A DNA stretch of 64,000 bases from a virus. The notes under the pieces were generated by a model that was not told the DNA's origin, did not search any database, and saw only the letters and a program-made list of their open reading frames with translations. Made by a program: the position numbers and the translations under genes. The DNA lies in the IMG/VR virus record IMGVR_UViG_3300047323_000304, positions 64,001-128,000 of that record; one strand, written 5' to 3'. Positions within the stretch are counted from its first letter, which is position 1. Each line of letters opens with the position of its first letter. This document shows, piece after piece, positions 1-64,000 of this stretch.

Positions 1-768
1 GATTTAAAATGGAGTGGAAATAGATATTCAAGAATGAGGAGTTTAATTTCAAGTTTTTCCGATTTTATAATTGATTTTCTGGACGAAGAATTCCCTGAAT
101 TTAAAAATCTTGTAAATAAAGCTGTATCAAAAGTACCTAAAGTTCCAGTAAGAAAGAAAACTATTATAACTCCTGAACAAGTGTATGCATTAAAAGATAA
201 ATTAATATCAGAAGGAAAAATACAACAAGCAACATTTTTAATGATTTTAGCAAGTTCAGGCTCAAGGGTGAGTGAAAGTTTGCGTATAGATGTGAATTTA
301 ATTGATGAAAATGTAACTGCATTTGGAGATTTGTTTTTAGAAACTACAGAAGAGATTAAAACCAAAGGACATGGGAAAACTGGTTATATGATGACTAGAT
401 TCTTAATAAAAGATGTATTTTTGCCTATGTACAAACAATGGATACCTATAAGAGAAGAAGTCTTAAAGAAAAATAATAAAGAACATAATTCAATGTTTAT
501 AAAAAGTAATGGAGACCCTATTACTGTAGCTGGTGTTAATGGTTGGATTAAAAGTTGGGAAAAGTTTTTAGGTGTCAATGCATACGCACATATGTTCAGA
601 CATTTTGTGGTTTCAGATCTTACGAGAAAAGGGTGTAGTTCCGATTTTGTGGTTGCAGTTATGAAATGGAAGACGGCATCAATGTATTCCGTTTACAATG
701 ATATTGAAGATAAGGATAGAACATGGAAAGAAGTTGATAAATTAAAAGATGTATTTAAGACTGAATAA
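1..768 (+). CDS. Tyrosine recombinase (phage integrase family), N-terminally truncated by window edge
   Basis: Frame is open from base 1 (DLKWSGNRYSR-MRSL...). Catalytic motifs: SGSRVSE (R), KTKGHGK (K), HMFRH (HxxR), and W...Y nine residues apart (MKWKTASMYSVY). Confidence 0.9.
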   Translation, partial: DLKWSGNRYSRMRSLISSFSDFIIDFLDEEFPEFKNLVNKAVSKVPKVPVRKKTIITPEQVYALKDKLISEGKIQQATFLMILASSGSRVSESLRIDVNLIDENVTAFGDLFLETTEEIKTKGHGKTGYMMTRFLIKDVFLPMYKQWIPIREEVLKKNNKEHNSMFIKSNGDPITVAGVNGWIKSWEKFLGVNAYAHMFRHFVVSDLTRKGCSSDFVVAVMKWKTASMYSVYNDIEDKDRTWKEVDKLKDVFKTE

Positions 769-781
769 AATTGACTTTTTA
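766..781. repeat. TAAAA-N6-TTTTA site (perfect), contains the recombinase stop codon
   Basis: TAAAA TTGACT TTTTA TCAAC. Confidence 0.7.
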
Positions 782-800
782 TCAACTTATATTGTATATT
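771..800 (+). promoter_or_regulatory. Putative sigma-A promoter TTGACT-N18-TATATT
   Basis: The -35 hexamer is the 6-nt spacer of the palindrome at 766-781; lies upstream of ORF 1079. Confidence 0.45.
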
Positions 801-1078
801 ATTCACTATTTTTTGCATAATATACAACCTAAAAACCCAATCTCATAGTCCAAGTATTCCGTCCAATAATAAAACCTATCCTAAAAAGACTATGAGATTA
901 ATCCATGAACAGATAATTAAATAAATATAAAGGTAAAATATTGTAGAACAATTACTATCCTAAATAACCAAACTAATATTCAGTATAATAACCATTCTAC
1001 AATTATTATTATGTCTTAAATATCAAAAAAATATGCATAGTTAAAATACTTAAAATTAAAAGAAAGGATGTGCTTTAA

Positions 1079-1285
1079 ATGAATGATTCAACAAGTAAAA
1101 TGATAGAAATGTTACAAGACCAAATAGGAAAAAGAGATGAGGTAATCAAGTCATTAAAGAGAGAAAATGAAGTGCAATCCATTGTAATTAAATCTAACAA
1201 GAAAAAATATAAAGGAATTATATTTGTATTATCTATCTTGACTTTAATATCTTCCGCAATAACTATATATAATATATTACTTTAG
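1079..1285 (+). CDS. Small coiled-coil protein with C-terminal transmembrane helix
   Basis: RBS AGAAAGGA; hydrophobic C-terminus GIIFVLSILTLISSAITIYNILL. Confidence 0.65.
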   Translation: MNDSTSKMIEMLQDQIGKRDEVIKSLKRENEVQSIVIKSNKKKYKGIIFVLSILTLISSAITIYNILL

Positions 1286-1355
1286 ATTTTAATTATAAAA
1301 ATTATGAAAGGACAGTGATTATCAAAAATATAAACAAGCGAAAGGAGTTTTTATT

Positions 1356-1670
1356 ATGCCAATATCTACTATGACCGAAGTAATTACAAATTTAGGATTC
1401 CCAATAGGATTAGTATTAATATTCTTAGTATTAATGGTAAGATATATAAATAAAAAAGATAAACTTACAAGAGAAGATACCAAGGAGCAAATAGGTATTT
1501 TAAGACAAGAAAATAAAGAAGATAAAGATATATTTAATAAAACTGTATGTTCTTTTAACAAAGCAATATCTGAATTTCAAGCAGTGAATAATAATATGTC
1601 ATCTATAGAGTGTAAGCTGAATACTATTGAGCAAGACATAACAGTAATTAAAACAAAAATGGACAAATAA
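1356..1670 (+). CDS. YvrJ-like / holin-like single-TM protein
   Basis: RBS AAAGGAG; N-terminal ITNLGFPIGLVLIFLVLMV resembles the YvrJ IxNxGFPI motif; followed by coiled coil. Confidence 0.65.
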   Translation: MPISTMTEVITNLGFPIGLVLIFLVLMVRYINKKDKLTREDTKEQIGILRQENKEDKDIFNKTVCSFNKAISEFQAVNNNMSSIECKLNTIEQDITVIKTKMDK

Positions 1671-1701
1671 AAAGAATAGTTAATTTTCATAACTACTCTT
1701 T
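1664..1701 (-). terminator. Rho-independent terminator (best on minus strand)
   Basis: Minus strand AAAGAGTAGTTA-7nt-TAACTATTCTTT then TTATTT; the single mismatch is a G-U pair only on the minus strand. Confidence 0.6.
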
Positions 1702-1758
1702 AAGTACCATCAAGAAATAAATAGTTACATATGGTAAAACAATACTGTTTATCTCTTA
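1664..1758 (-). ncRNA. Candidate ~95-nt antisense sRNA
   Basis: Bounded by a consensus promoter (1765-1792) and a minus-strand terminator; the only ATG is followed directly by TAA. Confidence 0.4.
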
Positions 1759-1764
1759 TCTATA

Positions 1765-1792
1765 ATTATACACTTTTAAAAATATATGTCAA
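1765..1792 (-). promoter_or_regulatory. Sigma-A promoter TTGACA-N16-TATAAT
   Basis: Both hexamers are perfect; no ORF downstream before the terminator. Confidence 0.6.
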
Positions 1793-1797
1793 TACTT

Positions 1798-1868
1798 AAA
1801 TGAGGGACTATTAATAAATTTATTACACTATAATGTGTTTTATTTTTATTAATAGTCCCTCATTTTTT
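1798..1868. terminator. 21-bp perfect inverted repeat, probable bidirectional terminator at the convergence point
   Basis: AAATGAGGGACTATTAATAAA (1798-1818) / TTTATTAATAGTCCCTCATTT (1845-1865), with a T-run continuing on the plus strand. Confidence 0.65.
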
Positions 1869-1873
1869 CGATT

Positions 1874-2050
1874 TTATTTTTCTAGTAATTCAATTAATTT
1901 CTTATGACATATATCAAATGCTTGCCTTTCTCCTAAATCTACAAGATCATTTGGGTGTTTGTTATAAGATTCATTAGATTTATTTCTTAATTGTTCAATT
2001 TCATCTAATAAATCCCATAAATCACTTCTTAACTGTTGGTAATCATCCAT
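1874..2050 (-). CDS. Hypothetical protein (58 aa, below ORF-track cutoff)
   Basis: RBS AAAGGAGA; MDDYQQLRSDLWDLLDEIEQLRNK...LLEK*. Confidence 0.6.
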   Translation of the reverse strand: MDDYQQLRSDLWDLLDEIEQLRNKSNESYNKHPNDLVDLGERQAFDICHKKLIELLEK

Positions 2051-2108
2051 AAATTAATCTCCTTTATATTTTATTAATAATTGTTAAACTTATCCTTTTA
2101 CAAAGACT

Positions 2109-2603
2109 TTATTTTTTAACTAGATCCATAAATTCATATTTTCCATAATCTGATTCTAATATTTGACTCCAGTAATCAATATCCCATTCATCTGTATTAA
2201 ATTTAAAATGTGTATCGGCTTCATATTCTTTGAAATTGACAGTTAAATATATCTTTTTGCAATGTGGTAAAAATTGTTGATATATGAATCCTCCACCTAT
2301 AACAAATACTTCTTCTTCAGAATCTTTATACTCATCAATTAATTCCTCTAAGTTATCTTTAAATATTAATGATTGTGTAGGACTAAATGTTTGAATTGTA
2401 TTCGAATTAGTTGTAAGAACTATATTATGCCTATTTGGCAAAGCACCATTCGGTAATGATTCAAAAGTCTTTCTACCCATAATGATTTTATGTCCTGTAG
2501 TCAATTCTTTAAATCGCCTCATATCTTCTTTAATATGAAATAGTAATTTATTATTATATCCTATTCCACCATTTATATCACTTGCTACTATTATTGATAA
2601 CAT
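2109..2603 (-). CDS. folA: Dihydrofolate reductase
   Basis: MLSIIVA...GGIG...LLFHIKEDMRRFKELTTGHKIIMGRKTFESLP...LPNRHNIVLT, FVIGGGFIY. Confidence 0.97.
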   Translation of the reverse strand: MLSIIVASDINGGIGYNNKLLFHIKEDMRRFKELTTGHKIIMGRKTFESLPNGALPNRHNIVLTTNSNTIQTFSPTQSLIFKDNLEELIDEYKDSEEEVFVIGGGFIYQQFLPHCKKIYLTVNFKEYEADTHFKFNTDEWDIDYWSQILESDYGKYEFMDLVKK

Positions 2604-3484
2604 TAAACACTTACCTCCATTTGTAATTTTCCCATATGTTTATAATCTTCTAGTTCGATATCATCTATGGTAAAGTCATAAAAATCTTTTATATTAGAAT
2701 TTAGTTTTAATTTTGGATTAGAAGAACATATATCCTGTATCTTATTATAATCTTCATGTGTAATATTTTTATGGAATTCTTTGAAAGTATCATAATTATA
2801 AATTGAATGAACTAATTTATCGTATCTGTCCAATTGTTCTTTCATTGCATCAAAATGATTTTCATATATATGAGCATTATTTATAATATGAGTTAATCTT
2901 CCTACTTTTAATCCAGTAGCTTGAGCAATCAAATGTGTTAAAACTGCATATTGAGTTGTATTGAATGGAACTCCTAATCCTACATCCCCAGAACGTTGAA
3001 CTAGCATACAATTTAATTCACCATCAGTAACATCCCACATACTAAGAAAGCAACAAGGTGCTAAATTCATTTCAGGTAAGTCTTGCCAATTCCAAAGATT
3101 AATCATCATTCTTCTATCTTGAGGATTTTCTTTAAGCATTTTAATTAAGTTATCAATTTGATGATATTGTTTTACCTGATATCCATAAGCCTTGCCAATT
3201 GTACCATCTTCTCCTTCCCATTCGTTCCAAACATTACAACCAACATCTTTTAAATCTTGCACTACATTAGATTGTTTTTGCATGATCCATAATATTTCTT
3301 TAACTGCCGTTTTAAAAAATACTTGCTTGGTTTTTAAAATTGGGAATTCTCTTTGTAAATCTACTGTTATAGATTGATGTGATAATTTTTTAGTTGGCAT
3401 ACCTGTTCTATTATTATCATAATAACCTACATCCATTATATTTCTAACTAAATTCATATATTGTAATTCATAATTGCTTATCAT
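2603..3484 (-). CDS. thyA: Thymidylate synthase
   Basis: NRTG, LAPCC catalytic Cys region, [19 protein letters not shown]; overlaps the folA start. Confidence 0.97.
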
Positions 3485-3513
3485 ATTTTCATTCTCCTTA
3501 TATCCTTTTTATT

Positions 3514-3873
3514 TTATCTTATACTAAATTTTTGTCCAGCAAATTCAAAATCACTTTCTACATTTTTATAAGCTTCAATATAACTATCCATTATTTTATC
3601 ATTATTTAAAAAATCTATATATTCATCAGATGAATTATTATTTATAAATTCTTTTTTATCAGTTTGATTATCTATCATATTATGTAATTCATTTTTGTCA
3701 TTTATTAATTGTTCCTTTTCTATTTGCAATTGCTTATTATCAGCTTTTAGACATATATTTTCCATTCTAAGCTTATTTAATTCTTGTAACATATCCATAA
3801 ATGTTGGTTTTCCACCTTTTGATTGTAGTTCGTCCACTTCTTCTGCCTTTTCTATTTCACATACATTACTCAT
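3514..3873 (-). CDS. Hypothetical coiled-coil protein
   Basis: ORF with RBS in the minus-strand operon. Confidence 0.7.
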   Translation of the reverse strand: MSNVCEIEKAEEVDELQSKGGKPTFMDMLQELNKLRMENICLKADNKQLQIEKEQLINDKNELHNMIDNQTDKKEFINNNSSDEYIDFLNNDKIMDSYIEAYKNVESDFEFAGQKFSIR

Positions 3874-3926
3874 TTAAATTCTCTCCCTCATATTTATATT
3901 TTGTTTCCCTTGATTACCATAATTTT

Positions 3927-3955
3927 ATTATAGAACATACGTTTTATAGTGTCAA
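3927..3955 (-). promoter_or_regulatory. Sigma-A promoter TTGACA-N17-TATAAT with AAATAAATTAAAAAGAATAC upstream element
   Basis: Perfect consensus with 17-nt spacer. Confidence 0.75.
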
Positions 3956-3973
3956 GTATTCTTTTTAATTTAT

Positions 3974-4237
3974 TTATGATTCACTATTTTTTCTATTTGA
4001 ATAACAATTTCTATCTTTTAATAAGCAATACTTATTTCTATAAAGGAAACTACATTTAGTTGGTTGTTGATTACATTTTACGAATCCATATTTTATAGTA
4101 GTAAAAAAATTAACTATGGGATTTCTTATACATCTATACCATAAATTGCTTACTGATGGACATTCTTTATCACACTTATAACAATAATCAAAATCATCGT
4201 GATGTTTGCAAAATACATGATTAAATTTTTGATTCAT
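3974..4237 (-). CDS. Cys-rich hypothetical protein
   Basis: RBS AGGAGG; several Cys pairs. Confidence 0.6.
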   Translation of the reverse strand: MNQKFNHVFCKHHDDFDYCYKCDKECPSVSNLWYRCIRNPIVNFFTTIKYGFVKCNQQPTKCSFLYRNKYCLLKDRNCYSNRKNSES

Positions 4238-4413
4238 AATTTTACCTCCTAATAATGTTTTAAAATTTAAGATTTATTAACTTTTTATCTTTATTTCATC
4301 TATTTGCATCCATTGAAGAATGCTAATATTATTGCAAGAATTAATATATATCCTACTATTATGGCACTCAGAACCATAGACACCACCTCTTTTCTTAGTA
4401 AGATTTTTATATG

Positions 4414-5694
4414 TCAATTATAACTCACTTCCTTTCCTTCTTCTCTAATACAAACAAATGTAGGAAATTGTAATGATATTAATTTAGTTTTCTTATCCAT
4501 AGTTTCTTCTTTGTATTTAACTTCTAAAATTCTATCTATGTATTTATCACGATTTGTCCAATATTCTTGACGTTGTTCATCAGTGTATCCTGAACCAACA
4601 TTAACTTTATTTCCTTTGTAGTCTATTATGAAACTACCCAATACTCCTTTATATTTCCCATCACCCTCCTCGTATCCAATGATACTACAATCGGCAGTCA
4701 TAAATTTTTTAATCTTGAGAATACCATTATGCCTCTTATTTTTCCATTCACAATCTTTTATAGCCATTAAGCCTTCTTTATCTTCTGAAGTTGCTATTTC
4801 TAGGTATTCTGCAATTACATCAATGTTATCACCTTCATAATATATTTTAGGAATATCTAAATTTATCAATCCTTTTTCTAATGCTTCTTGTTTTAATTGT
4901 TTTAATAACTTAAGTCTTTCTTTATATTTTAATTTACTTTTTCCTTGATAAAATTCTTCTATCGGTATTAAATCAAATACTATGAAATCAATCATTGTTT
5001 TATCTTCTGCATCTGAATTTACTATTGAAGTAGTTAATCTAAAGTTCTCACCATTTGATAGATTATCTATATTTTTTCTAACTAATTCACCATTAAAATA
5101 ATATCCTTTGAAACTTAATTGTTCTAGTTGTTGAAGTATATGACCTAGATTTGATAATTCTTTGCCTTGTCTACTAAGCATAATTCCATTTACATCAGAA
5201 CAATTTATACCATTTAATTTATCTTCTAAACAAAACCAAGTACCTTGTTTTAATGGATATTTATGAATTGGATATGCTTGTTGAATATTAAATTCTGGTA
5301 TTAACCCTTTTATAGCTTTATTTATACTTTTTCCAGATATATTACACCTCAAGTCTTTGGTAAGTACATTGATCCATAACTCTTGTTCTTCATAAGATCT
5401 AATGCTCAAAAATATCAATACTCTGTTTCTAAGCACATCATTGATATTGCTTTCTGATAACTTATTCAACATATCAAATCCATTAGTCCAAGTTTTATCG
5501 TTATTGATTATAAAATCATGTAATAAGTTTCTTAATTTATTTTCACTAAATCCATATTGCAAATTATCGTCATATGTATATTTAAGGATATCTGTAAAAA
5601 CTTTATTATCAGCATTCTTTTTAATTATTGTTATCTTATCATTAGTTGATGATGTACCTCTTAAATCTTCAATTATTTTTATTACATTTTCCAT
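4414..5694 (-). CDS. lig: ATP-dependent DNA ligase
   Basis: Motif I EDKLNGIN, NGEL, FIVFD, EGLMAIK, LKIKK; OB-fold VGSGYTDEQR...QFPTF. Confidence 0.92.
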   Translation of the reverse strand: MENVIKIIEDLRGTSSTNDKITIIKKNADNKVFTDILKYTYDDNLQYGFSENKLRNLLHDFIINNDKTWTNGFDMLNKLSESNINDVLRNRVLIFLSIRSYEEQELWINVLTKDLRCNISGKSINKAIKGLIPEFNIQQAYPIHKYPLKQGTWFCLEDKLNGINCSDVNGIMLSRQGKELSNLGHILQQLEQLSFKGYYFNGELVRKNIDNLSNGENFRLTTSIVNSDAEDKTMIDFIVFDLIPIEEFYQGKSKLKYKERLKLLKQLKQEALEKGLINLDIPKIYYEGDNIDVIAEYLEIATSEDKEGLMAIKDCEWKNKRHNGILKIKKFMTADCSIIGYEEGDGKYKGVLGSFIIDYKGNKVNVGSGYTDEQRQEYWTNRDKYIDRILEVKYKEETMDKKTKLISLQFPTFVCIREEGKEVSYN

Positions 5695-5794
5695 TCTTCA
5701 TATCTCCTTTATTACTTATATTGTTTTTAATTTATTTACTATGTATATTTGTAATGGTTGTCCTATTCAGTATGACTTCTTCCTTACATCTATA

Positions 5795-5823
5795 ATATTA
5801 CTACTTTTGGATTGATATGTCAA
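5795..5823 (-). promoter_or_regulatory. Sigma-A promoter TTGACA-N17-TAATAT
   Basis: Upstream of ligase; preceded by AAATAAATTAAAG. Confidence 0.6.
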
Positions 5824-5843
5824 TAATATTATCTTTAATTTAT

Positions 5844-7457
5844 TTAATTTAATTGTAATGGAATATATGAGCCAGTATTTGTAGCAACTAATTCATCATA
5901 TTCAAATGGTTTAAATCCAAATTCCATTACTAATTCTTGTTCTTTCTTAGACATATCACTATATCTTTTTGTCATAAAATCATCAGGTAGCCAGTTTTTA
6001 CCTTTACCTGCCAAAATATTCAGTTGTTTTAATAAATTTTCATCTTTATACTTCACATGGATTGTACCTTTATGGTAAACATCAAGATAAAAGAACTCAG
6101 CATCTATATTTTTTTCACAATGTTGTATTTTATTTCTTATTTCATCTGTGTCTAATATGTATTTCTTCCCTGTCAAATTATTAAATATTATAGTTAAATC
6201 TTTTAATACGTCTGGCACACATTGAAAAGAATATTCTAAATAACAAGGTATTATATTTTTGCCTTTTATCATATAAGCATTATTTGTCCTCCACCCAGAA
6301 TACATATGTATGTTTTTGTTCCATGAAGCATCTGTATAACTATATTTACTAGTTAATTTATCAAATACTTCTGCAACAGTGCTTTCGTAAGATTTTGGAA
6401 TAGAACTCATAATTTTCTCATAAAAATATCTACAATTTTCAATTGTAAAAGGTATATCTTCTTGTCTTTCCATATTATAAGAAAAATCATTTCTTAATTT
6501 AGATGGAAGTCTTGACATAAAATCTGTTTCAGTTATAAACTTTTGCCAGTACTCTAGTGTCAATTTTGAGATATAGTCATTAATTTTTATATGTGTCCGA
6601 GATAAGGTTTCACTATCCATTATGCCTATTTCTTGTTTTATATTTAATCCTTTAAATAAATGTTTAATACGTTCTCTCTCTTCATATAGTTTTATTACTG
6701 AATTTTTGCAAATATTATATTCCATTACTAATTGCTGTAATTTACTCATTTTTGGCATAACAGATTTAAAACTGTAATCTGAATTGATATTTATATTCTC
6801 TCTTTTAAAATTCTGTTCAAACATAGTTTCGGTGTTTTTCATTGGTATTTTCAAATATATTATTGCAATTTCAACATCAGTCTTTCTTTCTGAGTATATA
6901 AATGCTTCCTGTATATATTCTATATCTGCATTATATTCATCTAATTTGTTTAGTAATTCTATTCTTTCTTTGGAATAAGGGTTTTTTATTGTTTCTGCAT
7001 TTATTATACAAAGTATCTTACCACCTATTCTTTCTTGAATACATATTGATTTTAGCAAATGTTTTGTTCCATTGCTAAAAGGAACGTTTTGAATTATTAA
7101 GTCATAAAATCTTGGTGCATCAAAAGTTAAATAATCATTCCATATAACATTATAATTTTGTCCTCTTAATAAACTATTCAATGTTTCATCGTATTCTATA
7201 ACATCAAATTTAACATATTTATCTATATCTGTTTCTGGATTACTATATTTTGACTTATATTTGTTCTTTTCTTTTAAATAGTATTCTTTATAGGCTTGTA
7301 TTATATCTCCTTTTCCACACTCAGGTTCTAATATGTACTTACATTTACTAAATCCATAGTTATCTGATTGTAACTTATCCAACATTTTAAAGACAAGTTC
7401 TTTTGGAGTCGGATAGAAGTCTTGGTTGTTATCAAACATTATTATCATTCCTTTCAT
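5844..7457 (-). CDS. DUF4942-type class I SAM-dependent (N6-adenine-like) methyltransferase
   Basis: QDFYPTP, LEPECGKGDI (SAM motif), LIIQNVPF (variant of NPPF); C-terminal YHKGTIHVKY...LNILAGKGKNWLP. Confidence 0.75.
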   Translation of the reverse strand: MKGMIIMFDNNQDFYPTPKELVFKMLDKLQSDNYGFSKCKYILEPECGKGDIIQAYKEYYLKEKNKYKSKYSNPETDIDKYVKFDVIEYDETLNSLLRGQNYNVIWNDYLTFDAPRFYDLIIQNVPFSNGTKHLLKSICIQERIGGKILCIINAETIKNPYSKERIELLNKLDEYNADIEYIQEAFIYSERKTDVEIAIIYLKIPMKNTETMFEQNFKRENININSDYSFKSVMPKMSKLQQLVMEYNICKNSVIKLYEERERIKHLFKGLNIKQEIGIMDSETLSRTHIKINDYISKLTLEYWQKFITETDFMSRLPSKLRNDFSYNMERQEDIPFTIENCRYFYEKIMSSIPKSYESTVAEVFDKLTSKYSYTDASWNKNIHMYSGWRTNNAYMIKGKNIIPCYLEYSFQCVPDVLKDLTIIFNNLTGKKYILDTDEIRNKIQHCEKNIDAEFFYLDVYHKGTIHVKYKDENLLKQLNILAGKGKNWLPDDFMTKRYSDMSKKEQELVMEFGFKPFEYDELVATNTGSYIPLQLN

Positions 7458-7486
7458 TATCTATAATTTATTTAGTTTTCTATATT

Positions 7487-7515
7487 ATAGTAACATATCC
7501 ATTAATTTATTGCAA
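7487..7515 (-). promoter_or_regulatory. Sigma-A promoter TTGCAA-N17-TACTAT
   Basis: Upstream of the methyltransferase; preceded by AAATAAATTAAAAATAATG. Confidence 0.55.
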
Positions 7516-7547
7516 CATTATTTTTAATTTATTTTATAAATTTAGAT

Positions 7548-7573
7548 ATAAGAAAAGACGAGTTCCCTCGCCT
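7548..7573 (-). terminator. Rho-independent terminator
   Basis: AGGCGAG-GGAA-CTCGTCT-TTTCTTAT just after the stop at 7581. Confidence 0.7.
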
Positions 7574-7580
7574 AATCTAT

Positions 7581-7820
7581 TTATTCTATTAATGCTAATT
7601 CTTCATATATTGCTATATAAGTATGTCCTTGTGGGATATTTAAAGCCTCAGAAGGTGGTAATTCTTCAAAATAATTATCCATATAGATATAATATAAATC
7701 TGTATCGTCAGAATTATGTATTAATTTAACTATACCTTTTTCTCCAATTGCTTCAGGATGAACATTATCTTTATGTGGCATTATTAGAACTTTACTATTT
7801 AGTTTTATATTTTGTATCAT
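7581..7820 (-). CDS. Hypothetical protein
   Basis: ORF with RBS AGGTGA. Confidence 0.65.
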   Translation of the reverse strand: MIQNIKLNSKVLIMPHKDNVHPEAIGEKGIVKLIHNSDDTDLYYIYMDNYFEELPPSEALNIPQGHTYIAIYEELALIE

Positions 7821-7829
7821 TTAAATCAC

Positions 7830-8054
7830 CTACTTAAAATTAATTTTAAATTTACTAACTAAATAATCAGTAATTATAGAAATAGATGCTCCACCAACAA
7901 TAATTATTCCCATTTGGAAGTTACTACATTGTAAATTTCTATCATAATATAGCAATAATCCTAAAATCATTAACATCATTCCACCAGCATATAAGACTCC
8001 TACATATAGCATACATACTAGCCACTTTACTATTTTATATAAATTAATTTTCAT
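7830..8054 (-). CDS. Two-TM membrane protein
   Basis: Two hydrophobic stretches. Confidence 0.65.
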   Translation of the reverse strand: MKINLYKIVKWLVCMLYVGVLYAGGMMLMILGLLLYYDRNLQCSNFQMGIIIVGGASISIITDYLVSKFKINFK

Positions 8055-8100
8055 AATTAACCTTCTTTCTAACTTTGTATTTAATTTATTAACAAGCTTT

Positions 8101-8116
8101 TAAAAGTATGATTTTA
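8101..8116. repeat. TAAAA-N6-TTTTA site (perfect)
   Basis: TAAAA GTATGA TTTTA CAAG, intergenic. Confidence 0.65.
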
Positions 8117-8132
8117 CAAGGATATTTTTGAT

Positions 8133-8197
8133 TATTTCCCAAAATTAATTTGTAAAGTATTGATATTGCTTATGTGTATAATCAATTTTGGGAAATA
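8133..8197. repeat. 14-bp inverted repeat after the dut stop
   Basis: TATTTCCCAAAATT / AATTTTGGGAAATA with a 37-nt spacer. Confidence 0.55.
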
Positions 8198-8205
8198 TAT
8201 TCAAT

Positions 8206-8862
8206 TTATTTAGTTGTAGATCCAAATCCACCTTGCCTAGTTTCTCCCTCATTAAATGAATCCCCATCTGTTAATAAGAATGGCATGAATAACATTTGAC
8301 ACATTCCATCACCTTGTTCAATTATCATTTCTTTGTTACCTTCATTTCTTAGCTTTACAAACATATGTCCTTCGTTTTTAGGGTTGTTATAGTAATCTCC
8401 ATCAATAACTCCTACTGTATTTGCAAGCCTACAATAATATTTAAATCCTAATCCACTTCTAGGAAAAGCCATTAATACTTCACCATCTTGCATATAAGCT
8501 TTTAATCCTGTAGGAACATTTATTTCTTCATTGGGTTGTAATGTAATATTGTAAGGTGCAAATATATCATATCCTGCCGACTTACTTGTACCACGTTTAG
8601 GTAGTTTTAATTCACAATCTAATATACTTTTTTCATCAAAATCTTTTAATCCTTGATCCATTGATACAAATTCAAATCCTCTTAATCTTTTAGGTTTTAT
8701 TACTTCTTTAATTGTTTCTTGCATTATTTTAGCCTCCATATCTATAATTGAATCATAATTGATTTTACTTTGTTGTCCTTGATAGCAATTAAGTCTATCT
8801 TTACAAAATCCACACATTCCTTTACACCTTAATCCATTTTCATACTCTTGTTTGTTTACCAT
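8206..8862 (-). CDS. dut: Trimeric dUTPase with Cys-rich N-terminal extension
   Basis: SAGYDI, PRSGLG, GVIDGDYY, CQMLF, RQGGFGST. Confidence 0.95.
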   Translation of the reverse strand: MVNKQEYENGLRCKGMCGFCKDRLNCYQGQQSKINYDSIIDMEAKIMQETIKEVIKPKRLRGFEFVSMDQGLKDFDEKSILDCELKLPKRGTSKSAGYDIFAPYNITLQPNEEINVPTGLKAYMQDGEVLMAFPRSGLGFKYYCRLANTVGVIDGDYYNNPKNEGHMFVKLRNEGNKEMIIEQGDGMCQMLFMPFLLTDGDSFNEGETRQGGFGSTTK

Positions 8863-8913
8863 AATTCTTTCTCTCCTTCAATTCTTATCATATCAGTTTA
8901 ATATATTTTGTTT

Positions 8914-9141
8914 TTAACTATAAAATTCATCTAATAATATATAAATATCTTCTGCCAAAATTTCCATCTCTGATACTAGTTTATTTTCATATTCAGTAAA
9001 TTCATATTCATCGAGATTTCCTACAATACTGACTATTTTTTCCGCTATAGGTTTAATCTCTTTTGTTGTATCTTGAAGCCTAATAAATATATCTTTTAAT
9101 TCTGTAAGTTCTGATAATATTTTTGAATCTTGTTTATCCAT
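8914..9141 (-). CDS. Hypothetical protein
   Basis: Co-oriented ORF in operon. Confidence 0.65.
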   Translation of the reverse strand: MDKQDSKILSELTELKDIFIRLQDTTKEIKPIAEKIVSIVGNLDEYEFTEYENKLVSEMEILAEDIYILLDEFYS

Positions 9142-9145
9142 TATT

Positions 9146-9538
9146 TTAATTCACATCCTCACTATTTGTTAAGCGTTTATATAATTCATGTCCTTGTCTA
9201 ATTCCAGTTAATTTATTACAAGTATATAGCATTAAAATATTTCTATTTTTTATTTCATCTTCTAGTAAATCTCTTTCATGGCAATATATTTGTTCAATAT
9301 AGTCATCATATTCTTTGATATATTTGTTATGAATTTCTTTATCATCTTGTTTATTTTGAATGTTCATTGACTTAAATTGTTTTAGTACTTCACTTAATAT
9401 ATTATCAATACTTTTACAGTTATTATTTTCATCTTTTATTGTTACATTAATTTGTTTTAATGCTTGTTCAATTGGACTAAAATCCTTATTAATGGACATT
9501 GCTAGAAATCTATGTCCAACAGTTTTTATACAATCCAT
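9146..9538 (-). CDS. Hypothetical protein with tape-measure-like segment
   Basis: RBS AAAGGAGA; ALKQINVTIKDENNNCKSIDNILSEVLKQFKSM resembles a TMP core repeat. Confidence 0.6.
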   Translation of the reverse strand: MDCIKTVGHRFLAMSINKDFSPIEQALKQINVTIKDENNNCKSIDNILSEVLKQFKSMNIQNKQDDKEIHNKYIKEYDDYIEQIYCHERDLLEDEIKNRNILMLYTCNKLTGIRQGHELYKRLTNSEDVN

Positions 9539-9594
9539 ATATTTAATCTCCTTTCATTGTATTTTAAAATGTAGTTTTTGTTGTCTTTTAATAT

Positions 9595-10359
9595 TTAATC
9601 AGTTATATCTATTTTTCTATGAATTAATGCTTGGTATACACTATCTGGTATTTCATTTTTATATTCTTCAGCTACTTCTACAAAAACATTTTCTCTAAAT
9701 TCTTTGTAAGCATTAAATGCTTCTATTTCAGTAGGAAAAGTACCTAAATAACATGATTTTTCATCACTACCTACTGCATTTGCAGAAAATGTTCCACTAT
9801 CCTTACGACTAGTTCCCAATAAGGTTTTCCCACGATAATTCTTTCTATTAATTAATAATAGATTTATTCTTTGAGGGATAAATACACAAATTTCAGGCGA
9901 ATATATTTTATTACCTTTATGTAGTATATCTTTATCAATCTCCATTCTTTCATTTCTAACTTCATAATAATTGTCTTTATACCATTGAGCATAGTTCTGA
10001 AAGTTTAACCATTCATCACATACTATACAACCTTCGTATGCACCTCTTTGTCTTTTAGGAATAAAACATCTTCCAAGCATATTATGCCAAGTTTTATATT
10101 CTATAGTATTTTTATTTGTTCCTAAACTAAGTTTATGTATACCCTCCCCTGTATAAGCGACACCATAAATTGTTTTATCGTATGGGTTCTTAATAACACC
10201 TTTTTTAAAGTTACTATATGTAGTTTGTTTAGTATGTTTGTGTTCATCTTGAAATTGAATGGTTATATTATTTGTATTTTTAAATTCTATTATTTTCATA
10301 ACTGTACCATGTTTATTCTTATTTTCTTCTCCAATATATTTACTATAATCTCTATTCAT
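9595..10359 (-). CDS. Free-standing HNH homing endonuclease with AP2-like C-terminus
   Basis: YKTWHNMLGRC, VCDEWLNFQNY, IDKDIL...YSPEICVFIP..IN, YLGTFPTEIEAFNAY; paralog of 63227..63991. Confidence 0.85.
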   Translation of the reverse strand: MNRDYSKYIGEENKNKHGTVMKIIEFKNTNNITIQFQDEHKHTKQTTYSNFKKGVIKNPYDKTIYGVAYTGEGIHKLSLGTNKNTIEYKTWHNMLGRCFIPKRQRGAYEGCIVCDEWLNFQNYAQWYKDNYYEVRNERMEIDKDILHKGNKIYSPEICVFIPQRINLLLINRKNYRGKTLLGTSRKDSGTFSANAVGSDEKSCYLGTFPTEIEAFNAYKEFRENVFVEVAEEYKNEIPDSVYQALIHRKIDITD

Positions 10360-10506
10360 TCTATCTCCTTTTTAATTTATTTTATTTGTAAAGTTCCCTT
10401 AAATTATCTGTTTTATGAAAACATTTTGTATATTATGCAATAAAAAGTGAATATTATAACATATTTATACACTAATTTTACATAATATACGTTGTTAGTT
10501 TTTAAT

Positions 10507-11901
10507 TTATTTTGTTAATTCTATAATATACTGATTGCTTGAACCATACATAGGATTATCACATTTTTTATCAAGCTCAAACTTCCCACATATTATTTTA
10601 TCAATATATTTAGTTGCTTCAAAATCTTTAATATCATCATATTCATAGCCAGTCCAAACATAAATACTGCAATCTGGAATTTCATTTCTTACACGTTTAA
10701 CAATATCTAATAATTCGTTTTTGTTATATGGAGCAAATGGTTCTCCTCCAAGAAGGGATAACGCTTTTCTTTCTTTACAAAGATTAACAATTACATCAAT
10801 ATCTAATTTAAAATTATTATCATGTTCCCATAAAGATTCATTATGGCACATATAACATTTATGAGGGCAACCTTTAAACCATGCAGAAACTCTTAATCCA
10901 TCACCATTTAGTATTTCAAAATCATGAATTCCTTCTGAAATCTCTCTACCATAATGTACTTCTCTTTGTTCATCTTCTTGTTTTTTACCATCATTTACTC
11001 TAGTATCTCCATCTATTTCATAATAAGAAAGATAACCACAGACACGATCCACTACTATTAATTTTGTACTACCACATTTATCACAATGAGGATTTGATTT
11101 GTCATATTCTATAACACTTCTGCCACATTCTTTGCATGTTACTGAGTCAAAATTAACTCCTTCATATAATCCCATTTTCATAGCTTGTCTTGTTACTTGT
11201 GATATTGCTTTTAAATTATGGTTAATTGGATATTCACTATAAAAAATATGTCCAGCATTACTTAAATCAAACATTGGTTTTTCAATTCTCATCTTTTCAA
11301 ATGGATCAACTTTAGCAGTAACATTTACATGAAAACTATTCATTATGTATTTTTTATCTGTGACTCCTTTTATAATTCCAAAATGTTCAAACTCTTTATT
11401 TCTACAAGTCTCGGCATAACCTTCTATTGGACTACCATAGATTGCAAACATTAATCCATATTCTTTTATAGCCTCATCTTTCCATTTATTTAGATGCTCT
11501 AAGACTTCTATCGCAAATGAATTATCTTCGTGTATTTCTTTTCCTGTCATTAATAAACTAACTTCATTTAACCCTAGATAACCATATGACCATGTAAAAG
11601 TCTTAATTACTTCTTCTATTGTATCAGTTGGTTTTAATCTCATATGACAACCACCATCACAAAAGAATAATGGATTTGAACTTGCTTCTACATTTTTCAT
11701 TCTGTCAAATTGCCATAAATGACCTTCAGTTGCTAAGTCAAAATATTCTTTTAAAGTTTTAAAATATGCTTCTTTATCTTTTGTGTGTCTGTATAATAAT
11801 GCTGGTCTTACTGTATTAATTGTTATTGCTCCACAGTTTGCACGACCATTAAAAACTGGTTCTCCTTTTTCATTAAACCATACTGACAAATACGCTCTAC
11901 A
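10507..11901 (-). CDS. nrdD: Class III ribonucleotide reductase NrdD exon 2, fused in frame to NrdG activase
   Basis: Begins with CRAYL (active-site Cys); Zn site CKECG..CDKCG; glycyl-radical RVCGYL; then, with no stop, GDGLRVSAWFKGCPHKCYMCHN (CxxxCxxC) and LLGGEP of NrdG. Confidence 0.92.
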   Translation of the reverse strand, partial: CRAYLSVWFNEKGEPVFNGRANCGAITINTVRPALLYRHTKDKEAYFKTLKEYFDLATEGHLWQFDRMKNVEASSNPLFFCDGGCHMRLKPTDTIEEVIKTFTWSYGYLGLNEVSLLMTGKEIHEDNSFAIEVLEHLNKWKDEAIKEYGLMFAIYGSPIEGYAETCRNKEFEHFGIIKGVTDKKYIMNSFHVNVTAKVDPFEKMRIEKPMFDLSNAGHIFYSEYPINHNLKAISQVTRQAMKMGLYEGVNFDSVTCKECGRSVIEYDKSNPHCDKCGSTKLIVVDRVCGYLSYYEIDGDTRVNDGKKQEDEQREVHYGREISEGIHDFEILNGDGLRVSAWFKGCPHKCYMCHNESLWEHDNNFKLDIDVIVNLCKERKALSLLGGEPFAPYNKNELLDIVKRVRNEIPDCSIYVWTGYEYDDIKDFEATKYIDKIICGKFELDKKCDNPMYGSSNQYIIELTK

Positions 11902-12176
11902 CATGTTCTCTAATATTACTATTAGCATTGACTATATCATCTCTCCGACTCACCACGTCATCAACAAGCCCTTCGCTTGGAATTGGTGCTTATCTCCAAT
12001 CCTACTCTGCTACACTCATCACAGATAGTCGATACACATTTATCTATATTACTATAGAATTTAGCACGGTCTCAGCTTTAATATGTTATTAAAGTCCTAA
12101 CCGTTAGCATTACAATTAAGTAACACACCCTATAAGCTAGGTTCAAAGGGTTTTACATGGGCTAGTAGTTTTACAG
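11902..12176 (-). ncRNA. Group I self-splicing intron (275 nt, no ORF) in nrdD
   Basis: Removal restores LAPMG|CRAYL in frame. Exon 1 ends in U, intron ends in G, IGS GCCCAU pairs with exon AUGGGU. Core-like segments GCTAACGG, TGTATCGACTATC and GATATAGTC are present. Confidence 0.9.
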
Positions 12177-13304
12177 ACCCATTGGTGCTAAGGCATAACC
12201 ATACGTTTTCCATATGTATCCACAATAACCTTCATCTAATGAAAGCATATCTGGATATGCACGTTTTGCTCTACATTCAATAGCTAAGTCATATAAATCT
12301 TCATTTATTCCACCTTCACCATGAATTTCATCTCTATAAAAGAAAACTATCTTAGGAAATATTGCAGTTTGTTTTTTCTTTCCACAACCTTTTAATCTAG
12401 TTTCTAAAATAATTCTAGTTACAAATCTTGCCCAAAAGGTTGTTCTATTTCCTAATGCTATTGTTTCAAAAGGTACTTGCATATTAGAATTAGAAATCGA
12501 GTTTAATCTAGTTTCAATACCATTCCATCTTTTTCTAAATGCTCTTTCAACAAATTTCATTGCCATATCTTTTATCTTTTCTTCTGAAATATCCTCATCT
12601 TTTAGTTGATTTGTATAATATGTAATTGATTTATCATAAGCATTTTCTAAAGCCCCTTCTAATACATGATCAATTTCATTGATAGTAAATCCCCCATATT
12701 CTTGTGAACTAGCTTCTAATAGTACATCTGATAATACGCCTAAATAAGCTTCAATACTTTCTGCATCATCATATTCTAATCCATTGATAACAGGGTTGTT
12801 ATCAATAACAGTTTTCATATCAAATAGGCAACAATTTATTCCTCCAAAATATCTATCAGAAACATCATGGAACTTTATTTTATTATCTTTATGTGCATCT
12901 GCTAACTTCTTTGGTAATATACGATTTAACATTTCACTTGTTATATATGTATCTAAAGTTAGTCCTTTTTTAGTAGATACTAATTGTGAATTTTTATTAG
13001 CATTTTCCCTACTAACAGTTGTTAATATTTTATCTGTTTCATGTCTAAGTTCTGTATTTCTTTTATATTCTTGTACACATCTATAATCTTCATAAGATAT
13101 AGCAATATCTTTAAATCCATATTCAATTAATGAATTAACTACTAGTTTTTCAATTTCAGATACTGTTAGTTCTTTATTAATATGTTGTATATCCTCAGCT
13201 ATCATTGTTGCAACTGATTTCTTGCCTCCAGCCTTTACTATTGCACTTTCAATTCTTTTAATGTCAAAATCTTGTTTAACACCTGTTCTTTTTATTACAT
13301 ACAT
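12177..13304 (-). CDS. nrdD: Class III ribonucleotide reductase NrdD exon 1
   Basis: ATP-cone MYVIKRTGVKQDFDIKRIESAI; INCCLFD, QEYGGFTI, AIFPKIVF; ends at APMG. Confidence 0.92.
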
Positions 13305-13364
13305 TTAACCACTCTCTTTCATTATTTTTAATTTATTATATAAACTATTTTCATAGTTATAAGC

Positions 13365-13559
13365 TTATTCTAATACTAATTTAGTATCATTGACTTCTCC
13401 ACAATGAGAACATGTAACATATGGTCTACCCATTTTTACTGAAATTCTAGCTTCATTATATGAGTCACATTTTCCACAGATATAATGAATTTTAGGTGAT
13501 TTACCAAATAACATTGTTAAACTTAAATTTAACATTTGTAAGCTTTTTACTGTTACCAT
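13365..13559 (-). CDS. Small Zn-ribbon protein
   Basis: CGKC...CSHC. Confidence 0.6.
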   Translation of the reverse strand: MVTVKSLQMLNLSLTMLFGKSPKIHYICGKCDSYNEARISVKMGRPYVTCSHCGEVNDTKLVLE

Positions 13560-13574
13560 TAATTAATCCCCTCC

Positions 13575-13760
13575 TTATGGTTCAAATTTAAATAATTCAT
13601 AATCATTTTCAACTAATCTATAATAGTTATTACTATCTTCACCAGCTTTTTCATTTAAAAATTCGACTATTTGTTTGCCATAATAGTTATTTACATTTTC
13701 ACAAACTAAGACATCGTCATATATTTCTCTATCATAATTATCTACACATATTATTTTCAT
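13575..13760 (-). CDS. Hypothetical phage protein
   Basis: RBS AGGAGGG; MKIICVDNYDRE. Confidence 0.7.
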   Translation of the reverse strand: MKIICVDNYDREIYDDVLVCENVNNYYGKQIVEFLNEKAGEDSNNYYRLVENDYELFKFEP

Positions 13761-13764
13761 TTAA

Positions 13765-14082
13765 TTAATCCTCCTTAACGAAACTAATATTATCAATATT
13801 TCCAGTTAAAACAAAAATATTGTTAGTTAACATACCTACATCTAAACACATTTTTCCTTCAACTTCTTGCCCTTCTATATCAGTCAATTGCATAGTAATA
13901 GGAGTATTTAAGAATTGTTCTAATTGACCATGCTCCTCATGCCATTTTTTATCTTCTTCTAATGTCTCCATTAAATCTTTAATTGTTGGATAATCTCTAA
14001 ATCCATTATCTTGTATGTATAGTTTTACTTCATTAACCTTATCTGTTTCTGCAATAATCACTTTTGCTTGTTTTGTTTCCAT
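13765..14082 (-). CDS. Hypothetical protein
   Basis: RBS AGGAGAG. Confidence 0.7.
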   Translation of the reverse strand: METKQAKVIIAETDKVNEVKLYIQDNGFRDYPTIKDLMETLEEDKKWHEEHGQLEQFLNTPITMQLTDIEGQEVEGKMCLDVGMLTNNIFVLTGNIDNISFVKED

Positions 14083-14179
14083 TTCTCATTCTCTCCTTTT
14101 TATAATTATTTGGTATAATATTACTTTATCATATAATATATAAACCGTCTATCTTTATTTTTAATTTATTTTCTCTTGA

Positions 14180-14195
14180 TAAAATCAGCACTTTA
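14180..14195. repeat. TAAAA-N6-TTTTA site (1 mismatch)
   Basis: CTTGA TAAAA TCAGCA CTTTA, 1 nt from the stop at 14197. Confidence 0.6.
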
Positions 14196-14196
14196 T

Positions 14197-14787
14197 TTAC
14201 AGTAATATCCATTCTTTTGATTCAATATCTTTTATGGTAAATTCACTATCCTTGTCGTAAAAATAACCATCTAATTCACAACCATTATCATTCTTCATAT
14301 GTTCTTTAGCTGTTTTAAAATCAAAATATTCAACCTTGTTCTTTTCTTTTAATTCAGTTACATATTTATAAATGTTTTGTAACCAGTCAATTATTATTGG
14401 TAAATTGTCATATGTAAAATCACAATTATCCTTAACATATATAAGTGAATATTTATTCTTTATTAATTCAGCAAATTCTTCTTCTTCATAAGCATTTAAA
14501 GTTAATCCATCTATAGAATCTTTCAATAGCTCATAAACTGATTTCTCATTATCTTTGTTCATTTTATTATCACGCTCTTTTCTTTCTTCAACTAATTCTA
14601 ACATATCATATGCCCAACGTGTTTCACCATTATCTAATGCTAATCTATAACCATTGTCATATCTTATTATAGTAGTTTCTTGATTAGAATGCTTTAAATG
14701 CATATTAGTAACTTTTATACTTCCATAACAATATCCTCTATTTAAATTATTTTTAATTCTAACTTTGTTCCCTTTTTGATAACTCAT
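14197..14787 (-). CDS. Hypothetical modular protein (SH3/KOW-like N-terminus)
   Basis: RBS AGGAGG; YQKGNKVRIK start. Confidence 0.7.
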   Translation of the reverse strand: MSYQKGNKVRIKNNLNRGYCYGSIKVTNMHLKHSNQETTIIRYDNGYRLALDNGETRWAYDMLELVEERKERDNKMNKDNEKSVYELLKDSIDGLTLNAYEEEEFAELIKNKYSLIYVKDNCDFTYDNLPIIIDWLQNIYKYVTELKEKNKVEYFDFKTAKEHMKNDNGCELDGYFYDKDSEFTIKDIESKEWILL

Positions 14788-14839
14788 ATTCGTTTTACCT
14801 CCTAAATTTTAATTCTTAATTTATTATATTCAAGTAAAT

Positions 14840-15106
14840 CTATTCTTTTATTTTATCCTGCTTGTTAACAAATTGCATTAACTCATTATAAATATCTTCA
14901 TATTTTATATCTCCATCTTCCTCATTGTATACTGCACTTTCAAAAATTTCAGAGCCATTATCCCATATTGTTACTTGCAATGTACAATTTATTTCATCGG
15001 ATACTATATTTTTTATTTTTTGTAAAACTAAATTTAAATCTGTAGTTATTAAAGAAGTGTCTTCTCCATAACATTCTAAAACTTGATATACATTCATTTT
15101 ATTCAT
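14840..15106 (-). CDS. Hypothetical protein
   Basis: RBS AGAAAGGA. Confidence 0.65.
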   Translation of the reverse strand: MNKMNVYQVLECYGEDTSLITTDLNLVLQKIKNIVSDEINCTLQVTIWDNGSEIFESAVYNEEDGDIKYEDIYNELMQFVNKQDKIKE

Positions 15107-15273
15107 CCTTTCTTTATAATTTATTTAATAATTTATCACTCATTAACTATACAATTATAACTGTTCCTATCAATCTTAAATACGTAATATCATTTACTAT
15201 AAATATACTGGTTAAAAGTAATATATCTAATGTCAATCCTAATCTTTTTCTTTTGGTCATTCGTTTATTCATA

Positions 15274-15861
15274 CTATTTTACCTCATTTACTATGTACCC
15301 ACGTATCTTTTTAACTCCATAAGAATTTGCTCGTTTCTTCCACTGTTCTCTAGTCTCACCATCTAGTCTGGTAACATATAAATCTATGTGGTTAGAATTA
15401 TTAAAATTATTTCCACCTTTATCTGAAACAATCCTTAAACCATAATCTTTTTCTAAAAATATTTTAGTTCCTAATGGTAATACATTATTTGCAATGACTC
15501 CTCTTTCTAAAGGTTTTCCCTTACAATCTACATTTCCATGTATACTGTTTTCTTCTTCAAGTCCTGTATAAAAACTGACTGTAAACTCTTGCCATTGTGG
15601 TTCATTTATCTTTTGTTCTTCTAACTCTTTCTGATTTCTCAGTCGTTCTTTTTCAGTTTTCTTTTTATCTAGTTCCAATTTGTCTTTTTCAAACTGTTCT
15701 TGTATTGGATTGATTAATAATCCAAATCTATCTTTATGTACCATTCCCTCTGTATCTTTTACAACTACTTGCGTTGTCTGGAACGGTGATATGTTGCTTT
15801 CTGTTGGAAATGTGAAAAGTAAAGTTATAGAAAGCATACATACAATCCTGTTCTTCAACAT
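15274..15861 (-). CDS. Secreted 3D-domain (MltA-like) peptidoglycan-related protein
   Basis: Signal-peptide-like N-terminus; VSFYT, GVIAN..LPLGTKI, IVSDKGG, NHIDLYV. Confidence 0.8.
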   Translation of the reverse strand: MLKNRIVCMLSITLLFTFPTESNISPFQTTQVVVKDTEGMVHKDRFGLLINPIQEQFEKDKLELDKKKTEKERLRNQKELEEQKINEPQWQEFTVSFYTGLEEENSIHGNVDCKGKPLERGVIANNVLPLGTKIFLEKDYGLRIVSDKGGNNFNNSNHIDLYVTRLDGETREQWKKRANSYGVKKIRGYIVNEVK

Positions 15862-15889
15862 CTAATCATTCCTTCCTAAGTATATTCAA

Positions 15890-16783
15890 TTATTGTTTAA
15901 CATTCATTAATTCAGTAATTTTTTGGGTTTCATTTGCTATCTCAACTATATTCGCAGTTTGTTCTTGAATGGCTGAAGATATTTGTTCCATGCCTGCTGA
16001 TGTTTCACTCATGCTAATATTAATTTCTTCTATATTAGCAATTCTAAATATACTACTTTGTTTTAATTTTGCACTGTCCTCTTTTCCGATTTCAGTTTTA
16101 GTTAAAATTATCCTTGCTTTATCTTGTAACTCTTTTATAATTTGACTTATTGTTACGCTGGAATCTTTAACTCCTTCTGCCAACTTCCTTATTTCACTAG
16201 CAACTACTGCAAAACCTTTACCAGCTTCGCCAGCTCTAGCACTTTCTATACTTGCATTTAGTGATAATAGATTAGTTTGGTCTGCAATTTCTTTAATTGT
16301 TTCTGTTATTTTAGAAATGTCTTGCATTTTCTCATATAAATCATTTGCATTATTATAAATATTTGTGTTCTCTTCATGAAATCTATCCATAATTCCACCA
16401 TTATCTTTAGCACCTTTATATGCACTATTAACTCTTTCGGCAATGCTAAAAAGTGTTGCATTGATTTCTTCAACTGTAGCAGTAAATTCTTCTGATACAC
16501 TCGCAGATGATGTAATAGCATTACTAATTGATTCCATTTCTTTTAGTAATTTTGAATTGGACTTTTCTGCTGACTTCTTATAATCTTTAAATGATTTATC
16601 GTTAACTTCTAGTTCTGTATGTAGTTCTTTATTTTGTGATTCTAATTTTTTAATTTCATTATCTTTTTCAGATTTTAAGGCTTCTAGTTTCTCATTCATT
16701 TCTTTTTCTAAAGTTTCTCTTAATTCTTGTAACCCTTTTTCGTTTTTAAATAATTTTTTCATATTAATACACACTCCATTCAT
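15890..16783 (-). CDS. Soluble methyl-accepting chemotaxis protein (MCP signalling domain)
   Basis: Hairpin tip [38 protein letters not shown]; no TM segment; short coiled-coil N-terminus. Confidence 0.95.
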
Positions 16784-16888
16784 TTAATTTATTTTTGTTG
16801 GCTTTCATTACTGTGTCAACTCTAAATTGTCAGGATTAATTGCGTACTATGTTTAGTTTTATGTTTTCTATTTTTTTAGAATTGAGAA

Positions 16889-17086
16889 TTACTTTTCACT
16901 TGGTTCTTTATATAATTCCTCTTTGTGTTCATTAATATAGTCAATTATTTTTGTAGTTTCTCTTGAAGCGTTTAAACATATTTGTAACAGTTCGTTTGGA
17001 ATATGTTCTGTTGTACCTATATCTATCAAAGCATTTTTTGCTCTATAATAATTTTCAACTAGTCTTTGTGCATCTTGTTTCCACAT
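16889..17086 (-). CDS. Hypothetical protein
   Basis: Co-oriented ORF. Confidence 0.6.
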   Translation of the reverse strand: MWKQDAQRLVENYYRAKNALIDIGTTEHIPNELLQICLNASRETTKIIDYINEHKEELYKEPSEK

Positions 17087-17262
17087 ATATATCTACACCC
17101 TTTCTTCACATTTTTCTACAATACACTAAGTGTCCAATTGTCTTTGTTTATGCTGATTAATTTACCATTAAAATAATGGTAATTATAACCATGTATTAAA
17201 CATAAAGTATACATTACATTTCCCCTCCTTTTACTTCTCAATTTTATATATTATACTTTCTA

Positions 17263-17278
17263 TAAAATTTGGTTTTTA
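17263..17278. repeat. TAAAA-N6-TTTTA site (perfect)
   Basis: TAAAA TTTGGT TTTTA CTTGC, after the stop at 17292. Confidence 0.65.
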
Positions 17279-17291
17279 CTTGCTTTTTAAT

Positions 17292-17489
17292 TTATTTTGA
17301 CTCTATTAATATTTTACATATATTTCTTATTTCTGATTCTAAACCTTTATCATTGTTTATCTTTTCATAGAATTTTTCTTTATTGATTTTTAATTCTTCT
17401 AGCATTCTATTTTCAAAAATTATATGCATATTATTTGTTTTTGTATTTAAAGATACTTCAAATAGCTTTACTGTATTTTCTTGTTTCAC
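17292..17489 (-). CDS. Hypothetical protein
   Basis: RBS AGAGGTG. Confidence 0.6.
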   Translation of the reverse strand: MKQENTVKLFEVSLNTKTNNMHIIFENRMLEELKINKEKFYEKINNDKGLESEIRNICKILIESK

Positions 17490-17515
17490 AATATCACCTC
17501 TATATTATTTATATT

Positions 17516-17821
17516 TTATTCTTTTATGTATCCACAATCTTCACAACCATACTTGTACATTATTTCGTAAATTTCTTTACCTTGCATTTCTCCTCTAGGC
17601 TCGTTCCATTTGTCTAATTCAACAATTTTTGAACTACATTTAGGGCATCTGCCTGTTCTATCAGCTAATGAATTTTTATCTTCTTCTAATTTATCAGCAA
17701 GTTCCTTAGGATTGTTACGAATGTCTAAAACTAACATATTAAGGTCTTGTATGGTTTCACTAACTTCATGATTATTTCTATTTATCGTTTGTGTTAACTC
17801 ATATGTATCTGTATCAATCAA
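17516..17821 (-). CDS. Hypothetical protein with C-terminal Zn ribbon
   Basis: CPKC...CEDC. Confidence 0.65.
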   Translation of the reverse strand: MIDTDTYELTQTINRNNHEVSETIQDLNMLVLDIRNNPKELADKLEEDKNSLADRTGRCPKCSSKIVELDKWNEPRGEMQGKEIYEIMYKYGCEDCGYIKE

Positions 17822-17856
17822 GTTTTCATCACTTCCTTTCCTGTTGGATTAATCTT

Positions 17857-17885
17857 AGTTTAACATTATTGGATAAGCTTGTCAA
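17857..17885 (-). promoter_or_regulatory. Sigma-A promoter TTGACA-N17-TAAACT
   Basis: Preceded by AAATAAAATAAAAAGAATATA; directly after the gyrA stop. Confidence 0.65.
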
Positions 17886-17900
17886 TATATTCTTTTTATT

Positions 17901-20153
17901 TTATTTATTATTAATATTTAAAGAAATAACTTTATCTTCAGTAGTTCTTGTATTAATCAAGAAAATGCCTTGATTACCACGCTTAGAGTACAAATAAGTA
18001 TACAAATCTCTTTCTTCATTTTTACTATTTGTAGGAGCAATATCATTAAGTATAAATGACTTATTCTTCCCTTTTAAAGTTTCTAATTCAAAATTAAACC
18101 CTTTATTAACATCAATGATAGCACTTATAATCTTGTTATCCTCATTTAACTTCATTCCTACATTCCCTTGGCTATTTGTACTTCCAACAGCGTTAAAATT
18201 ACTACTATTAAAGATTATTCCCTTTCCTTCGTCAGATACCGTTAATACATCTACATCTTTTTCAGAATAATATATGTCTAATACTCTACTTTTATTTGAG
18301 TAACATTTTTCTAGTTTTTTGTAAGATGACAAATACTTATCTATTTTGATCTTAGCCATATTCCCATCTTCATAAGCTACTAAAATAAATCCAGTTGGCT
18401 TTTCTACGGATACTATTTTGATTATTTCTTCATCATCTTCAAAACCTAACAATTTAGGTGAGAATGTACCAAAAGCAGATGGTTGATACTGTTCTAAATC
18501 AGAACATTGTAATCTATATCTTCTTTCTTTATTAGTAAATATTAATAAAGTAGATTTATTTGTAGTTGTGAAATCACCAAGTATAGTATTGCCTTCAACT
18601 ACTTTGTGATTATCAGATTGTTTAAGATGTTTCTTCATGTATTTGTTTGTGTAAAAAATACGGCAGTTGTAGTCTTGTACAAAATCTTCTTTATTAATTT
18701 CTTGTACTGCATCTTCGTGAATTATTTCTGTCTTTCTAGGCTGACTATATTCTTTTTCAACTCTTTCTAAATTTGATATAATTAGATTGATGATATAATT
18801 TTCATCTTGAATGTTTTCTTCCAATGTTTTTACTTCGTTTTGCAACTGTTCAATATCTTTAATTTGTTTAACTATATAATCTTTATTTACATTTTTTAGT
18901 TTAATTTCAACTACATATTCTGATTGTTTTTTATCAATTAAAAAATATTGCATTAAATCATCAATTGAATTTTCACTAAAACGAATAATTTCTATTGCTT
19001 TGTCAATATCTAATAAGACTTGTTTTAAACCTAATAATAGGTGTAAACTCGATTTCTTTTTATCTAAATCATAATTCATTGTATTTATTATACATTCTTC
19101 ACTAAAAGCTATCCAATTATCCAATATAGCTTTAATTCCTAACACTTTTGGAGAATTATTAACTAAACAATTCATATTAAAATTAAAATTAGTTTCTAAT
19201 GACGTATCTTTAAATAATTTTGCCATTAGAAAAGATATGTTAGTATTTTTCTTAACATCTATAGCTATTTTCAATTCTTCAATATTCTTTTCCTTATTAA
19301 ATCCCGTTTCATCTCTGACATCTGTTATATCTTTATACTTATCCATTTTTTCAGTAATTTCTTTAATAATTTTTTGAGCAGTTGTTGAATATGGAATCTC
19401 ATATACTTCAATACAACCTTCACTTTCAACATATTTATATTTACTTCTTAAACAAATACCTCCACGTCCTGTGTTATAGATAGCTTTTAGTTGTTGATTA
19501 TCATATATCAATTGTCCTCCTGTTGAGAAATCAGGCGTTAAATAATCTATAATTTCAATATCCTTATTAATTATATATGCTTTAGTAACTTTGCATACTT
19601 CTGATAAGGGAAAACTTCCCCAATTGCAAGCTTCTCCTACAGCTATTGCACTGTTAGGTTTAACTAATATATTAGGATATGTATTTGGTAAAACTATTGG
19701 TTGGTAATGTCCATCTTCTCCGACAAGTTTTACTGCATTTTGTTTCAACCCATTGAACATTTCTTCACTAAATTTATTTAACCTACAAAAAGTATATCTC
19801 ATATGACTAGGACTATCGGTTGAATAAACTTTTCCAAATGAACCATCACCATCAATAAAAGGATGTAATAAAGTTTCATTTCTATCGGTTAATAATGCTA
19901 GTGATCCATAAGCACTACTATCTCCATGATTATGAATTTTTAATGTTTCTGACACTGGTTCTGAGGATTTTGCATAAGGTTTATCATAAGTTAATCCCCT
20001 ATTGTACATTGCATATAGTATTCTTCTATGTATTGGAAGGCAACCATCACGAACATCTGGAAGTGATCTATCAACTATAGTAGCAATGGCATATGACATG
20101 TAAGATTCCTTCATTCTTTCATGAAGTTCTACGTATTCTATATTATTATTCAT
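17901..20153 (-). CDS. gyrA: Type IIA topoisomerase subunit A (GyrA/ParC family)
   Basis: RSLPDVRDGCLPIHRRILY, HNHGDSS, HMRYT (catalytic Tyr), LPNTYPNILV; no clear GyrA-box, so it may be ParC-like. Confidence 0.9.
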   Translation of the reverse strand: MNNNIEYVELHERMKESYMSYAIATIVDRSLPDVRDGCLPIHRRILYAMYNRGLTYDKPYAKSSEPVSETLKIHNHGDSSAYGSLALLTDRNETLLHPFIDGDGSFGKVYSTDSPSHMRYTFCRLNKFSEEMFNGLKQNAVKLVGEDGHYQPIVLPNTYPNILVKPNSAIAVGEACNWGSFPLSEVCKVTKAYIINKDIEIIDYLTPDFSTGGQLIYDNQQLKAIYNTGRGGICLRSKYKYVESEGCIEVYEIPYSTTAQKIIKEITEKMDKYKDITDVRDETGFNKEKNIEELKIAIDVKKNTNISFLMAKLFKDTSLETNFNFNMNCLVNNSPKVLGIKAILDNWIAFSEECIINTMNYDLDKKKSSLHLLLGLKQVLLDIDKAIEIIRFSENSIDDLMQYFLIDKKQSEYVVEIKLKNVNKDYIVKQIKDIEQLQNEVKTLEENIQDENYIINLIISNLERVEKEYSQPRKTEIIHEDAVQEINKEDFVQDYNCRIFYTNKYMKKHLKQSDNHKVVEGNTILGDFTTTNKSTLLIFTNKERRYRLQCSDLEQYQPSAFGTFSPKLLGFEDDEEIIKIVSVEKPTGFILVAYEDGNMAKIKIDKYLSSYKKLEKCYSNKSRVLDIYYSEKDVDVLTVSDEGKGIIFNSSNFNAVGSTNSQGNVGMKLNEDNKIISAIIDVNKGFNFELETLKGKNKSFILNDIAPTNSKNEERDLYTYLYSKRGNQGIFLINTRTTEDKVISLNINNK

Positions 20154-20163
20154 AAATTACCTC

Positions 20164-22080
20164 CTAATCTTCAATTAAAGAAAAATCAAAATATTTGTGA
20201 CCTTCTAATTCTATTAATTCTTTTCTTTGTGGTAAAGTTTTATCAGACATACATATCTCTACCATCTCTATACCTTTTTCTACTTCTTCCCAAGTCACGC
20301 ATTTCATTTTTCTTTTTTTAATATCCATTGCTGTTTTATTTAGTATTTGTGGTTTTAAACCACCAATTCCTTTGTATCTAGTTTCAGTAAACTTATCTCC
20401 ATTAAATGATTTAACTATTTCGTTTCTCTCTTCTTCACTGTATGCAAATATCTCATCTTTTTTATGATTGATTATATATAGTGGTGTATATAGTATATAA
20501 ATTCTTCTTTGTTTTATTAGTTCTGGTGCAAATGTATAGAATAAGGTCAACAACAAAGTTTCTATATGTTGCCCATCTGTGTCCATATCTCGACATATTA
20601 AGACATTTTTCACATTTAAGCTATCAATATTAAAATTAGGAACTCCTTTTATTTGTTTTCCTTTATATATCATTCCACAACCTAAAATTTTAAATAAATC
20701 TTTTACTTCACTATTATCCAACACCTTGTCCAGTTTATTCTTAATTGAATTTATTATCTTTCCCTTTAATGGATAAATGCACATTGTTTTTGCATCACGG
20801 CTACTCTTTATGGAATTAAGAGCTGAATCTCCCTCTATAACTATAAGTTCAACTTCGTTTGCATATTTACTTCTACAAGGTACAAATTTATCAGGTCTAA
20901 CTTTATTATTTGATATACCTTCTTCTAGTTTTTTTCTTAAATCTTTTCTACTACTTTCGGCTTTCTCATTTGCTCTTTTAGTTAAAAGAATTTGCTCAAC
21001 CATTTTAATAAATTCGTCTTTTCTTTCTATTTGCAATATTTCTAAATATTCTTGGATATATTTTTTGGCTATTTTCCCATATAATTCTTTTTGGCTGGAG
21101 AATTTAGTTTGAGATTGAAATTCTACGTTGCTAGAAAGAACTGACACAACAAAATTAACACTATTTGTTACATCATCTATTGATATAATCTTTTCATTCT
21201 TACTATATAAAGCATTTTCTTTTGCATATTTATGTACAAAAGTTTTTATCCCTTCAAGCACTCCTTTATTAATTATTCCACCTTCAGATAAATAGTTCCT
21301 ATTTAAATATGCTTCTTGTATTGGCTCTATAGAAGTTGAAAACAATAATTCTATTTTTGTAATTTCATTTTCATCATTATAAATCTTTTGATTACATTTA
21401 AAATAATTATTTTCTTGTATGTTTTGATTATAATAGTCTTCTAAAGTATCATAGTGATATGATGATGTTTCTCCATTATATGTAAAATCAATAATAGTCT
21501 TTGGCGATGATGAGCTTGCTTTATTAATTATATCTTTCAAATCTAAGGGGTTATATTTTGTTTTCGTATAACATTCTTTATCTAATTTAAAAGTTATTTC
21601 AGTACCATGTTTATTTGTTTTTCCTATGTAAGTTAAAGGTGTTTTAATATCTCCTCCATTTTCAAATTCAATAATATATTCTTTCCCATCATACCATGAC
21701 CTAACATCATATCTAACACTACTAAATTGTAAACATACACCTCCAACACCATTGACTCCTGAGTTCTCAGCATCTTCTGTATCATATTTTCCCGAAGCAA
21801 AAAGTATTGTAAAAAATAACTCCCAGTTTGGGACATCATCGCTTACTTCTCCTATAGGCATTCCACGACCTGTATCACTAACTGTAATAGTCTCTAAATC
21901 TTCATGCAATAGTATGCTTATAACTCCATTATCAAAATTATTAGTTATTTCATCGATTGTATTATTAATTCCCACTTCTCTAAATCCATGCATGAAATTA
22001 TCTCTACTTCCATAGAAAATGGGAAGTTTTTCTCTAGCTTTTTCTCTATCATTTAATGTTCTTATTTTATCAAATGCCAT
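20164..22080 (-). CDS. gyrB: Type IIA topoisomerase subunit B (GyrB/ParE family)
   Basis: GHKL motifs NTIDE, DTGRGMP, SGVNGVGG; Toprim IEGDSA, PLKGKI, RDMDTDGQHI, RYKGIG. Confidence 0.92.
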   Translation of the reverse strand: MAFDKIRTLNDREKAREKLPIFYGSRDNFMHGFREVGINNTIDEITNNFDNGVISILLHEDLETITVSDTGRGMPIGEVSDDVPNWELFFTILFASGKYDTEDAENSGVNGVGGVCLQFSSVRYDVRSWYDGKEYIIEFENGGDIKTPLTYIGKTNKHGTEITFKLDKECYTKTKYNPLDLKDIINKASSSSPKTIIDFTYNGETSSYHYDTLEDYYNQNIQENNYFKCNQKIYNDENEITKIELLFSTSIEPIQEAYLNRNYLSEGGIINKGVLEGIKTFVHKYAKENALYSKNEKIISIDDVTNSVNFVVSVLSSNVEFQSQTKFSSQKELYGKIAKKYIQEYLEILQIERKDEFIKMVEQILLTKRANEKAESSRKDLRKKLEEGISNNKVRPDKFVPCRSKYANEVELIVIEGDSALNSIKSSRDAKTMCIYPLKGKIINSIKNKLDKVLDNSEVKDLFKILGCGMIYKGKQIKGVPNFNIDSLNVKNVLICRDMDTDGQHIETLLLTLFYTFAPELIKQRRIYILYTPLYIINHKKDEIFAYSEEERNEIVKSFNGDKFTETRYKGIGGLKPQILNKTAMDIKKRKMKCVTWEEVEKGIEMVEICMSDKTLPQRKELIELEGHKYFDFSLIED

Positions 22081-22100
22081 TATGTATTCCTCCTAATATC

Positions 22101-22367
22101 TTATTCTATGTCATAATCATATCTAGCTTTATCAGCTTCATAAACGTCTTTATATTCAAATCTATAAAGATTATCTCTTTGTGTTAATTCTTCAAATTTA
22201 ACTATTTCTATATTTTCATATTCTAGGTATTCTTTTGCTTTTTCTAATAAGACATCTTCTAATAATTCTTGATCCTCTATGCAACCTTCTTCAATTGTTA
22301 AAACCAATTCTGGAGTCATATGTATATCACCTAACCAAAAATTTATAAATACTCTATAATCAATCAT
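22101..22367 (-). CDS. Hypothetical protein
   Basis: Co-oriented ORF abutting neighbours. Confidence 0.65.
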   Translation of the reverse strand: MIDYRVFINFWLGDIHMTPELVLTIEEGCIEDQELLEDVLLEKAKEYLEYENIEIVKFEELTQRDNLYRFEYKDVYEADKARYDYDIE

Positions 22368-22781
22368 TTATATTTCCTCCTTAGCTATTTCTAAAGCTAC
22401 TTTCCAATATGCTTCTAATAAAGTACCTTCAAAAACTATATTCCTTTTGTCTGTTCCCTCTTGGAATTCATATAGAGAATATGCAAAAGACTTATCATCA
22501 TAATATTGTAATTCCATTCCATAGCCTTTATCTTCAATAAATTTCCTTAACCGAGTTTCTATAAGAAGTGGAATCATATATGCTATTGACGACATATTAT
22601 CTCTCATAGAATGATATAGAATTCCTTCTTCATCTTCTTTTATGTAATCTAAGCACTCAACTTGACTTAAATCAGCAGAATCAATGTATAAATCATATCG
22701 TCTAGGCTTCCACCAGTTTAAAAATACTTTTTGTATATTTTCTTCTAATCCTTTAAATTGTTCTAATTTTATAAATTCCAT
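22368..22781 (-). CDS. Hypothetical clostridial phage protein
   Basis: RBS AGGAGAG; FLNWWKP..DLY...IPLL pattern. Confidence 0.7.
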   Translation of the reverse strand: MEFIKLEQFKGLEENIQKVFLNWWKPRRYDLYIDSADLSQVECLDYIKEDEEGILYHSMRDNMSSIAYMIPLLIETRLRKFIEDKGYGMELQYYDDKSFAYSLYEFQEGTDKRNIVFEGTLLEAYWKVALEIAKEEI

Positions 22782-22947
22782 TTTAATCTCTCCTAACTTA
22801 ATCTATAATTTATTCAACTTTAAATGAAATACAAATTTTACGGGGTTATTCTGCAATTAATGTTCGTATTTCTTGTATAATTTAATCTATTATTCCGTTA
22901 TTTTTATCAATTATGCAATATTTCAATTTGTATTATTCGTGTTTTTA

Positions 22948-23316
22948 TCAAAATCCATTGCAACCTTCATCATAAGGATCTTTTTTAATTTTATCGCCTT
23001 TATCTTTTTTATCTAAGTATTTCATAAATTTACTAAACCAATTTCCTTCATCATAAACTACTTTTATTGGTGGAGGAGTTGGTTTAATTTTAACAGCTTC
23101 ATCTAAATTATTTAAGTGTTTCATAAACTCACTATCAAATAATTCTAATTTTATTTCTCTTAACAACTCATTATCTTCAATATTAAATATATCTCCATCA
23201 GTTCTAACTTTATAAGCTATCTTATGTATAAGTTGTCCAAATCTTAAATCAGGACTTTCTATCCACAATTCTGTTAGTATTTTCATGAATGGTTCTATTC
23301 TATTTACATCTCTCAT
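22948..23316 (-). CDS. DUF1040/YihD-like protein
   Basis: MRDVNRIEPFM...W...PDLRFGQL. Confidence 0.65.
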   Translation of the reverse strand: MRDVNRIEPFMKILTELWIESPDLRFGQLIHKIAYKVRTDGDIFNIEDNELLREIKLELFDSEFMKHLNNLDEAVKIKPTPPPIKVVYDEGNWFSKFMKYLDKKDKGDKIKKDPYDEGCNGF

Positions 23317-23332
23317 TTGCTATTCGCCCTTC

Positions 23333-23569
23333 CTATAATTCTATTTTAATAATTTCGTATTTTATACCTATATCATTTAATCCATTAATTAAATTCTCTA
23401 ACCAATCTTCGTTAGTATAATCTTCTTCAAAATCATCAACTATTTGAACCCCATTTGCAAAAGTTCTAATATTATTTATTAGTTTTTCGTATGTAAAAAT
23501 ATCATTTTTTTTAATTCCCTGTTCTGTATTAGCTTCTTGAAATACTATTTCTATTTTCATGATAATCAT
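23333..23569 (-). CDS. Hypothetical protein
   Basis: Co-oriented ORF with RBS. Confidence 0.6.
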   Translation of the reverse strand: MIIMKIEIVFQEANTEQGIKKNDIFTYEKLINNIRTFANGVQIVDDFEEDYTNEDWLENLINGLNDIGIKYEIIKIEL

Positions 23570-23607
23570 CTTCCTTCTAATATTATTTTTAATTTATTAA
23601 CAGTTGA

Positions 23608-23623
23608 TAAAACAAGCAATTTA
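23608..23623. repeat. TAAAA-N6-TTTTA site (1 mismatch), contains a stop codon
   Basis: GTTGA TAAAA CAAGCA ATTTA. Confidence 0.6.
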
Positions 23624-23995
23624 TTTTGATTTTAATAAATCTATTGCTATTTTATAAATAGGAACTTCACTATATCTATCAAGTCTTTTAGCACTTGTTG
23701 CACACTCGAATAATCTATATATAAATTTATTATCATTTAATAATTCTTTGGCTAATTTTATTTGTAACTTTTTAAAGAAATCGTTAGCTTCTTTTTCGGT
23801 TCTAAATATGTATTGTTCATATGATCTTGTTAGAACTTCTATTCCACCAGTACACCACACACCTTCATAAGGATTAGGAAATCCATCTATCATAAATAAC
23901 TCTTGTTTTACAATTGACTCAGCATAAACACCTAATCCATCTGAACAAACACCGTATACTTTATCATCTATTTTTAAATCTTCTAGTTTAATCAT
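23621..23995 (-). CDS. Hypothetical protein
   Basis: RBS AGGAGG; stop codon lies inside the palindrome at 23608-23623. Confidence 0.7.
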   Translation of the reverse strand: MIKLEDLKIDDKVYGVCSDGLGVYAESIVKQELFMIDGFPNPYEGVWCTGGIEVLTRSYEQYIFRTEKEANDFFKKLQIKLAKELLNDNKFIYRLFECATSAKRLDRYSEVPIYKIAIDLLKSK

Positions 23996-24224
23996 CTAAC
24001 TTTACCTCCTTATCGAGTTTTCTAATACCAATATTATTATTTTCTCTAATAAATTCAACTTTACCACCAAATAATATTGCTCCAGTATCTTGTTCAGTAT
24101 TTAATAAGTCATCTATCATATTTTCTATTCTATTAATAACTTCTTTATGTTCTTCATTATTGGTAAATCCAAAATTTAGACTTAAGTTAAATCCTATTAT
24201 TTTGTTATTATCCATTTTTATCAC
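23988..24224 (-). CDS. Hypothetical protein
   Basis: Overlaps the next start. Confidence 0.6.
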   Translation of the reverse strand: MIKMDNNKIIGFNLSLNFGFTNNEEHKEVINRIENMIDDLLNTEQDTGAILFGGKVEFIRENNNIGIRKLDKEVKLDD

Positions 24225-24371
24225 TCTTCTTTCTAAATCTTTTATAAATTTTATCTATATATTCCAGACACATTCCTATTATTGCATATATCAATATAGT
24301 TCCTACAATCTCCATTAGTGCATTTCCTCTCTCTGTTTATATTTTATTCAAATCACCATCAAATCAAAGTT

Positions 24372-24569
24372 TTAATTGGATTTAATTTCCTCAAAATCTT
24401 CACAAGTAAACCCATATCCACAATTACATTTATGTAATTTACACCAACCACCTTCTATAAAGTATGGATAATTCTTAATATAATTTTTACAACCATATTC
24501 ACATTGCCCTACAAAATCTTGTAATGGTTCTGATACATATAAAAAATCATTTACCTTAATCAAATTCAT
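24372..24569 (-). CDS. Cys-rich hypothetical protein
   Basis: CEYGCKN...GWCKLH...CEDF; stop inside the palindrome at 24359-24374. Confidence 0.6.
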   Translation of the reverse strand: MNLIKVNDFLYVSEPLQDFVGQCEYGCKNYIKNYPYFIEGGWCKLHKCNCGYGFTCEDFEEIKSN

Positions 24570-24693
24570 ATCTTTTTTATCAGGTAATGGATGTTGATTA
24601 AGCCATTTAATTTGTTCTTGTATTTCTTCTTGTGTTGGATGAAAACTCTTCCTAAAATTTGCAAATATATCATTTCACTTCCTTTCTAAACTA

Positions 24694-24722
24694 ATACTAC
24701 CATAAGTTACTATTTAATTCAA
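24694..24722 (-). promoter_or_regulatory. Sigma-A promoter TTGAAT-N17-TAGTAT
   Basis: Preceded by AAATAAAATAAAAAGAATAC. Confidence 0.55.
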
Positions 24723-24736
24723 GTATTCTTTTTATT

Positions 24737-24972
24737 TTATTTATATCTTTTTAAACATTTAATAAATGGTTTAGATACAGTTATATATCCTACATCAATA
24801 GTAGTATCTGTTTCTTTACACTTTCCTTCAATTGTTGTATCTATAAAAGCTACTGTTTCTTGGTTTTGATAAACTTCTATGGCTCAAGAATGCTAATGTC
24901 TATTGTAACTTCTCCATAGTCTGAATTAGCTTTAAATAATCCATATCTCTGTTTGTTTCTTAATTCTAACAT
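24737..24972 (-). pseudogene. Frameshifted hypothetical ORF
   Basis: RBS AGGAGG plus ATG at 24972; stops at 24877 after 31 aa; another frame continues AIEVYQNQE...KRYK* to 24737. Confidence 0.4.
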
Positions 24973-24997
24973 TTTAACACCTCCTAATATCTGTAAA

Positions 24998-25013
24998 TAA
25001 AATATCTATTTTA
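24998..25013. repeat. TAAAA-N6-TTTTA site (perfect)
   Basis: TAAAA TATCTA TTTTA CAAG, 4 nt from the stop at 25018. Confidence 0.65.
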
Positions 25014-25017
25014 CAAG

Positions 25018-25476
25018 TTATCTAATATTTATTATTTCATATTCTTTATCAATATAAATGTAATGACCATAATTCATATAATCAAGACTAACGGATGTTT
25101 GTACTATTCTGTGTTGTTTAACATCTAACAATGCAAAAGGATATTCTGGATTTATTTCTGAATTATCTAATACTTGATACTCTTCATTAATACCATCTTT
25201 ATTTACTAATAAGATAGATCCAATATTAATTTGCATATCTTCTGATTTTGATGTACATTTAGCATAATCATCCATTCCAACAAATGATGCTTGAGATAAT
25301 ATTTCCTTATCAAAATTGTCTTCATCATCTCCTAATATCATATTATAAGCATCTAGTCTATCTTGCTTGGTTAATTTAATATTATCTAATTGTTCCTGTC
25401 CTCTTTTACTTCTAGTATTTTCACCTTTATTATATATGGTTTCAATTACTGAACCATTTTCTAATTCTATTCTCAT
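25018..25476 (-). CDS. Hypothetical protein
   Basis: MRIELENGSVIETI; co-oriented. Confidence 0.7.
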   Translation of the reverse strand: MRIELENGSVIETIYNKGENTRSKRGQEQLDNIKLTKQDRLDAYNMILGDDEDNFDKEILSQASFVGMDDYAKCTSKSEDMQINIGSILLVNKDGINEEYQVLDNSEINPEYPFALLDVKQHRIVQTSVSLDYMNYGHYIYIDKEYEIINIR

Positions 25477-25480
25477 CTTA

Positions 25481-25753
25481 TTATTCCTCCTCCTCTATTT
25501 CTATTTTGGTGATATGTAATCTCTTATTCGTATCTGATATTTGTTCTATTACATTACTAACTCCATCTTGGTCATCATTGCCACAGTATTCATCATTACA
25601 TATATAATGATTTACTTGCCATGATACAATTTCTTCTTCCTTAACTAATTGTTCTAATAAACAAGCACTGCAATAATTTTTCCCTTCATATTTGTATTCT
25701 GCAAATTCAGTTTTACATTCGTCACACCAAATATCATTATCTTTGTCTTTCAT
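25481..25753 (-). CDS. Zn-binding hypothetical protein
   Basis: CDEC...CSAC. Confidence 0.65.
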   Translation of the reverse strand: MKDKDNDIWCDECKTEFAEYKYEGKNYCSACLLEQLVKEEEIVSWQVNHYICNDEYCGNDDQDGVSNVIEQISDTNKRLHITKIEIEEEE

Positions 25754-25758
25754 TTTAA

Positions 25759-26136
25759 TTAGTCCTCCTTCTTATATTTTAATATTAATTGTAATTTATC
25801 ATCATTATTCCATTCATTGATTTCGTCTAATGTCATGTCTTCTAATACATCATAATCAATATACCAAACATATTGCTCATCTAAAACTTCAACCTTAATT
25901 TCTTTTATATTGCATATTGGAACATAAGTATTATCATCTTTGTTGTATAATATTTTTTCTCCTCTTAAAATCCAGTAATGTACAAAAGAATATTTACTAC
26001 TATATGTATATTTATTATCAGTTATAACTTCCTTTGAGTCATCTTTATAATAAATAGTTGCTTGATATAAATAGTATTTTTGTCTTTTAAACTGTTTAGC
26101 TAAATGTCTATAATATAATTCTTTAAGTTTATTCAT
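25759..26136 (-). CDS. Hypothetical protein
   Basis: RBS AAAGGAGA. Confidence 0.7.
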   Translation of the reverse strand: MNKLKELYYRHLAKQFKRQKYYLYQATIYYKDDSKEVITDNKYTYSSKYSFVHYWILRGEKILYNKDDNTYVPICNIKEIKVEVLDEQYVWYIDYDVLEDMTLDEINEWNNDDKLQLILKYKKED

Positions 26137-26184
26137 ATTTCATATCTCCTTTATTCATATTCTTTTTATTTTATTAAGTTAGGG

Positions 26185-26200
26185 TAAAATTGGAATTTTA
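26185..26200. repeat. TAAAA-N6-TTTTA site (perfect)
   Basis: TAAAA TTGGAA TTTTA, intergenic. Confidence 0.65.
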
Positions 26201-26268
26201 ATTGGTTATTATTTAATTTAGTGCTTGAAAATACAAGCATTTAAGAGTATATGTGAGTATGGGAGAGT

Positions 26269-26652
26269 TTAATTTTCCAACTTACTCATTTTATAACCTA
26301 ATTTTGCACATTTGTTTTCTAATTCCTTTTTCTCAATAGTTGTTTTGATTGTATTAATTAAATTATCATCAATAAGTTCTTTATGTACCTCAAACATTGT
26401 GGCTAATAAATATTGATAATCTTTATTTATTATACTTAATACCATATTGTTTAAAAATTGTTCATCTATGTGTTTTATCAAGAACGTTTCTGAAGTATTT
26501 AGTATTTCACATAATTTAGGTAGATACTTTTTGGGAATAGGTCTTGTTCCTTTTGCCCAAATACTTATAAGTTGTTTACTTACATCTAATTTATTAGCCA
26601 ATTCTTTATTTTGCATATTACTATTTTTTAATAAAAATTCTAACCCATTCAT
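26269..26652 (-). CDS. XRE-family helix-turn-helix regulator
   Basis: MQNKELANKLDVSKQLISIWAKGTRPIPKKYLPKLCEIL. Confidence 0.85.
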   Translation of the reverse strand: MNGLEFLLKNSNMQNKELANKLDVSKQLISIWAKGTRPIPKKYLPKLCEILNTSETFLIKHIDEQFLNNMVLSIINKDYQYLLATMFEVHKELIDDNLINTIKTTIEKKELENKCAKLGYKMSKLEN

Positions 26653-26677
26653 ATGTATTTCCTCCTTAAAATAAAAA

Positions 26678-26714
26678 TAGATACAAGATATTTTCTAAAT
26701 TTATCCTGTATCTA
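26678..26714. promoter_or_regulatory. 13-bp inverted repeat, candidate operator of the XRE gene
   Basis: TAGATACAAGATA-11nt-TATCCTGTATCTA between the -10 box and the RBS. Confidence 0.5.
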
Positions 26715-26715
26715 T

Positions 26716-26744
26716 ATAATATACCTATTAAGTTTTATTGTCAA
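26716..26744 (-). promoter_or_regulatory. Sigma-A promoter TTGACA-N17-TATTAT
   Basis: Upstream of XRE gene; preceded by AATAAAATAAAAAGAATACTA. Confidence 0.65.
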
Positions 26745-26763
26745 TAGTATTCTTTTTATTTTA

Positions 26764-29700
26764 TTAATTTAGTTTTTTCCATCCATTTAACCAAATCCAA
26801 GTTCCACCTATTTCTATCCAATCATCTCCTACTTTCTTTGTTTTTGGTTTTTCTGTTGTACTTCCTATTTGAATCATATCATATTGATTTATTATATTTT
26901 TATTGTATGTTTTTTTATATGCCTTATATTTTATTTCTTCACCAGTATCTAATTGATATATCGTAATTAATGGAGCATTTGTTAAATCTACATCTAATAC
27001 TAATCCTTTATCTTTATGTTTAGGATATCTATTGAAGCAGTATCCACATGATTCATGTTGAAATATTAACCTATCTCTTATACTTGTTTTATCTTCTAAT
27101 TTTGAAATAAAATGTTGAACTAATTTGTCTGAATCTAAATCATTAAATTGTTTTTCAGTTGCTCTTCCAAATTGTTCAAATAAATCAATACTATAACCTA
27201 GTTCTTCAATTTGTTCTTTTTTAATAGTCTTTCTACCATTCCATTGATTGTAGATGTCCACTATATTTAATAAATAATTAGGCGAACCAAATTCACTAAA
27301 ATAATCAAGTTTAATTAATAAATCTATCATAGTTTTATTTAATGTTGTAGTTTTTAATTCTTGTAATATATCTATAAATGAATTATATTTATTATTTCTC
27401 ATGTCATATAGTTCTTGTGGTGCATTTTTACCCATGTTTTTTATTGAAGCCAATGAAGGATTTATGCAATTATTTTCTTCATCAATTGCGAAGTTTCTAT
27501 TATCTAATCTAAATTTATACTTTCCTTCTTGAATTCCAAAGGCTTCGCTCATTTCTTTTTTATATGCAGTTACTTTATCTTTTTTACCTTTATCAGTGTA
27601 AGTTTGTAACATAACTGAATAGAAATGATAAGGATAATTTGCTTTTAAATAAGCCCCATATAAACTATCATAAGCATAAGCATATGCATGACTTGCATTG
27701 AAAGCATACTTAGAGAAATCTTCAACGACATGAAAAGATTCTTCAAAACCATCAATATTGCCCGTATTATTAATCCAAGCTTCAGCAAGCCTTCCTTTTA
27801 ATTCTTTTAGTTCCTTATCTTTAAACTTCTTTTTACTTATCTTTTTTATAATTTCATATGTTTCTGTTTGTTCTATTCCTAACCAACCCAAATACGTCAT
27901 AATATTTTCTTGGTACATTATGTAATGAAAACTATCTTCAAGTAAATCGTCTAAAGCTTTAACTCCTGTTGAATATGGATTTCTAGCTAAAAAATTCTGT
28001 AACATAGATTTAAAGCCCGGTCTTAAAGCACTTACTAATGCAGTAACTTCTGCAACATTTTTTGGTTTATATTGTTTACAACATTGTACACCAAAATTAC
28101 TTTCCATTTGATTAACACCTAAAGTATATCCATTAGCATAAATATCCCATGTTTTTCTATCATTTTCTATTATTTTAGTTAATTCTTGAATATCATGTTG
28201 TCCAATACCTATACTATCATAAATCTTTTTAACTGTATTTGCTACATCTACTTTAAGTAAATCATTTTTTACAAACTTATATTCTTCAGCAACATATCCA
28301 TCAACTACTGTTGTAATATATTCTTTTTTTGTACTTTCAGATTTACATTTAATTAATCCTATTTCTCTTCTGATATCACCTTGGTAAAGAAAATATCCAC
28401 AGGGGTGTGGATGTTTATTATCTATAATTCCTTGATATTTTTTACTTTCATCTATATACGATTTATATTTTTCGTCCACATAATCATAAAGATTAATTAA
28501 TTCTTTTTCTTCTTCATTATCAGCATTTTTTAAAGCTTTTTCATATTTTTGAATTTGTTTAGATATTTCATTAGCTAGTTCAAATTCTAATCCTTGAGAT
28601 TTACAATATAATTTAAATGCTGATGAAGTTTTTAATTGACCAAAAGCAATCATTGGATATGCATGATTCTCTCCCAATAAATCTTTTTGAACCTGTGCAA
28701 ATATTTCAACTGTTCCCAAATTCAAATCTAAATCTGGTAGGGACTTTGTAGCAAGAATTCTAGTTTTACTCATAAATCTTTCGGGATATAATTTTACGGG
28801 TGCTTCAAATCTATTTAAATTACTAAATCCTAATAATGTATTAATAAAGAATGATCCACCAGAACCTCTTGCAGTTTTAGATATTATCCCTCCTCGTTCT
28901 TTTCCTTGTTTAACTATCTCATAATCAAGTAAAAAATAATCAGTCATTTTGGTTTCTGTTATTGTTTCAAATTCATTTCTAATACCTTCTAAATATATTT
29001 TCTTTTGTTCTTTTGATAAAAAAGGTAAATAATCTGATTTCCATGATTGATTGATTAATTCCTTTAATTTATTATCTTTCCATTCTTGTGACTTGTCAGG
29101 ATATAAAGTTGGTAGTTTGATGTCCTTATTAAATTCAATATTTTCAAAATTAAGAATTATATTTGTATTATCCATCGCCTTAGTTATTTCTTCTTCTGTC
29201 AATATTCCTTGTGTTTTAAATCTCTCAAAAGCAATGTCATAATTGGGATAATCTAAAAACCATCCTTCTTCGCCTTCATAAAATATACCTTTTGCTTCTA
29301 ATAAATTATCTCTTTCTTTACTATCAGACTCTAATATATAATGGCTATCACACCCCATTATTATATCTATATTATATTTATTTGATAATTTTAATACTTT
29401 TTCATTTAATTTTTTTTGACTATCAGTATTATGAAATTGAACTTCTAAATAGAAATTGTTTTTAAAGTGATTATGTAATTTAATTATAATATCTTCTATA
29501 TCTTTATAATGAAAAAAAGCGACGCAAGCTGACGTTACCATAATATTGTTAGGGTTTAATGATAACAATAATTCTAAATCAACCCTAGGTTTTGCATAGT
29601 ATCCAGTTATGTTAGCTTCTGAAAGAATATCATTAAGTTCTCTTCTTCCCTCCTCATTTTTTGCTAATAATACTATATGTGAATTAGTTCTATCACGTTC

Positions 29701-29985
29701 AAACCTATTTTTAACCCAATAAGCTTCAACACCAAATATAAATTTTAAATCAAGTGGAACATTTGATTCTCCTTCTTCTCGTCTTTTCTTTAACTTTTTA
29801 TTTGTGTTTTTTACTGCTTCATAAACTTTGTAATAGTGAGATTGCCAGCCATGTTCAACACTTGAAATAACTTGATGACCTAATTCTAAAGCCCTATTAA
29901 CATAATCATCAATTGAGGCAGTACTATCAATAGTCATTATATTAGACCAGTATGTATGTTTGTGATAATTTTGAAATGGTTTCAT
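26764..29985 (-). CDS. dnaE: DNA polymerase III alpha subunit
   Basis: PHP domain NYHKHT...DS, HIVLLAKN; ARGSGG, PDLDLN, HPCG, KNDLL, YAFNASHAYAY. Start placed at the ATG after RBS GGGTGAGG. Confidence 0.95.
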   Translation of the reverse strand: MKPFQNYHKHTYWSNIMTIDSTASIDDYVNRALELGHQVISSVEHGWQSHYYKVYEAVKNTNKKLKKRREEGESNVPLDLKFIFGVEAYWVKNRFERDRTNSHIVLLAKNEEGRRELNDILSEANITGYYAKPRVDLELLLSLNPNNIMVTSACVAFFHYKDIEDIIIKLHNHFKNNFYLEVQFHNTDSQKKLNEKVLKLSNKYNIDIIMGCDSHYILESDSKERDNLLEAKGIFYEGEEGWFLDYPNYDIAFERFKTQGILTEEEITKAMDNTNIILNFENIEFNKDIKLPTLYPDKSQEWKDNKLKELINQSWKSDYLPFLSKEQKKIYLEGIRNEFETITETKMTDYFLLDYEIVKQGKERGGIISKTARGSGGSFFINTLLGFSNLNRFEAPVKLYPERFMSKTRILATKSLPDLDLNLGTVEIFAQVQKDLLGENHAYPMIAFGQLKTSSAFKLYCKSQGLEFELANEISKQIQKYEKALKNADNEEEKELINLYDYVDEKYKSYIDESKKYQGIIDNKHPHPCGYFLYQGDIRREIGLIKCKSESTKKEYITTVVDGYVAEEYKFVKNDLLKVDVANTVKKIYDSIGIGQHDIQELTKIIENDRKTWDIYANGYTLGVNQMESNFGVQCCKQYKPKNVAEVTALVSALRPGFKSMLQNFLARNPYSTGVKALDDLLEDSFHYIMYQENIMTYLGWLGIEQTETYEIIKKISKKKFKDKELKELKGRLAEAWINNTGNIDGFEESFHVVEDFSKYAFNASHAYAYAYDSLYGAYLKANYPYHFYSVMLQTYTDKGKKDKVTAYKKEMSEAFGIQEGKYKFRLDNRNFAIDEENNCINPSLASIKNMGKNAPQELYDMRNNKYNSFIDILQELKTTTLNKTMIDLLIKLDYFSEFGSPNYLLNIVDIYNQWNGRKTIKKEQIEELGYSIDLFEQFGRATEKQFNDLDSDKLVQHFISKLEDKTSIRDRLIFQHESCGYCFNRYPKHKDKGLVLDVDLTNAPLITIYQLDTGEEIKYKAYKKTYNKNIINQYDMIQIGSTTEKPKTKKVGDDWIEIGGTWIWLNGWKKLN

Positions 29986-30667
29986 CAACCTCACCCCTCT
30001 CTACTCTAGTAATTATATTTTCTTTATTTAAATTAAAAATTCTATATAATATATCAATATTTTTATTGTTCTTATAATATTTATTTTGAGTTTTCTCTAG
30101 TGTAACATTATAAAATTCACACCATTCTGTAAAAGTTTTTATAGTATTGTTTATTTTTATATATAAATTATTTCTTCTATTGTTACATTGTTCTTTCATT
30201 GTTGCCCATTTACAGTTATTACATTCATAATTTCCATTAACTTCAATTCTATCAATAGATGTATTGTCTTCTCCAAATTCTTGACAATGTTTTATATAAG
30301 AATTATACATATCTTTTTTGAAATTAATATATTTTTTCCATGAATCACAAACTTTAATATTTCTTCCACCATATCTTTCATAGGAAGTTGCAGTTGGATT
30401 TTCACATCTATTTATAATCCCCTCCCATATTCTATAAAACCTTGTACCTTTATCTCCATGTCTATTTTTTCCAAGAGTATCTGCACAAACTCTACATTGA
30501 TACGATTTACCTGATTTTAAATGACATGATAAAACATCATATTCTCTATCACATTCGCATTTACAATGCCATGCGGTTCTAGTTCCTCTATTTTCTACTT
30601 GATATAATACTCTCCATTTTCCAAACTGTTTGTTTATTAAATTCTCTGCTTTCCCCATATTTTCCAC
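29942..30667 (-). CDS. HNH-type homing endonuclease
   Basis: LINKQFGKWRV..WHCKCEC; RFYRIWEGIINRC...YGGRNIKVCDSW; SIDRIEVNGNYECNNCKWAT. Confidence 0.85.
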   Translation of the reverse strand: MENMGKAENLINKQFGKWRVLYQVENRGTRTAWHCKCECDREYDVLSCHLKSGKSYQCRVCADTLGKNRHGDKGTRFYRIWEGIINRCENPTATSYERYGGRNIKVCDSWKKYINFKKDMYNSYIKHCQEFGEDNTSIDRIEVNGNYECNNCKWATMKEQCNNRRNNLYIKINNTIKTFTEWCEFYNVTLEKTQNKYYKNNKNIDILYRIFNLNKENIITRVERGEVDETISKLSQTYILV

Positions 30668-30688
30668 CTACTTAATATTTTATTTTAT

Positions 30689-31768
30689 TTATAACAAGTC
30701 CTCAAATTCATCTTGTTCTTCAGTATCTTTCTTTTTTCTATTTTTCCAGCTACTATCATTATTTTCTTTATAGTTTTGAAAGTGTTTGCATGGTTTCTTA
30801 CATAACATATTACAAAAGAATTCACTACCTTTATTTAATTCTATACAAGGATAATTTTCTTCAACATCTCCATTTATCTTTATTTCATCAATTATACTAT
30901 CTATCCAATCATCCATTTCTTTTAATGAATCTTCATTTAATTCAACATCTACTTCATGATCTGAAATTGTAAATCTGTCCTTTATTAAATCATCAATTTC
31001 ATTCATATCTATCATTCTTTGAACTCTAATATCTATTTCATTTTCATCTAATCCTTCTTTTTTTAATAATCTCTTTGCAACTGATTTTAATTTATCTCCA
31101 ATAGCATTTCTTTCACATTTTGTTGATTTGTCTACCAGCTTCTTTTTACTATCAATTTCTTGCCAAGTTATATTACAATATTTTAACATATTAAAATATA
31201 ATCTATTTATTTTATAACCTTCTTCCATTAGAGCCTTAGCATATAATAACAATTGCATTCTTTTCTTTTTAAAATCTTGCTTAGTAAAATCAGAACTTGT
31301 CTTATAATCCACTATATCTAAAGTATTGTTTTCATTATGTATAATTAAATCTATAAAACCATATACTAATGTTTTATTTCTGCCTACTAAAGTATCAAAT
31401 CCTTTTTCTATATCATATATTTTATGTTTTGGTTGGTATCGTTCTAAGAAATGAGTTACGCATTCTTTATATGTAATTCCACTTTTTTCAGTTGGGAACT
31501 TTAATCCAAGAACCGTTTCTGCATCTTCTAATGATGTTAAAAATCTTTCAACTGCTATATCATTATTTATTTTATTTTCAACTAAATCTTGACTACATTC
31601 ATGTGCCTCAGTGCCTAAAGAACTATATATACTTTCTGCTCCTCTAATATGTCTTATATATGTAAGAAAATAGTTGTATTTACAATGTGAATATGTACTT
31701 AATTTACTAAAACTGAATTTTTCTTTACCTTTTATGTTATTTTTAAATGTATAATCTCTATTACTCAT
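30689..31768 (-). CDS. PD-(D/E)xK (RecB/AddB-like) nuclease
   Basis: FSFSKLSTYSHC, LGTEAHE, GFIDLI...IVDYKTS, QLLLYA, C-terminal Cys cluster. Confidence 0.85.
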   Translation of the reverse strand: MSNRDYTFKNNIKGKEKFSFSKLSTYSHCKYNYFLTYIRHIRGAESIYSSLGTEAHECSQDLVENKINNDIAVERFLTSLEDAETVLGLKFPTEKSGITYKECVTHFLERYQPKHKIYDIEKGFDTLVGRNKTLVYGFIDLIIHNENNTLDIVDYKTSSDFTKQDFKKKRMQLLLYAKALMEEGYKINRLYFNMLKYCNITWQEIDSKKKLVDKSTKCERNAIGDKLKSVAKRLLKKEGLDENEIDIRVQRMIDMNEIDDLIKDRFTISDHEVDVELNEDSLKEMDDWIDSIIDEIKINGDVEENYPCIELNKGSEFFCNMLCKKPCKHFQNYKENNDSSWKNRKKKDTEEQDEFEDLL

Positions 31769-31772
31769 TAAA

Positions 31773-32816
31773 TTACTCCTTAATCCATTTTATATATTCT
31801 TTAACACATTTTTTCATATCTTCTTTTTCTAGATCACATATGCTGTCTTTACTTCCACTTTTTAAATACTTATTATCTTTATCATATATATACCCTACTT
31901 TATAGGTCATAAACGATGATTTTGGTTTTAATTGTTCACATAACTTTATCATTTCTTGTTCAGATATGCCCTCATCCAATGTAACAATTATTTTTTTGGG
32001 ACTTAAATTTTGAATATATTTTATTTGAATAGGAGAAAGAGCCCTCCCACCTAAAGCTAAAAAATTTCTCTTACCCATTGAATCAAGTTTCATTACACTT
32101 TTTTGACTTTCCACTAAATATATTGTATTACCACATAAGTTATAATAGTTTTGAGAATATCCAAACAAAGTCATTTTTTTTGAAAACTCAATTATAGGAT
32201 AATATTTTAATTCATCATAATAATCATAATCTTGACCATTATATCTTCCAGTAACTCCTACCAACTCTCCTTCAAATGAAAATTCTGGGATTGTTATCCT
32301 ATGTGTATTCCAATCGTATCCTATTTTGAATTTCATTTGAGTTTTTAAATTTATTCCATCTTTTTGAAATAATTCATTGCCTTTTATTTCATAGTTATTT
32401 AACGTTTCAATTGGATAGGTTTTTATATTATAATTTAAACCATTGTCATTCTTTTTGTATTTATCAAACAACCCTCCAAAAATTTTAGGTTTTTCTATTT
32501 TTTTAAATGTACCTTTTAAATTTAAAAAATCACAAACATATTTAAATGATTTAAAAAATTCTTCTTCACTGTATCCTAATTTATGTCTTACTGCTAAAAA
32601 CAAATCACCCTCTAGTGAGTTTGAATAATCAGAATAGGATATATTGTTTTCTGATAGCTTAAACTTAATCCCTGTTGGATTCCACCCATTGTCATAAGCA
32701 CATCTTATTTCTTCTCTTGTTCTATATTTTATTTCCGAAAAATCTAACTGTTCTAATAATTCTATTAACTTTTCTTGATTGTTAAATAAATAATGTTTTA
32801 TTTCTAACGCATTCAA
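31773..32816 (-). CDS. DNA primase (Toprim), SPbeta YorJ-like
   Basis: RITIPE...VGVTGR, YLVESQKSVM, VTLDEG; adjacent to helicase. Confidence 0.8.
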   Translation of the reverse strand: MNALEIKHYLFNNQEKLIELLEQLDFSEIKYRTREEIRCAYDNGWNPTGIKFKLSENNISYSDYSNSLEGDLFLAVRHKLGYSEEEFFKSFKYVCDFLNLKGTFKKIEKPKIFGGLFDKYKKNDNGLNYNIKTYPIETLNNYEIKGNELFQKDGINLKTQMKFKIGYDWNTHRITIPEFSFEGELVGVTGRYNGQDYDYYDELKYYPIIEFSKKMTLFGYSQNYYNLCGNTIYLVESQKSVMKLDSMGKRNFLALGGRALSPIQIKYIQNLSPKKIIVTLDEGISEQEMIKLCEQLKPKSSFMTYKVGYIYDKDNKYLKSGSKDSICDLEKEDMKKCVKEYIKWIKE

Positions 32817-32834
32817 TTACCACCACCACATTTC

Positions 32835-34409
32835 TTATTTTGCTCTAGTATCTACATGAGAAACGGTACAGAAAGCTACCTCACGCCAACGATTCCAAGC
32901 TCCACTAAATTCTTGAACAATGCATTTGTCATCTTCATCTGCTCTGGTTTTACATAGGAAAAATATTCTGTATTGTTTTGTAGTATCTAATTGTATGTAT
33001 TCCTTTGTTTTTAACCATTTTCCTGTTTTATCATCCTTCATAAACCTATAAGGTTTTATATCATATTTTTCTTCTGCAAATTCATCTGGAAATATCTTTC
33101 TGAATAGTACCATTTGTGTAACAACTTCTTTTACTGCTTTTGCTTCAGATAGACAACTTGAATTAGTATACCTCACGTTCTCAGTATGTATTGCACATTG
33201 CATTACTATAGTTATTGCAACTTTATATTTTTTAGCTAGTTGATGAAGAGTTTTAGAAGCTTCTATTAATTGCCCCCTACTGTTCACATCTTGCATATTT
33301 CCTGCTTTAAATGTGTCGTATATGTAATAGCCTACTCCTTGTCTAGACATTCTTCTAACTATAATCTTCATAGTGTTCATATCATAATTATCTATATCAG
33401 CAAATTTTAATTTTCCATAATAGTGTTCTCTATAATATTTTTGTGCTTGTCCTATCATGTTTTTTTGCTCTTCAGAGAACCCCCCTTGTTTTAAATGTTT
33501 TCTAGTTAATCCATAATAATCAAAATGATAAGCTAAAATCATAGGCAATATTATTGCTTTATAATCATCTATATTCATTTCATTTGCTATAATACAAACT
33601 TTTTCATTTTGATAAATAATTGGCATAACTCTTTCTGCTAATATCCAACTAGACTTGCCACATCCACTATATGCACCTATTAATTCGGTATAACCTTTAT
33701 GTATTCCTAATGTAGAAGCGTTTAATATAGGACTTCCATATATAGATTTCCCATGAATATCTGTTCCAATAATATCATAAGGTAAACCCATCATTTGTCC
33801 ACTATCACAAGCTTCAATAAATTTATCATCTAAATCTAAATCAACTATTTTTGTATTACCCATAGTCTTATCCATTGTTAATGATTGTACTCTCCAGTCG
33901 TACCATTCTGAAACTTGTGTTGAAGTCATACTATGGAATAATTCAAATGGAATTACTATTTTTTCTTTTTCTCCATCTTTTATAGTTACTTTATTAAAAA
34001 TATTAAATCCTTCATTATATAGTCCTATAATTATATTTGATTTAAAAACATCATCTATATATGAATGAATATTTGCAACGTTCATTGTATCTATTAATGA
34101 TTTAATATTTTCATATCCACCTTTAGATTCAAATTTATCTCTTAACATTTCATGTGTCTGTATATAGGTTGTTACTGTTATTTCATCAAATGCCTCATAT
34201 CCTTGTTGTGCCATCTTTTTACCTAAGGCATAGTAATATTTCCCGTCCATACTTGTAAAACACTCAGAGTTTAAGTTATTATAATCATCATACAAATCTG
34301 GATTTTTCCATAAACAACCTATAACCTTTCCTTCTTGTTCTATTCTTCCATTTAATAATCTATCATCCAAATCTTGATATTCTGTTAAAAATAAATTTTT
34401 GTCAATCAT
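32835..34409 (-). CDS. dnaB: DnaB-like replicative helicase
   Basis: Walker A GAYSGCGKS, IIANEM, YIYDTFK, AITIVMQ, KTR. Confidence 0.85.
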   Translation of the reverse strand: MIDKNLFLTEYQDLDDRLLNGRIEQEGKVIGCLWKNPDLYDDYNNLNSECFTSMDGKYYYALGKKMAQQGYEAFDEITVTTYIQTHEMLRDKFESKGGYENIKSLIDTMNVANIHSYIDDVFKSNIIIGLYNEGFNIFNKVTIKDGEKEKIVIPFELFHSMTSTQVSEWYDWRVQSLTMDKTMGNTKIVDLDLDDKFIEACDSGQMMGLPYDIIGTDIHGKSIYGSPILNASTLGIHKGYTELIGAYSGCGKSSWILAERVMPIIYQNEKVCIIANEMNIDDYKAIILPMILAYHFDYYGLTRKHLKQGGFSEEQKNMIGQAQKYYREHYYGKLKFADIDNYDMNTMKIIVRRMSRQGVGYYIYDTFKAGNMQDVNSRGQLIEASKTLHQLAKKYKVAITIVMQCAIHTENVRYTNSSCLSEAKAVKEVVTQMVLFRKIFPDEFAEEKYDIKPYRFMKDDKTGKWLKTKEYIQLDTTKQYRIFFLCKTRADEDDKCIVQEFSGAWNRWREVAFCTVSHVDTRAK

Positions 34410-34423
34410 TTCTCAATCCTCCA

Positions 34424-34972
34424 TTAAAAGAAATTTGTAAAATCTGTTACGTCATTATTTTTGAATTGGTAATTATCCATTTCTATTTGTTTATCTTCTA
34501 TTTCTTCAATCTTTACTCTTTTAATTTGTTCCTTATTTTTTTTATATTTTATTATTTTTGATATATCTGCTATATTTGCTCTAATTACAGTAAATATGTA
34601 TCTGATCTTATTAAATTCCTTGTCTATACCTTTCATATACATATAATCACTTATATTAGTTTTATATTCTTTAAAACATTCTAGTATTTCTTCATATGTA
34701 TATATAGCTATAAATGGTGATAATTCTTTAGTTATTAAATTGAAATTAAGACATTCATAGCCTAAAATTTCATTTATTATGTTGAATATTCCCTCCTTTT
34801 CTTGTTTAGTTTTCTCTTTTTCATAAATATAGCTATCGTATTCTATCGAGTCACAATAATAATTTCTTTTCTTAGTCCCTGTTTTTGTCTCTGATATTAC
34901 ACAATAGGCTTCACTTTGTAAAATTTTATTCCCACAAATCTTGCAGGTAACTTGTCTTGCCATTTGATACAC
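34424..34972 (-). CDS. Zn-finger replication protein (YorH-like position)
   Basis: VTCKICG...YYCD; lies between the ATPase and helicase genes. Confidence 0.65.
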   Translation of the reverse strand: MYQMARQVTCKICGNKILQSEAYCVISETKTGTKKRNYYCDSIEYDSYIYEKEKTKQEKEGIFNIINEILGYECLNFNLITKELSPFIAIYTYEEILECFKEYKTNISDYMYMKGIDKEFNKIRYIFTVIRANIADISKIIKYKKNKEQIKRVKIEEIEDKQIEMDNYQFKNNDVTDFTNFF

Positions 34973-35023
34973 TTCCTTTTTATAAATTTTAATAGAAACA
35001 ATCAGCTTATAATTGCTTTTATT

Positions 35024-35049
35024 AAAATAGGGAGAAGAATTTCCCCCTA
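35024..35049 (-). terminator. Rho-independent terminator
   Basis: TAGGGGGAA-ATTC-TTCTCCCTA-TTTT after the ATPase stop. Confidence 0.65.
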
Positions 35050-35054
35050 AATAT

Positions 35055-36245
35055 TTAATTAAGTTTTTGTAATATTTCTTCCATACCTTCTGTTAAGTTG
35101 TTTTCAACATCACTTATTTTTTCAATATTATACTTTTGCATTATCTCTTTAATATCAGCCTTCAATTCTTTTGAAGTATCTTTCCATTTTGAAGTTACTA
35201 TTTTTTGTATTTCTTTATTTCTTTCAACATTTATCTTGTTTGTTTCTTCTTCACTTGTTTTTATTTTATTTAATTCTTCCTTGATTTCATTTTTTCTATC
35301 TACTTCAGCTTTTTCTTTTAATTGTTCAAAATCTTCATCTGAAACATTCTTTCTCATAGAAGCTTTAATTCCATCTTCTATCGCTTGTATAAATCCACTA
35401 GCAGATAGTTCGACCTTTTCTACTATATCCTTAAATCTTGTTCCAGCTTTAACAAAATTACTTTCTCTGAAATATATGTATCTCTTTGTTCCATTTAATA
35501 CACCATCTTTTACATTCTTATCTATTTGTATAGTAGCAATGACGTCTGCTTTATGAGCAATAATATTATCAAGTCTGCTATCTAAGTTAGATGTAAGCAT
35601 GTTGTAAGACTCATCATCTGTCATTCCTTTTTCTTTAATAGTTTTAACTTTTGTATGTGATATTACTACAGGAGTTAATCCACAACTTCTCAATCTATAA
35701 AGTTGTTCATCTACTATTTCAGCTAATTTATCAAATCCCCCACTAAATCCTCCAAAAGCACTGTTTATACTTGATACTTTTTTAGTTGGGTTAGCATCAT
35801 TATGAAGCTTTACTACATAATTTTTTGCTATTTCACAAAGTTCGTCATATGTATCTATACCAATTATTTCAATTCCATTTTCTTCTCTCCCATCAACTAA
35901 ATCATCGATTAATTTAACAAATTCTTCCCAACCATATCCACTCTTAATTATTTTTCCTTCATTGTCTTTGATTTTAGTAATTATAATTCCATTCTTATCT
36001 TTTATATCTTGAATTACTTCATATTGAATATCAGGTAATGTTTTAAATCCATCTTCTCTCCCACATGATATTAATAATCCTTTTGATTGATCTCCATTAA
36101 ATATTTCATTTATTAAATCATAGAAAAGTGTAGTTTTTCCTGATTTTTCAACACCTCTTAAATAGTAGTAATATCCTAATATACTTGCCTTAACTTCATT
36201 TTTCTTAAAACTTCTTCTTGCCATAATTATATTTCCTTCTTTCAT
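35055..36245 (-). CDS. AAA-family (AAA_24/YorG-like) P-loop ATPase
   Basis: RGVEKSGKTT, IIGIDTYDE, VVISHTK, KADVI. Confidence 0.8.
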   Translation of the reverse strand: MKEGNIIMARRSFKKNEVKASILGYYYYLRGVEKSGKTTLFYDLINEIFNGDQSKGLLISCGREDGFKTLPDIQYEVIQDIKDKNGIIITKIKDNEGKIIKSGYGWEEFVKLIDDLVDGREENGIEIIGIDTYDELCEIAKNYVVKLHNDANPTKKVSSINSAFGGFSGGFDKLAEIVDEQLYRLRSCGLTPVVISHTKVKTIKEKGMTDDESYNMLTSNLDSRLDNIIAHKADVIATIQIDKNVKDGVLNGTKRYIYFRESNFVKAGTRFKDIVEKVELSASGFIQAIEDGIKASMRKNVSDEDFEQLKEKAEVDRKNEIKEELNKIKTSEEETNKINVERNKEIQKIVTSKWKDTSKELKADIKEIMQKYNIEKISDVENNLTEGMEEILQKLN

Positions 36246-36325
36246 AATTTATTATTTTTATTTTATTACTATATGAATTTGACTTCTCTGAGTTCAATTA
36301 ATTCATAGTTCTCAATTATTAATTA

Positions 36326-37648
36326 TTAAAGTAAATCCTCATCGTCATCAACAACTTCTGCTTCAGGTTCACTATTTTTAGTTGTATCCTTTTTATCTGT
36401 TGCATCTACTCTTTCAATTACGAAATCTTCCATTGTTAATTCAGTTTCTTCTGCACCATTCATAAATTCTTTGATATGAGTAGGTTTAACCAGTCTAATT
36501 TCTCTAATTCTATCTCCAAATTTGTCTCCACCTAACTCCAATATTGCGTCTTCTAATGTTATGATTCCAGACTCAACATAATCTTTTTGAGTCTCAGTTA
36601 AATCATCTATTGTTAATTCTTTCTTTTCTGCTCCATTTGCAAATTTAACTTCAAATGCTATTTGATAAATCTTTTCTTCGTCTTTATCAGTTCTACCTTC
36701 AATATGGAATCTAAAAGCATTTGCAATAGTTTCAATCAGTTTTACATGTTTAGGATTTTCAAAATCTAATCTTGATCCATCGGCTACAATATCACTTATA
36801 TTTACATAAATTTGTTTCTTTAATTGACTATCATATGTTCTTGTCCAAACATTTAAAAAGTATTTTTTACTTGTTTCAAAAGTATCTTCATTTAAGCTTG
36901 TAGAATTAAAATATAAATCTAATACTCCTGTTAATCTTAATTTTTTAGATTCTTTATCTACTGCCTTTTCAATTCTTTGAACATCAAATGACTTATACAC
37001 CTTACCCTTCCATTCAGAAAAGTTTATATTTCCTACAATTTTAAATACGGTATTAGTTCCTTCAGATGTTTTTACTAATTTTAATAAATCTTGCACCATA
37101 TCTGTTTTGTTTAGATACTCTGTCTTTAGTCCTTCAAGTCTTAATAATTCTTCTTTTAAAGTTGCAACAATATCCTTTTTATCTTCTAATGCTCTGACTA
37201 GTTCAAATTTTTCTTTAACTTCCTTTATAATGTCATCACTTACTGCATCATCTTTTAAATTTTCAATGGCTTGTCTTAAATCATATCTCTCTTTATTATT
37301 TGATAAATCTAATATGTATTTTTGATTAAAAGCAACTTTGCTAATAACAGTTTGATTTTTTCTGTCATTCCAGTTCACCTTTAAATCAGGAACTTCCTTA
37401 TAAGTACCATCTTCCAACTTCTCTTTTGCACATCTTTTTGTGAATTCATAATTGGGTTTATTGAAATAGCCATCGCTAATTAAAATTGTTTCACTATTTT
37501 CGTCAGCTCTTACGTTTAACTTTAACTCTTCTTTTACCCATTTTGAGTCATATTCTGTTTTAGTATGTACTTTGAACTTATCAGTCTCCTTTGGCATAGC
37601 AAGTCTTCCTATAAATTCGAATGTGTTGTAGATGTTAGTTTTTTGCAT
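36326..37648 (-). CDS. Putative ssDNA-binding / replication protein (YorF-like)
   Basis: First gene of the replication block; NTFEFIG start; acidic tail EVVDDDEDLL. Confidence 0.55.
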   Translation of the reverse strand: MQKTNIYNTFEFIGRLAMPKETDKFKVHTKTEYDSKWVKEELKLNVRADENSETILISDGYFNKPNYEFTKRCAKEKLEDGTYKEVPDLKVNWNDRKNQTVISKVAFNQKYILDLSNNKERYDLRQAIENLKDDAVSDDIIKEVKEKFELVRALEDKKDIVATLKEELLRLEGLKTEYLNKTDMVQDLLKLVKTSEGTNTVFKIVGNINFSEWKGKVYKSFDVQRIEKAVDKESKKLRLTGVLDLYFNSTSLNEDTFETSKKYFLNVWTRTYDSQLKKQIYVNISDIVADGSRLDFENPKHVKLIETIANAFRFHIEGRTDKDEEKIYQIAFEVKFANGAEKKELTIDDLTETQKDYVESGIITLEDAILELGGDKFGDRIREIRLVKPTHIKEFMNGAEETELTMEDFVIERVDATDKKDTTKNSEPEAEVVDDDEDLL

Positions 37649-37784
37649 ATTTTTCTCTCCTCTAATTTTAAATTTTAGCTAATCTCACTCACTTGATTTT
37701 CTCTGTCATTCTTTTTATTTTATCTTTTATGCATTAGAACTCTCTGATTCACATTAATGCAATTAAATTCTAGTTATATATTTG

Positions 37785-38096
37785 TTAATATAAGAAATCC
37801 CATTTATTAATTTTATGTATATGCTCTACTACAAATATTAGATTACTTTTAGTATTCTCAAACAACATATTACCATATGCCATAGGAATTTCTTTAATAT
37901 GTTGTTGTAGATAGCTATCAATCGTTAAATAATAGTCCTTTAATGTTTCTAATGTAACTAATTTAGCTTCACCATATTCTAGTTCTAATATAGATATTAT
38001 CTTCTCATATTTATCTTCTGTAGATTGATTTTTTAGTATAGTTTTATATTCTTCTAATAATTCCTGATATGTATTTACTCTTACCTTATCACTCAT
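37785..38096 (-). CDS. Hypothetical protein
   Basis: RBS AGAGGGTG. Confidence 0.65.
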   Translation of the reverse strand: MSDKVRVNTYQELLEEYKTILKNQSTEDKYEKIISILELEYGEAKLVTLETLKDYYLTIDSYLQQHIKEIPMAYGNMLFENTKSNLIFVVEHIHKINKWDFLY

Positions 38097-38109
38097 TTTA
38101 ACACCCTCT

Positions 38110-38406
38110 TTATTTAATTAAATTTTGAAATTTATAATCTTTTACCATATAATATTCAGAAGTATATTCCCATCCATTATCTCGCTCTACAACTACCCTT
38201 AAATGTTTTTCATCATTTATATCTGCTACAGTAATTTTGCCTTTAGGTTTCATTATTTTTTCCATAGTCCCTACAAATTCTTTCCTAATAGAATTATCAT
38301 TACTTAATATGTATTCCTTAAATTCTTCCCATTTTAAATCTTCAACTTTATACATACAACTTTGGAAATCTTCTTTGCTAATATTGTTTTGAATTATATA
38401 CATCAT
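38110..38406 (-). CDS. Hypothetical protein
   Basis: RBS AAGGTGA. Confidence 0.65.
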   Translation of the reverse strand: MMYIIQNNISKEDFQSCMYKVEDLKWEEFKEYILSNDNSIRKEFVGTMEKIMKPKGKITVADINDEKHLRVVVERDNGWEYTSEYYMVKDYKFQNLIK

Positions 38407-38454
38407 ATCACCTTCTTTAATTAATTTATATTCTTTTTAATTTATTAAACCAAT

Positions 38455-38470
38455 TAAAATTATTCTTTTA
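38455..38470. repeat. TAAAA-N6-TTTTA site (perfect)
   Basis: TAAAA TTATTC TTTTA; contains the stop of a short upstream ORF. Confidence 0.6.
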
Positions 38471-38589
38471 AGATATTGTTAAAAATCTTTTATAGATGCC
38501 TTTAAATACATTTCCTATCTTAATTCCATTTTCATATGTAGAATTTGAATATAATTTTAATGTTTCTAGTTTGCTAATATACATTTATT

Positions 38590-38799
38590 TCACTCTCCTT
38601 TTATTATAAACAACATATTTTTAACAATCTTAACTCCATCTTGAATGTCACCATCAATCCATACCTCTCGAATTATATTCATTGCTTCAAGAGTATCCTT
38701 ATATTCTCCATTTTCCTTTTTTAAGGTTTTATTGTATTTATTCATTATATCTTCTAAAAGTGCTAAAGAATATTTTACACTACTCATTTTGTTCACCAC
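38590..38799 (-). CDS. Hypothetical protein
   Basis: Co-oriented ORF. Confidence 0.6.
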   Translation of the reverse strand: MVNKMSSVKYSLALLEDIMNKYNKTLKKENGEYKDTLEAMNIIREVWIDGDIQDGVKIVKNMLFIIKGE

Positions 38800-38806
38800 C
38801 TTTTAC

Positions 38807-39208
38807 TTATAATTTAAATAATTTCTTAACTAATTTTCTAATACCTTTAATATCAGGATGATTTTTATACCATAACTTAATTTCTTCTGTGAGTTCTTGT
38901 TTTAATTTTTCTTTTTGTTCATTATCTTCAATGATATTAGAGCAACATTCATATAGTACATTATCTTTGGAAGTTCTTATAATTCCTCTTATTTTTACCA
39001 ATTTATTATCTTCTTCTATGTAAAAACTTTCTCCAGATTTCAATAATGGCATAGCTAAATTACATTCGAATTTATATTCTTCAGCTATTTCTTCTTGTTT
39101 GGAATGTATATACCTATTTGGCTTACTATCATCGTCATATTCTTTTTCATAAGTTTCTTTGAATTGTTTTTGTTTGAAAATACTTTTCTTTACTATAAAC
39201 TCTTCCAT
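38807..39208 (-). CDS. Hypothetical protein
   Basis: RBS AAAGGAGA. Confidence 0.7.
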   Translation of the reverse strand: MEEFIVKKSIFKQKQFKETYEKEYDDDSKPNRYIHSKQEEIAEEYKFECNLAMPLLKSGESFYIEEDNKLVKIRGIIRTSKDNVLYECCSNIIEDNEQKEKLKQELTEEIKLWYKNHPDIKGIRKLVKKLFKL

Positions 39209-39273
39209 TATTTATTTCTCCTTTATTCTCTTTATTTTATTTATTATAACTTGTACCACTTAGGTACTTCTTT

Positions 39274-39302
39274 AGTTTAACATAATTTTCTTTCTTTGTA
39301 AA
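39274..39302 (-). promoter_or_regulatory. Sigma-A promoter TTTACA-N17-TAAACT
   Basis: Preceded by AAAATAAAAAGAATACTA. Confidence 0.6.
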
Positions 39303-39519
39303 TAGTATTCTTTTTATTTTATCTTACTTAGATATTGGAGTTTCAAAAACAACTTTTATTGGTTCTTTTCCTATACTAGAAAATACTGTTCTGTCATTAT
39401 ACATTACAACTTTTGTACCTGAATTATGACTTTCTACCATAGTTGTAACTTTGTCATCTTCCATAATTACTGTTGATTTACTCATTATCATTCACTTCCT
39501 TTATTTAATTATTTAAGCT

Positions 39520-39653
39520 ATAATTTGCTTAAAAGAACAGGCTAATTTACCATTTAGCTAATGTTCTCCGATATTAAATTTAATATCTACCCTTGAAATG
39601 TTCTATTTCTATTTGAGTATTTCTACTCTTTTAAGCAAACTGTTCTTTACTAC
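39520..39653 (-). ncRNA. Candidate multi-branched structured RNA / 5' leader
   Basis: 13-bp closing stem (39524-39536/39627-39639) enclosing four hairpins, directly downstream of the promoter at 39660-39688. Confidence 0.45.
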
Positions 39654-39659
39654 TATCTT

Positions 39660-39688
39660 AGTATAATCTATCCAATTCTTATTGTCAA
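39660..39688 (-). promoter_or_regulatory. Sigma-A promoter TTGACA-N17-TATACT
   Basis: Preceded by ATAAATTAAAAAGAATAC and the palindrome at 39717-39732. Confidence 0.7.
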
Positions 39689-39716
39689 GTATTCTTTTTA
39701 ATTTATCTTGTTTTGA

Positions 39717-39732
39717 TAAAACAGACTTTTTA
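39717..39732. repeat. TAAAA-N6-TTTTA site (perfect)
   Basis: TTTGA TAAAA CAGACT TTTTA, upstream of the promoter at 39660-39688. Confidence 0.65.
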
Positions 39733-39900
39733 ACAACTCTTTATCCTTAAAAACTAGAGTATTTGCAAGCATTCAGTAGTATGAGTGAGGTTTAAAATTC
39801 ATATTTTTGTATTTTTATGTATTTTGACTTGTACACCTTGGCACTATTTCATTATAATGCCAAGATTATACAATATCATGTATTATTTTTATTTTGTCTT

Positions 39901-40293
39901 TTAGTTATCTAGTTCATCAATTCTTTTTTGAATTTCTTCTGCTGACATATTCTTTAAATTATCATCTTTTTTCGATGCTAGAAGTTCCAATAGTTTTTGT
40001 TTTTCTTCTCTCTTAGCTTTAGCATCAACCTTTGACTTCTCTTCTTCAAGTTTAGTTTTAACTATATATTTTACAATTTCAATTTTTATATCTAATTCTT
40101 CATCCTGTTTTGTTTTCGTATCTAATAGGCTTTCCTCTTTTACTTCTTTTAATTGTGCATTCAACCCTTTGAAAATTGTATCTAAATCTCTTACAGTTAA
40201 GTCCCACAAAGACTCTACAGATTGTAACCCCTTAAACTCGAATCTAAATTTTCCTCTTATTGCTACCTCAAACATATTTTTATCATTATTCAT
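39901..40293 (-). CDS. Conserved phage protein, partner of the upstream 683-aa ORF
   Basis: MFEVAIRGKFRFEFKGLQSVESLWDL...LDTIFK; coiled-coil C-terminus. Confidence 0.7.
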   Translation of the reverse strand: MNNDKNMFEVAIRGKFRFEFKGLQSVESLWDLTVRDLDTIFKGLNAQLKEVKEESLLDTKTKQDEELDIKIEIVKYIVKTKLEEEKSKVDAKAKREEKQKLLELLASKKDDNLKNMSAEEIQKRIDELDN

Positions 40294-40327
40294 TTTACAT
40301 CATTCTCCTTCTTCTTTATATTATTTA

Positions 40328-42379
40328 TTAAAATTTTATTTTTAGTGTTCTTTCTGTTTGACCTTTAACCTTGACAATTAATTCATTTCTCTTTGTTGAA
40401 CTAAATCCTAATCCTGATAACTGATCTTCTACATCTTCTACTCTCATTTTACTACCTAGTGCCTCAAAAACTCTTTTATGTTTCATTAAATCTTCTTTCA
40501 AGAATTCGTTGTAAAATCCATTAGGTTGTTCTGGATTTACACAATCCTTTAACATAAACATATAATGTCTATGACCGATTCCATCTTGTTCATTCCAATA
40601 GTTAGGTGAATAACACATAACTGAAACTGGTACAAAATTATTTGTTTTTAAGTTCCATACGTCTTTTGATGATACACTTGATGGTAATTTTTCTTTAATT
40701 GTAAATCCTGTATTTTTATTAAAATTAACTTCTGCTACTTGAACATTTTCACCTTGTCTTAATTCTTTATTGTACTCAAAAGAGAATACTTGCCCATCAA
40801 ATTCAATTTCTGCTTTAAATCCTGTTCTTCCACCTCTGTTAGTAAAGTTATGAACAAAGAATTTATATGTTCCTTCTTCCATTCTATCTCTATCAGTCCA
40901 TGTTATATTTTCAACTGCTGGAACATTTCTATCTGGATTAATTATATCCACGTCTAATTGTCCTGTAGTATATCTATTTACTTTACTACTATAATAAATT
41001 TCATTTCCACTTGGTTCATAACAATGAGCGTCTAAATCATTTCCATCATATTCATTATCATTCCATTGAATTGAAAATCTTAATACCCCTTCTACATTTC
41101 CACCTGCTGATTTAACTCTGTCTTTCATTGAACTATCTGTTATATTTCCTGAATAAGCCCAACTAAAGTTGTTATCCCACTTAAACATTGTTTTACTATT
41201 TATATCTTTAGGTGCTATAAGTGATACCATATTACCACTATGTTTATTTTCTAAGTATACTTCAATTTCTTTAGCTGTTGGTAATACACCATTTACAAAA
41301 CTATCTATTGAAATTTCTTCAACTTTTGAGAATTTTTTAGGATTAGTAGATACTTCACTTAGCATTTCATCAAATACATTTGCATTAGATATTCTCTTTG
41401 CAGAATCCTTGTTAGAGAATAATATATTATTTACTGTTATATCATCTAATGTTGCATATCTTCTGCCTAATGAGTCCATATAACCAAGTTCTTGTATAGT
41501 TTTTTGTGCATCTTCTAGCATTTTCTTTGTAAATATTGCTTTTGGACGTTTATAATTGCTAGGAGCTACAATGACTTCATATTTTTTTACTGCTGTATCT
41601 AAATCCATTCCTTCGCTTACATTTATAAGTAGTGTTCCTATAGAATGATTTCTTATTCTTCCAATTGCCCCACCAGCTTTTACTGATTGTTCCCATGCAT
41701 AAATTTCTTTTTCTTCTTGTGTTTGTAATTTATCATAAACTTTCTTGTATTTAAGGAATTCAGTTAAAACACCTTTCCATTCTTCACCTTTATATAAAGT
41801 GTTTGAAGATATTAATTCTAATATAGTTAAAATTGATTCTTCTGTAATTTCATCTAAAGACCTTTTGAATACATTTCTTGTATCTCTATATCCACCTTTT
41901 ATATCACCTTCTGATCTCGCACTTGAATCAACAAATCTGTCTGGTAATTCTAAGTAGAAATGTTGCCATTCCATTATGTTTCCATTTGCTAATTGTTCAA
42001 AGTTTTTATCTGTTCCAATCTTTTTCATTTTACTAACATAAATATCTGTAATAGCTTTTGATTTAACATATTCAGATAATGCATCTGCCACAGGTTGGAA
42101 AGTTGTACTATTTGTTTCAAAATCCCATATTGTAGTAACCGTATTGTCTTTAACAACAACTGCATTTCCAAGTGTTTTTATAAATTGTCTGCAACAACTA
42201 CAATCATATTCTCTTCTTTCTCTGTAAAGTTCATTAGTACCTTCTGGGAAGCTATCCAAGTATAAGTTCCATAATTCGTCTTTGTCTACATTCACCTCAA
42301 ATAACTTGTCTGCATCTTTTGATACCTTTGCAAAATTTTCTTGTAATCCTTTTTTAAATTGTTTGAATTGATCTTCCAT
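40328..42379 (-). CDS. Large conserved phage protein with YfaP/DUF2135-like C-terminal domain
   Basis: HDC-like [10 protein letters not shown]; [16 protein letters not shown]...LDVDI...VENITW. Confidence 0.7.
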
Positions 42380-42509
42380 AATAACATCTCCCTTTATTTT
42401 ATGTATTTAATTATTTTTAATTTATCAAATATACTTTAATATATTTGTTTATAAGCACCAGTTAAGATGTTCATAAACCTACATATTATTTTGTTTACTT
42501 TCTGTTATT

Positions 42510-42538
42510 AGTATAAACTTTCCATTATTGAATGTCAA
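42510..42538 (-). promoter_or_regulatory. Sigma-A promoter TTGACA-N17-TATACT
   Basis: Upstream of the 683-aa ORF; downstream of the palindrome at 42571-42586. Confidence 0.7.
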
Positions 42539-42570
42539 TACTTTTTAACATTATTTTTAATTTATTAACT

Positions 42571-42586
42571 TAAAACATACCTTTTA
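42571..42586. repeat. TAAAA-N6-TTTTA site (perfect)
   Basis: TAAAA CATACC TTTTA CTTGC. Confidence 0.65.
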
Positions 42587-42758
42587 CTTGCTTTTTGTAA
42601 TTTTAGAATGGGGCTATTACTAGGTTGTAGCTTTTAAGTTTTTATCATTTTTCTTTTATGTAAGTGGTAAAGTTGTGATTCTTTACCACTTGTTAAATTA
42701 AGTTTATCATAATGCTTTTTGTCTATATTCTCTTTATTTTATTTTTAATTATATTTCA

Positions 42759-42986
42759 CTATACTACTTCTAAGTATTCACACCCATATCCACCTAAATT
42801 TAATTCTTCAATAATCTCCTCTAATCTTTTATAGTTTTCTGAGAACTTAGTATTTTCTTTTAAATCTTCTTTGTCAAAATAAATCATTAAACTATTAAAT
42901 TCTGGATTTATTTTTGCTTTAAATTTTCCTCTATATGTTTCTTTTAAACCTTGTTCAATTTCATTTTCATATTTTGTATAATTCAT
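42759..42986 (-). CDS. Hypothetical protein
   Basis: Downstream of the promoter at 43033-43061. Confidence 0.6.
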   Translation of the reverse strand: MNYTKYENEIEQGLKETYRGKFKAKINPEFNSLMIYFDKEDLKENTKFSENYKRLEEIIEELNLGGYGCEYLEVV

Positions 42987-43032
42987 AACTATTCTCTCAT
43001 TTAATTATATTTTGTCCACTTGGTATATTTAT

Positions 43033-43061
43033 ATATTACTACCAATCATTTCATCTGTCAA
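43033..43061 (-). promoter_or_regulatory. Sigma-A promoter TTGACA-N17-TAATAT
   Basis: Consensus match with A-rich upstream element. Confidence 0.6.
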
Positions 43062-43274
43062 CACTTTTATTAATATTATTTTTATTTTATCTCTTAGGTG
43101 TACATTTCTGCATTCTAGTCATTAATTCAGCTAATGTCACATTTTCTCCTTTTGTATATAATCCTAATTCAATAAGCATTTGCCCTATTGTTTTATTAGA
43201 TTTAAAATTTATTTTATTTAATAATTCATTTACCATATCTTTTTCACTGATATTCATTGTTTATAATTACCTCC

Positions 43275-43705
43275 TTAAAAGTCTTCAATTTCCCATTCAT
43301 CTCTCAACTTTAAAATATCTTTTATTGCTTTAGAATTATTGTTTAAGAACTTTTTAGCATATTTATCAGCAGACTTTTCATCTGTATATCCATTAAGCAT
43401 TATATCATCTCTATGTTTGAGTTCATGTAATAAAACACCTATACCATATAGCCTTTTATCTTCAATATTACCTTCTAGATTATAAAGCTTTATCATTACC
43501 TTATCAAACTCTTCGTTATAAGATCCTTCACAATTATAAGTTAGAATAAAACGAATATAATCAATTATACTTTTAGATTTAATATATCTATTTTCTTTTC
43601 CAGTACTATTAAATTTACTTCATCTAGATCTCTAAACTTAGTCAATTTTAATACTTTATATAGTTGTTTATTAGTTATAATATTTTGATTATTAATTATT
43701 CTCAT
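43275..43705 (-). pseudogene. Frameshifted ImmA/IrrE-like zinc metallopeptidase
   Basis: RBS AGAGGTG plus ATG at 43705; stops at 43565. The -1 frame continues SIIDYIRF...NCEGSY...LLHELKH...EKSADKYA (HExxH...E). Confidence 0.55.
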
Positions 43706-43716
43706 AAACTACACCT

Positions 43717-44265
43717 CTATACATATTTCCATACTAGTTTATACACTGTTCCATCATCAAGAACAATTTTCCCTGATGATTTAAGTTCACTTTTACAACA
43801 CTTATTTATACTTCCAGCATTTACATTATAATATCTACTAGCATCAGTAACACATTTAAATTCTTTGTTAGTAGTTGTACATATTACTGGTTGTTTATCT
43901 TTTTTATATGTCTCTATTAATTTGGGTATATTTCTTGAAAATACATATAAATTTTCTGGTTTGTTATCCTCTCCTTTATTATTTTTGTGACGAATTATCA
44001 AATCATTATTATAGATATCAAATTCAGGATTAAACGCCTTATAAACTAATCGAGCTAGTGAATAGGTTATTTTAATACCATCTTTAGATAAATTCACTTT
44101 AGCTATCCCATATGTATCTAATCTAGCATTTAATAATCTTTCTTTAGTAAAATACTTTTTTCCTTCAATTGTATGTATTATTCGATTAAGGCTTTTAATA
44201 TTACCTAGATTAGATACTTTATAAATCCCTTCATATTCAAAAACATCTTTCCAAATTTCTTTCAT
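43717..44265 (-). CDS. NUMOD4-HNH homing endonuclease
   Basis: EIWKDVFEYEGIYKVSNLGNIKS, IRHKNNKGEDNKPENL, C-terminal DNA-binding helix motif. Confidence 0.85.
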   Translation of the reverse strand: MKEIWKDVFEYEGIYKVSNLGNIKSLNRIIHTIEGKKYFTKERLLNARLDTYGIAKVNLSKDGIKITYSLARLVYKAFNPEFDIYNNDLIIRHKNNKGEDNKPENLYVFSRNIPKLIETYKKDKQPVICTTTNKEFKCVTDASRYYNVNAGSINKCCKSELKSSGKIVLDDGTVYKLVWKYV

Positions 44266-44345
44266 ACTATAGAATCACTTCCTTATTTATAGTATAACAA
44301 ATATATAGTATTTTAATCAATTATAAATACTATATTAAGACCCTC

Positions 44346-44361
44346 TAAAAGACATCTTTTA
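44346..44361. repeat. TAAAA-N6-TTTTA site (perfect)
   Basis: TAAAA GACATC TTTTA, after the stop at 44374. Confidence 0.65.
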
Positions 44362-44373
44362 ACAAGACAGAGA

Positions 44374-44999
44374 TTATAGAATTACTTTATCCAACATGTC
44401 TACTTCAACAATTTCATAATCTCTGTAGCCATAATTATTTAATATATACTCTCTAATTAAATCTTCATCATCTGCTCCATTAGGTATATCTATTTGTTCT
44501 ACTTTAATTCTAATATTGTCTACATATTCTCTATTACTAAATACTATACAATAATCACGATATACTTTATTTTCGTATGTATTATCACTCATTATGGAGT
44601 GTCGCCAACAAAACCGACAAAACCCACGCTAAGACAAAAAATTGGGTATAAATTAGAGTTTTTACCTACGTTAATCCATTTATAATCGCAAATAAGTATC
44701 ATAAAGGTTAAATTCAAGTTGTTTTGATACTTTGTTTTTGGTAATAGTTTTGGAGCTGAAAATTAGTTATAATCCCACAGTTTTAGAGACTTTAAAAATA
44801 GTGCTAAAAACGAGGGTTTATGGAACTATATACCTTAGCGTGGGATTTGTCGGAAATGTTGGCTACACCCCATAATATCTTTAATTAATAAATCCAATTT
44901 TTCTTCATCGTCAGTGCTTAATTTATATTTTTGAGTCATATCATCTAGACTCTTTTGACATTCTTGTTTTATATGTTCAAATAACTCATCTATATCCAT
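44374..44999 (-). pseudogene. Hypothetical gene (~114 aa) split by MITE insertion
   Basis: RBS GAGGTG plus ATG at 44999: MDIDELFEH...LIKDIM | element | (I)MSDNTYENK...; the halves rejoin in frame when the element and one TSD copy are removed. Confidence 0.75.
44596..44871. mobile_element. Tn3-family miniature element (MITE/TIME), 276 bp
   Basis: 38-bp imperfect TIRs GGAGTGTCGCCAACAAAACCGACAAAACCCACGCTAAG / GGGGTGTAGCCAACATTTCCGACAAATCCCACGCTAAG with the GGGG...ACGCTAAG Tn3/Tn4430 signature; 5-bp flanks ATTAT/ATAAT (4/5 TSD); no transposase. Confidence 0.85.
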
Positions 45000-45003
45000 A
45001 ACA

Positions 45004-45261
45004 TTACACCTCACTATTTAATAAATTAACAATTTCTAAAACTTTAATTCTTGCAGAGTTTTCAGTTAGTTTAGTATGAAAATCATATTCCCTATCTTCT
45101 AAAATACACAAAGCTTCAATCCAACCTAATCCACCACGTTCTGCCAACCTTTTTAATGTTTGACTATGATTTCTAATTGCTTGTTTTTCATGTGGTTTTA
45201 CTATATCTAATGGAATATATTCTTTTGGATTTGAACCTAGTATTGGAAATTTATGTTCCAT
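45004..45261 (-). CDS. Conserved small phage protein
   Basis: FPIL...PHEKQAIRNHSQTLKRLAERGGL. Confidence 0.7.
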   Translation of the reverse strand: MEHKFPILGSNPKEYIPLDIVKPHEKQAIRNHSQTLKRLAERGGLGWIEALCILEDREYDFHTKLTENSARIKVLEIVNLLNSEV

Positions 45262-45738
45262 TTAATCTTCACTTCTTTCAATATTTAACTTTTCTAATAT
45301 TTTACTTACAGTTAATTCCTTTAAATCATCAAAGTCAGAATACATTCCTTCATTTATTTTATATTCAAATAATAAATATTTCTTACTTCTTTCTTTAGAT
45401 TGGTCATAGACATACATCTTACAACTGTCTTCATCTTTTTGTTGATAATCTATTCTTAATGGGCAATATGATGATTTATTCTTGTCCACTTTAAATACTA
45501 CTGCTAAAAATACTTGATTATCTGTCATTATATTATCTGAGCCTGTAATTGTTGGAATATCTAAAAATAAACCACTTTTACTAAATCTATCTTTAGGTAA
45601 TTCTTCCAAGTCAAAGAAGTTATCAGGTACAACTTGACTCAATACAGATAAACCTCTAAAACAAAATTTATCTATTGTAGATTTATCATAACTCTTGTTT
45701 TCTTTTAATTCTTTTATTATTGTTGATATATTTTTCAC
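45262..45738 (-). CDS. Hypothetical protein
   Basis: Co-oriented ORF with RBS. Confidence 0.65.
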   Translation of the reverse strand: MKNISTIIKELKENKSYDKSTIDKFCFRGLSVLSQVVPDNFFDLEELPKDRFSKSGLFLDIPTITGSDNIMTDNQVFLAVVFKVDKNKSSYCPLRIDYQQKDEDSCKMYVYDQSKERSKKYLLFEYKINEGMYSDFDDLKELTVSKILEKLNIERSED

Positions 45739-45786
45739 TTATATCATTCCTTTCTTTTTTACTTAATATAATTTATTAACTTACAA

Positions 45787-45802
45787 TAAAATACATTTTT
45801 TA
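45787..45802. repeat. TAAAA-N6-TTTTA site (perfect)
   Basis: TAAAA TACATT TTTTA, intergenic. Confidence 0.6.
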
Positions 45803-45825
45803 AATGCTTGTCTAAGATTACGCAA

Positions 45826-46020
45826 TTATATTTTTTCTAAGTCTAATCCTATCAATATTAATTTAGTAATACAGTCACTAATCTTATTTGTTTCATAAAA
45901 TACCTTTTTAATTAAATAATTTTTGCCATCAAATATGATATCCTCGTCTTTTCTTGGCACTATTGGACTTTCAAAGCAACCAATACAACGCTCATTATAA
46001 TATAAGTTTATTTTTAACAT
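45826..46020 (-). CDS. Hypothetical protein
   Basis: RBS GGGAGG. Confidence 0.6.
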   Translation of the reverse strand: MLKINLYYNERCIGCFESPIVPRKDEDIIFDGKNYLIKKVFYETNKISDCITKLILIGLDLEKI

Positions 46021-46041
46021 AACATATAATCCTCCCTTAAT

Positions 46042-46064
46042 TACTGTGTAAAATCTACACAGTA
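46042..46064. terminator. Intergenic 9-bp hairpin
   Basis: TACTGTGTA-AAATC-TACACAGTA. Confidence 0.4.
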
Positions 46065-46068
46065 CAAA

Positions 46069-46251
46069 TTAATACTTTTTAATTTCTTTATTTAATTCTT
46101 TAATTTCATCTTTGCATTTTTGAATTTGATTTGTAATCCATTGTGCTTCTATATAATCATCTTCTGTTAGATATAATACATCTTCTTGAAAACTTTTTAT
46201 TTCCTCTGTTAGTATTTTAATTTTCTCAACAATTAATCTTCTTCCATCCAT
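46069..46251 (-). CDS. Small coiled-coil protein
   Basis: Co-oriented ORF. Confidence 0.55.
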   Translation of the reverse strand: MDGRRLIVEKIKILTEEIKSFQEDVLYLTEDDYIEAQWITNQIQKCKDEIKELNKEIKKY

Positions 46252-46690
46252 ACTCTTATCCCCTTTTTACACATTATCTCCTGATACAATACATTTTTTT
46301 ATATAGTAATTAATTTTCTTTTCTTCATTTCTTTTAAACATAATTTGCAAGTGACTTTTTCTTTATTTAAAGTTGCCTCTTGTCTTTGATAACCACAAAT
46401 AGTACCACTTCCTATTCTGTAATCATTTGGTATTTTAGAATCATGGTCTAAATCTAAATAATGAATTTTACTCAAATTAATTCACCCTCTTTAATTAATT
46501 TACTCTATTATAAAATTTTATAAATTCATGTTTTAACATTTTAAATTCGTCACTATTTAATTGTTTGAACTGTTCTTTGTTTAATTTCTTTTCAATAATT
46601 AACCATTCATAAAAGAAATACTCTATTTGATTCATAATACGTTCCCCCTTCTTACTAATTTGTTGATAAAACTAATATTTGATTTAGATT

Positions 46691-46924
46691 TTATCCTTCA
46701 TATTCTATATTCAATTCTTTTGCTAATTGTTTAAAAATTCTTTCTAAATCTTCTATGTCATCTTGTTCCTCATCAAATTGAAACGTAAAATATGATTGAC
46801 TTCCGTCGTCTAAAAACCATGTAAAAGGAAATCCAAAAGTTTTTATAGTCCAACTATATGTTGGAGTTTTATTTTCCACATAATATTTCATTAATAAAAA
46901 AGTTTTAAAATTTAAACTATCCAC
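46691..46924 (-). CDS. Hypothetical protein
   Basis: Overlaps the upstream stop. Confidence 0.6.
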   Translation of the reverse strand: MDSLNFKTFLLMKYYVENKTPTYSWTIKTFGFPFTWFLDDGSQSYFTFQFDEEQDDIEDLERIFKQLAKELNIEYEG

Positions 46925-47220
46925 TATTCTTCCTCCTCAAACCAAATAATTTGAAAATGTTCTTTGAATTTCGCATCTTGATACCAGTCTTGGTCATGCC
47001 ACATTATTCCATCAGAGCCTTTAAAATCACCATCCTTATTTTTTCTAAAGTCTTTAAATTCTTTTGTTGGATTTATTGTAGCTAATACATATTCATAATA
47101 ATTGTGATAATATACTAGATATATTGTATCTTTATTGTTTTCATTACATTCAACCTCATATATGTATCCCGTTTTAAATATTTCATGGTCTTTTATACAT
47201 TTAATTTTATTACTATACAT
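46924..47220 (-). CDS. Hypothetical protein
   Basis: RBS AGGAGA. Confidence 0.65.
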   Translation of the reverse strand: MYSNKIKCIKDHEIFKTGYIYEVECNENNKDTIYLVYYHNYYEYVLATINPTKEFKDFRKNKDGDFKGSDGIMWHDQDWYQDAKFKEHFQIIWFEEEE

Positions 47221-47234
47221 CTTCTTTTTCTCCT

Positions 47235-47630
47235 TTATTCTTCTAAAATTTTATATATTAATATAGATTCTTTTAAGTCCTTCATCTTTTTATACATTAT
47301 TAATAATTGCTTTTGTATTTTTGTTTTAGTTTTCTTTTCTTCTAACTTTTTGATATTATTATTTAATGTATTTATATCCTCTATAATTTTTTCTTTAGTG
47401 GCTTTCTTAAAGCTATCACTCATTACATTGTCCAGCATATCATCATATTCTTTGTACTTTTTATCTAAATTACCTATAAGTTCGTCAACTATTCTACTAG
47501 ATGATATCACATTACTAAAATATAATTTTAATAAGTCCTTATCTATATCTTGATTAGAACAATACATGTCTGAAATTTTACTTATAGAATAACCTAGATC
47601 ATTATTTATTTCTATTAATTTATTACGCAT
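47235..47630 (-). CDS. Hypothetical coiled-coil protein
   Basis: RBS AAGGAGTG. Confidence 0.65.
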   Translation of the reverse strand: MRNKLIEINNDLGYSISKISDMYCSNQDIDKDLLKLYFSNVISSSRIVDELIGNLDKKYKEYDDMLDNVMSDSFKKATKEKIIEDINTLNNNIKKLEEKKTKTKIQKQLLIMYKKMKDLKESILIYKILEE

Positions 47631-47681
47631 TCAATACACTCCTTCTAATTCTTAATAATATATTCCTTTCATGCAAACTTA

Positions 47682-47942
47682 CTAACTAATAGTTAGCTCA
47701 AATTCCTTACTAATATCTTCATTTGTTTTTAAACAATATCCTTCAAATTCAAGTTCTGAATCATCTAATGTCCAATCTATCATTCTAATCATTGCCAAAC
47801 CACCATATATAAATTTACAATATTCTTCATCGTTAAAGACTTTATTTGCATTGTCATTCATCATAGTTACTAATTCTTTTAATCCTTCAGATAATTCTGC
47901 TCTTTGTTTAATTATTAAATCTTTATTCTTCAATGTGTTCAC
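47682..47942 (-). CDS. Hypothetical protein
   Basis: RBS AAGGAG. Confidence 0.6.
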   Translation of the reverse strand: MNTLKNKDLIIKQRAELSEGLKELVTMMNDNANKVFNDEEYCKFIYGGLAMIRMIDWTLDDSELEFEGYCLKTNEDISKEFELTIS

Positions 47943-47949
47943 TCCTTAT

Positions 47950-48192
47950 TTAAAATAATTTATACCATAACGCTTTTAATGTTTTCTTCCATTTTCCTTT
48001 TATAAGTTCATATCCATCAATGTATACTTTTCCATTTATTTGAGTTGAATTATTACCTTTCATATTATCATTCCACTTATATTCTATTCCATCAATACTT
48101 GTACTTCTTTTGGTTGAACTAGAAATACAAGTATGTCCATTTTGCATTTGAATATTCAATTTTATTAACCTCCTATAAGTTGTTAAAAACAT
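47950..48192 (-). CDS. Hypothetical protein
   Basis: Co-oriented ORF. Confidence 0.55.
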   Translation of the reverse strand: MFLTTYRRLIKLNIQMQNGHTCISSSTKRSTSIDGIEYKWNDNMKGNNSTQINGKVYIDGYELIKGKWKKTLKALWYKLF

Positions 48193-48351
48193 TAACTTAT
48201 CGTCTTTTAATCATTAACATCTAGAATTTGTATATTACTAACGCCTACTGCTGAACTATCCATACATTCTTTTATATAATCTTTTATATCCGAATCATCG
48301 GAAATACCTTCTTCATCTATAAATAAATCAAATTTGACTGTATATGTCATA

Positions 48352-48678
48352 TTACTTATCCTCCTCTTTACTATCTATAACTACTTTATATGTATAGCCT
48401 TTCTTATCATAATTCCAATCACTGTTTAAGTTCCATTTAATCTTGTTTTGATTTAAGATATCTATGCATTTAATTTGATCTTTAGATAAAGAATTAAATT
48501 GTTCGGCTAAACTATTTGCAAATTTATTACACTTTTCACTTAAATCTTCTATGAATTTTTCGATGTCTTTAGTATCTAAATTATTATTCTCTAATTCTTC
48601 TTTTATGTATTTAAAATCCTGTAAACTAAAATTTTCATACCCCACAAATCTATTTATTAATTCTAGAAATTCATTCAT
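48352..48678 (-). CDS. Hypothetical protein
   Basis: RBS AAGGGGA. Confidence 0.65.
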   Translation of the reverse strand: MNEFLELINRFVGYENFSLQDFKYIKEELENNNLDTKDIEKFIEDLSEKCNKFANSLAEQFNSLSKDQIKCIDILNQNKIKWNLNSDWNYDKKGYTYKVVIDSKEEDK

Positions 48679-48739
48679 TTTTATATCCCCTTTATTATTC
48701 TTTATATTTTATTAATATCCTTTTAAAATCAAGAACTTA

Positions 48740-49411
48740 TTAACTTATGTCTATATCTTCTTCATCAGATAAATACCATTTACCTTCTTTAATTACTGTT
48801 TTATATTCTCTTGCATTAAAGAATCCCATCACTACGTCCATGAGTAAATTAAGTTGTAAGTAGCCTTTATTGCTATACTCTAGAAACCACTTATATTCTA
48901 ATTCATCATTATTAAATTCTTTTAATGTTATATCTGAATTTAATAAATCGTTCATTAATTCATGCTCAACCTTACATTTCTTATTTGACTCAACTACTTC
49001 CATAAAACCAACTGGTTGTGGAATTGGTATAAATACTCCATTGATTAAATAATCATATGGTTTCATAAAAGTATATTGGGGATGGCATTTCCAATCCATA
49101 TGTTTATCTTTATCCCCTTTATCCCCTTCAAGACTTCTATAAATTATCATTGTATTATTTTCTATATGTTCTCCATTGAAGATAACTTTAAATTCTGTTC
49201 CTACAGGCATTCTCATAGCTTCAATTATATTTAAGCCTTTCTTTTCTTCTATTTCTTCAAATCTTTCACTTACAAATTCATAAGCATCTCCTATGTCTTC
49301 TAAAATATATCTTCTATTTATTTCTTTTGCAACAGTATATATTTTATTTTCTTCTAATCTATTTTCAAATCCCAAATTATTTATACATCTAACTTTTTTC
49401 ATTCTATTCAC
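48740..49411 (-). CDS. Modular hypothetical phage protein
   Basis: KKVRCINN N-terminal module; RBS AAGGAG. Confidence 0.7.
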   Translation of the reverse strand: MNRMKKVRCINNLGFENRLEENKIYTVAKEINRRYILEDIGDAYEFVSERFEEIEEKKGLNIIEAMRMPVGTEFKVIFNGEHIENNTMIIYRSLEGDKGDKDKHMDWKCHPQYTFMKPYDYLINGVFIPIPQPVGFMEVVESNKKCKVEHELMNDLLNSDITLKEFNNDELEYKWFLEYSNKGYLQLNLLMDVVMGFFNAREYKTVIKEGKWYLSDEEDIDIS

Positions 49412-49457
49412 TCCTTAATATTCCAAGTAAAATTTCCATTTGATTGGGATTTTTAAT

Positions 49458-50030
49458 TTATGTATAATACCCTTTATTCCCATTCTTTCTACTTCCTCTA
49501 ACCAACCTCGGTAAAGGTTCTAAATTTAAATTTCTCCATTTTTTACCTCCTACTATTAAAGATACTTCAGATGGAACTATGTTGTATAATTCTGCTATTT
49601 CTTTGTATAACATGTTAGTATTCTTACACAAATCATATATTTCTAATACTTTTTCTTCTGTTAATGTGCTATAATAACAATCTCTTCCAACTCTTTTACC
49701 CAAAGTATAACTAGCATGTATTTGGTTTTCTTTTTTACTAACCCATTCTAAATTGTCATCATAATTGTGGCTTTTTACTCCATCCTTATGATTAACCTCT
49801 TGTCCATCTAATGGTTTGCCTATGAATAAATATGCCACTGCTCTATGTAAACTTCCTGCATGAAACCCATCCTCAAAAGTTATATTACATTGTAAATATC
49901 CATCTTTATTAGGGGTACAGTTTAATAGCTTTCCCTTTTTACCAATAATCCTACCTTTATTTGAAATTTCATATCCATTATTTATTATCCATATTTCATC
50001 TTCTAAACTTTCTATGTGTTCTTTTCTCAT
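49458..50030 (-). CDS. HNH homing endonuclease (HNH_3-like)
   Basis: YEISNKGRI, LHRAVAYLFI...EVNHKDGVKSHNYDDNLEWV; C-terminal HTH. Confidence 0.88.
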   Translation of the reverse strand: MRKEHIESLEDEIWIINNGYEISNKGRIIGKKGKLLNCTPNKDGYLQCNITFEDGFHAGSLHRAVAYLFIGKPLDGQEVNHKDGVKSHNYDDNLEWVSKKENQIHASYTLGKRVGRDCYYSTLTEEKVLEIYDLCKNTNMLYKEIAELYNIVPSEVSLIVGGKKWRNLNLEPLPRLVRGSRKNGNKGYYT

Positions 50031-50166
50031 TTAAAACCTCCTTATTTTAATCTTTTCGTAAATATTCTTTTTATTTTATCTAATATACTATTTTATATTA
50101 AATCTTTAGTTTATAATTTTCTATTCTTAAGTTATAATTTATTTATGTATTAATATTAATCAAATT

Positions 50167-51093
50167 CTACCTATATGTATTATTTATGTATTTCATTCTG
50201 CTATCTGCCCAAGTATTATCATTGGCACATGGATAAAATAACATATGTGTGTTGGGATAGTATTCTAAAATATGTTGCCATTCATTTAATATTATGTCTT
50301 TGTTTTTATGTTTACTTCCTGCTACGTTAAAGGTTAAATCATCATCATGACTAAGACTCCAGCGTACAGTATCATTTTGAGGTAATGTGGTAGGTGTATT
50401 TACACCGACTTTAGTATATTTACCATATCTATTTATTAACTCATCACTTGAATATATAACTTCCCCGTATATAAATAGCGTGTCTTTATTTGGTATGCTT
50501 CCTAATACCCTGTCCCAATAATCTGAACCACAATTAGGATCGTCAGGTAGCTCAATATGTCTCATCGCATCTATTCTAAATCCATCTACATTTGATGATA
50601 AGAGTTGCTTTAAGTAATTAATATGTAAGTCCTGTAAATCGTGACTGGCAGTATTTAAATCTGGAAGTCCTATGCAACCTTGAGTACATTCATCTCTATT
50701 TTCATAATCCTTTATTTGAAATGGTGAATGGAAGAAATCTGGTCTTAATCTTATTTCATCTTCTACTTCTATACTAGGTATTAGTTCTTGATTTCCTCCT
50801 CCATTATTTCCTACATGATTAAAGACTACATCAATTATTATTTTAATATTATATGTATGCGCTAAATCACAAAGTTCTTTTAACTCTTCCTTTGTTCCTA
50901 ATCTATTTCCGATTTTATAATTAGTTACTTGATATGCTAAATACCATGTAGGATTGTGCTTTTCTTTATGTTGTTGTAATGGACTCAATTGAATAATATT
51001 AAAACCTTGTTCAGCGATTTTAGGTAAGTTTTCTTTAACTCCTTGTATAGTCCAATTAAATGCTTGAAAAATTAATTCTCTCTTTTTATTCAT
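50167..51093 (-). CDS. Alpha-amylase (GH13) catalytic domain, no signal peptide
   Basis: IFQAFNW, GFNIIQLSP, YQV, DVVFNH, GLPDLN, DGFRIDA (nucleophile), YGEVI (acid/base), SHDD (third catalytic Asp). Confidence 0.92.
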   Translation of the reverse strand: MNKKRELIFQAFNWTIQGVKENLPKIAEQGFNIIQLSPLQQHKEKHNPTWYLAYQVTNYKIGNRLGTKEELKELCDLAHTYNIKIIIDVVFNHVGNNGGGNQELIPSIEVEDEIRLRPDFFHSPFQIKDYENRDECTQGCIGLPDLNTASHDLQDLHINYLKQLLSSNVDGFRIDAMRHIELPDDPNCGSDYWDRVLGSIPNKDTLFIYGEVIYSSDELINRYGKYTKVGVNTPTTLPQNDTVRWSLSHDDDLTFNVAGSKHKNKDIILNEWQHILEYYPNTHMLFYPCANDNTWADSRMKYINNTYR

Positions 51094-51223
51094 ATTATTT
51101 ATTATCTCCTCTTAATTTATTATTAGTTATCATCTCCTTTATTTAATCTTTGGTTTATAACTTTATGTCCTATGTATAAACGTAATATATAACTTAGTTT
51201 ATAATTTATTTTATTTATGTAAT

Positions 51224-51511
51224 TTAAACAAGTCCTTTTTTAATCTTATTTAATATTGATATGTATCTATCAACAATTCCTAATTCTTCAAGATACTCGG
51301 TTATATTCCACTTTCCATTTTCTTTTGCTTGTAGAACAATGTTTACACCCCATTCTGATTGATATATATCAGAAATCTTTTCATAAAACTCTGAAATATT
51401 TAGATTATTTTCATTACAATATTCTTCTATAAGAATTATTAAATACTCTGATTTCATTAATAACACATCCTTCTTTTGATTTCTCTTAAATTCTTCAAAC
51501 CATTTATCCAA
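51224..51511 (-). CDS. Hypothetical protein
   Basis: Co-oriented ORF. Confidence 0.6.
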   Translation of the reverse strand: MDKWFEEFKRNQKKDVLLMKSEYLIILIEEYCNENNLNISEFYEKISDIYQSEWGVNIVLQAKENGKWNITEYLEELGIVDRYISILNKIKKGLV

Positions 51512-51942
51512 TCTTCAACTGTTGTAGGATAGTCAGCCTTATTTAGACCAGCTATATCTATTGAAAAATCATTTTTACAATTATCTTGTTTATTATCATT
51601 ACTCATAGTATATATTTTATGTACTGCTATTCTATATGTTTCTTGGTCTAAATAGATTCGGCTTGTATTTACTTTTATATCATTACTTACTTTATCAATT
51701 ATGTCCCCTTGTTCTACTAGTAGTGTTTTTACCTCTTTAGTTTTAATTAAGATAGGAATTTCAAAATATGGTTTCTTATCCTCTAGATCAGATTCCCATT
51801 TATTCTGAGCCTTTTCAATTTCAACTAATTCCATGTTTATTCTTTCTGTATTTTCTTTTAACCTTTGTTGTAATTTTTCATTTTTGCTATTTTTAAGTTC
51901 TTGTGCTGATTTCATTTTAAATCTTTCCTTTCTTTTTAACAT
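51457..51942 (-). CDS. Hypothetical protein
   Basis: Downstream of the promoter at 51972-52000. Confidence 0.6.
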   Translation of the reverse strand: MLKRKERFKMKSAQELKNSKNEKLQQRLKENTERINMELVEIEKAQNKWESDLEDKKPYFEIPILIKTKEVKTLLVEQGDIIDKVSNDIKVNTSRIYLDQETYRIAVHKIYTMSNDNKQDNCKNDFSIDIAGLNKADYPTTVEDWINGLKNLREIKRRMCY

Positions 51943-51971
51943 TATCTTTAATTTATTTTACTCTTGTTATT

Positions 51972-52000
51972 ATATTACAACTTGTGAATATGTTTGTCAA
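51972..52000 (-). promoter_or_regulatory. Sigma-A promoter TTGACA-N17-TAATAT
   Basis: Preceded by AAATAAATTAAAAATAATAA. Confidence 0.65.
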
Positions 52001-52202
52001 TTATTATTTTTAATTTATTTAATTAGTTATGTAAAAAATTCCTAGTAGTAATAACACAAAAACAATTAGAAATAGATTAAAACTAAACGTTACTATTAGA
52101 GATAAGATTACTACTATTGGTATTGAAATTAATATTAATAATCCAATTATAAAAAAGCTTCTCAAAAAATCACATAATTTTGCCAAATTACTTACCTCCT
52201 TT

Positions 52203-52218
52203 TAAAATTAAATTTTTA
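52203..52218. repeat. TAAAA-N6-TTTTA site (perfect)
   Basis: TAAAA TTAAAT TTTTA; contains the stop of a short upstream ORF. Confidence 0.55.
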
Positions 52219-52388
52219 TTGTTTCTCAAATTTTCTTTTAAGAAATTCACATTTTTCATTATCATCATCAATGACGTAATAAAAATAGTCATTTTCTTCA
52301 ATTAACTCATATAATTTATTCTTTGTTATATTATTACTAAAGCCAACATATAAGCACTTAATAAATGTCATCATTATCTGTTCCTTTC

Positions 52389-52583
52389 TTATTGATTTAC
52401 TACTGGCTCATAATATTTAGCACTTCTAGTTATCCATTTACCATCCTCATAAAAAGTAAAGAATGGATATCCATGTTTATATTGAACCGAATAAACTTTC
52501 TTTTTTCTTCTAGTACTTGAGGCTTCATCACAGTATGTTTCTGGCTTTTTGCTATATACATAAAACATTATTCTTCCTCCCAC
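52389..52583 (-). CDS. Hypothetical protein
   Basis: Co-oriented ORF. Confidence 0.55.
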   Translation of the reverse strand: MGGRIMFYVYSKKPETYCDEASSTRRKKKVYSVQYKHGYPFFTFYEDGKWITRSAKYYEPVVNQ

Positions 52584-52769
52584 TCTATAAAATCATTTTT
52601 ATCATCTATATTTGCAATACAATCACATTCTTCATTTGAACAAGCATAAATCCAATAACCAAGTATTTCATTAGAATCAATTAAATCCATTTCTGAGTTG
52701 CATTTTTTACAATTCATATTTATCTCTCCTTATATTTTATTCAACTCTTGATAAAGCTAAAGTTTTAGT

Positions 52770-53738
52770 CTAACTTTTGAAATATTTATATAAGTCATCT
52801 CCAAGTTTATATAAAGCATGATTTGCAATGTCCATTGACGAAAAATATACTTGTCCATATTCTTTACCTCTGTTTCTCCATTCAATTCTTAAATTATTAT
52901 TTTGAAAAGCTATATAATATTTCATTTGTTCTTTATTATCCCAATCAATTTCTTCTTCATTATTTAAATCAGCAAATTGTTGTATTCTTCTATGTAATAA
53001 TTGTTCAAATGCAACTCTTTCTGCTTCTTCTTCAGTTTTATAATAATTTAAATTTTTAATTATATTATCACTTATCTTATCATGTCCATAATATATATTC
53101 ATACTAGGAATTCCTTCTGAATTTATTACCCAAATTAAATATCCTTCTTTAGGAGTCCACAATTTCTTTTTATTATCTTCTTTCTCAATTTCCCTTTGTA
53201 ATAATTCCATCTTTTTAGCTAATTCCTTTTGTTGATTTTTAATCACTTCCATAGTTTCTAATATTTTTTGTTTATCCATTTTAAGTTCATTCTCCTTTTT
53301 GGTTATTTTAACATAGTAATCATAATTATTTACTGTTAATGTTTTTATAGCGTTCTTCCTTACTCTAAATTTATTATTGTTTGAATAATTAACTATTCTT
53401 ACTATAGACTCTCGAACATCGATTAATTTTCCTTTAAAGATATCTCCATCAATAGTTGTCACCTCTATTTCAAGTCCAATAAGTTTATCTATTGTTTTTA
53501 TAATACTTTCATTATTATCAAATATATTATAACTCATTTTTATTTTATTCTCCTTTTTTGTTAATTTTAAATTAAAGTTTTGCCAAACATAATTTATACC
53601 TTCAACAGTATAAAAAAATCTATTACCATCATCATAAATATTTACTATTTTTCCTTTATGTCCTATGAATTGTTTCTTATATTCTTCTGCGCCATAATAG
53701 TTGTTAACTATTTCAACTTCGTCATTTAATTCTAACAT
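52770..53738 (-). CDS. Modular hypothetical phage protein
   Basis: SH3-like N-terminus, Sm-like middle, C-terminal NYYKTEEEAE...DW...KYYI module. Confidence 0.7.
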   Translation of the reverse strand: MLELNDEVEIVNNYYGAEEYKKQFIGHKGKIVNIYDDGNRFFYTVEGINYVWQNFNLKLTKKENKIKMSYNIFDNNESIIKTIDKLIGLEIEVTTIDGDIFKGKLIDVRESIVRIVNYSNNNKFRVRKNAIKTLTVNNYDYYVKITKKENELKMDKQKILETMEVIKNQQKELAKKMELLQREIEKEDNKKKLWTPKEGYLIWVINSEGIPSMNIYYGHDKISDNIIKNLNYYKTEEEAERVAFEQLLHRRIQQFADLNNEEEIDWDNKEQMKYYIAFQNNNLRIEWRNRGKEYGQVYFSSMDIANHALYKLGDDLYKYFKS

Positions 53739-53790
53739 CGTCTAACCCTTCCTTTTGTTATTTATTTCCAAATAAAAATATTTTAGTGGT

Positions 53791-54117
53791 TTAATATCCA
53801 ACAACTGTTAATATTTCTTTATCTTTCATAAAGTGAACTAATCTACTTCTCTGTATAGTTAAGTTAATATCTTTACCTATATTGTCAGTACAATATTCAT
53901 ATGTATCTCTATCTGTATTTATAGTGTGTATCCATCCATCATGAGTATTCATTTTTACCCTGTTGCTTTCGCCTTTTCCAGAACTACGATGAGTATCTAA
54001 TATAGTTACAGTTTCAACTTTAGTAGAAATAGGTTCTTCTCTAATAAGTTCAAAAAGACCTCGTATACCAACTATTATCATTAGTATAACCATTATTATT
54101 ATAATTTTATTTTTCAT
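53791..54117 (-). CDS. Membrane-anchored hypothetical protein
   Basis: N-terminal TM IIIIMVILMIIVGI; RBS GGAGGTG. Confidence 0.7.
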   Translation of the reverse strand: MKNKIIIIMVILMIIVGIRGLFELIREEPISTKVETVTILDTHRSSGKGESNRVKMNTHDGWIHTINTDRDTYEYCTDNIGKDINLTIQRSRLVHFMKDKEILTVVGY

Positions 54118-54163
54118 TATTCACCTCCTAAAGACACGATAAAAGAAGTATCTTATCGTCTTT

Positions 54164-55405
54164 TTAATTTCTAAATGGATCATTATCTTCAGTATCAATA
54201 TCCACCCATTTAATCCATTCTTCCTTTTCCACAATTCTAACTGGCTTAACTTTTTTAAATGTAATTGTATTATCATCTACACTTACAATGTCTTTATATT
54301 CTACTTCTAATTCTAATAATTTTCTATTTTCATTATCTTTAGAATAATATGAACTGCATTCAATACTATCATTATAGTTGCAGTATATTTGTTTATCTCC
54401 AATAGTTGCCATTATTTCTTCATTTAATTTATATTCAAATTCTTGCCTATTCCATTTATAACAACTAATTAATTTACCATCTTTTGAATCAACAAACTTA
54501 TAGAATTTTTTATCTTTAAAATATTCTTCTGCTGAAACTTCTTCATACTCCCTATCCTTTTTCTCATGCAAATCATCTAAATGTTTATATGCATTAATCT
54601 TATATTTGTTTTCATTAATTTTTATGTATTTAATAGGTTTGCCTAATATTGATTCAATTAAATCATCTACATCATCAAATTCTATCTTCTCATCTTCTGA
54701 TATCCCTTTGAAATAATCTTCTTCTAAGTATAAATCTTTTAATTTGTTTACTACTTCTACTAAATCAACTTGTCCATCTTCTTTAATCTCAACATCTTTT
54801 AATATCTTGCTGAAGTCTAATCCATACATTCCTCCCAGTTGTTCCTTTAATTCTTCTATTGTATTGATTTCTAAATTCATACAAGTTAATAAGACTCTTA
54901 TAAACTCCGATTTTGAGATGTTATAACCTTTATTTTTATACTTGTCAACTCTTAACATAGACATGATTGGATAATCTGTATTACTATTAAAATTTAATAT
55001 ACCTTGTATATTATCTAATAAGAAGTCATCATGTAAAATAAACTCCTCAGTTTTAAAATCAAACGCTCCCATGCATACAGTAAAATCAAATGTATCAAAT
55101 ATTTCTTGTGCATTTTTAAATCTTTTAAAATGAATTAATTGCACTAACTTTTCTCCCTTTTTAAATAAAGTAGCTTTCTTTGTATGTGCTAAAATCCAAT
55201 TAGAATCATAAACATCAGCTACAACATCTACTAAATCATCATCACTTCTAAAATAAACATCAATATCATTAATATCTTTATTAGTAAAAATACTATTAAT
55301 ACAACCCCCAGCAATAATAACATTACCATTTTTAAATGTCTCTACTAATCCCTTTCCTAAATAATTATATAATTTTCTTTTTTGAAATTCATAATTTGTA
55401 CTCAT
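54164..55405 (-). CDS. Pol-beta-superfamily nucleotidyltransferase-like protein
   Basis: IIAGGCINS...DINDIDVYF (GG...DxD); QLI...IFDTFDFTVCMGA; RVDKYKNKGY. Confidence 0.75.
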   Translation of the reverse strand: MSTNYEFQKRKLYNYLGKGLVETFKNGNVIIAGGCINSIFTNKDINDIDVYFRSDDDLVDVVADVYDSNWILAHTKKATLFKKGEKLVQLIHFKRFKNAQEIFDTFDFTVCMGAFDFKTEEFILHDDFLLDNIQGILNFNSNTDYPIMSMLRVDKYKNKGYNISKSEFIRVLLTCMNLEINTIEELKEQLGGMYGLDFSKILKDVEIKEDGQVDLVEVVNKLKDLYLEEDYFKGISEDEKIEFDDVDDLIESILGKPIKYIKINENKYKINAYKHLDDLHEKKDREYEEVSAEEYFKDKKFYKFVDSKDGKLISCYKWNRQEFEYKLNEEIMATIGDKQIYCNYNDSIECSSYYSKDNENRKLLELEVEYKDIVSVDDNTITFKKVKPVRIVEKEEWIKWVDIDTEDNDPFRN

Positions 55406-55593
55406 TATTTATTACCTCCAAACTTTTTAATAAACTCTTCAAATGTGTATCCTATTTTAGTTTCAACTTCACCTATGTAAAAACTTGATGGGTCTTTCCA
55501 TTGAATATCATCTAATACTTTTTCTACTGTTTCATATTCTCTTAATACCTCGCCATCATATCCACAAACCAATGCAAATTTCATATCTTTCAT
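55405..55593 (-). CDS. Hypothetical protein
   Basis: RBS AAGGAGA. Confidence 0.6.
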   Translation of the reverse strand: MKDMKFALVCGYDGEVLREYETVEKVLDDIQWKDPSSFYIGEVETKIGYTFEEFIKKFGGNK

Positions 55594-55664
55594 TCAATTA
55601 AAATCTCCTTTACTTTTAATTTTATTTTATTTAATTCCATGTAAATTGACAATCTTATGGTCTT

Positions 55665-56021
55665 TTAACTCATATCTATTTCAGAATATCCTTCATCTTC
55701 AACAAACCATTTACCATATTTAAAGCCAATTATATTTAGATCAATTTTCCCGTCCTCTATATTTTTATTAAATTTATCTTCAGAAACTCCACATTGTAGA
55801 AATACATTCTTAACTTCATCATCAATTACGATATATACATAATTACAATATTCATCAATATCAATATCCTCAGATTTTATTTTAGGTATCAATGTATTTA
55901 TCAATTTCAATTTTTCATCCACACAATTGTCACATATGTCATCTTGAATTGTGAAATCATAGTAATAATATTCGTGTCCACATTCCCCACACACTTTCTT
56001 TTTTAATTCCGATGTATTCAT
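55665..56021 (-). CDS. Zn-binding hypothetical protein
   Basis: CGECG...CDNC; RBS AAGGAGG. Confidence 0.65.
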   Translation of the reverse strand: MNTSELKKKVCGECGHEYYYYDFTIQDDICDNCVDEKLKLINTLIPKIKSEDIDIDEYCNYVYIVIDDEVKNVFLQCGVSEDKFNKNIEDGKIDLNIIGFKYGKWFVEDEGYSEIDMS

Positions 56022-56376
56022 TTTTCTTCTTCCTCCTTAATATCTAATATAGCCTATTTTACCAGTTTGAATGTTTTTAACTTTATAATCATTACAATCT
56101 TTTCCTATGTATTCATATTTATTACTATCATATCCTTGTACTTGCAAGAATGATTTAAATTGTTCTGACATTATTGATTTCTTCATAATTTATTGCTCCT
56201 TTAATATTATTAATTTATTATTTATCTAAACAATGTAGTATTATATCGTTTCCCAATAAAGCGTACCCTACTAAATATCTTTTCTCATTAATAAATATAA
56301 TTTGATTATTGTTGAGTTTTAATGATTTCTCTTTATTTTTAAAAATTCTAAACATATTTATCATCTCCTATTCGAC

Positions 56377-56392
56377 TAAAATCTTCATTTTA
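56377..56392. repeat. TAAAA-N6-TTTTA site (perfect)
   Basis: TAAAA TCTTCA TTTTA CTTG. Confidence 0.65.
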
Positions 56393-56415
56393 CTTGTTTA
56401 TAATTTATTATTATA

Positions 56416-56607
56416 TTAGCCATCATTAGAGTTTTTAGTTAAGATCTGCTCTATATTTAAATCAACTTTCTTAGCTATAATCCAAGTACCATATTCCTTA
56501 CTTGCTAATTTTATTGCTCTTTCTTCCGTTTCAGCTACTATAGTTTGTTCAATATATTCATCATAACCATAGTCATCTTCTCTTTCTAAGACATACACAT
56601 TTAACAT
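56416..56607 (-). CDS. Hypothetical protein
   Basis: Overlaps the upstream stop. Confidence 0.6.
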   Translation of the reverse strand: MLNVYVLEREDDYGYDEYIEQTIVAETEERAIKLASKEYGTWIIAKKVDLNIEQILTKNSNDG

Positions 56608-57092
56608 TATTTCACCTCATTCAAAATATATTTTAAAACTTTAATATTCTTTAAATCAATTTTACCAGTAACCCCTTGATAATCATCATCGTCAAAAGTA
56701 AATTCAAATTCCATTAATTTATCTACCTCAAACAACATTTCCCAATCTTCTTCTTGATTAATCCCTTCAATATCATCTGAAAAATATCCATCGTTTAATA
56801 TAACATGCCAAGCATCAAATTTAGATAATAATACTTTATCTTCTGGTAATTCAACTTCTAATAATACATAATCATCGTCTAGTGTACTTTCAATATGAAC
56901 GTGGTCTAATGATAACCATAACCATATAGGATACTCATTATTATAATCTTCTAATCTTTTATACATTTGATTCATCATCCATTTATAATATCTTTGAAAT
57001 TCTGATATAGCATATTGTTCATTTCCTACTAGATAATCTTTTTCTTTTGCTTCATTCCATGCCTGTAATGTTTGTAATGTATAATACTTCAT
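56607..57092 (-). CDS. DUF3841 family protein
   Basis: YTLQT...YKWMMNQM..RL...PIWLW...VLLEVELPEDKVLLSKFDAWHVILN. Confidence 0.8.
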   Translation of the reverse strand: MKYYTLQTLQAWNEAKEKDYLVGNEQYAISEFQRYYKWMMNQMYKRLEDYNNEYPIWLWLSLDHVHIESTLDDDYVLLEVELPEDKVLLSKFDAWHVILNDGYFSDDIEGINQEEDWEMLFEVDKLMEFEFTFDDDDYQGVTGKIDLKNIKVLKYILNEVK

Positions 57093-57116
57093 AATATTAA
57101 TCCTTTCATTATTGTT

Positions 57117-57368
57117 TTAACTATTTTTAGATTTTCTCAAATATTCATCTATACTTCTTTGAAAATGCTCAAGATCAACAAAGTCTGCATTTGTTATATT
57201 TCCCATAACATCCTCAAATTCTGTGTCAGTTACATCTATATTTCTTTCAATAAACCACTCTAATATACTATCTTCTATTCTTCTTTGTTGTTTTTGTAAA
57301 TCTCTTATCTTTAATGTCTTTACATATAAATGTTTAGGTATTTTTATTTCATAAGGCATTTTATTCAT
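57117..57368 (-). CDS. Hypothetical protein
   Basis: RBS AAGGAGA. Confidence 0.65.
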   Translation of the reverse strand: MNKMPYEIKIPKHLYVKTLKIRDLQKQQRRIEDSILEWFIERNIDVTDTEFEDVMGNITNADFVDLEHFQRSIDEYLRKSKNS

Positions 57369-57591
57369 TAAATATCTTCTCCTTTCATTATAAAATTATT
57401 GATTTAACTATTTGTCTCTTATTACTTTTCTATTCTCTCCCCAAACTTCATGGCACTTAGAACATTGATATTCTCCACCTTCATCATCATATCCAAACCA
57501 TTCTACTTTTCCTTCGCAATAAGGACATACATAATAACTATCTTTAAATATTTTTAATTCTCTATGCTTAGACATATTCTTTCACCTCATA

Positions 57592-57813
57592 TTAATAATC
57601 TTCGTCAAATATTATAGTTGCACGTATTTGTTTATTATCTTCAAAATAGCCAACTTTTTCTGTTTTTCTACCACCAATAAATTCTTTTATTTCTAAAGTT
57701 ATTAAATTCCTATCAAATGTATTAGTATTCTCCTCAAGAATATAACTTAATATTTTTACTTTGCTTGATTCATCTATTATTTTCTTTACCATTTCTATTC
57801 GCCTCACTTCCAC
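57592..57813 (-). CDS. Hypothetical protein
   Basis: Co-oriented ORF; exact start uncertain. Confidence 0.55.
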   Translation of the reverse strand: MEVRRIEMVKKIIDESSKVKILSYILEENTNTFDRNLITLEIKEFIGGRKTEKVGYFEDNKQIRATIIFDEDY

Positions 57814-57829
57814 TAAAAGATAGATTTTA
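57814..57829. repeat. TAAAA-N6-TTTTA site (perfect)
   Basis: CTAAAA GATAGA TTTTAG, 2 nt from the stop at 57832. Confidence 0.65.
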
Positions 57830-57831
57830 GA

Positions 57832-58329
57832 CTAAATTTCTCGCTTTACTTTTGTATATTCTGCAATTTCATCTTCTATTTCTTCTTTGTTTGCTATTTC
57901 AAATCTAGAACATATTTCATCTATTTTTAGATAAATTGGTTCAACAGATTCATATTTATACTTATAAAATGGAATTGTAGTAGTTTCTGTTCTTAATTGT
58001 GATGACTCTATACACACATCTCTATTTGATAATTTCAACATTTTAGAATAATATACTCTTATTTTAATATTATTCTTCCTATCATCTCTAGTGTTTTCTA
58101 CTCCTATTCTATATTCTTTTATGGACTTACTTGGTAAAACATCATATTGTATATTCCTTCCTAATTCTTCACATAAATATTGCAATGCTTCTAATTCATT
58201 ATTTGAATAATTATCAGATATATTTTTAATGAAATTGTAATAAGAAGGCAATTCTTTTAATGCATCGCTATATCTTTCTTCTCTAGAAATTATTTCTGTT
58301 AAAATTGTTTCTATCTCTAAATTTTTCAT
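57832..58329 (-). CDS. Hypothetical protein
   Basis: RBS AGGAGG; bounded by palindromes at 57814 and 58354. Confidence 0.7.
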   Translation of the reverse strand: MKNLEIETILTEIISREERYSDALKELPSYYNFIKNISDNYSNNELEALQYLCEELGRNIQYDVLPSKSIKEYRIGVENTRDDRKNNIKIRVYYSKMLKLSNRDVCIESSQLRTETTTIPFYKYKYESVEPIYLKIDEICSRFEIANKEEIEDEIAEYTKVKREI

Positions 58330-58353
58330 AATTTTATTCCTCCTAAATTTTGT

Positions 58354-58369
58354 TAAAATATAGTTTTTA
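58354..58369. repeat. TAAAA-N6-TTTTA site (perfect)
   Basis: TAAAA TATAGT TTTTA CTTGC, after the stop at 58377. Confidence 0.65.
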
Positions 58370-58376
58370 CTTGCTT

Positions 58377-58634
58377 TTACAATTTTTCTAAAATATCCAT
58401 GAATTGTTCATCTGTTAAATCCCAAATGTTAGTATCTTCGCAAAGTATTTTATTACTGAAATCTTCTTTAAGTTGCAATATAACAGATTCCTCATCTCCC
58501 ATATAATCTTCACCTAATATTTTCTCCATGACCTCGGTATCTGTAGTAACAAATTCAAAGTATTTTCCTTGTGGATAGGTATTTAATTCAAATCCTTTTG
58601 ACAGTAATAATTCTTTTGATAACATCATAAACAC
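58377..58634 (-). CDS. Hypothetical protein
   Basis: Downstream of the promoter at 58700-58728. Confidence 0.65.
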   Translation of the reverse strand: MFMMLSKELLLSKGFELNTYPQGKYFEFVTTDTEVMEKILGEDYMGDEESVILQLKEDFSNKILCEDTNIWDLTDEQFMDILEKL

Positions 58635-58699
58635 TCCATTTCATTATTTTAATTATATCCTAACTATGTGTATCTGTCATTCCTTTATCTGTTAATATA

Positions 58700-58728
58700 A
58701 TTATAAATCTTACCATTTAATAAGTCAA
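58700..58728 (-). promoter_or_regulatory. Sigma-A promoter TTGACT-N17-TATAAT
   Basis: Preceded by AAATAAATTAAAAATAATGT. Confidence 0.65.
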
Positions 58729-58795
58729 ACATTATTTTTAATTTATTTAATTATTTTAAAGTTTATCAAGATTTAATCTTTAGTATTTAAATTAT

Positions 58796-59104
58796 TTAAC
58801 TATTATAATCTCTATCCCATGTACTTGTTTCATCCGTAAGTACAAAACATTTCTTCATTCCTATAAGAACATCAAAATATTTGAATTCTAGATTTTCTAT
58901 TTTAAATATTTTTTCTTTCTCTTTAAAAAAATTATCTATGTCATTGAATAAAACTTCATCCTCGATCTTTTCTATTATTCTTTCAAAATTTTCAACATCA
59001 TTTATAGTATACATTAAAAATCTGTAGTTTTCTTTAGTAATAAAGTTAACGCAGTCTACGCCTCTCATTGGAAATACTGGAGTATGTGTGATTTTATTTT
59101 CCAT
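58796..59104 (-). CDS. Hypothetical protein
   Basis: RBS AAGGAGA. Confidence 0.65.
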   Translation of the reverse strand: MENKITHTPVFPMRGVDCVNFITKENYRFLMYTINDVENFERIIEKIEDEVLFNDIDNFFKEKEKIFKIENLEFKYFDVLIGMKKCFVLTDETSTWDRDYNS

Positions 59105-59120
59105 AATTAATTCTCCTTAA

Positions 59121-59396
59121 TTATTCTTCTACTACAATTTCAATTGTTTTATTTTTAAAATCTAACTTTATATCAGGTACGAACTCACAAACTAATTCTC
59201 CTGAATCTTCATCTACAAATCCTTCACGCAAAGCACCAGTGAACCCAAATGTTGTAGTAATAAACCATGTTATAAAATCTTCTAACTCGTAGTCTCTTTG
59301 ATATTTCTCACTTGAATTATAGATATTTTCTAAATAATCAAATAAATTTTCCATTAATAAAAACTCCCTTGCATCTTTATACTTTAATATATGCAA
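59121..59396 (-). CDS. Hypothetical protein
   Basis: Co-oriented ORF. Confidence 0.55.
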   Translation of the reverse strand: MHILKYKDAREFLLMENLFDYLENIYNSSEKYQRDYELEDFITWFITTTFGFTGALREGFVDEDSGELVCEFVPDIKLDFKNKTIEIVVEE

Positions 59397-59791
59397 AGGA
59401 GTTGTAAATATTACTATTTAATTTTATATTTTATTTAAAAGACAACAAGTTTAGAAATTTACTTTCTTATTCTTCATATTTAAAATTTTCGCAATCTCCA
59501 TCTTCTACTATCCCTTGCTCTGGAATATTCTCTTGTGTTACATCGCATATCCACTCTCCACTAAATATTGGTCTACAATTCGCACAGTCAAAACAATCGT
59601 TCTTATTTATCATAAGCTATTCCTCACTTTCTAATTCAAAATTATCTTCAGCATCTTCATTTTGGTCGTATATGAATCTACTGCAAATAGCAAAACATTT
59701 AAAATCATTATCTCTATTTTTACATCTCCCTTGACTTTCACAAATCATATGTATTCTCCTTTCAACTTCCAATTAAACATTTATTTTATTT

Positions 59792-59807
59792 TAAAATCCA
59801 TATTTTA
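59792..59807. repeat. TAAAA-N6-TTTTA site (perfect), abuts the TIR gene stop
   Basis: TAAAA TCCATA TTTTA; stop at 59808. Confidence 0.7.
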
Positions 59808-60740
59808 TTAAAATGATATATTATCTGCAATATTTTTTATTACTTGATAGTGTTCATTTTCTTTTATTTTTTCTTGCAATTCCCTTTGATTTCTTTCTTT
59901 TTCTATTTTAGACATTAAATCATTAGTTTCTTCTATACACAATACTAATGTGTCTCTATGATATTTTTTAACTTCTTCTATTGTTGTACCATTTAGAATT
60001 ATCTTTTTACCACTGATTGAAGCAATACTAGGTCTGTGCATAGAAGAAAATTGTGATGGATGATTCCATTTTTTAACAAAGATTGTTTTCCATTCATTAT
60101 TAGGATAATTAGATAATTCGAATGGAATTGTATATAAAGCACATCCTTTACTACCATCCATTCTAGGTGTAGTAACTTCATTAATTAATATTTTATTTAT
60201 CTTTATGGGAATAAAACTATTTTTTTGTATATTACTACTATTTTTAAAAGCTTTAAGTTTCTCTATAGGTGGTTCTTGAACTGGTGGAATATCTTCTTTG
60301 ATATCTAATATGCAGGCACACAAATCATTAAACATATTATCATAATTTTTAGAATATATATCATCACTTAAATCAAAATAATATTTCCCCAATAAATTTG
60401 TAGGTGCTGAATTAATCCATATTCCTTTTCTTAATATAAGTATAAATTTTTTATCATTTTGATTATTGAATAACTCTGCTGATATTATATCTCCCTCATA
60501 TCCTACACCACCTATTCTATTATTAGACTTTTCTTTATATTTCGGTGTGCATATAATTAATACAAAGTCATTATCTCTAATTTCTTTTTCCATAAAAAAT
60601 GGTAGTTTATCCCCTCCGCTTAAATTCCATGCATCTAGTCTACTCTCTATTCCATAATTTCTTAAATCAGTAGCGAGTTTTTTAACCCATGTTTTATGAT
60701 CTTCATCTTCCCAACTATACGATATAAATACTTTTTTCAT
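59808..60740 (-). CDS. TIR/SEFIR-domain protein with uncharacterised C-terminal domain
   Basis: KKVFISYSWED..HKTWVKKLA, LDAWNLSGGD...FME, FVLIICTPKY...GGVGYE (putative catalytic Glu). Confidence 0.88.
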   Translation of the reverse strand: MKKVFISYSWEDEDHKTWVKKLATDLRNYGIESRLDAWNLSGGDKLPFFMEKEIRDNDFVLIICTPKYKEKSNNRIGGVGYEGDIISAELFNNQNDKKFILILRKGIWINSAPTNLLGKYYFDLSDDIYSKNYDNMFNDLCACILDIKEDIPPVQEPPIEKLKAFKNSSNIQKNSFIPIKINKILINEVTTPRMDGSKGCALYTIPFELSNYPNNEWKTIFVKKWNHPSQFSSMHRPSIASISGKKIILNGTTIEEVKKYHRDTLVLCIEETNDLMSKIEKERNQRELQEKIKENEHYQVIKNIADNISF

Positions 60741-60770
60741 AGTATTTTACCTCCTTTAATTTTATTTACT

Positions 60771-60786
60771 TAAAATTCATCATTTA
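60771..60786. repeat. TAAAA-N6-TTTTA site (1 mismatch), upstream boundary of the TIR gene
   Basis: TAAAA TTCATC ATTTA; contains the stop of ORF 60784..61176. Confidence 0.6.
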
Positions 60787-61176
60787 AAGTCTTTTAAAAA
60801 TCTTCTTATCTTCTTCGCTAACACACTCATCACATAGAATATTCCCATCATTGTCTAAATAAAAATCACATTCATCTACACCTAATGTTTCTTCGCATTT
60901 GCCACATGTATATCTTATATAATTTAATGGATTATACCCACTAATACTTGATCCTAGAATTTCTTCCATCTCTTTTATTGTGGTTTCTGATACTTTTACC
61001 TCTGTAATATCTGCTTCCTCTAAAATTCCATAAACCTCACTATGTTTTCCTAATATTTCACCAAAATATACTTCTTGTCCCATAGCTAATTTGACTGCCT
61101 TTTCATCTGCAATAAACATTCCTTCTACATCACCTTGTCTTCTACAATCCCAATAAAATTTATATAATTTCTTCAT
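60784..61176 (-). CDS. Conserved phage protein with C-terminal Zn finger
   Basis: LYKFYWDCRRQGDVEGMFIA...VYFGEILGKHSEVYG; CGKC..CDEC. Confidence 0.7.
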   Translation of the reverse strand: MKKLYKFYWDCRRQGDVEGMFIADEKAVKLAMGQEVYFGEILGKHSEVYGILEEADITEVKVSETTIKEMEEILGSSISGYNPLNYIRYTCGKCEETLGVDECDFYLDNDGNILCDECVSEEDKKIFKRL

Positions 61177-61233
61177 TACTTAACACTCTCTTTCTTTATT
61201 TTTAATTTATTTAATTACCATCAAACTAACTTT

Positions 61234-61620
61234 TTATCTAGACTTGTCTTCTATCGCTATAATTTCAACATTGTATTCATTACAGAACTCTTCTATTAAA
61301 GTATCCGAATATATGCAAGTATAATCAAACATATACCATTTAGATAATTCTTGATTCCTCCAATAGTCACTCAATAAAATTAAAGTTTGTCTTTCTTTAT
61401 AATTCTCAACTATAACAGTTTTAATAATTTCTTCGTCTTCATCTTTGAATGTTATTTCTGTCCCAACTGGTAAAACAGATTTTACACCTTTTTCAAGTCT
61501 ACAAATAGTTTGTTTTAATTGGTCTATCTCATGTTTAATTTCTATTCCATTTTTAATATTTTCTTTATATTCTTCTTTCTTGCGATCTAATGCCTTTTGA
61601 TATTTTTCCAAATCTGACAT
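61234..61620 (-). CDS. Hypothetical protein
   Basis: RBS AAGGAGA; stop inside the palindrome at 61221-61236. Confidence 0.7.
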   Translation of the reverse strand: MSDLEKYQKALDRKKEEYKENIKNGIEIKHEIDQLKQTICRLEKGVKSVLPVGTEITFKDEDEEIIKTVIVENYKERQTLILLSDYWRNQELSKWYMFDYTCIYSDTLIEEFCNEYNVEIIAIEDKSR

Positions 61621-61636
61621 CTTTTATTTCTCTCCT

Positions 61637-61879
61637 TTAACAATTAATTAATACTTTTCCTGTGCATTTACAATTAATACATTGAAATTCTTTACCTACT
61701 GGTATTTCTTTTTCGTAATCAAAGAAATCTTTAGGGTAATAATCCCATATACCAGTACCTTCACATTCAAAACAAGGCACATAAGCATAACCTCTTTCAG
61801 TATCTTGTTCAGTAACTTCAACCTCTATTGGCGTTGTACTCCAAAATCCTACATATGCTATAGCTTTTATATTTATCAC
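61637..61879 (-). CDS. Small DnaJ-type Zn-finger (CxxCxGxG) protein
   Basis: CFECEGTG...CINCKCTG. Confidence 0.65.
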   Translation of the reverse strand: MINIKAIAYVGFWSTTPIEVEVTEQDTERGYAYVPCFECEGTGIWDYYPKDFFDYEKEIPVGKEFQCINCKCTGKVLINC

Positions 61880-61892
61880 CTCTTTATCTTAC

Positions 61893-61920
61893 TTTGCATG
61901 AAACTTAACTTTCATGCAAA
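61893..61920. repeat. Perfect 11-6-11 palindrome
   Basis: TTTGCATGAAA-CTTAAC-TTTCATGCAAA. Confidence 0.75.
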
Positions 61921-62079
61921 CTTTAAAACAACTCTATGTATTTTACTTTAACAGTTCCATCATTCAATATATTAAGTCCTACCATTCTAAATGCATCATT
62001 GAAACTATTTTGACTACTAATCCATGCATTATAGCTACCAATATCATCAAATAATTTTTCTTTTTCTTCTCTAGCCATA

Positions 62080-62382
62080 CTACTCACCAACCTTAATATC
62101 AAATATTGTATTTATACTGGATACTTGCTTATATATATTAGAATACAAACTCTCACAATCTTTAAAGTCATTATTTTCAAATTTACTATCATCAGAATCA
62201 CATTCACTTTCAATATCTAAACATAGTATTTTCCCTTTATAATTTCCTAATCCATAAGGTAGCTTTTCTTTAAATCTTCGTATGTCTTCTTTTAATGCCT
62301 CAGTTATAGAGTAACACTTAACTTCTCCTACTATAATTACCTCTTTTAAATTGTCTTTTAATATTTTATTCATCTTAATCAT
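62080..62382 (-). CDS. Hypothetical protein
   Basis: RBS AAGGAGA. Confidence 0.65.
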   Translation of the reverse strand: MIKMNKILKDNLKEVIIVGEVKCYSITEALKEDIRRFKEKLPYGLGNYKGKILCLDIESECDSDDSKFENNDFKDCESLYSNIYKQVSSINTIFDIKVGE

Positions 62383-62474
62383 TTCTCCTTCATTCTTTTT
62401 AATTTATCTTTATTCGGTCATAACTACCATACAAAATAGTATTAATGTAGTTGCTAATGCAAACATTCCACCCA

Positions 62475-62669
62475 TTACTTTAATTCCTTTAACTTATCTA
62501 TTTCAATTTTTATTTTAGTCAATAAATCCTTGTCCATTTCTAAATATTTATTATTGTCTTCTTTATACTTATCTATTGTTTCATCTTCATTATACGCATT
62601 CCTACTTGCAGAAATTAGATTTAATCCTAAAGCTAATTCTTTTAATTCTTCTAGTGTTAAATTTTCCAT
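62475..62669 (-). CDS. Hypothetical protein
   Basis: RBS GGAGGAG. Confidence 0.65.
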   Translation of the reverse strand: MENLTLEELKELALGLNLISASRNAYNEDETIDKYKEDNNKYLEMDKDLLTKIKIEIDKLKELK

Positions 62670-62671
62670 TG

Positions 62672-63211
62672 CTACTCCTCCATAATTTTAAATATTGATT
62701 TTATTAAATGCTTCTGTTCAAAATAATCATATAAATCATTACTATTTTTAAATTCTAAATCACCTTTAAATCCTTTGAACTCTTTTCTATCTAATAATAA
62801 TCTGTTAATGATATCTTTTAGTTTATCTTCACGCTTAAACATATTAATCATTCTAATATACCAATGTGATTTAATAAATAATATTTTAACTTTCTTATTA
62901 ATTCTACTATAGTCAAATGAGTTAACTCCTTGTACGTCTATAACATAGAAATCAGACTCTTCTAAATCTTCTATCGTTGTATAATATCTATATCCATTAT
63001 AGTTAGTCTTTGCAACTGCGTTATCAAATTCTTTATCTGCAATATCATCAGTTACAAATTTATGACCGATTTCTCCTTCATATCTAGCTTTTCTAGTTGT
63101 TCTGCTATTAACTTGTTTCATATTAAATTGTTGACAAATTTTATTTATTATATAAGTCTTACCGCTTCCCGACTTTCCTACTATCAGCCACAATGTTTTT
63201 TTATTATTCAT
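62672..63211 (-). CDS. gmk: Guanylate kinase-like protein
   Basis: IVGKSGSGKT, SRTTRKARYEGE..HKFV, NYNGYRY, VIDVQG. Confidence 0.85.
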   Translation of the reverse strand: MNNKKTLWLIVGKSGSGKTYIINKICQQFNMKQVNSRTTRKARYEGEIGHKFVTDDIADKEFDNAVAKTNYNGYRYYTTIEDLEESDFYVIDVQGVNSFDYSRINKKVKILFIKSHWYIRMINMFKREDKLKDIINRLLLDRKEFKGFKGDLEFKNSNDLYDYFEQKHLIKSIFKIMEE

Positions 63212-63226
63212 AATTTATATCTCCTT

Positions 63227-63991
63227 TCAATCTGTTATTTCAACTTTATATAGATATAAAGCATTGTATAATTTTTGTGGAATTTTACTCCTATAATCAT
63301 CTGCAATTTGTTTTATGTATTTTTCTTTTTCTATTTTATATACCTCAAAAGCTTGGAGTGAAGTATTAAATGATCCTAAATACTTTTGACTTTTTCCATT
63401 CTTACCTAGCATGCTAAGTTGTGATGCAAACTTATTACTAGATTTTTTAAAATAAACTCCAATTGGATATTTTCCCCTAACCTTATCTGCTTTAGTAAAC
63501 AATACATTTATTCTACTAGGTACAAACACACAAGTTTCAGGACTATATATTTTATTTCCCTTATGTAATATATCCTTATCAATTTCCATTCTTTCATCCT
63601 TAATTTTATACCAGTTTTTATGAAACCACTCTGCGAAGTTCTGAAAATTCAGCCATTCTTCACATACTTCGCAATCTATATATGTGGGATATTTACACCT
63701 ATGTTCTTCATCGTAACATCTTTTCATCATATATATCCAATATTCATAATCTTTTGTTCTATTTTTATTAACACTTGATACATATTTCCCTGTACCTAAA
63801 TATCCTATTCCATACACAGTTTTGTCATAAGGATTTGATACCGACCCATTTTTAAATTCTTTATATGCACTTTTCGCTTTGTATCCATTTTCAAATTCAA
63901 CCACTATATCTTTTGCACTGTTATATTTAATTATAGTCATTTTATTTCCATATTCATTATAATTTATTTCTCCTGTTCTATCTTGAAGCAT
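63227..63991 (-). CDS. Free-standing HNH homing endonuclease with AP2-like C-terminus
   Basis: Same 254-aa length and motifs as 9595..10359 (VCEEWLNFQNF, IDKDILHKGNKIYSPETCVFVP). Confidence 0.85.
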   Translation of the reverse strand: MLQDRTGEINYNEYGNKMTIIKYNSAKDIVVEFENGYKAKSAYKEFKNGSVSNPYDKTVYGIGYLGTGKYVSSVNKNRTKDYEYWIYMMKRCYDEEHRCKYPTYIDCEVCEEWLNFQNFAEWFHKNWYKIKDERMEIDKDILHKGNKIYSPETCVFVPSRINVLFTKADKVRGKYPIGVYFKKSSNKFASQLSMLGKNGKSQKYLGSFNTSLQAFEVYKIEKEKYIKQIADDYRSKIPQKLYNALYLYKVEITD

Positions 63992-64000
63992 TGAATATTG

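Follow-up and report, generated by a model that had tools for sequence, protein, structure and literature searches.

Intergenic TAAAA-N6-TTTTA palindromes with position-specific centres as possible crossover points between related SPbeta-like phages

The window (the whole 64,000-nucleotide stretch of DNA that was analysed) comes from a large, Clostridium-type, SPbeta-like phage, 194 kb when whole, and carries between its accessory genes a strict 16-base palindrome made of TAAAA, six variable bases and TTTTA. Its first feature is the 3' part of a 338-aa gene of the tyrosine-recombinase family, in which we could read the R, HxxR, W and Y motifs and which, at 20% identity over 323 aa (E=2e-7), is the counterpart of SPbeta YomM. 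This gene and the perfect palindromes are given below; the six-base centre is called the barcode, G0 is the whole phage of the window, G1, G5 and G23 are its relatives, G9 is a fragment, and no strand is assigned to the palindromes.

1..768, + strand, 3' part of the 338-aa tyrosine-recombinase-family gene (whole gene G0 63752-64768; PF00589, E=2e-16)
766..781, perfect palindrome overlapping the recombinase gene stop, whose TAA lies in the site
8101..8116, perfect palindrome, coding-strand barcode TCATAC, common to G23 and G9
17263..17278, perfect palindrome, barcode ACCAAA, A box on one side and TATAAT on the other
24998..25013, perfect palindrome, barcode TAGATA, RBS 13 nt further on
26185..26200, perfect palindrome, barcode TTCCAA, A box 9 nt downstream
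36854..36869, perfect match within ORF 36326-37648, probably a chance copy
38455..38470, perfect palindrome, barcode GAATAA, common to G5 and G23 (one arm base differs in G23)
39717..39732, perfect palindrome, barcode AGTCTG, A box and TTGACA-17-TATACT downstream
40329..40344, perfect palindrome on the 3' end of a 683-aa ORF (40328-42379), barcode ATAAAA (G23 ortholog ATTAAA)
42571..42586, perfect palindrome, barcode GGTATG (AGTATG in G23 and G5), A box and TTGACA-17-TATACT downstream
44346..44361, perfect palindrome, barcode GATGTC, common to G5
45787..45802, perfect palindrome, barcode AATGTA, common to G1, G23 and G5
52203..52218, perfect palindrome, barcode ATTTAA, common to G1, G23 and G5, RBS 3 nt on
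56377..56392, perfect palindrome, barcode TGAAGA
57814..57829, perfect palindrome, barcode TCTATC, flanking one 165-aa gene together with site 58354
58354..58369, perfect palindrome, barcode ACTATA, common to G23
59792..59807, perfect palindrome, barcode TATGGA, common to G1, adjoining the stop codon of a 310-aa TIR/SEFIR gene

These 17 perfect copies compare with 2.30 +/- 1.73 expected from dinucleotide shuffles (largest 7), a lower chance level than the three to four per window guessed in the initial annotation, which had listed 15 perfect copies, all found again here, and had overlooked two (36854 and 40329). Scanning spacers from N0 to N15, a wider range than the 4-9 nt proposed earlier alongside shuffled controls, showed that N6 alone is enriched in the window (17 copies vs 0-6 at other spacings). 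In the whole phage there are 43 copies at N6 vs 2-9 at each other spacing, and 39 of the 43 are intergenic (0-4 intergenic copies at each other spacing), intergenic DNA being 15% of the sequence. The 18 one-mismatch copies reported earlier were likewise all recovered:

2085..2100, one-mismatch intergenic copy, 9 nt ahead of an A-box-like sequence
4261..4276, one-mismatch intergenic copy
9565..9580, one-mismatch intergenic copy
10400..10456, two one-mismatch copies (10400, 10441) sharing one spacer
14180..14195, one-mismatch copy, then A box
14835..14850, one-mismatch copy, then A box
22825..22840, one-mismatch copy, then A-box-like sequence
23608..23623, one-mismatch copy, then A box
24359..24374, one-mismatch copy, G23 ortholog perfect with a single barcode difference
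39793..39808, one-mismatch copy, 60 nt from site 39717
46667..46682, one-mismatch intergenic copy
49428..49443, one-mismatch copy with a TCAAA arm, barcode TGGAAA
52752..52767, one-mismatch copy, then A-box-like sequence
54140..54155, one-mismatch intergenic copy
57391..57406, one-mismatch intergenic copy
60771..60786, one-mismatch intergenic copy
61221..61236, one-mismatch copy, then A box

Because this class is only modestly enriched between genes genome-wide (52 at N6 vs 12-49 at other spacings), some among the 18 could be background; in total, 51 one-mismatch matches occur in the window, the majority within genes. The copy at 49428 is a real member of the set, since its barcode is that of perfect sites in G23 and G5. 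Arm extensions (GCAAG..., ...TCAA), earlier said to be frequent, do exist, but in a minority of copies and unconserved between orthologous ones.

The genes lie on the minus strand, and the sites are concentrated in the accessory/early arm, ahead of promoters, A boxes or RBSs. The placement first described, after stop codons and before the next RBS, was borne out: the median distance past the preceding stop is ~20 nt, several copies overlap the stop, and the next RBS follows at 3-60 nt. So was the gap at the replication block (26764-37648), which has no intergenic copies and a single perfect match (36854), inside an ORF. At spacer position 6, T is avoided on the coding strand, a bias that hints at a link to transcription. 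This orientation bias, and the location between stop codon and RBS, would suit an RNA element such as a weak terminator, a processing site or a translational operator hairpin. However, we consider this the least probable of the readings weighed here, as no stable RNA hairpin was found at the sites (fold energies 0 to -3.2 kcal/mol, z-scores near 0), the arms are invariant and not covarying, and conservation stops exactly at the 16-mer.

The palindrome set is a trait of the phage family: related IMG/VR records carry 33, 32, 13, 7 and 8 copies (vs 0-5 for the reversed-pattern control). Three independent relatives have ~20% of genes in common with the window's phage (~50 of ~230), with a median amino-acid identity of ~45%. 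Between genomes the identical 16-mers keep their order: the longest increasing run takes in 10 of 10 for G0-G1, 13 of 13 for G0-G23 and 16 of 16 for G1-G23, and G5 gives 4 of 4 against each of G0, G1 and G23, with 0-1 shared 16-mers in the inverted-orientation control. All 29 centres common to at least two genomes are collinear, and no barcode is duplicated inside a single genome. The six-base centres are thus position-specific barcodes, and the earlier proposal of a recombinase tolerant of spacer heterology is not supported, as the spacers are conserved and collinear between genomes. Moreover, orthologous sites with a mutated arm retain their centre (TGTTAC, GAATAA, TGGAAA), so that the centre is constrained at least as much as the arms. 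In one counter-case, 3 of the 6 centre bases differ within an orthologous site pair that neighbours an 89%-identical gene. Around the sites, identity is already at chance level (0.2-0.5) one base beyond the 16-mer on either side, and for 22 of 23 shared sites the flanking genes lack homology.

In the phage the initial annotation had seen mobile cassettes delimited by the sites, and similar to integron attC sites the palindromes do lie at gene 3' ends, after stop codons, in a phage that encodes tyrosine recombinases. In such a system each gene would own a 3' site and move as an excised circle between sites; we found the reverse, a site that stays put between genes that vary on either side of it, so that the integron-like reading is largely refuted and very unlikely. 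The sites are not carried along with the upstream gene, their order is fixed across genomes, and the barcode duplicates expected from insertion at a site are absent within genomes. Furthermore, attC sites are 57-141 bp, act as folded single strands and move with the cassette, whereas the phage sites are 16 bp without extended folded structure and are not cassette-borne.

That the sites lie where related phages carry different genes, as first supposed, was supported. SPbeta itself has 34 sites at N6 vs 0-3 at other spacings. Among six cultured phages of the SPbeta group, 47 of the 227 homology-block ends (at least 85% identity) fall within 3 nt of a site, these events being non-independent through the shared ancestry of the six genomes, vs 2.3 under uniform and 12.0 under intergenic-only placement (largest 23). 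These ends cluster at the site edges (offsets 0/-1/-2 and 15/16). In 106 same-barcode site pairs, 46 had homology on just one side and 38 had none on either, and on the non-homologous sides the match stops 0-2 nt beyond the 16-mer in 97 of 122. In contrast, block ends were not enriched at the sites in the window's own family, where high divergence makes these ends fuzzy (8 of 377 within 3 nt of a site vs 11.2 expected from the intergenic null). Here a 97%-identical gene block of G1 and G23 is preceded by different barcodes, its homology beginning at the A box/RBS, and the G9 vs G23 joints lie at stop and start codons or introns, not at the palindrome.

Breakpoints at site edges would suit any exchange needing a shared 16 bp, and the palindromes might be passive joints: 16-mers kept for some other cis function, the sole identical stretch in unrelated spacers, used by host RecA or a phage annealing protein with no dedicated site-specific enzyme. 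SPbeta-type phages are annotated with a Sak4-like annealing protein, and the A box, another repeated motif, is also found at one joint (the G1/G23 block). A precedent exists in the PeSL motifs of T4-like phages, intergenic promoter/stem-loop repeats of hyperplastic regions (PMC2839356, PMC4122927), which similarly mark exchange points between unrelated genes. However, PeSLs are longer composite promoter-terminator repeats, alike everywhere and thought to act via homologous recombination, whereas each palindrome is unique by its centre; the nearer analogue in the window's phage is the A box. We regard passive joining as possible but doubtful, as it leaves unexplained both the strictly two-fold arms, always spaced by exactly six bases, and the fixed centres across genomes at 45% protein identity, and 16 bases are very short for homologous exchange.

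A 5-6-5 dyad is also a classic dimer site, and the palindromes could serve a dimeric regulator, whether MrpR-like or not, as operators or roadblocks through which it silences or times the accessory and early genes, with exchange incidental. The location ahead of promoters, A boxes or RBSs and the position 6 strand bias would agree with this, as would a G23 site that overlaps a -10-like TATAAT and an MrpR-like protein encoded at G0 143971-145218 (PF22822, 25.2 bits, just below the cut-off of 27). We nonetheless think this unlikely: a reader of the arms alone would let the centres drift, and they are as conserved as the arms; many copies sit only 3-10 nt ahead of an RBS, where a promoter would not fit; and breakpoints at site edges are not predicted. 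As for the MrpR/SPBRE-type operators first offered as an alternative, SPBREs (the operators used in SPbeta by MrpR, a repressor with a recombinase fold; PMC10516654) belong to the same phage group and are also dispersed intergenic inverted repeats. However, the box, which we derived as ATACA-N7-TGTAT, has a constant 7-bp centre and ~11 copies at early promoters, and all ten MrpR ChAP-seq peaks are SPBRE promoters (PMC10516654). The 34 SPbeta palindromes, with variable 6-bp centres, lie away from its 11 SPBRE boxes and have no reported MrpR peaks, which disfavours this identity.

Taken together, we lean towards the sites being ordered, heterospecific crossover points for exchange between phages, probably through a phage tyrosine-type recombinase, a reading that seems to us somewhat better than even. 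Such enzymes are encoded, one of them noted in the initial annotation: counterparts of both YopP and YomM were found, including the YomM-like ORF whose stop overlaps site 766, and intact RHRY-type recombinases, adjoining barcode TAAATC, are conserved and syntenic in G0, G1, G23 and L072. The ~40 sites per genome would then have their two invariant 5-bp arms read by a two-fold symmetric protein, a putative dimer, for which a conserved tyrosine-recombinase-family protein (YopP-like or YomM-like) is the most plausible candidate given the geometry of inverted arms around a 6-bp centre. The centre would be the address, unique per genome and kept at the same map position in relatives, and its collinear conservation suggests that different genomes exchange DNA at sites with like addresses. 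With two related genomes in one cell, through co-infection or superinfection of a lysogen, we infer that a bound dimer of a tyrosine recombinase would carry out strand exchange across the 6-bp centre, completed only where the centres match; each crossover would yield a full-length collinear chimera despite non-homologous flanking genes, and unequal exchange inside one genome would be avoided. If true, related phages swap genes at fixed addresses without homology of the neighbouring genes. Centres kept purely for future recombination would imply second-order selection; alternatively, some first-order function may read the centre. The literature we searched held no description of these palindromes as crossover sites.

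Heterospecific lox and FRT sites are used with Cre and FLP for recombinase-mediated cassette exchange. Similar to these, the phage sites have constant inverted arms around a short asymmetric centre. In lox/FRT the identity of the centre sets the recombining partners, and sites with different centres on one molecule do not recombine together; the phage sites would behave likewise. However, the lox/FRT sets were built by engineering, their arms are 13 bp, their centre is 8 bp and their enzyme is known, whereas the phage sites are natural, ~40 per genome, with 5-bp arms, a 6-bp centre and a candidate enzyme and chemistry only, and each centre keeps its map position even between diverged phages. 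The Xer/dif sites and the pdif sites of Acinetobacter plasmids (XerC/XerD) also have a 6-bp central region between inverted A/T-rich inner arm bases, and multiple pdif sites border exchangeable gene modules, but these modules change location while the phage sites hold fixed ordered positions. The arms of dif/pdif are 11 bp with distinct XerC and XerD sides; in the phage sites 5 bp per arm are conserved, symmetrically, with outside bases at chance identity. Characterised tyrosine-recombinase core sites have arms of 9-13 bp, and we counted the conserved arm of only 5 bp against the tyrosine-recombinase reading.

The window contains 17 copies of the palindrome TAAAA-N6-TTTTA, whose arms are 5 bp each, where shuffled sequence gives 2.3, and across spacings from 0 to 15 enrichment is seen at N6 only. 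All the copies listed in the initial annotation (15 perfect and 18 with one mismatch) are present in the window; its perfect copies are all real, although it overlooked two, of which one is within a gene and the other at a gene's 3' end, and its one-mismatch copies exist but are only partly real as a class. Across the whole phage genome (G0; an IMG/VR record of 193,897 bp, 26% G+C, of which the window is bases 64001-128000) the count is 43; intergenic DNA, which makes up 15% of the genome, holds 39 of these, and 0-4 copies at each of the other spacings. The sites sit close behind the upstream stop codon and ahead of the next ribosome-binding site (RBS), and the genes of the window, nearly all on the minus strand, fall into a replication block plus an extended arm of small accessory genes. 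The DnaE-type polymerase of this phage shares 44% identity with its counterpart in Clostridium phage c-st and 39% with its counterparts in large phages of Clostridioides and Bacillus.

Related viral contigs were gathered by pattern scan and identical records merged, leaving as independent genomes G0, the related phages G1 and G23, the fragments G5 and G9, and a metagenome contig (L072). Whole related records contain 33, 32, 13, 7 and 8 copies versus 0-5 for a reversed-pattern control, a complete 152-kb relative has 11 sites versus 3 in its control, and the distant relatives reached through DnaE (L006-L011) have few. G1 and G23 have only about 50 of about 230 genes in common with G0 (median amino-acid identity 45%), and 29 of the six-base centres recur in at least two genomes, always in the same order. 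Identical 16-mers number 10, 13, 16 and 4 per genome pair, every set being fully collinear, whereas the inverted-orientation control gives 0-1. When sequences are anchored on these sites, identity is 100% across the 16 bases and drops to chance level at the very next base. Where an orthologous copy has a mutated arm, its centre is retained; at one orthologous pair 3 of the 6 centre bases differ; no centre is duplicated among the 43, 33 and 38 sites of three genomes, a comparison of little power considering that only about 0.5 duplicates are expected by chance. The sites could also be operators of a dimeric regulator, a reading that the two-fold arms would allow and that we hold to be improbable. 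A protein recognizing the arms alone would not keep the centres conserved, which argues at the sequence level that the centre is read, each site individually.

The initial annotation had taken the sites for ends of integron-like mobile cassettes, and this reading we reject as very improbable. Integrons have an IntI-type integrase, with attI and a Pc promoter heading the array; the cassette consists of an ORF with its attC, and the site travels with the gene. The palindromes do not move with the upstream gene: at 22 of 23 shared sites the flanking genes are unrelated, so that identical sites stand beside non-homologous upstream genes, and orthologous upstream genes are followed by different sites. 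Moreover, attC is a long imperfect palindrome acting as a folded single strand, whereas here there is no extended fold, only 16 bp with no conservation outside them. An RNA hairpin or terminator, the least probable of the readings considered, was rejected as well: as RNA the sites do not fold (energies 0 to -3.2 kcal/mol, z about 0), their stems consist of A-U pairs alone, unlike the G+C-rich stem and following U run of intrinsic terminators, and a terminator scan of the coding strand gave no hit at the sites.

The alternative offered in the initial annotation was operators of a repressor like SPbeta MrpR. The lysogeny genes of this phage lie as follows.

G0 142271-146629, outside the window (L036): SPbeta-type lysogeny module with genes for a YopQ-like protein (473 aa), an MrpR-like protein (415 aa) and an extended MazF-like toxin (257 aa)

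This module is syntenic in G1 and G23; its MrpR-like gene matches PF22822 at 25.2 bits, slightly below the cut-off, and a search with the YopQ-like protein found no cultured Clostridium-type relative. In SPbeta itself there are 34 palindromes at N6 versus 0-3 at other spacings. The SPBRE boxes that we derived for SPbeta read ATACA-N7-TGTAT; their centre is constant, unlike that of the palindromes, they are situated at early promoters, and they occupy 11 places distinct from the palindromes. Published MrpR ChAP-seq gave ten peaks, all at SPBRE promoters (PMC10516654), and most of the 34 palindromes are outside these peaks. Because the SPBRE boxes are elsewhere and the peaks are all at SPBRE promoters, the palindromes are probably not MrpR operators, and this alternative is disfavoured by motif, spacing and location alike. 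A distance of 30-90 nt separates several SPbeta palindromes from an SPBRE box, one such case being the aimR promoter (NC_001884 76171/76201, 99498/99586 and 129210/129297), and at some early promoters the two elements may act alongside each other.

The breakpoint comparison set a 25-kb accessory stretch of SPbeta against Goe13, Goe11, phi3T, SPR and SPbetaL4, where shared blocks are about 96% identical and cover 31-57% of the SPbeta stretch. Fifteen centres, or barcodes, recur among these six phages in the same order. In this group breakpoints concentrate at the sites, in counts that include shared ancestry and events that are not independent: of 227 distinct homology-block ends, 47 are no more than 3 nt from a site and 71 no more than 10 nt, against 2.3 and 3.9 under uniform placement and 12.0 and 18.8 under an intergenic-only null (maxima of 300 nulls 23 and 34). 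The ends cluster at the first base of the 16-mer (offsets 0 to -2) and at its last (offsets 15-16), and some coincide with the border of arm and centre where the partner's centre differs. Among 106 pairs of sites with the same barcode, under the same limits of ancestry and independence, homology extends to both sides in 22, to one side only in 46 and to neither in 38, and on non-homologous sides the match stops 0-2 nt past the 16-mer in 97 of 122 cases. Either flank may be retained beside the site, which is what reciprocal exchange within it would give. These breakpoints might also arise if general recombination used the 16-bp identity passively, which we consider unlikely, though less so than the operator reading.

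In the window's own family there is no such excess: 8 of 377 ends lie within 3 nt of a site, with 11.2 expected under the intergenic null, and the blocks there are old (70-85% identity) with fuzzy ends. The case for G0 rests instead on its conserved barcodes and unrelated flanks. Not every joint is at a site, others falling at stop or start codons or at intron-like insertions. Between G9 (L068) and G23, at about 125.6-127.6 kb of G23, we observe clean insertions of 1.0-1.3 kb in a conserved ORF, one in each phage, which resemble introns or inteins with homing genes. In c-st (NC_007581 55001-105000; L083) a 50-kb stretch has 8 palindromes where 2.3 are expected, and it also contains the neurotoxin gene cluster.

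Taken together, the constant two-fold arms, the 6-bp centre that is conserved in position and unique within each genome, the sharp 16-bp islands and the breakpoints at their edges, a combination characteristic of heterospecific recombination targets, lead us to lean towards the view that the sites are addressed crossover points that serve exchange among related phages, probably through a phage tyrosine-type recombinase as candidate enzyme. G0 has five PF00589 tyrosine-recombinase genes. The ORF ending at window base 768 aligns end to end with SPbeta YomM, and a 315-aa Xer-like gene aligns weakly with YopP; by sequence comparison the Xer-like genes are present and syntenic among the relatives. 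Co-occurrence with the motif did not tell the candidate enzymes apart, and a search of viral contigs for relatives of the Xer-like recombinase found none. More tentatively, and short of what we would call probable, SPbeta-like phages of Bacillus, Clostridium-type and related hosts may possess a natural recombinase-mediated exchange system, in which the 6-bp centres of dozens of heterospecific core sites would serve as map addresses. Even phages whose divergence precludes homologous recombination could then reassort genome intervals in register, a pseudo-segmentation of the dsDNA genome, and the shared address set would delimit the recombining gene pool.

Similar to Xer/dif and pdif sites, the palindromes have a 6-bp central region between inverted arms, the only spacing enriched here; those sites, which XerC/XerD-type enzymes recombine, differ in having 11-bp arms with distinct XerC and XerD sides, whereas here the 5-bp arms are symmetric and their neighbours at chance identity. 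The arms of characterised recombinase sites are much longer than these. In lox/FRT-type heterospecific sets, likewise, arms are constant while centres differ between sites of one molecule, partner sites have the same centre and the crossover takes place inside the site; here 29 centres are shared across genomes and 15 in the SPbeta group. The nearest idea described in the literature searched is that of the PeSL motifs of T4-like phages, and no description of the motif was found in the SPbeta literature searched, including an SPbeta review. PeSL-type cassettes carry the same long promoter and stem-loop repeat everywhere, whereas here the arms alone are common and each centre is unique.

Unlike the centres, a second motif of G0, the A box AATAAATTA[AT]AAA(G/T)AATA, does repeat, with about 100 copies genome-wide co-oriented with genes. 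It is frequently 9 nt downstream of a palindrome and is followed either by TTGACA-17-TATAAT, just upstream of which it resembles an UP element, or directly by the RBS.

Window 38430-38447: A box
Window 42550-42567: A box
Window 23590-23607: A box

Since a 97%-identical gene block standing behind different barcodes in G1 and G23 begins at the A box/RBS, the A box may act as a short-homology joint of the PeSL kind or as a promoter element specific to the phage. A sigma-70 promoter scan was uninformative in this AT-rich DNA (163 matches versus 162.6 expected). Upstream of palindromes we also observe a recurring element TTTTGGGAAATA and, 25-45 nt from several of them, a small conserved hairpin.

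Window about 42600-42620, minus strand: hairpin AATGGGGCTATTAC...TAGCC
G23 80320 and 132115: the same hairpin
G5 5135: the same hairpin
G9: the same hairpin

On the coding strand, the last spacer base (position 6) is either A or C, T being found in hardly any copy (3/43, 3/33 and 0/38 across three genomes), with no bias at the mirror position, an orientation dependence for which none of the models accounts.

Phage genomes are mosaics, and gene exchange between phages with almost no homology is largely unexplained. Ordered, addressed crossover sites, if true, would offer a concrete and testable mechanism for exchange without homology, would explain the fast turnover of accessory genes between fixed landmarks, including the Gad2, Apyc1-like and TIR/SEFIR anti-defence-like genes, and would constitute a natural toolbox, with many recombination sites that are orthogonal to one another. 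Because SPbeta, a model phage, and its cultured relatives also carry the motif, a direct test is possible in Bacillus subtilis.

Among minor observations, the accessory arm encodes anti-defence-like Gad2-family, TIR/SEFIR and Apyc1-like metallo-beta-lactamase-fold proteins (window 54164-55405 and 59808-60740; G0 159496-160188). A Tn554-like three-gene transposon lies within the phage outside the window (G0 180113-183718), with adjacent intact tyrosine recombinases of 376 and 701 aa and a 126-aa ORF. A 683-aa ORF compared with genome contigs matched only unrelated cellular homologues. An exact-protein look-up with a gene bracketed by two sites matched, at 100% identity, only this phage itself, in a single SRA run. 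Finally, a Logan contig of run SRR26075501 (L076; equivalent to window 1569-14066) is 100% identical to the phage across 12.5 kb, and public raw reads of the G0 phage therefore exist.
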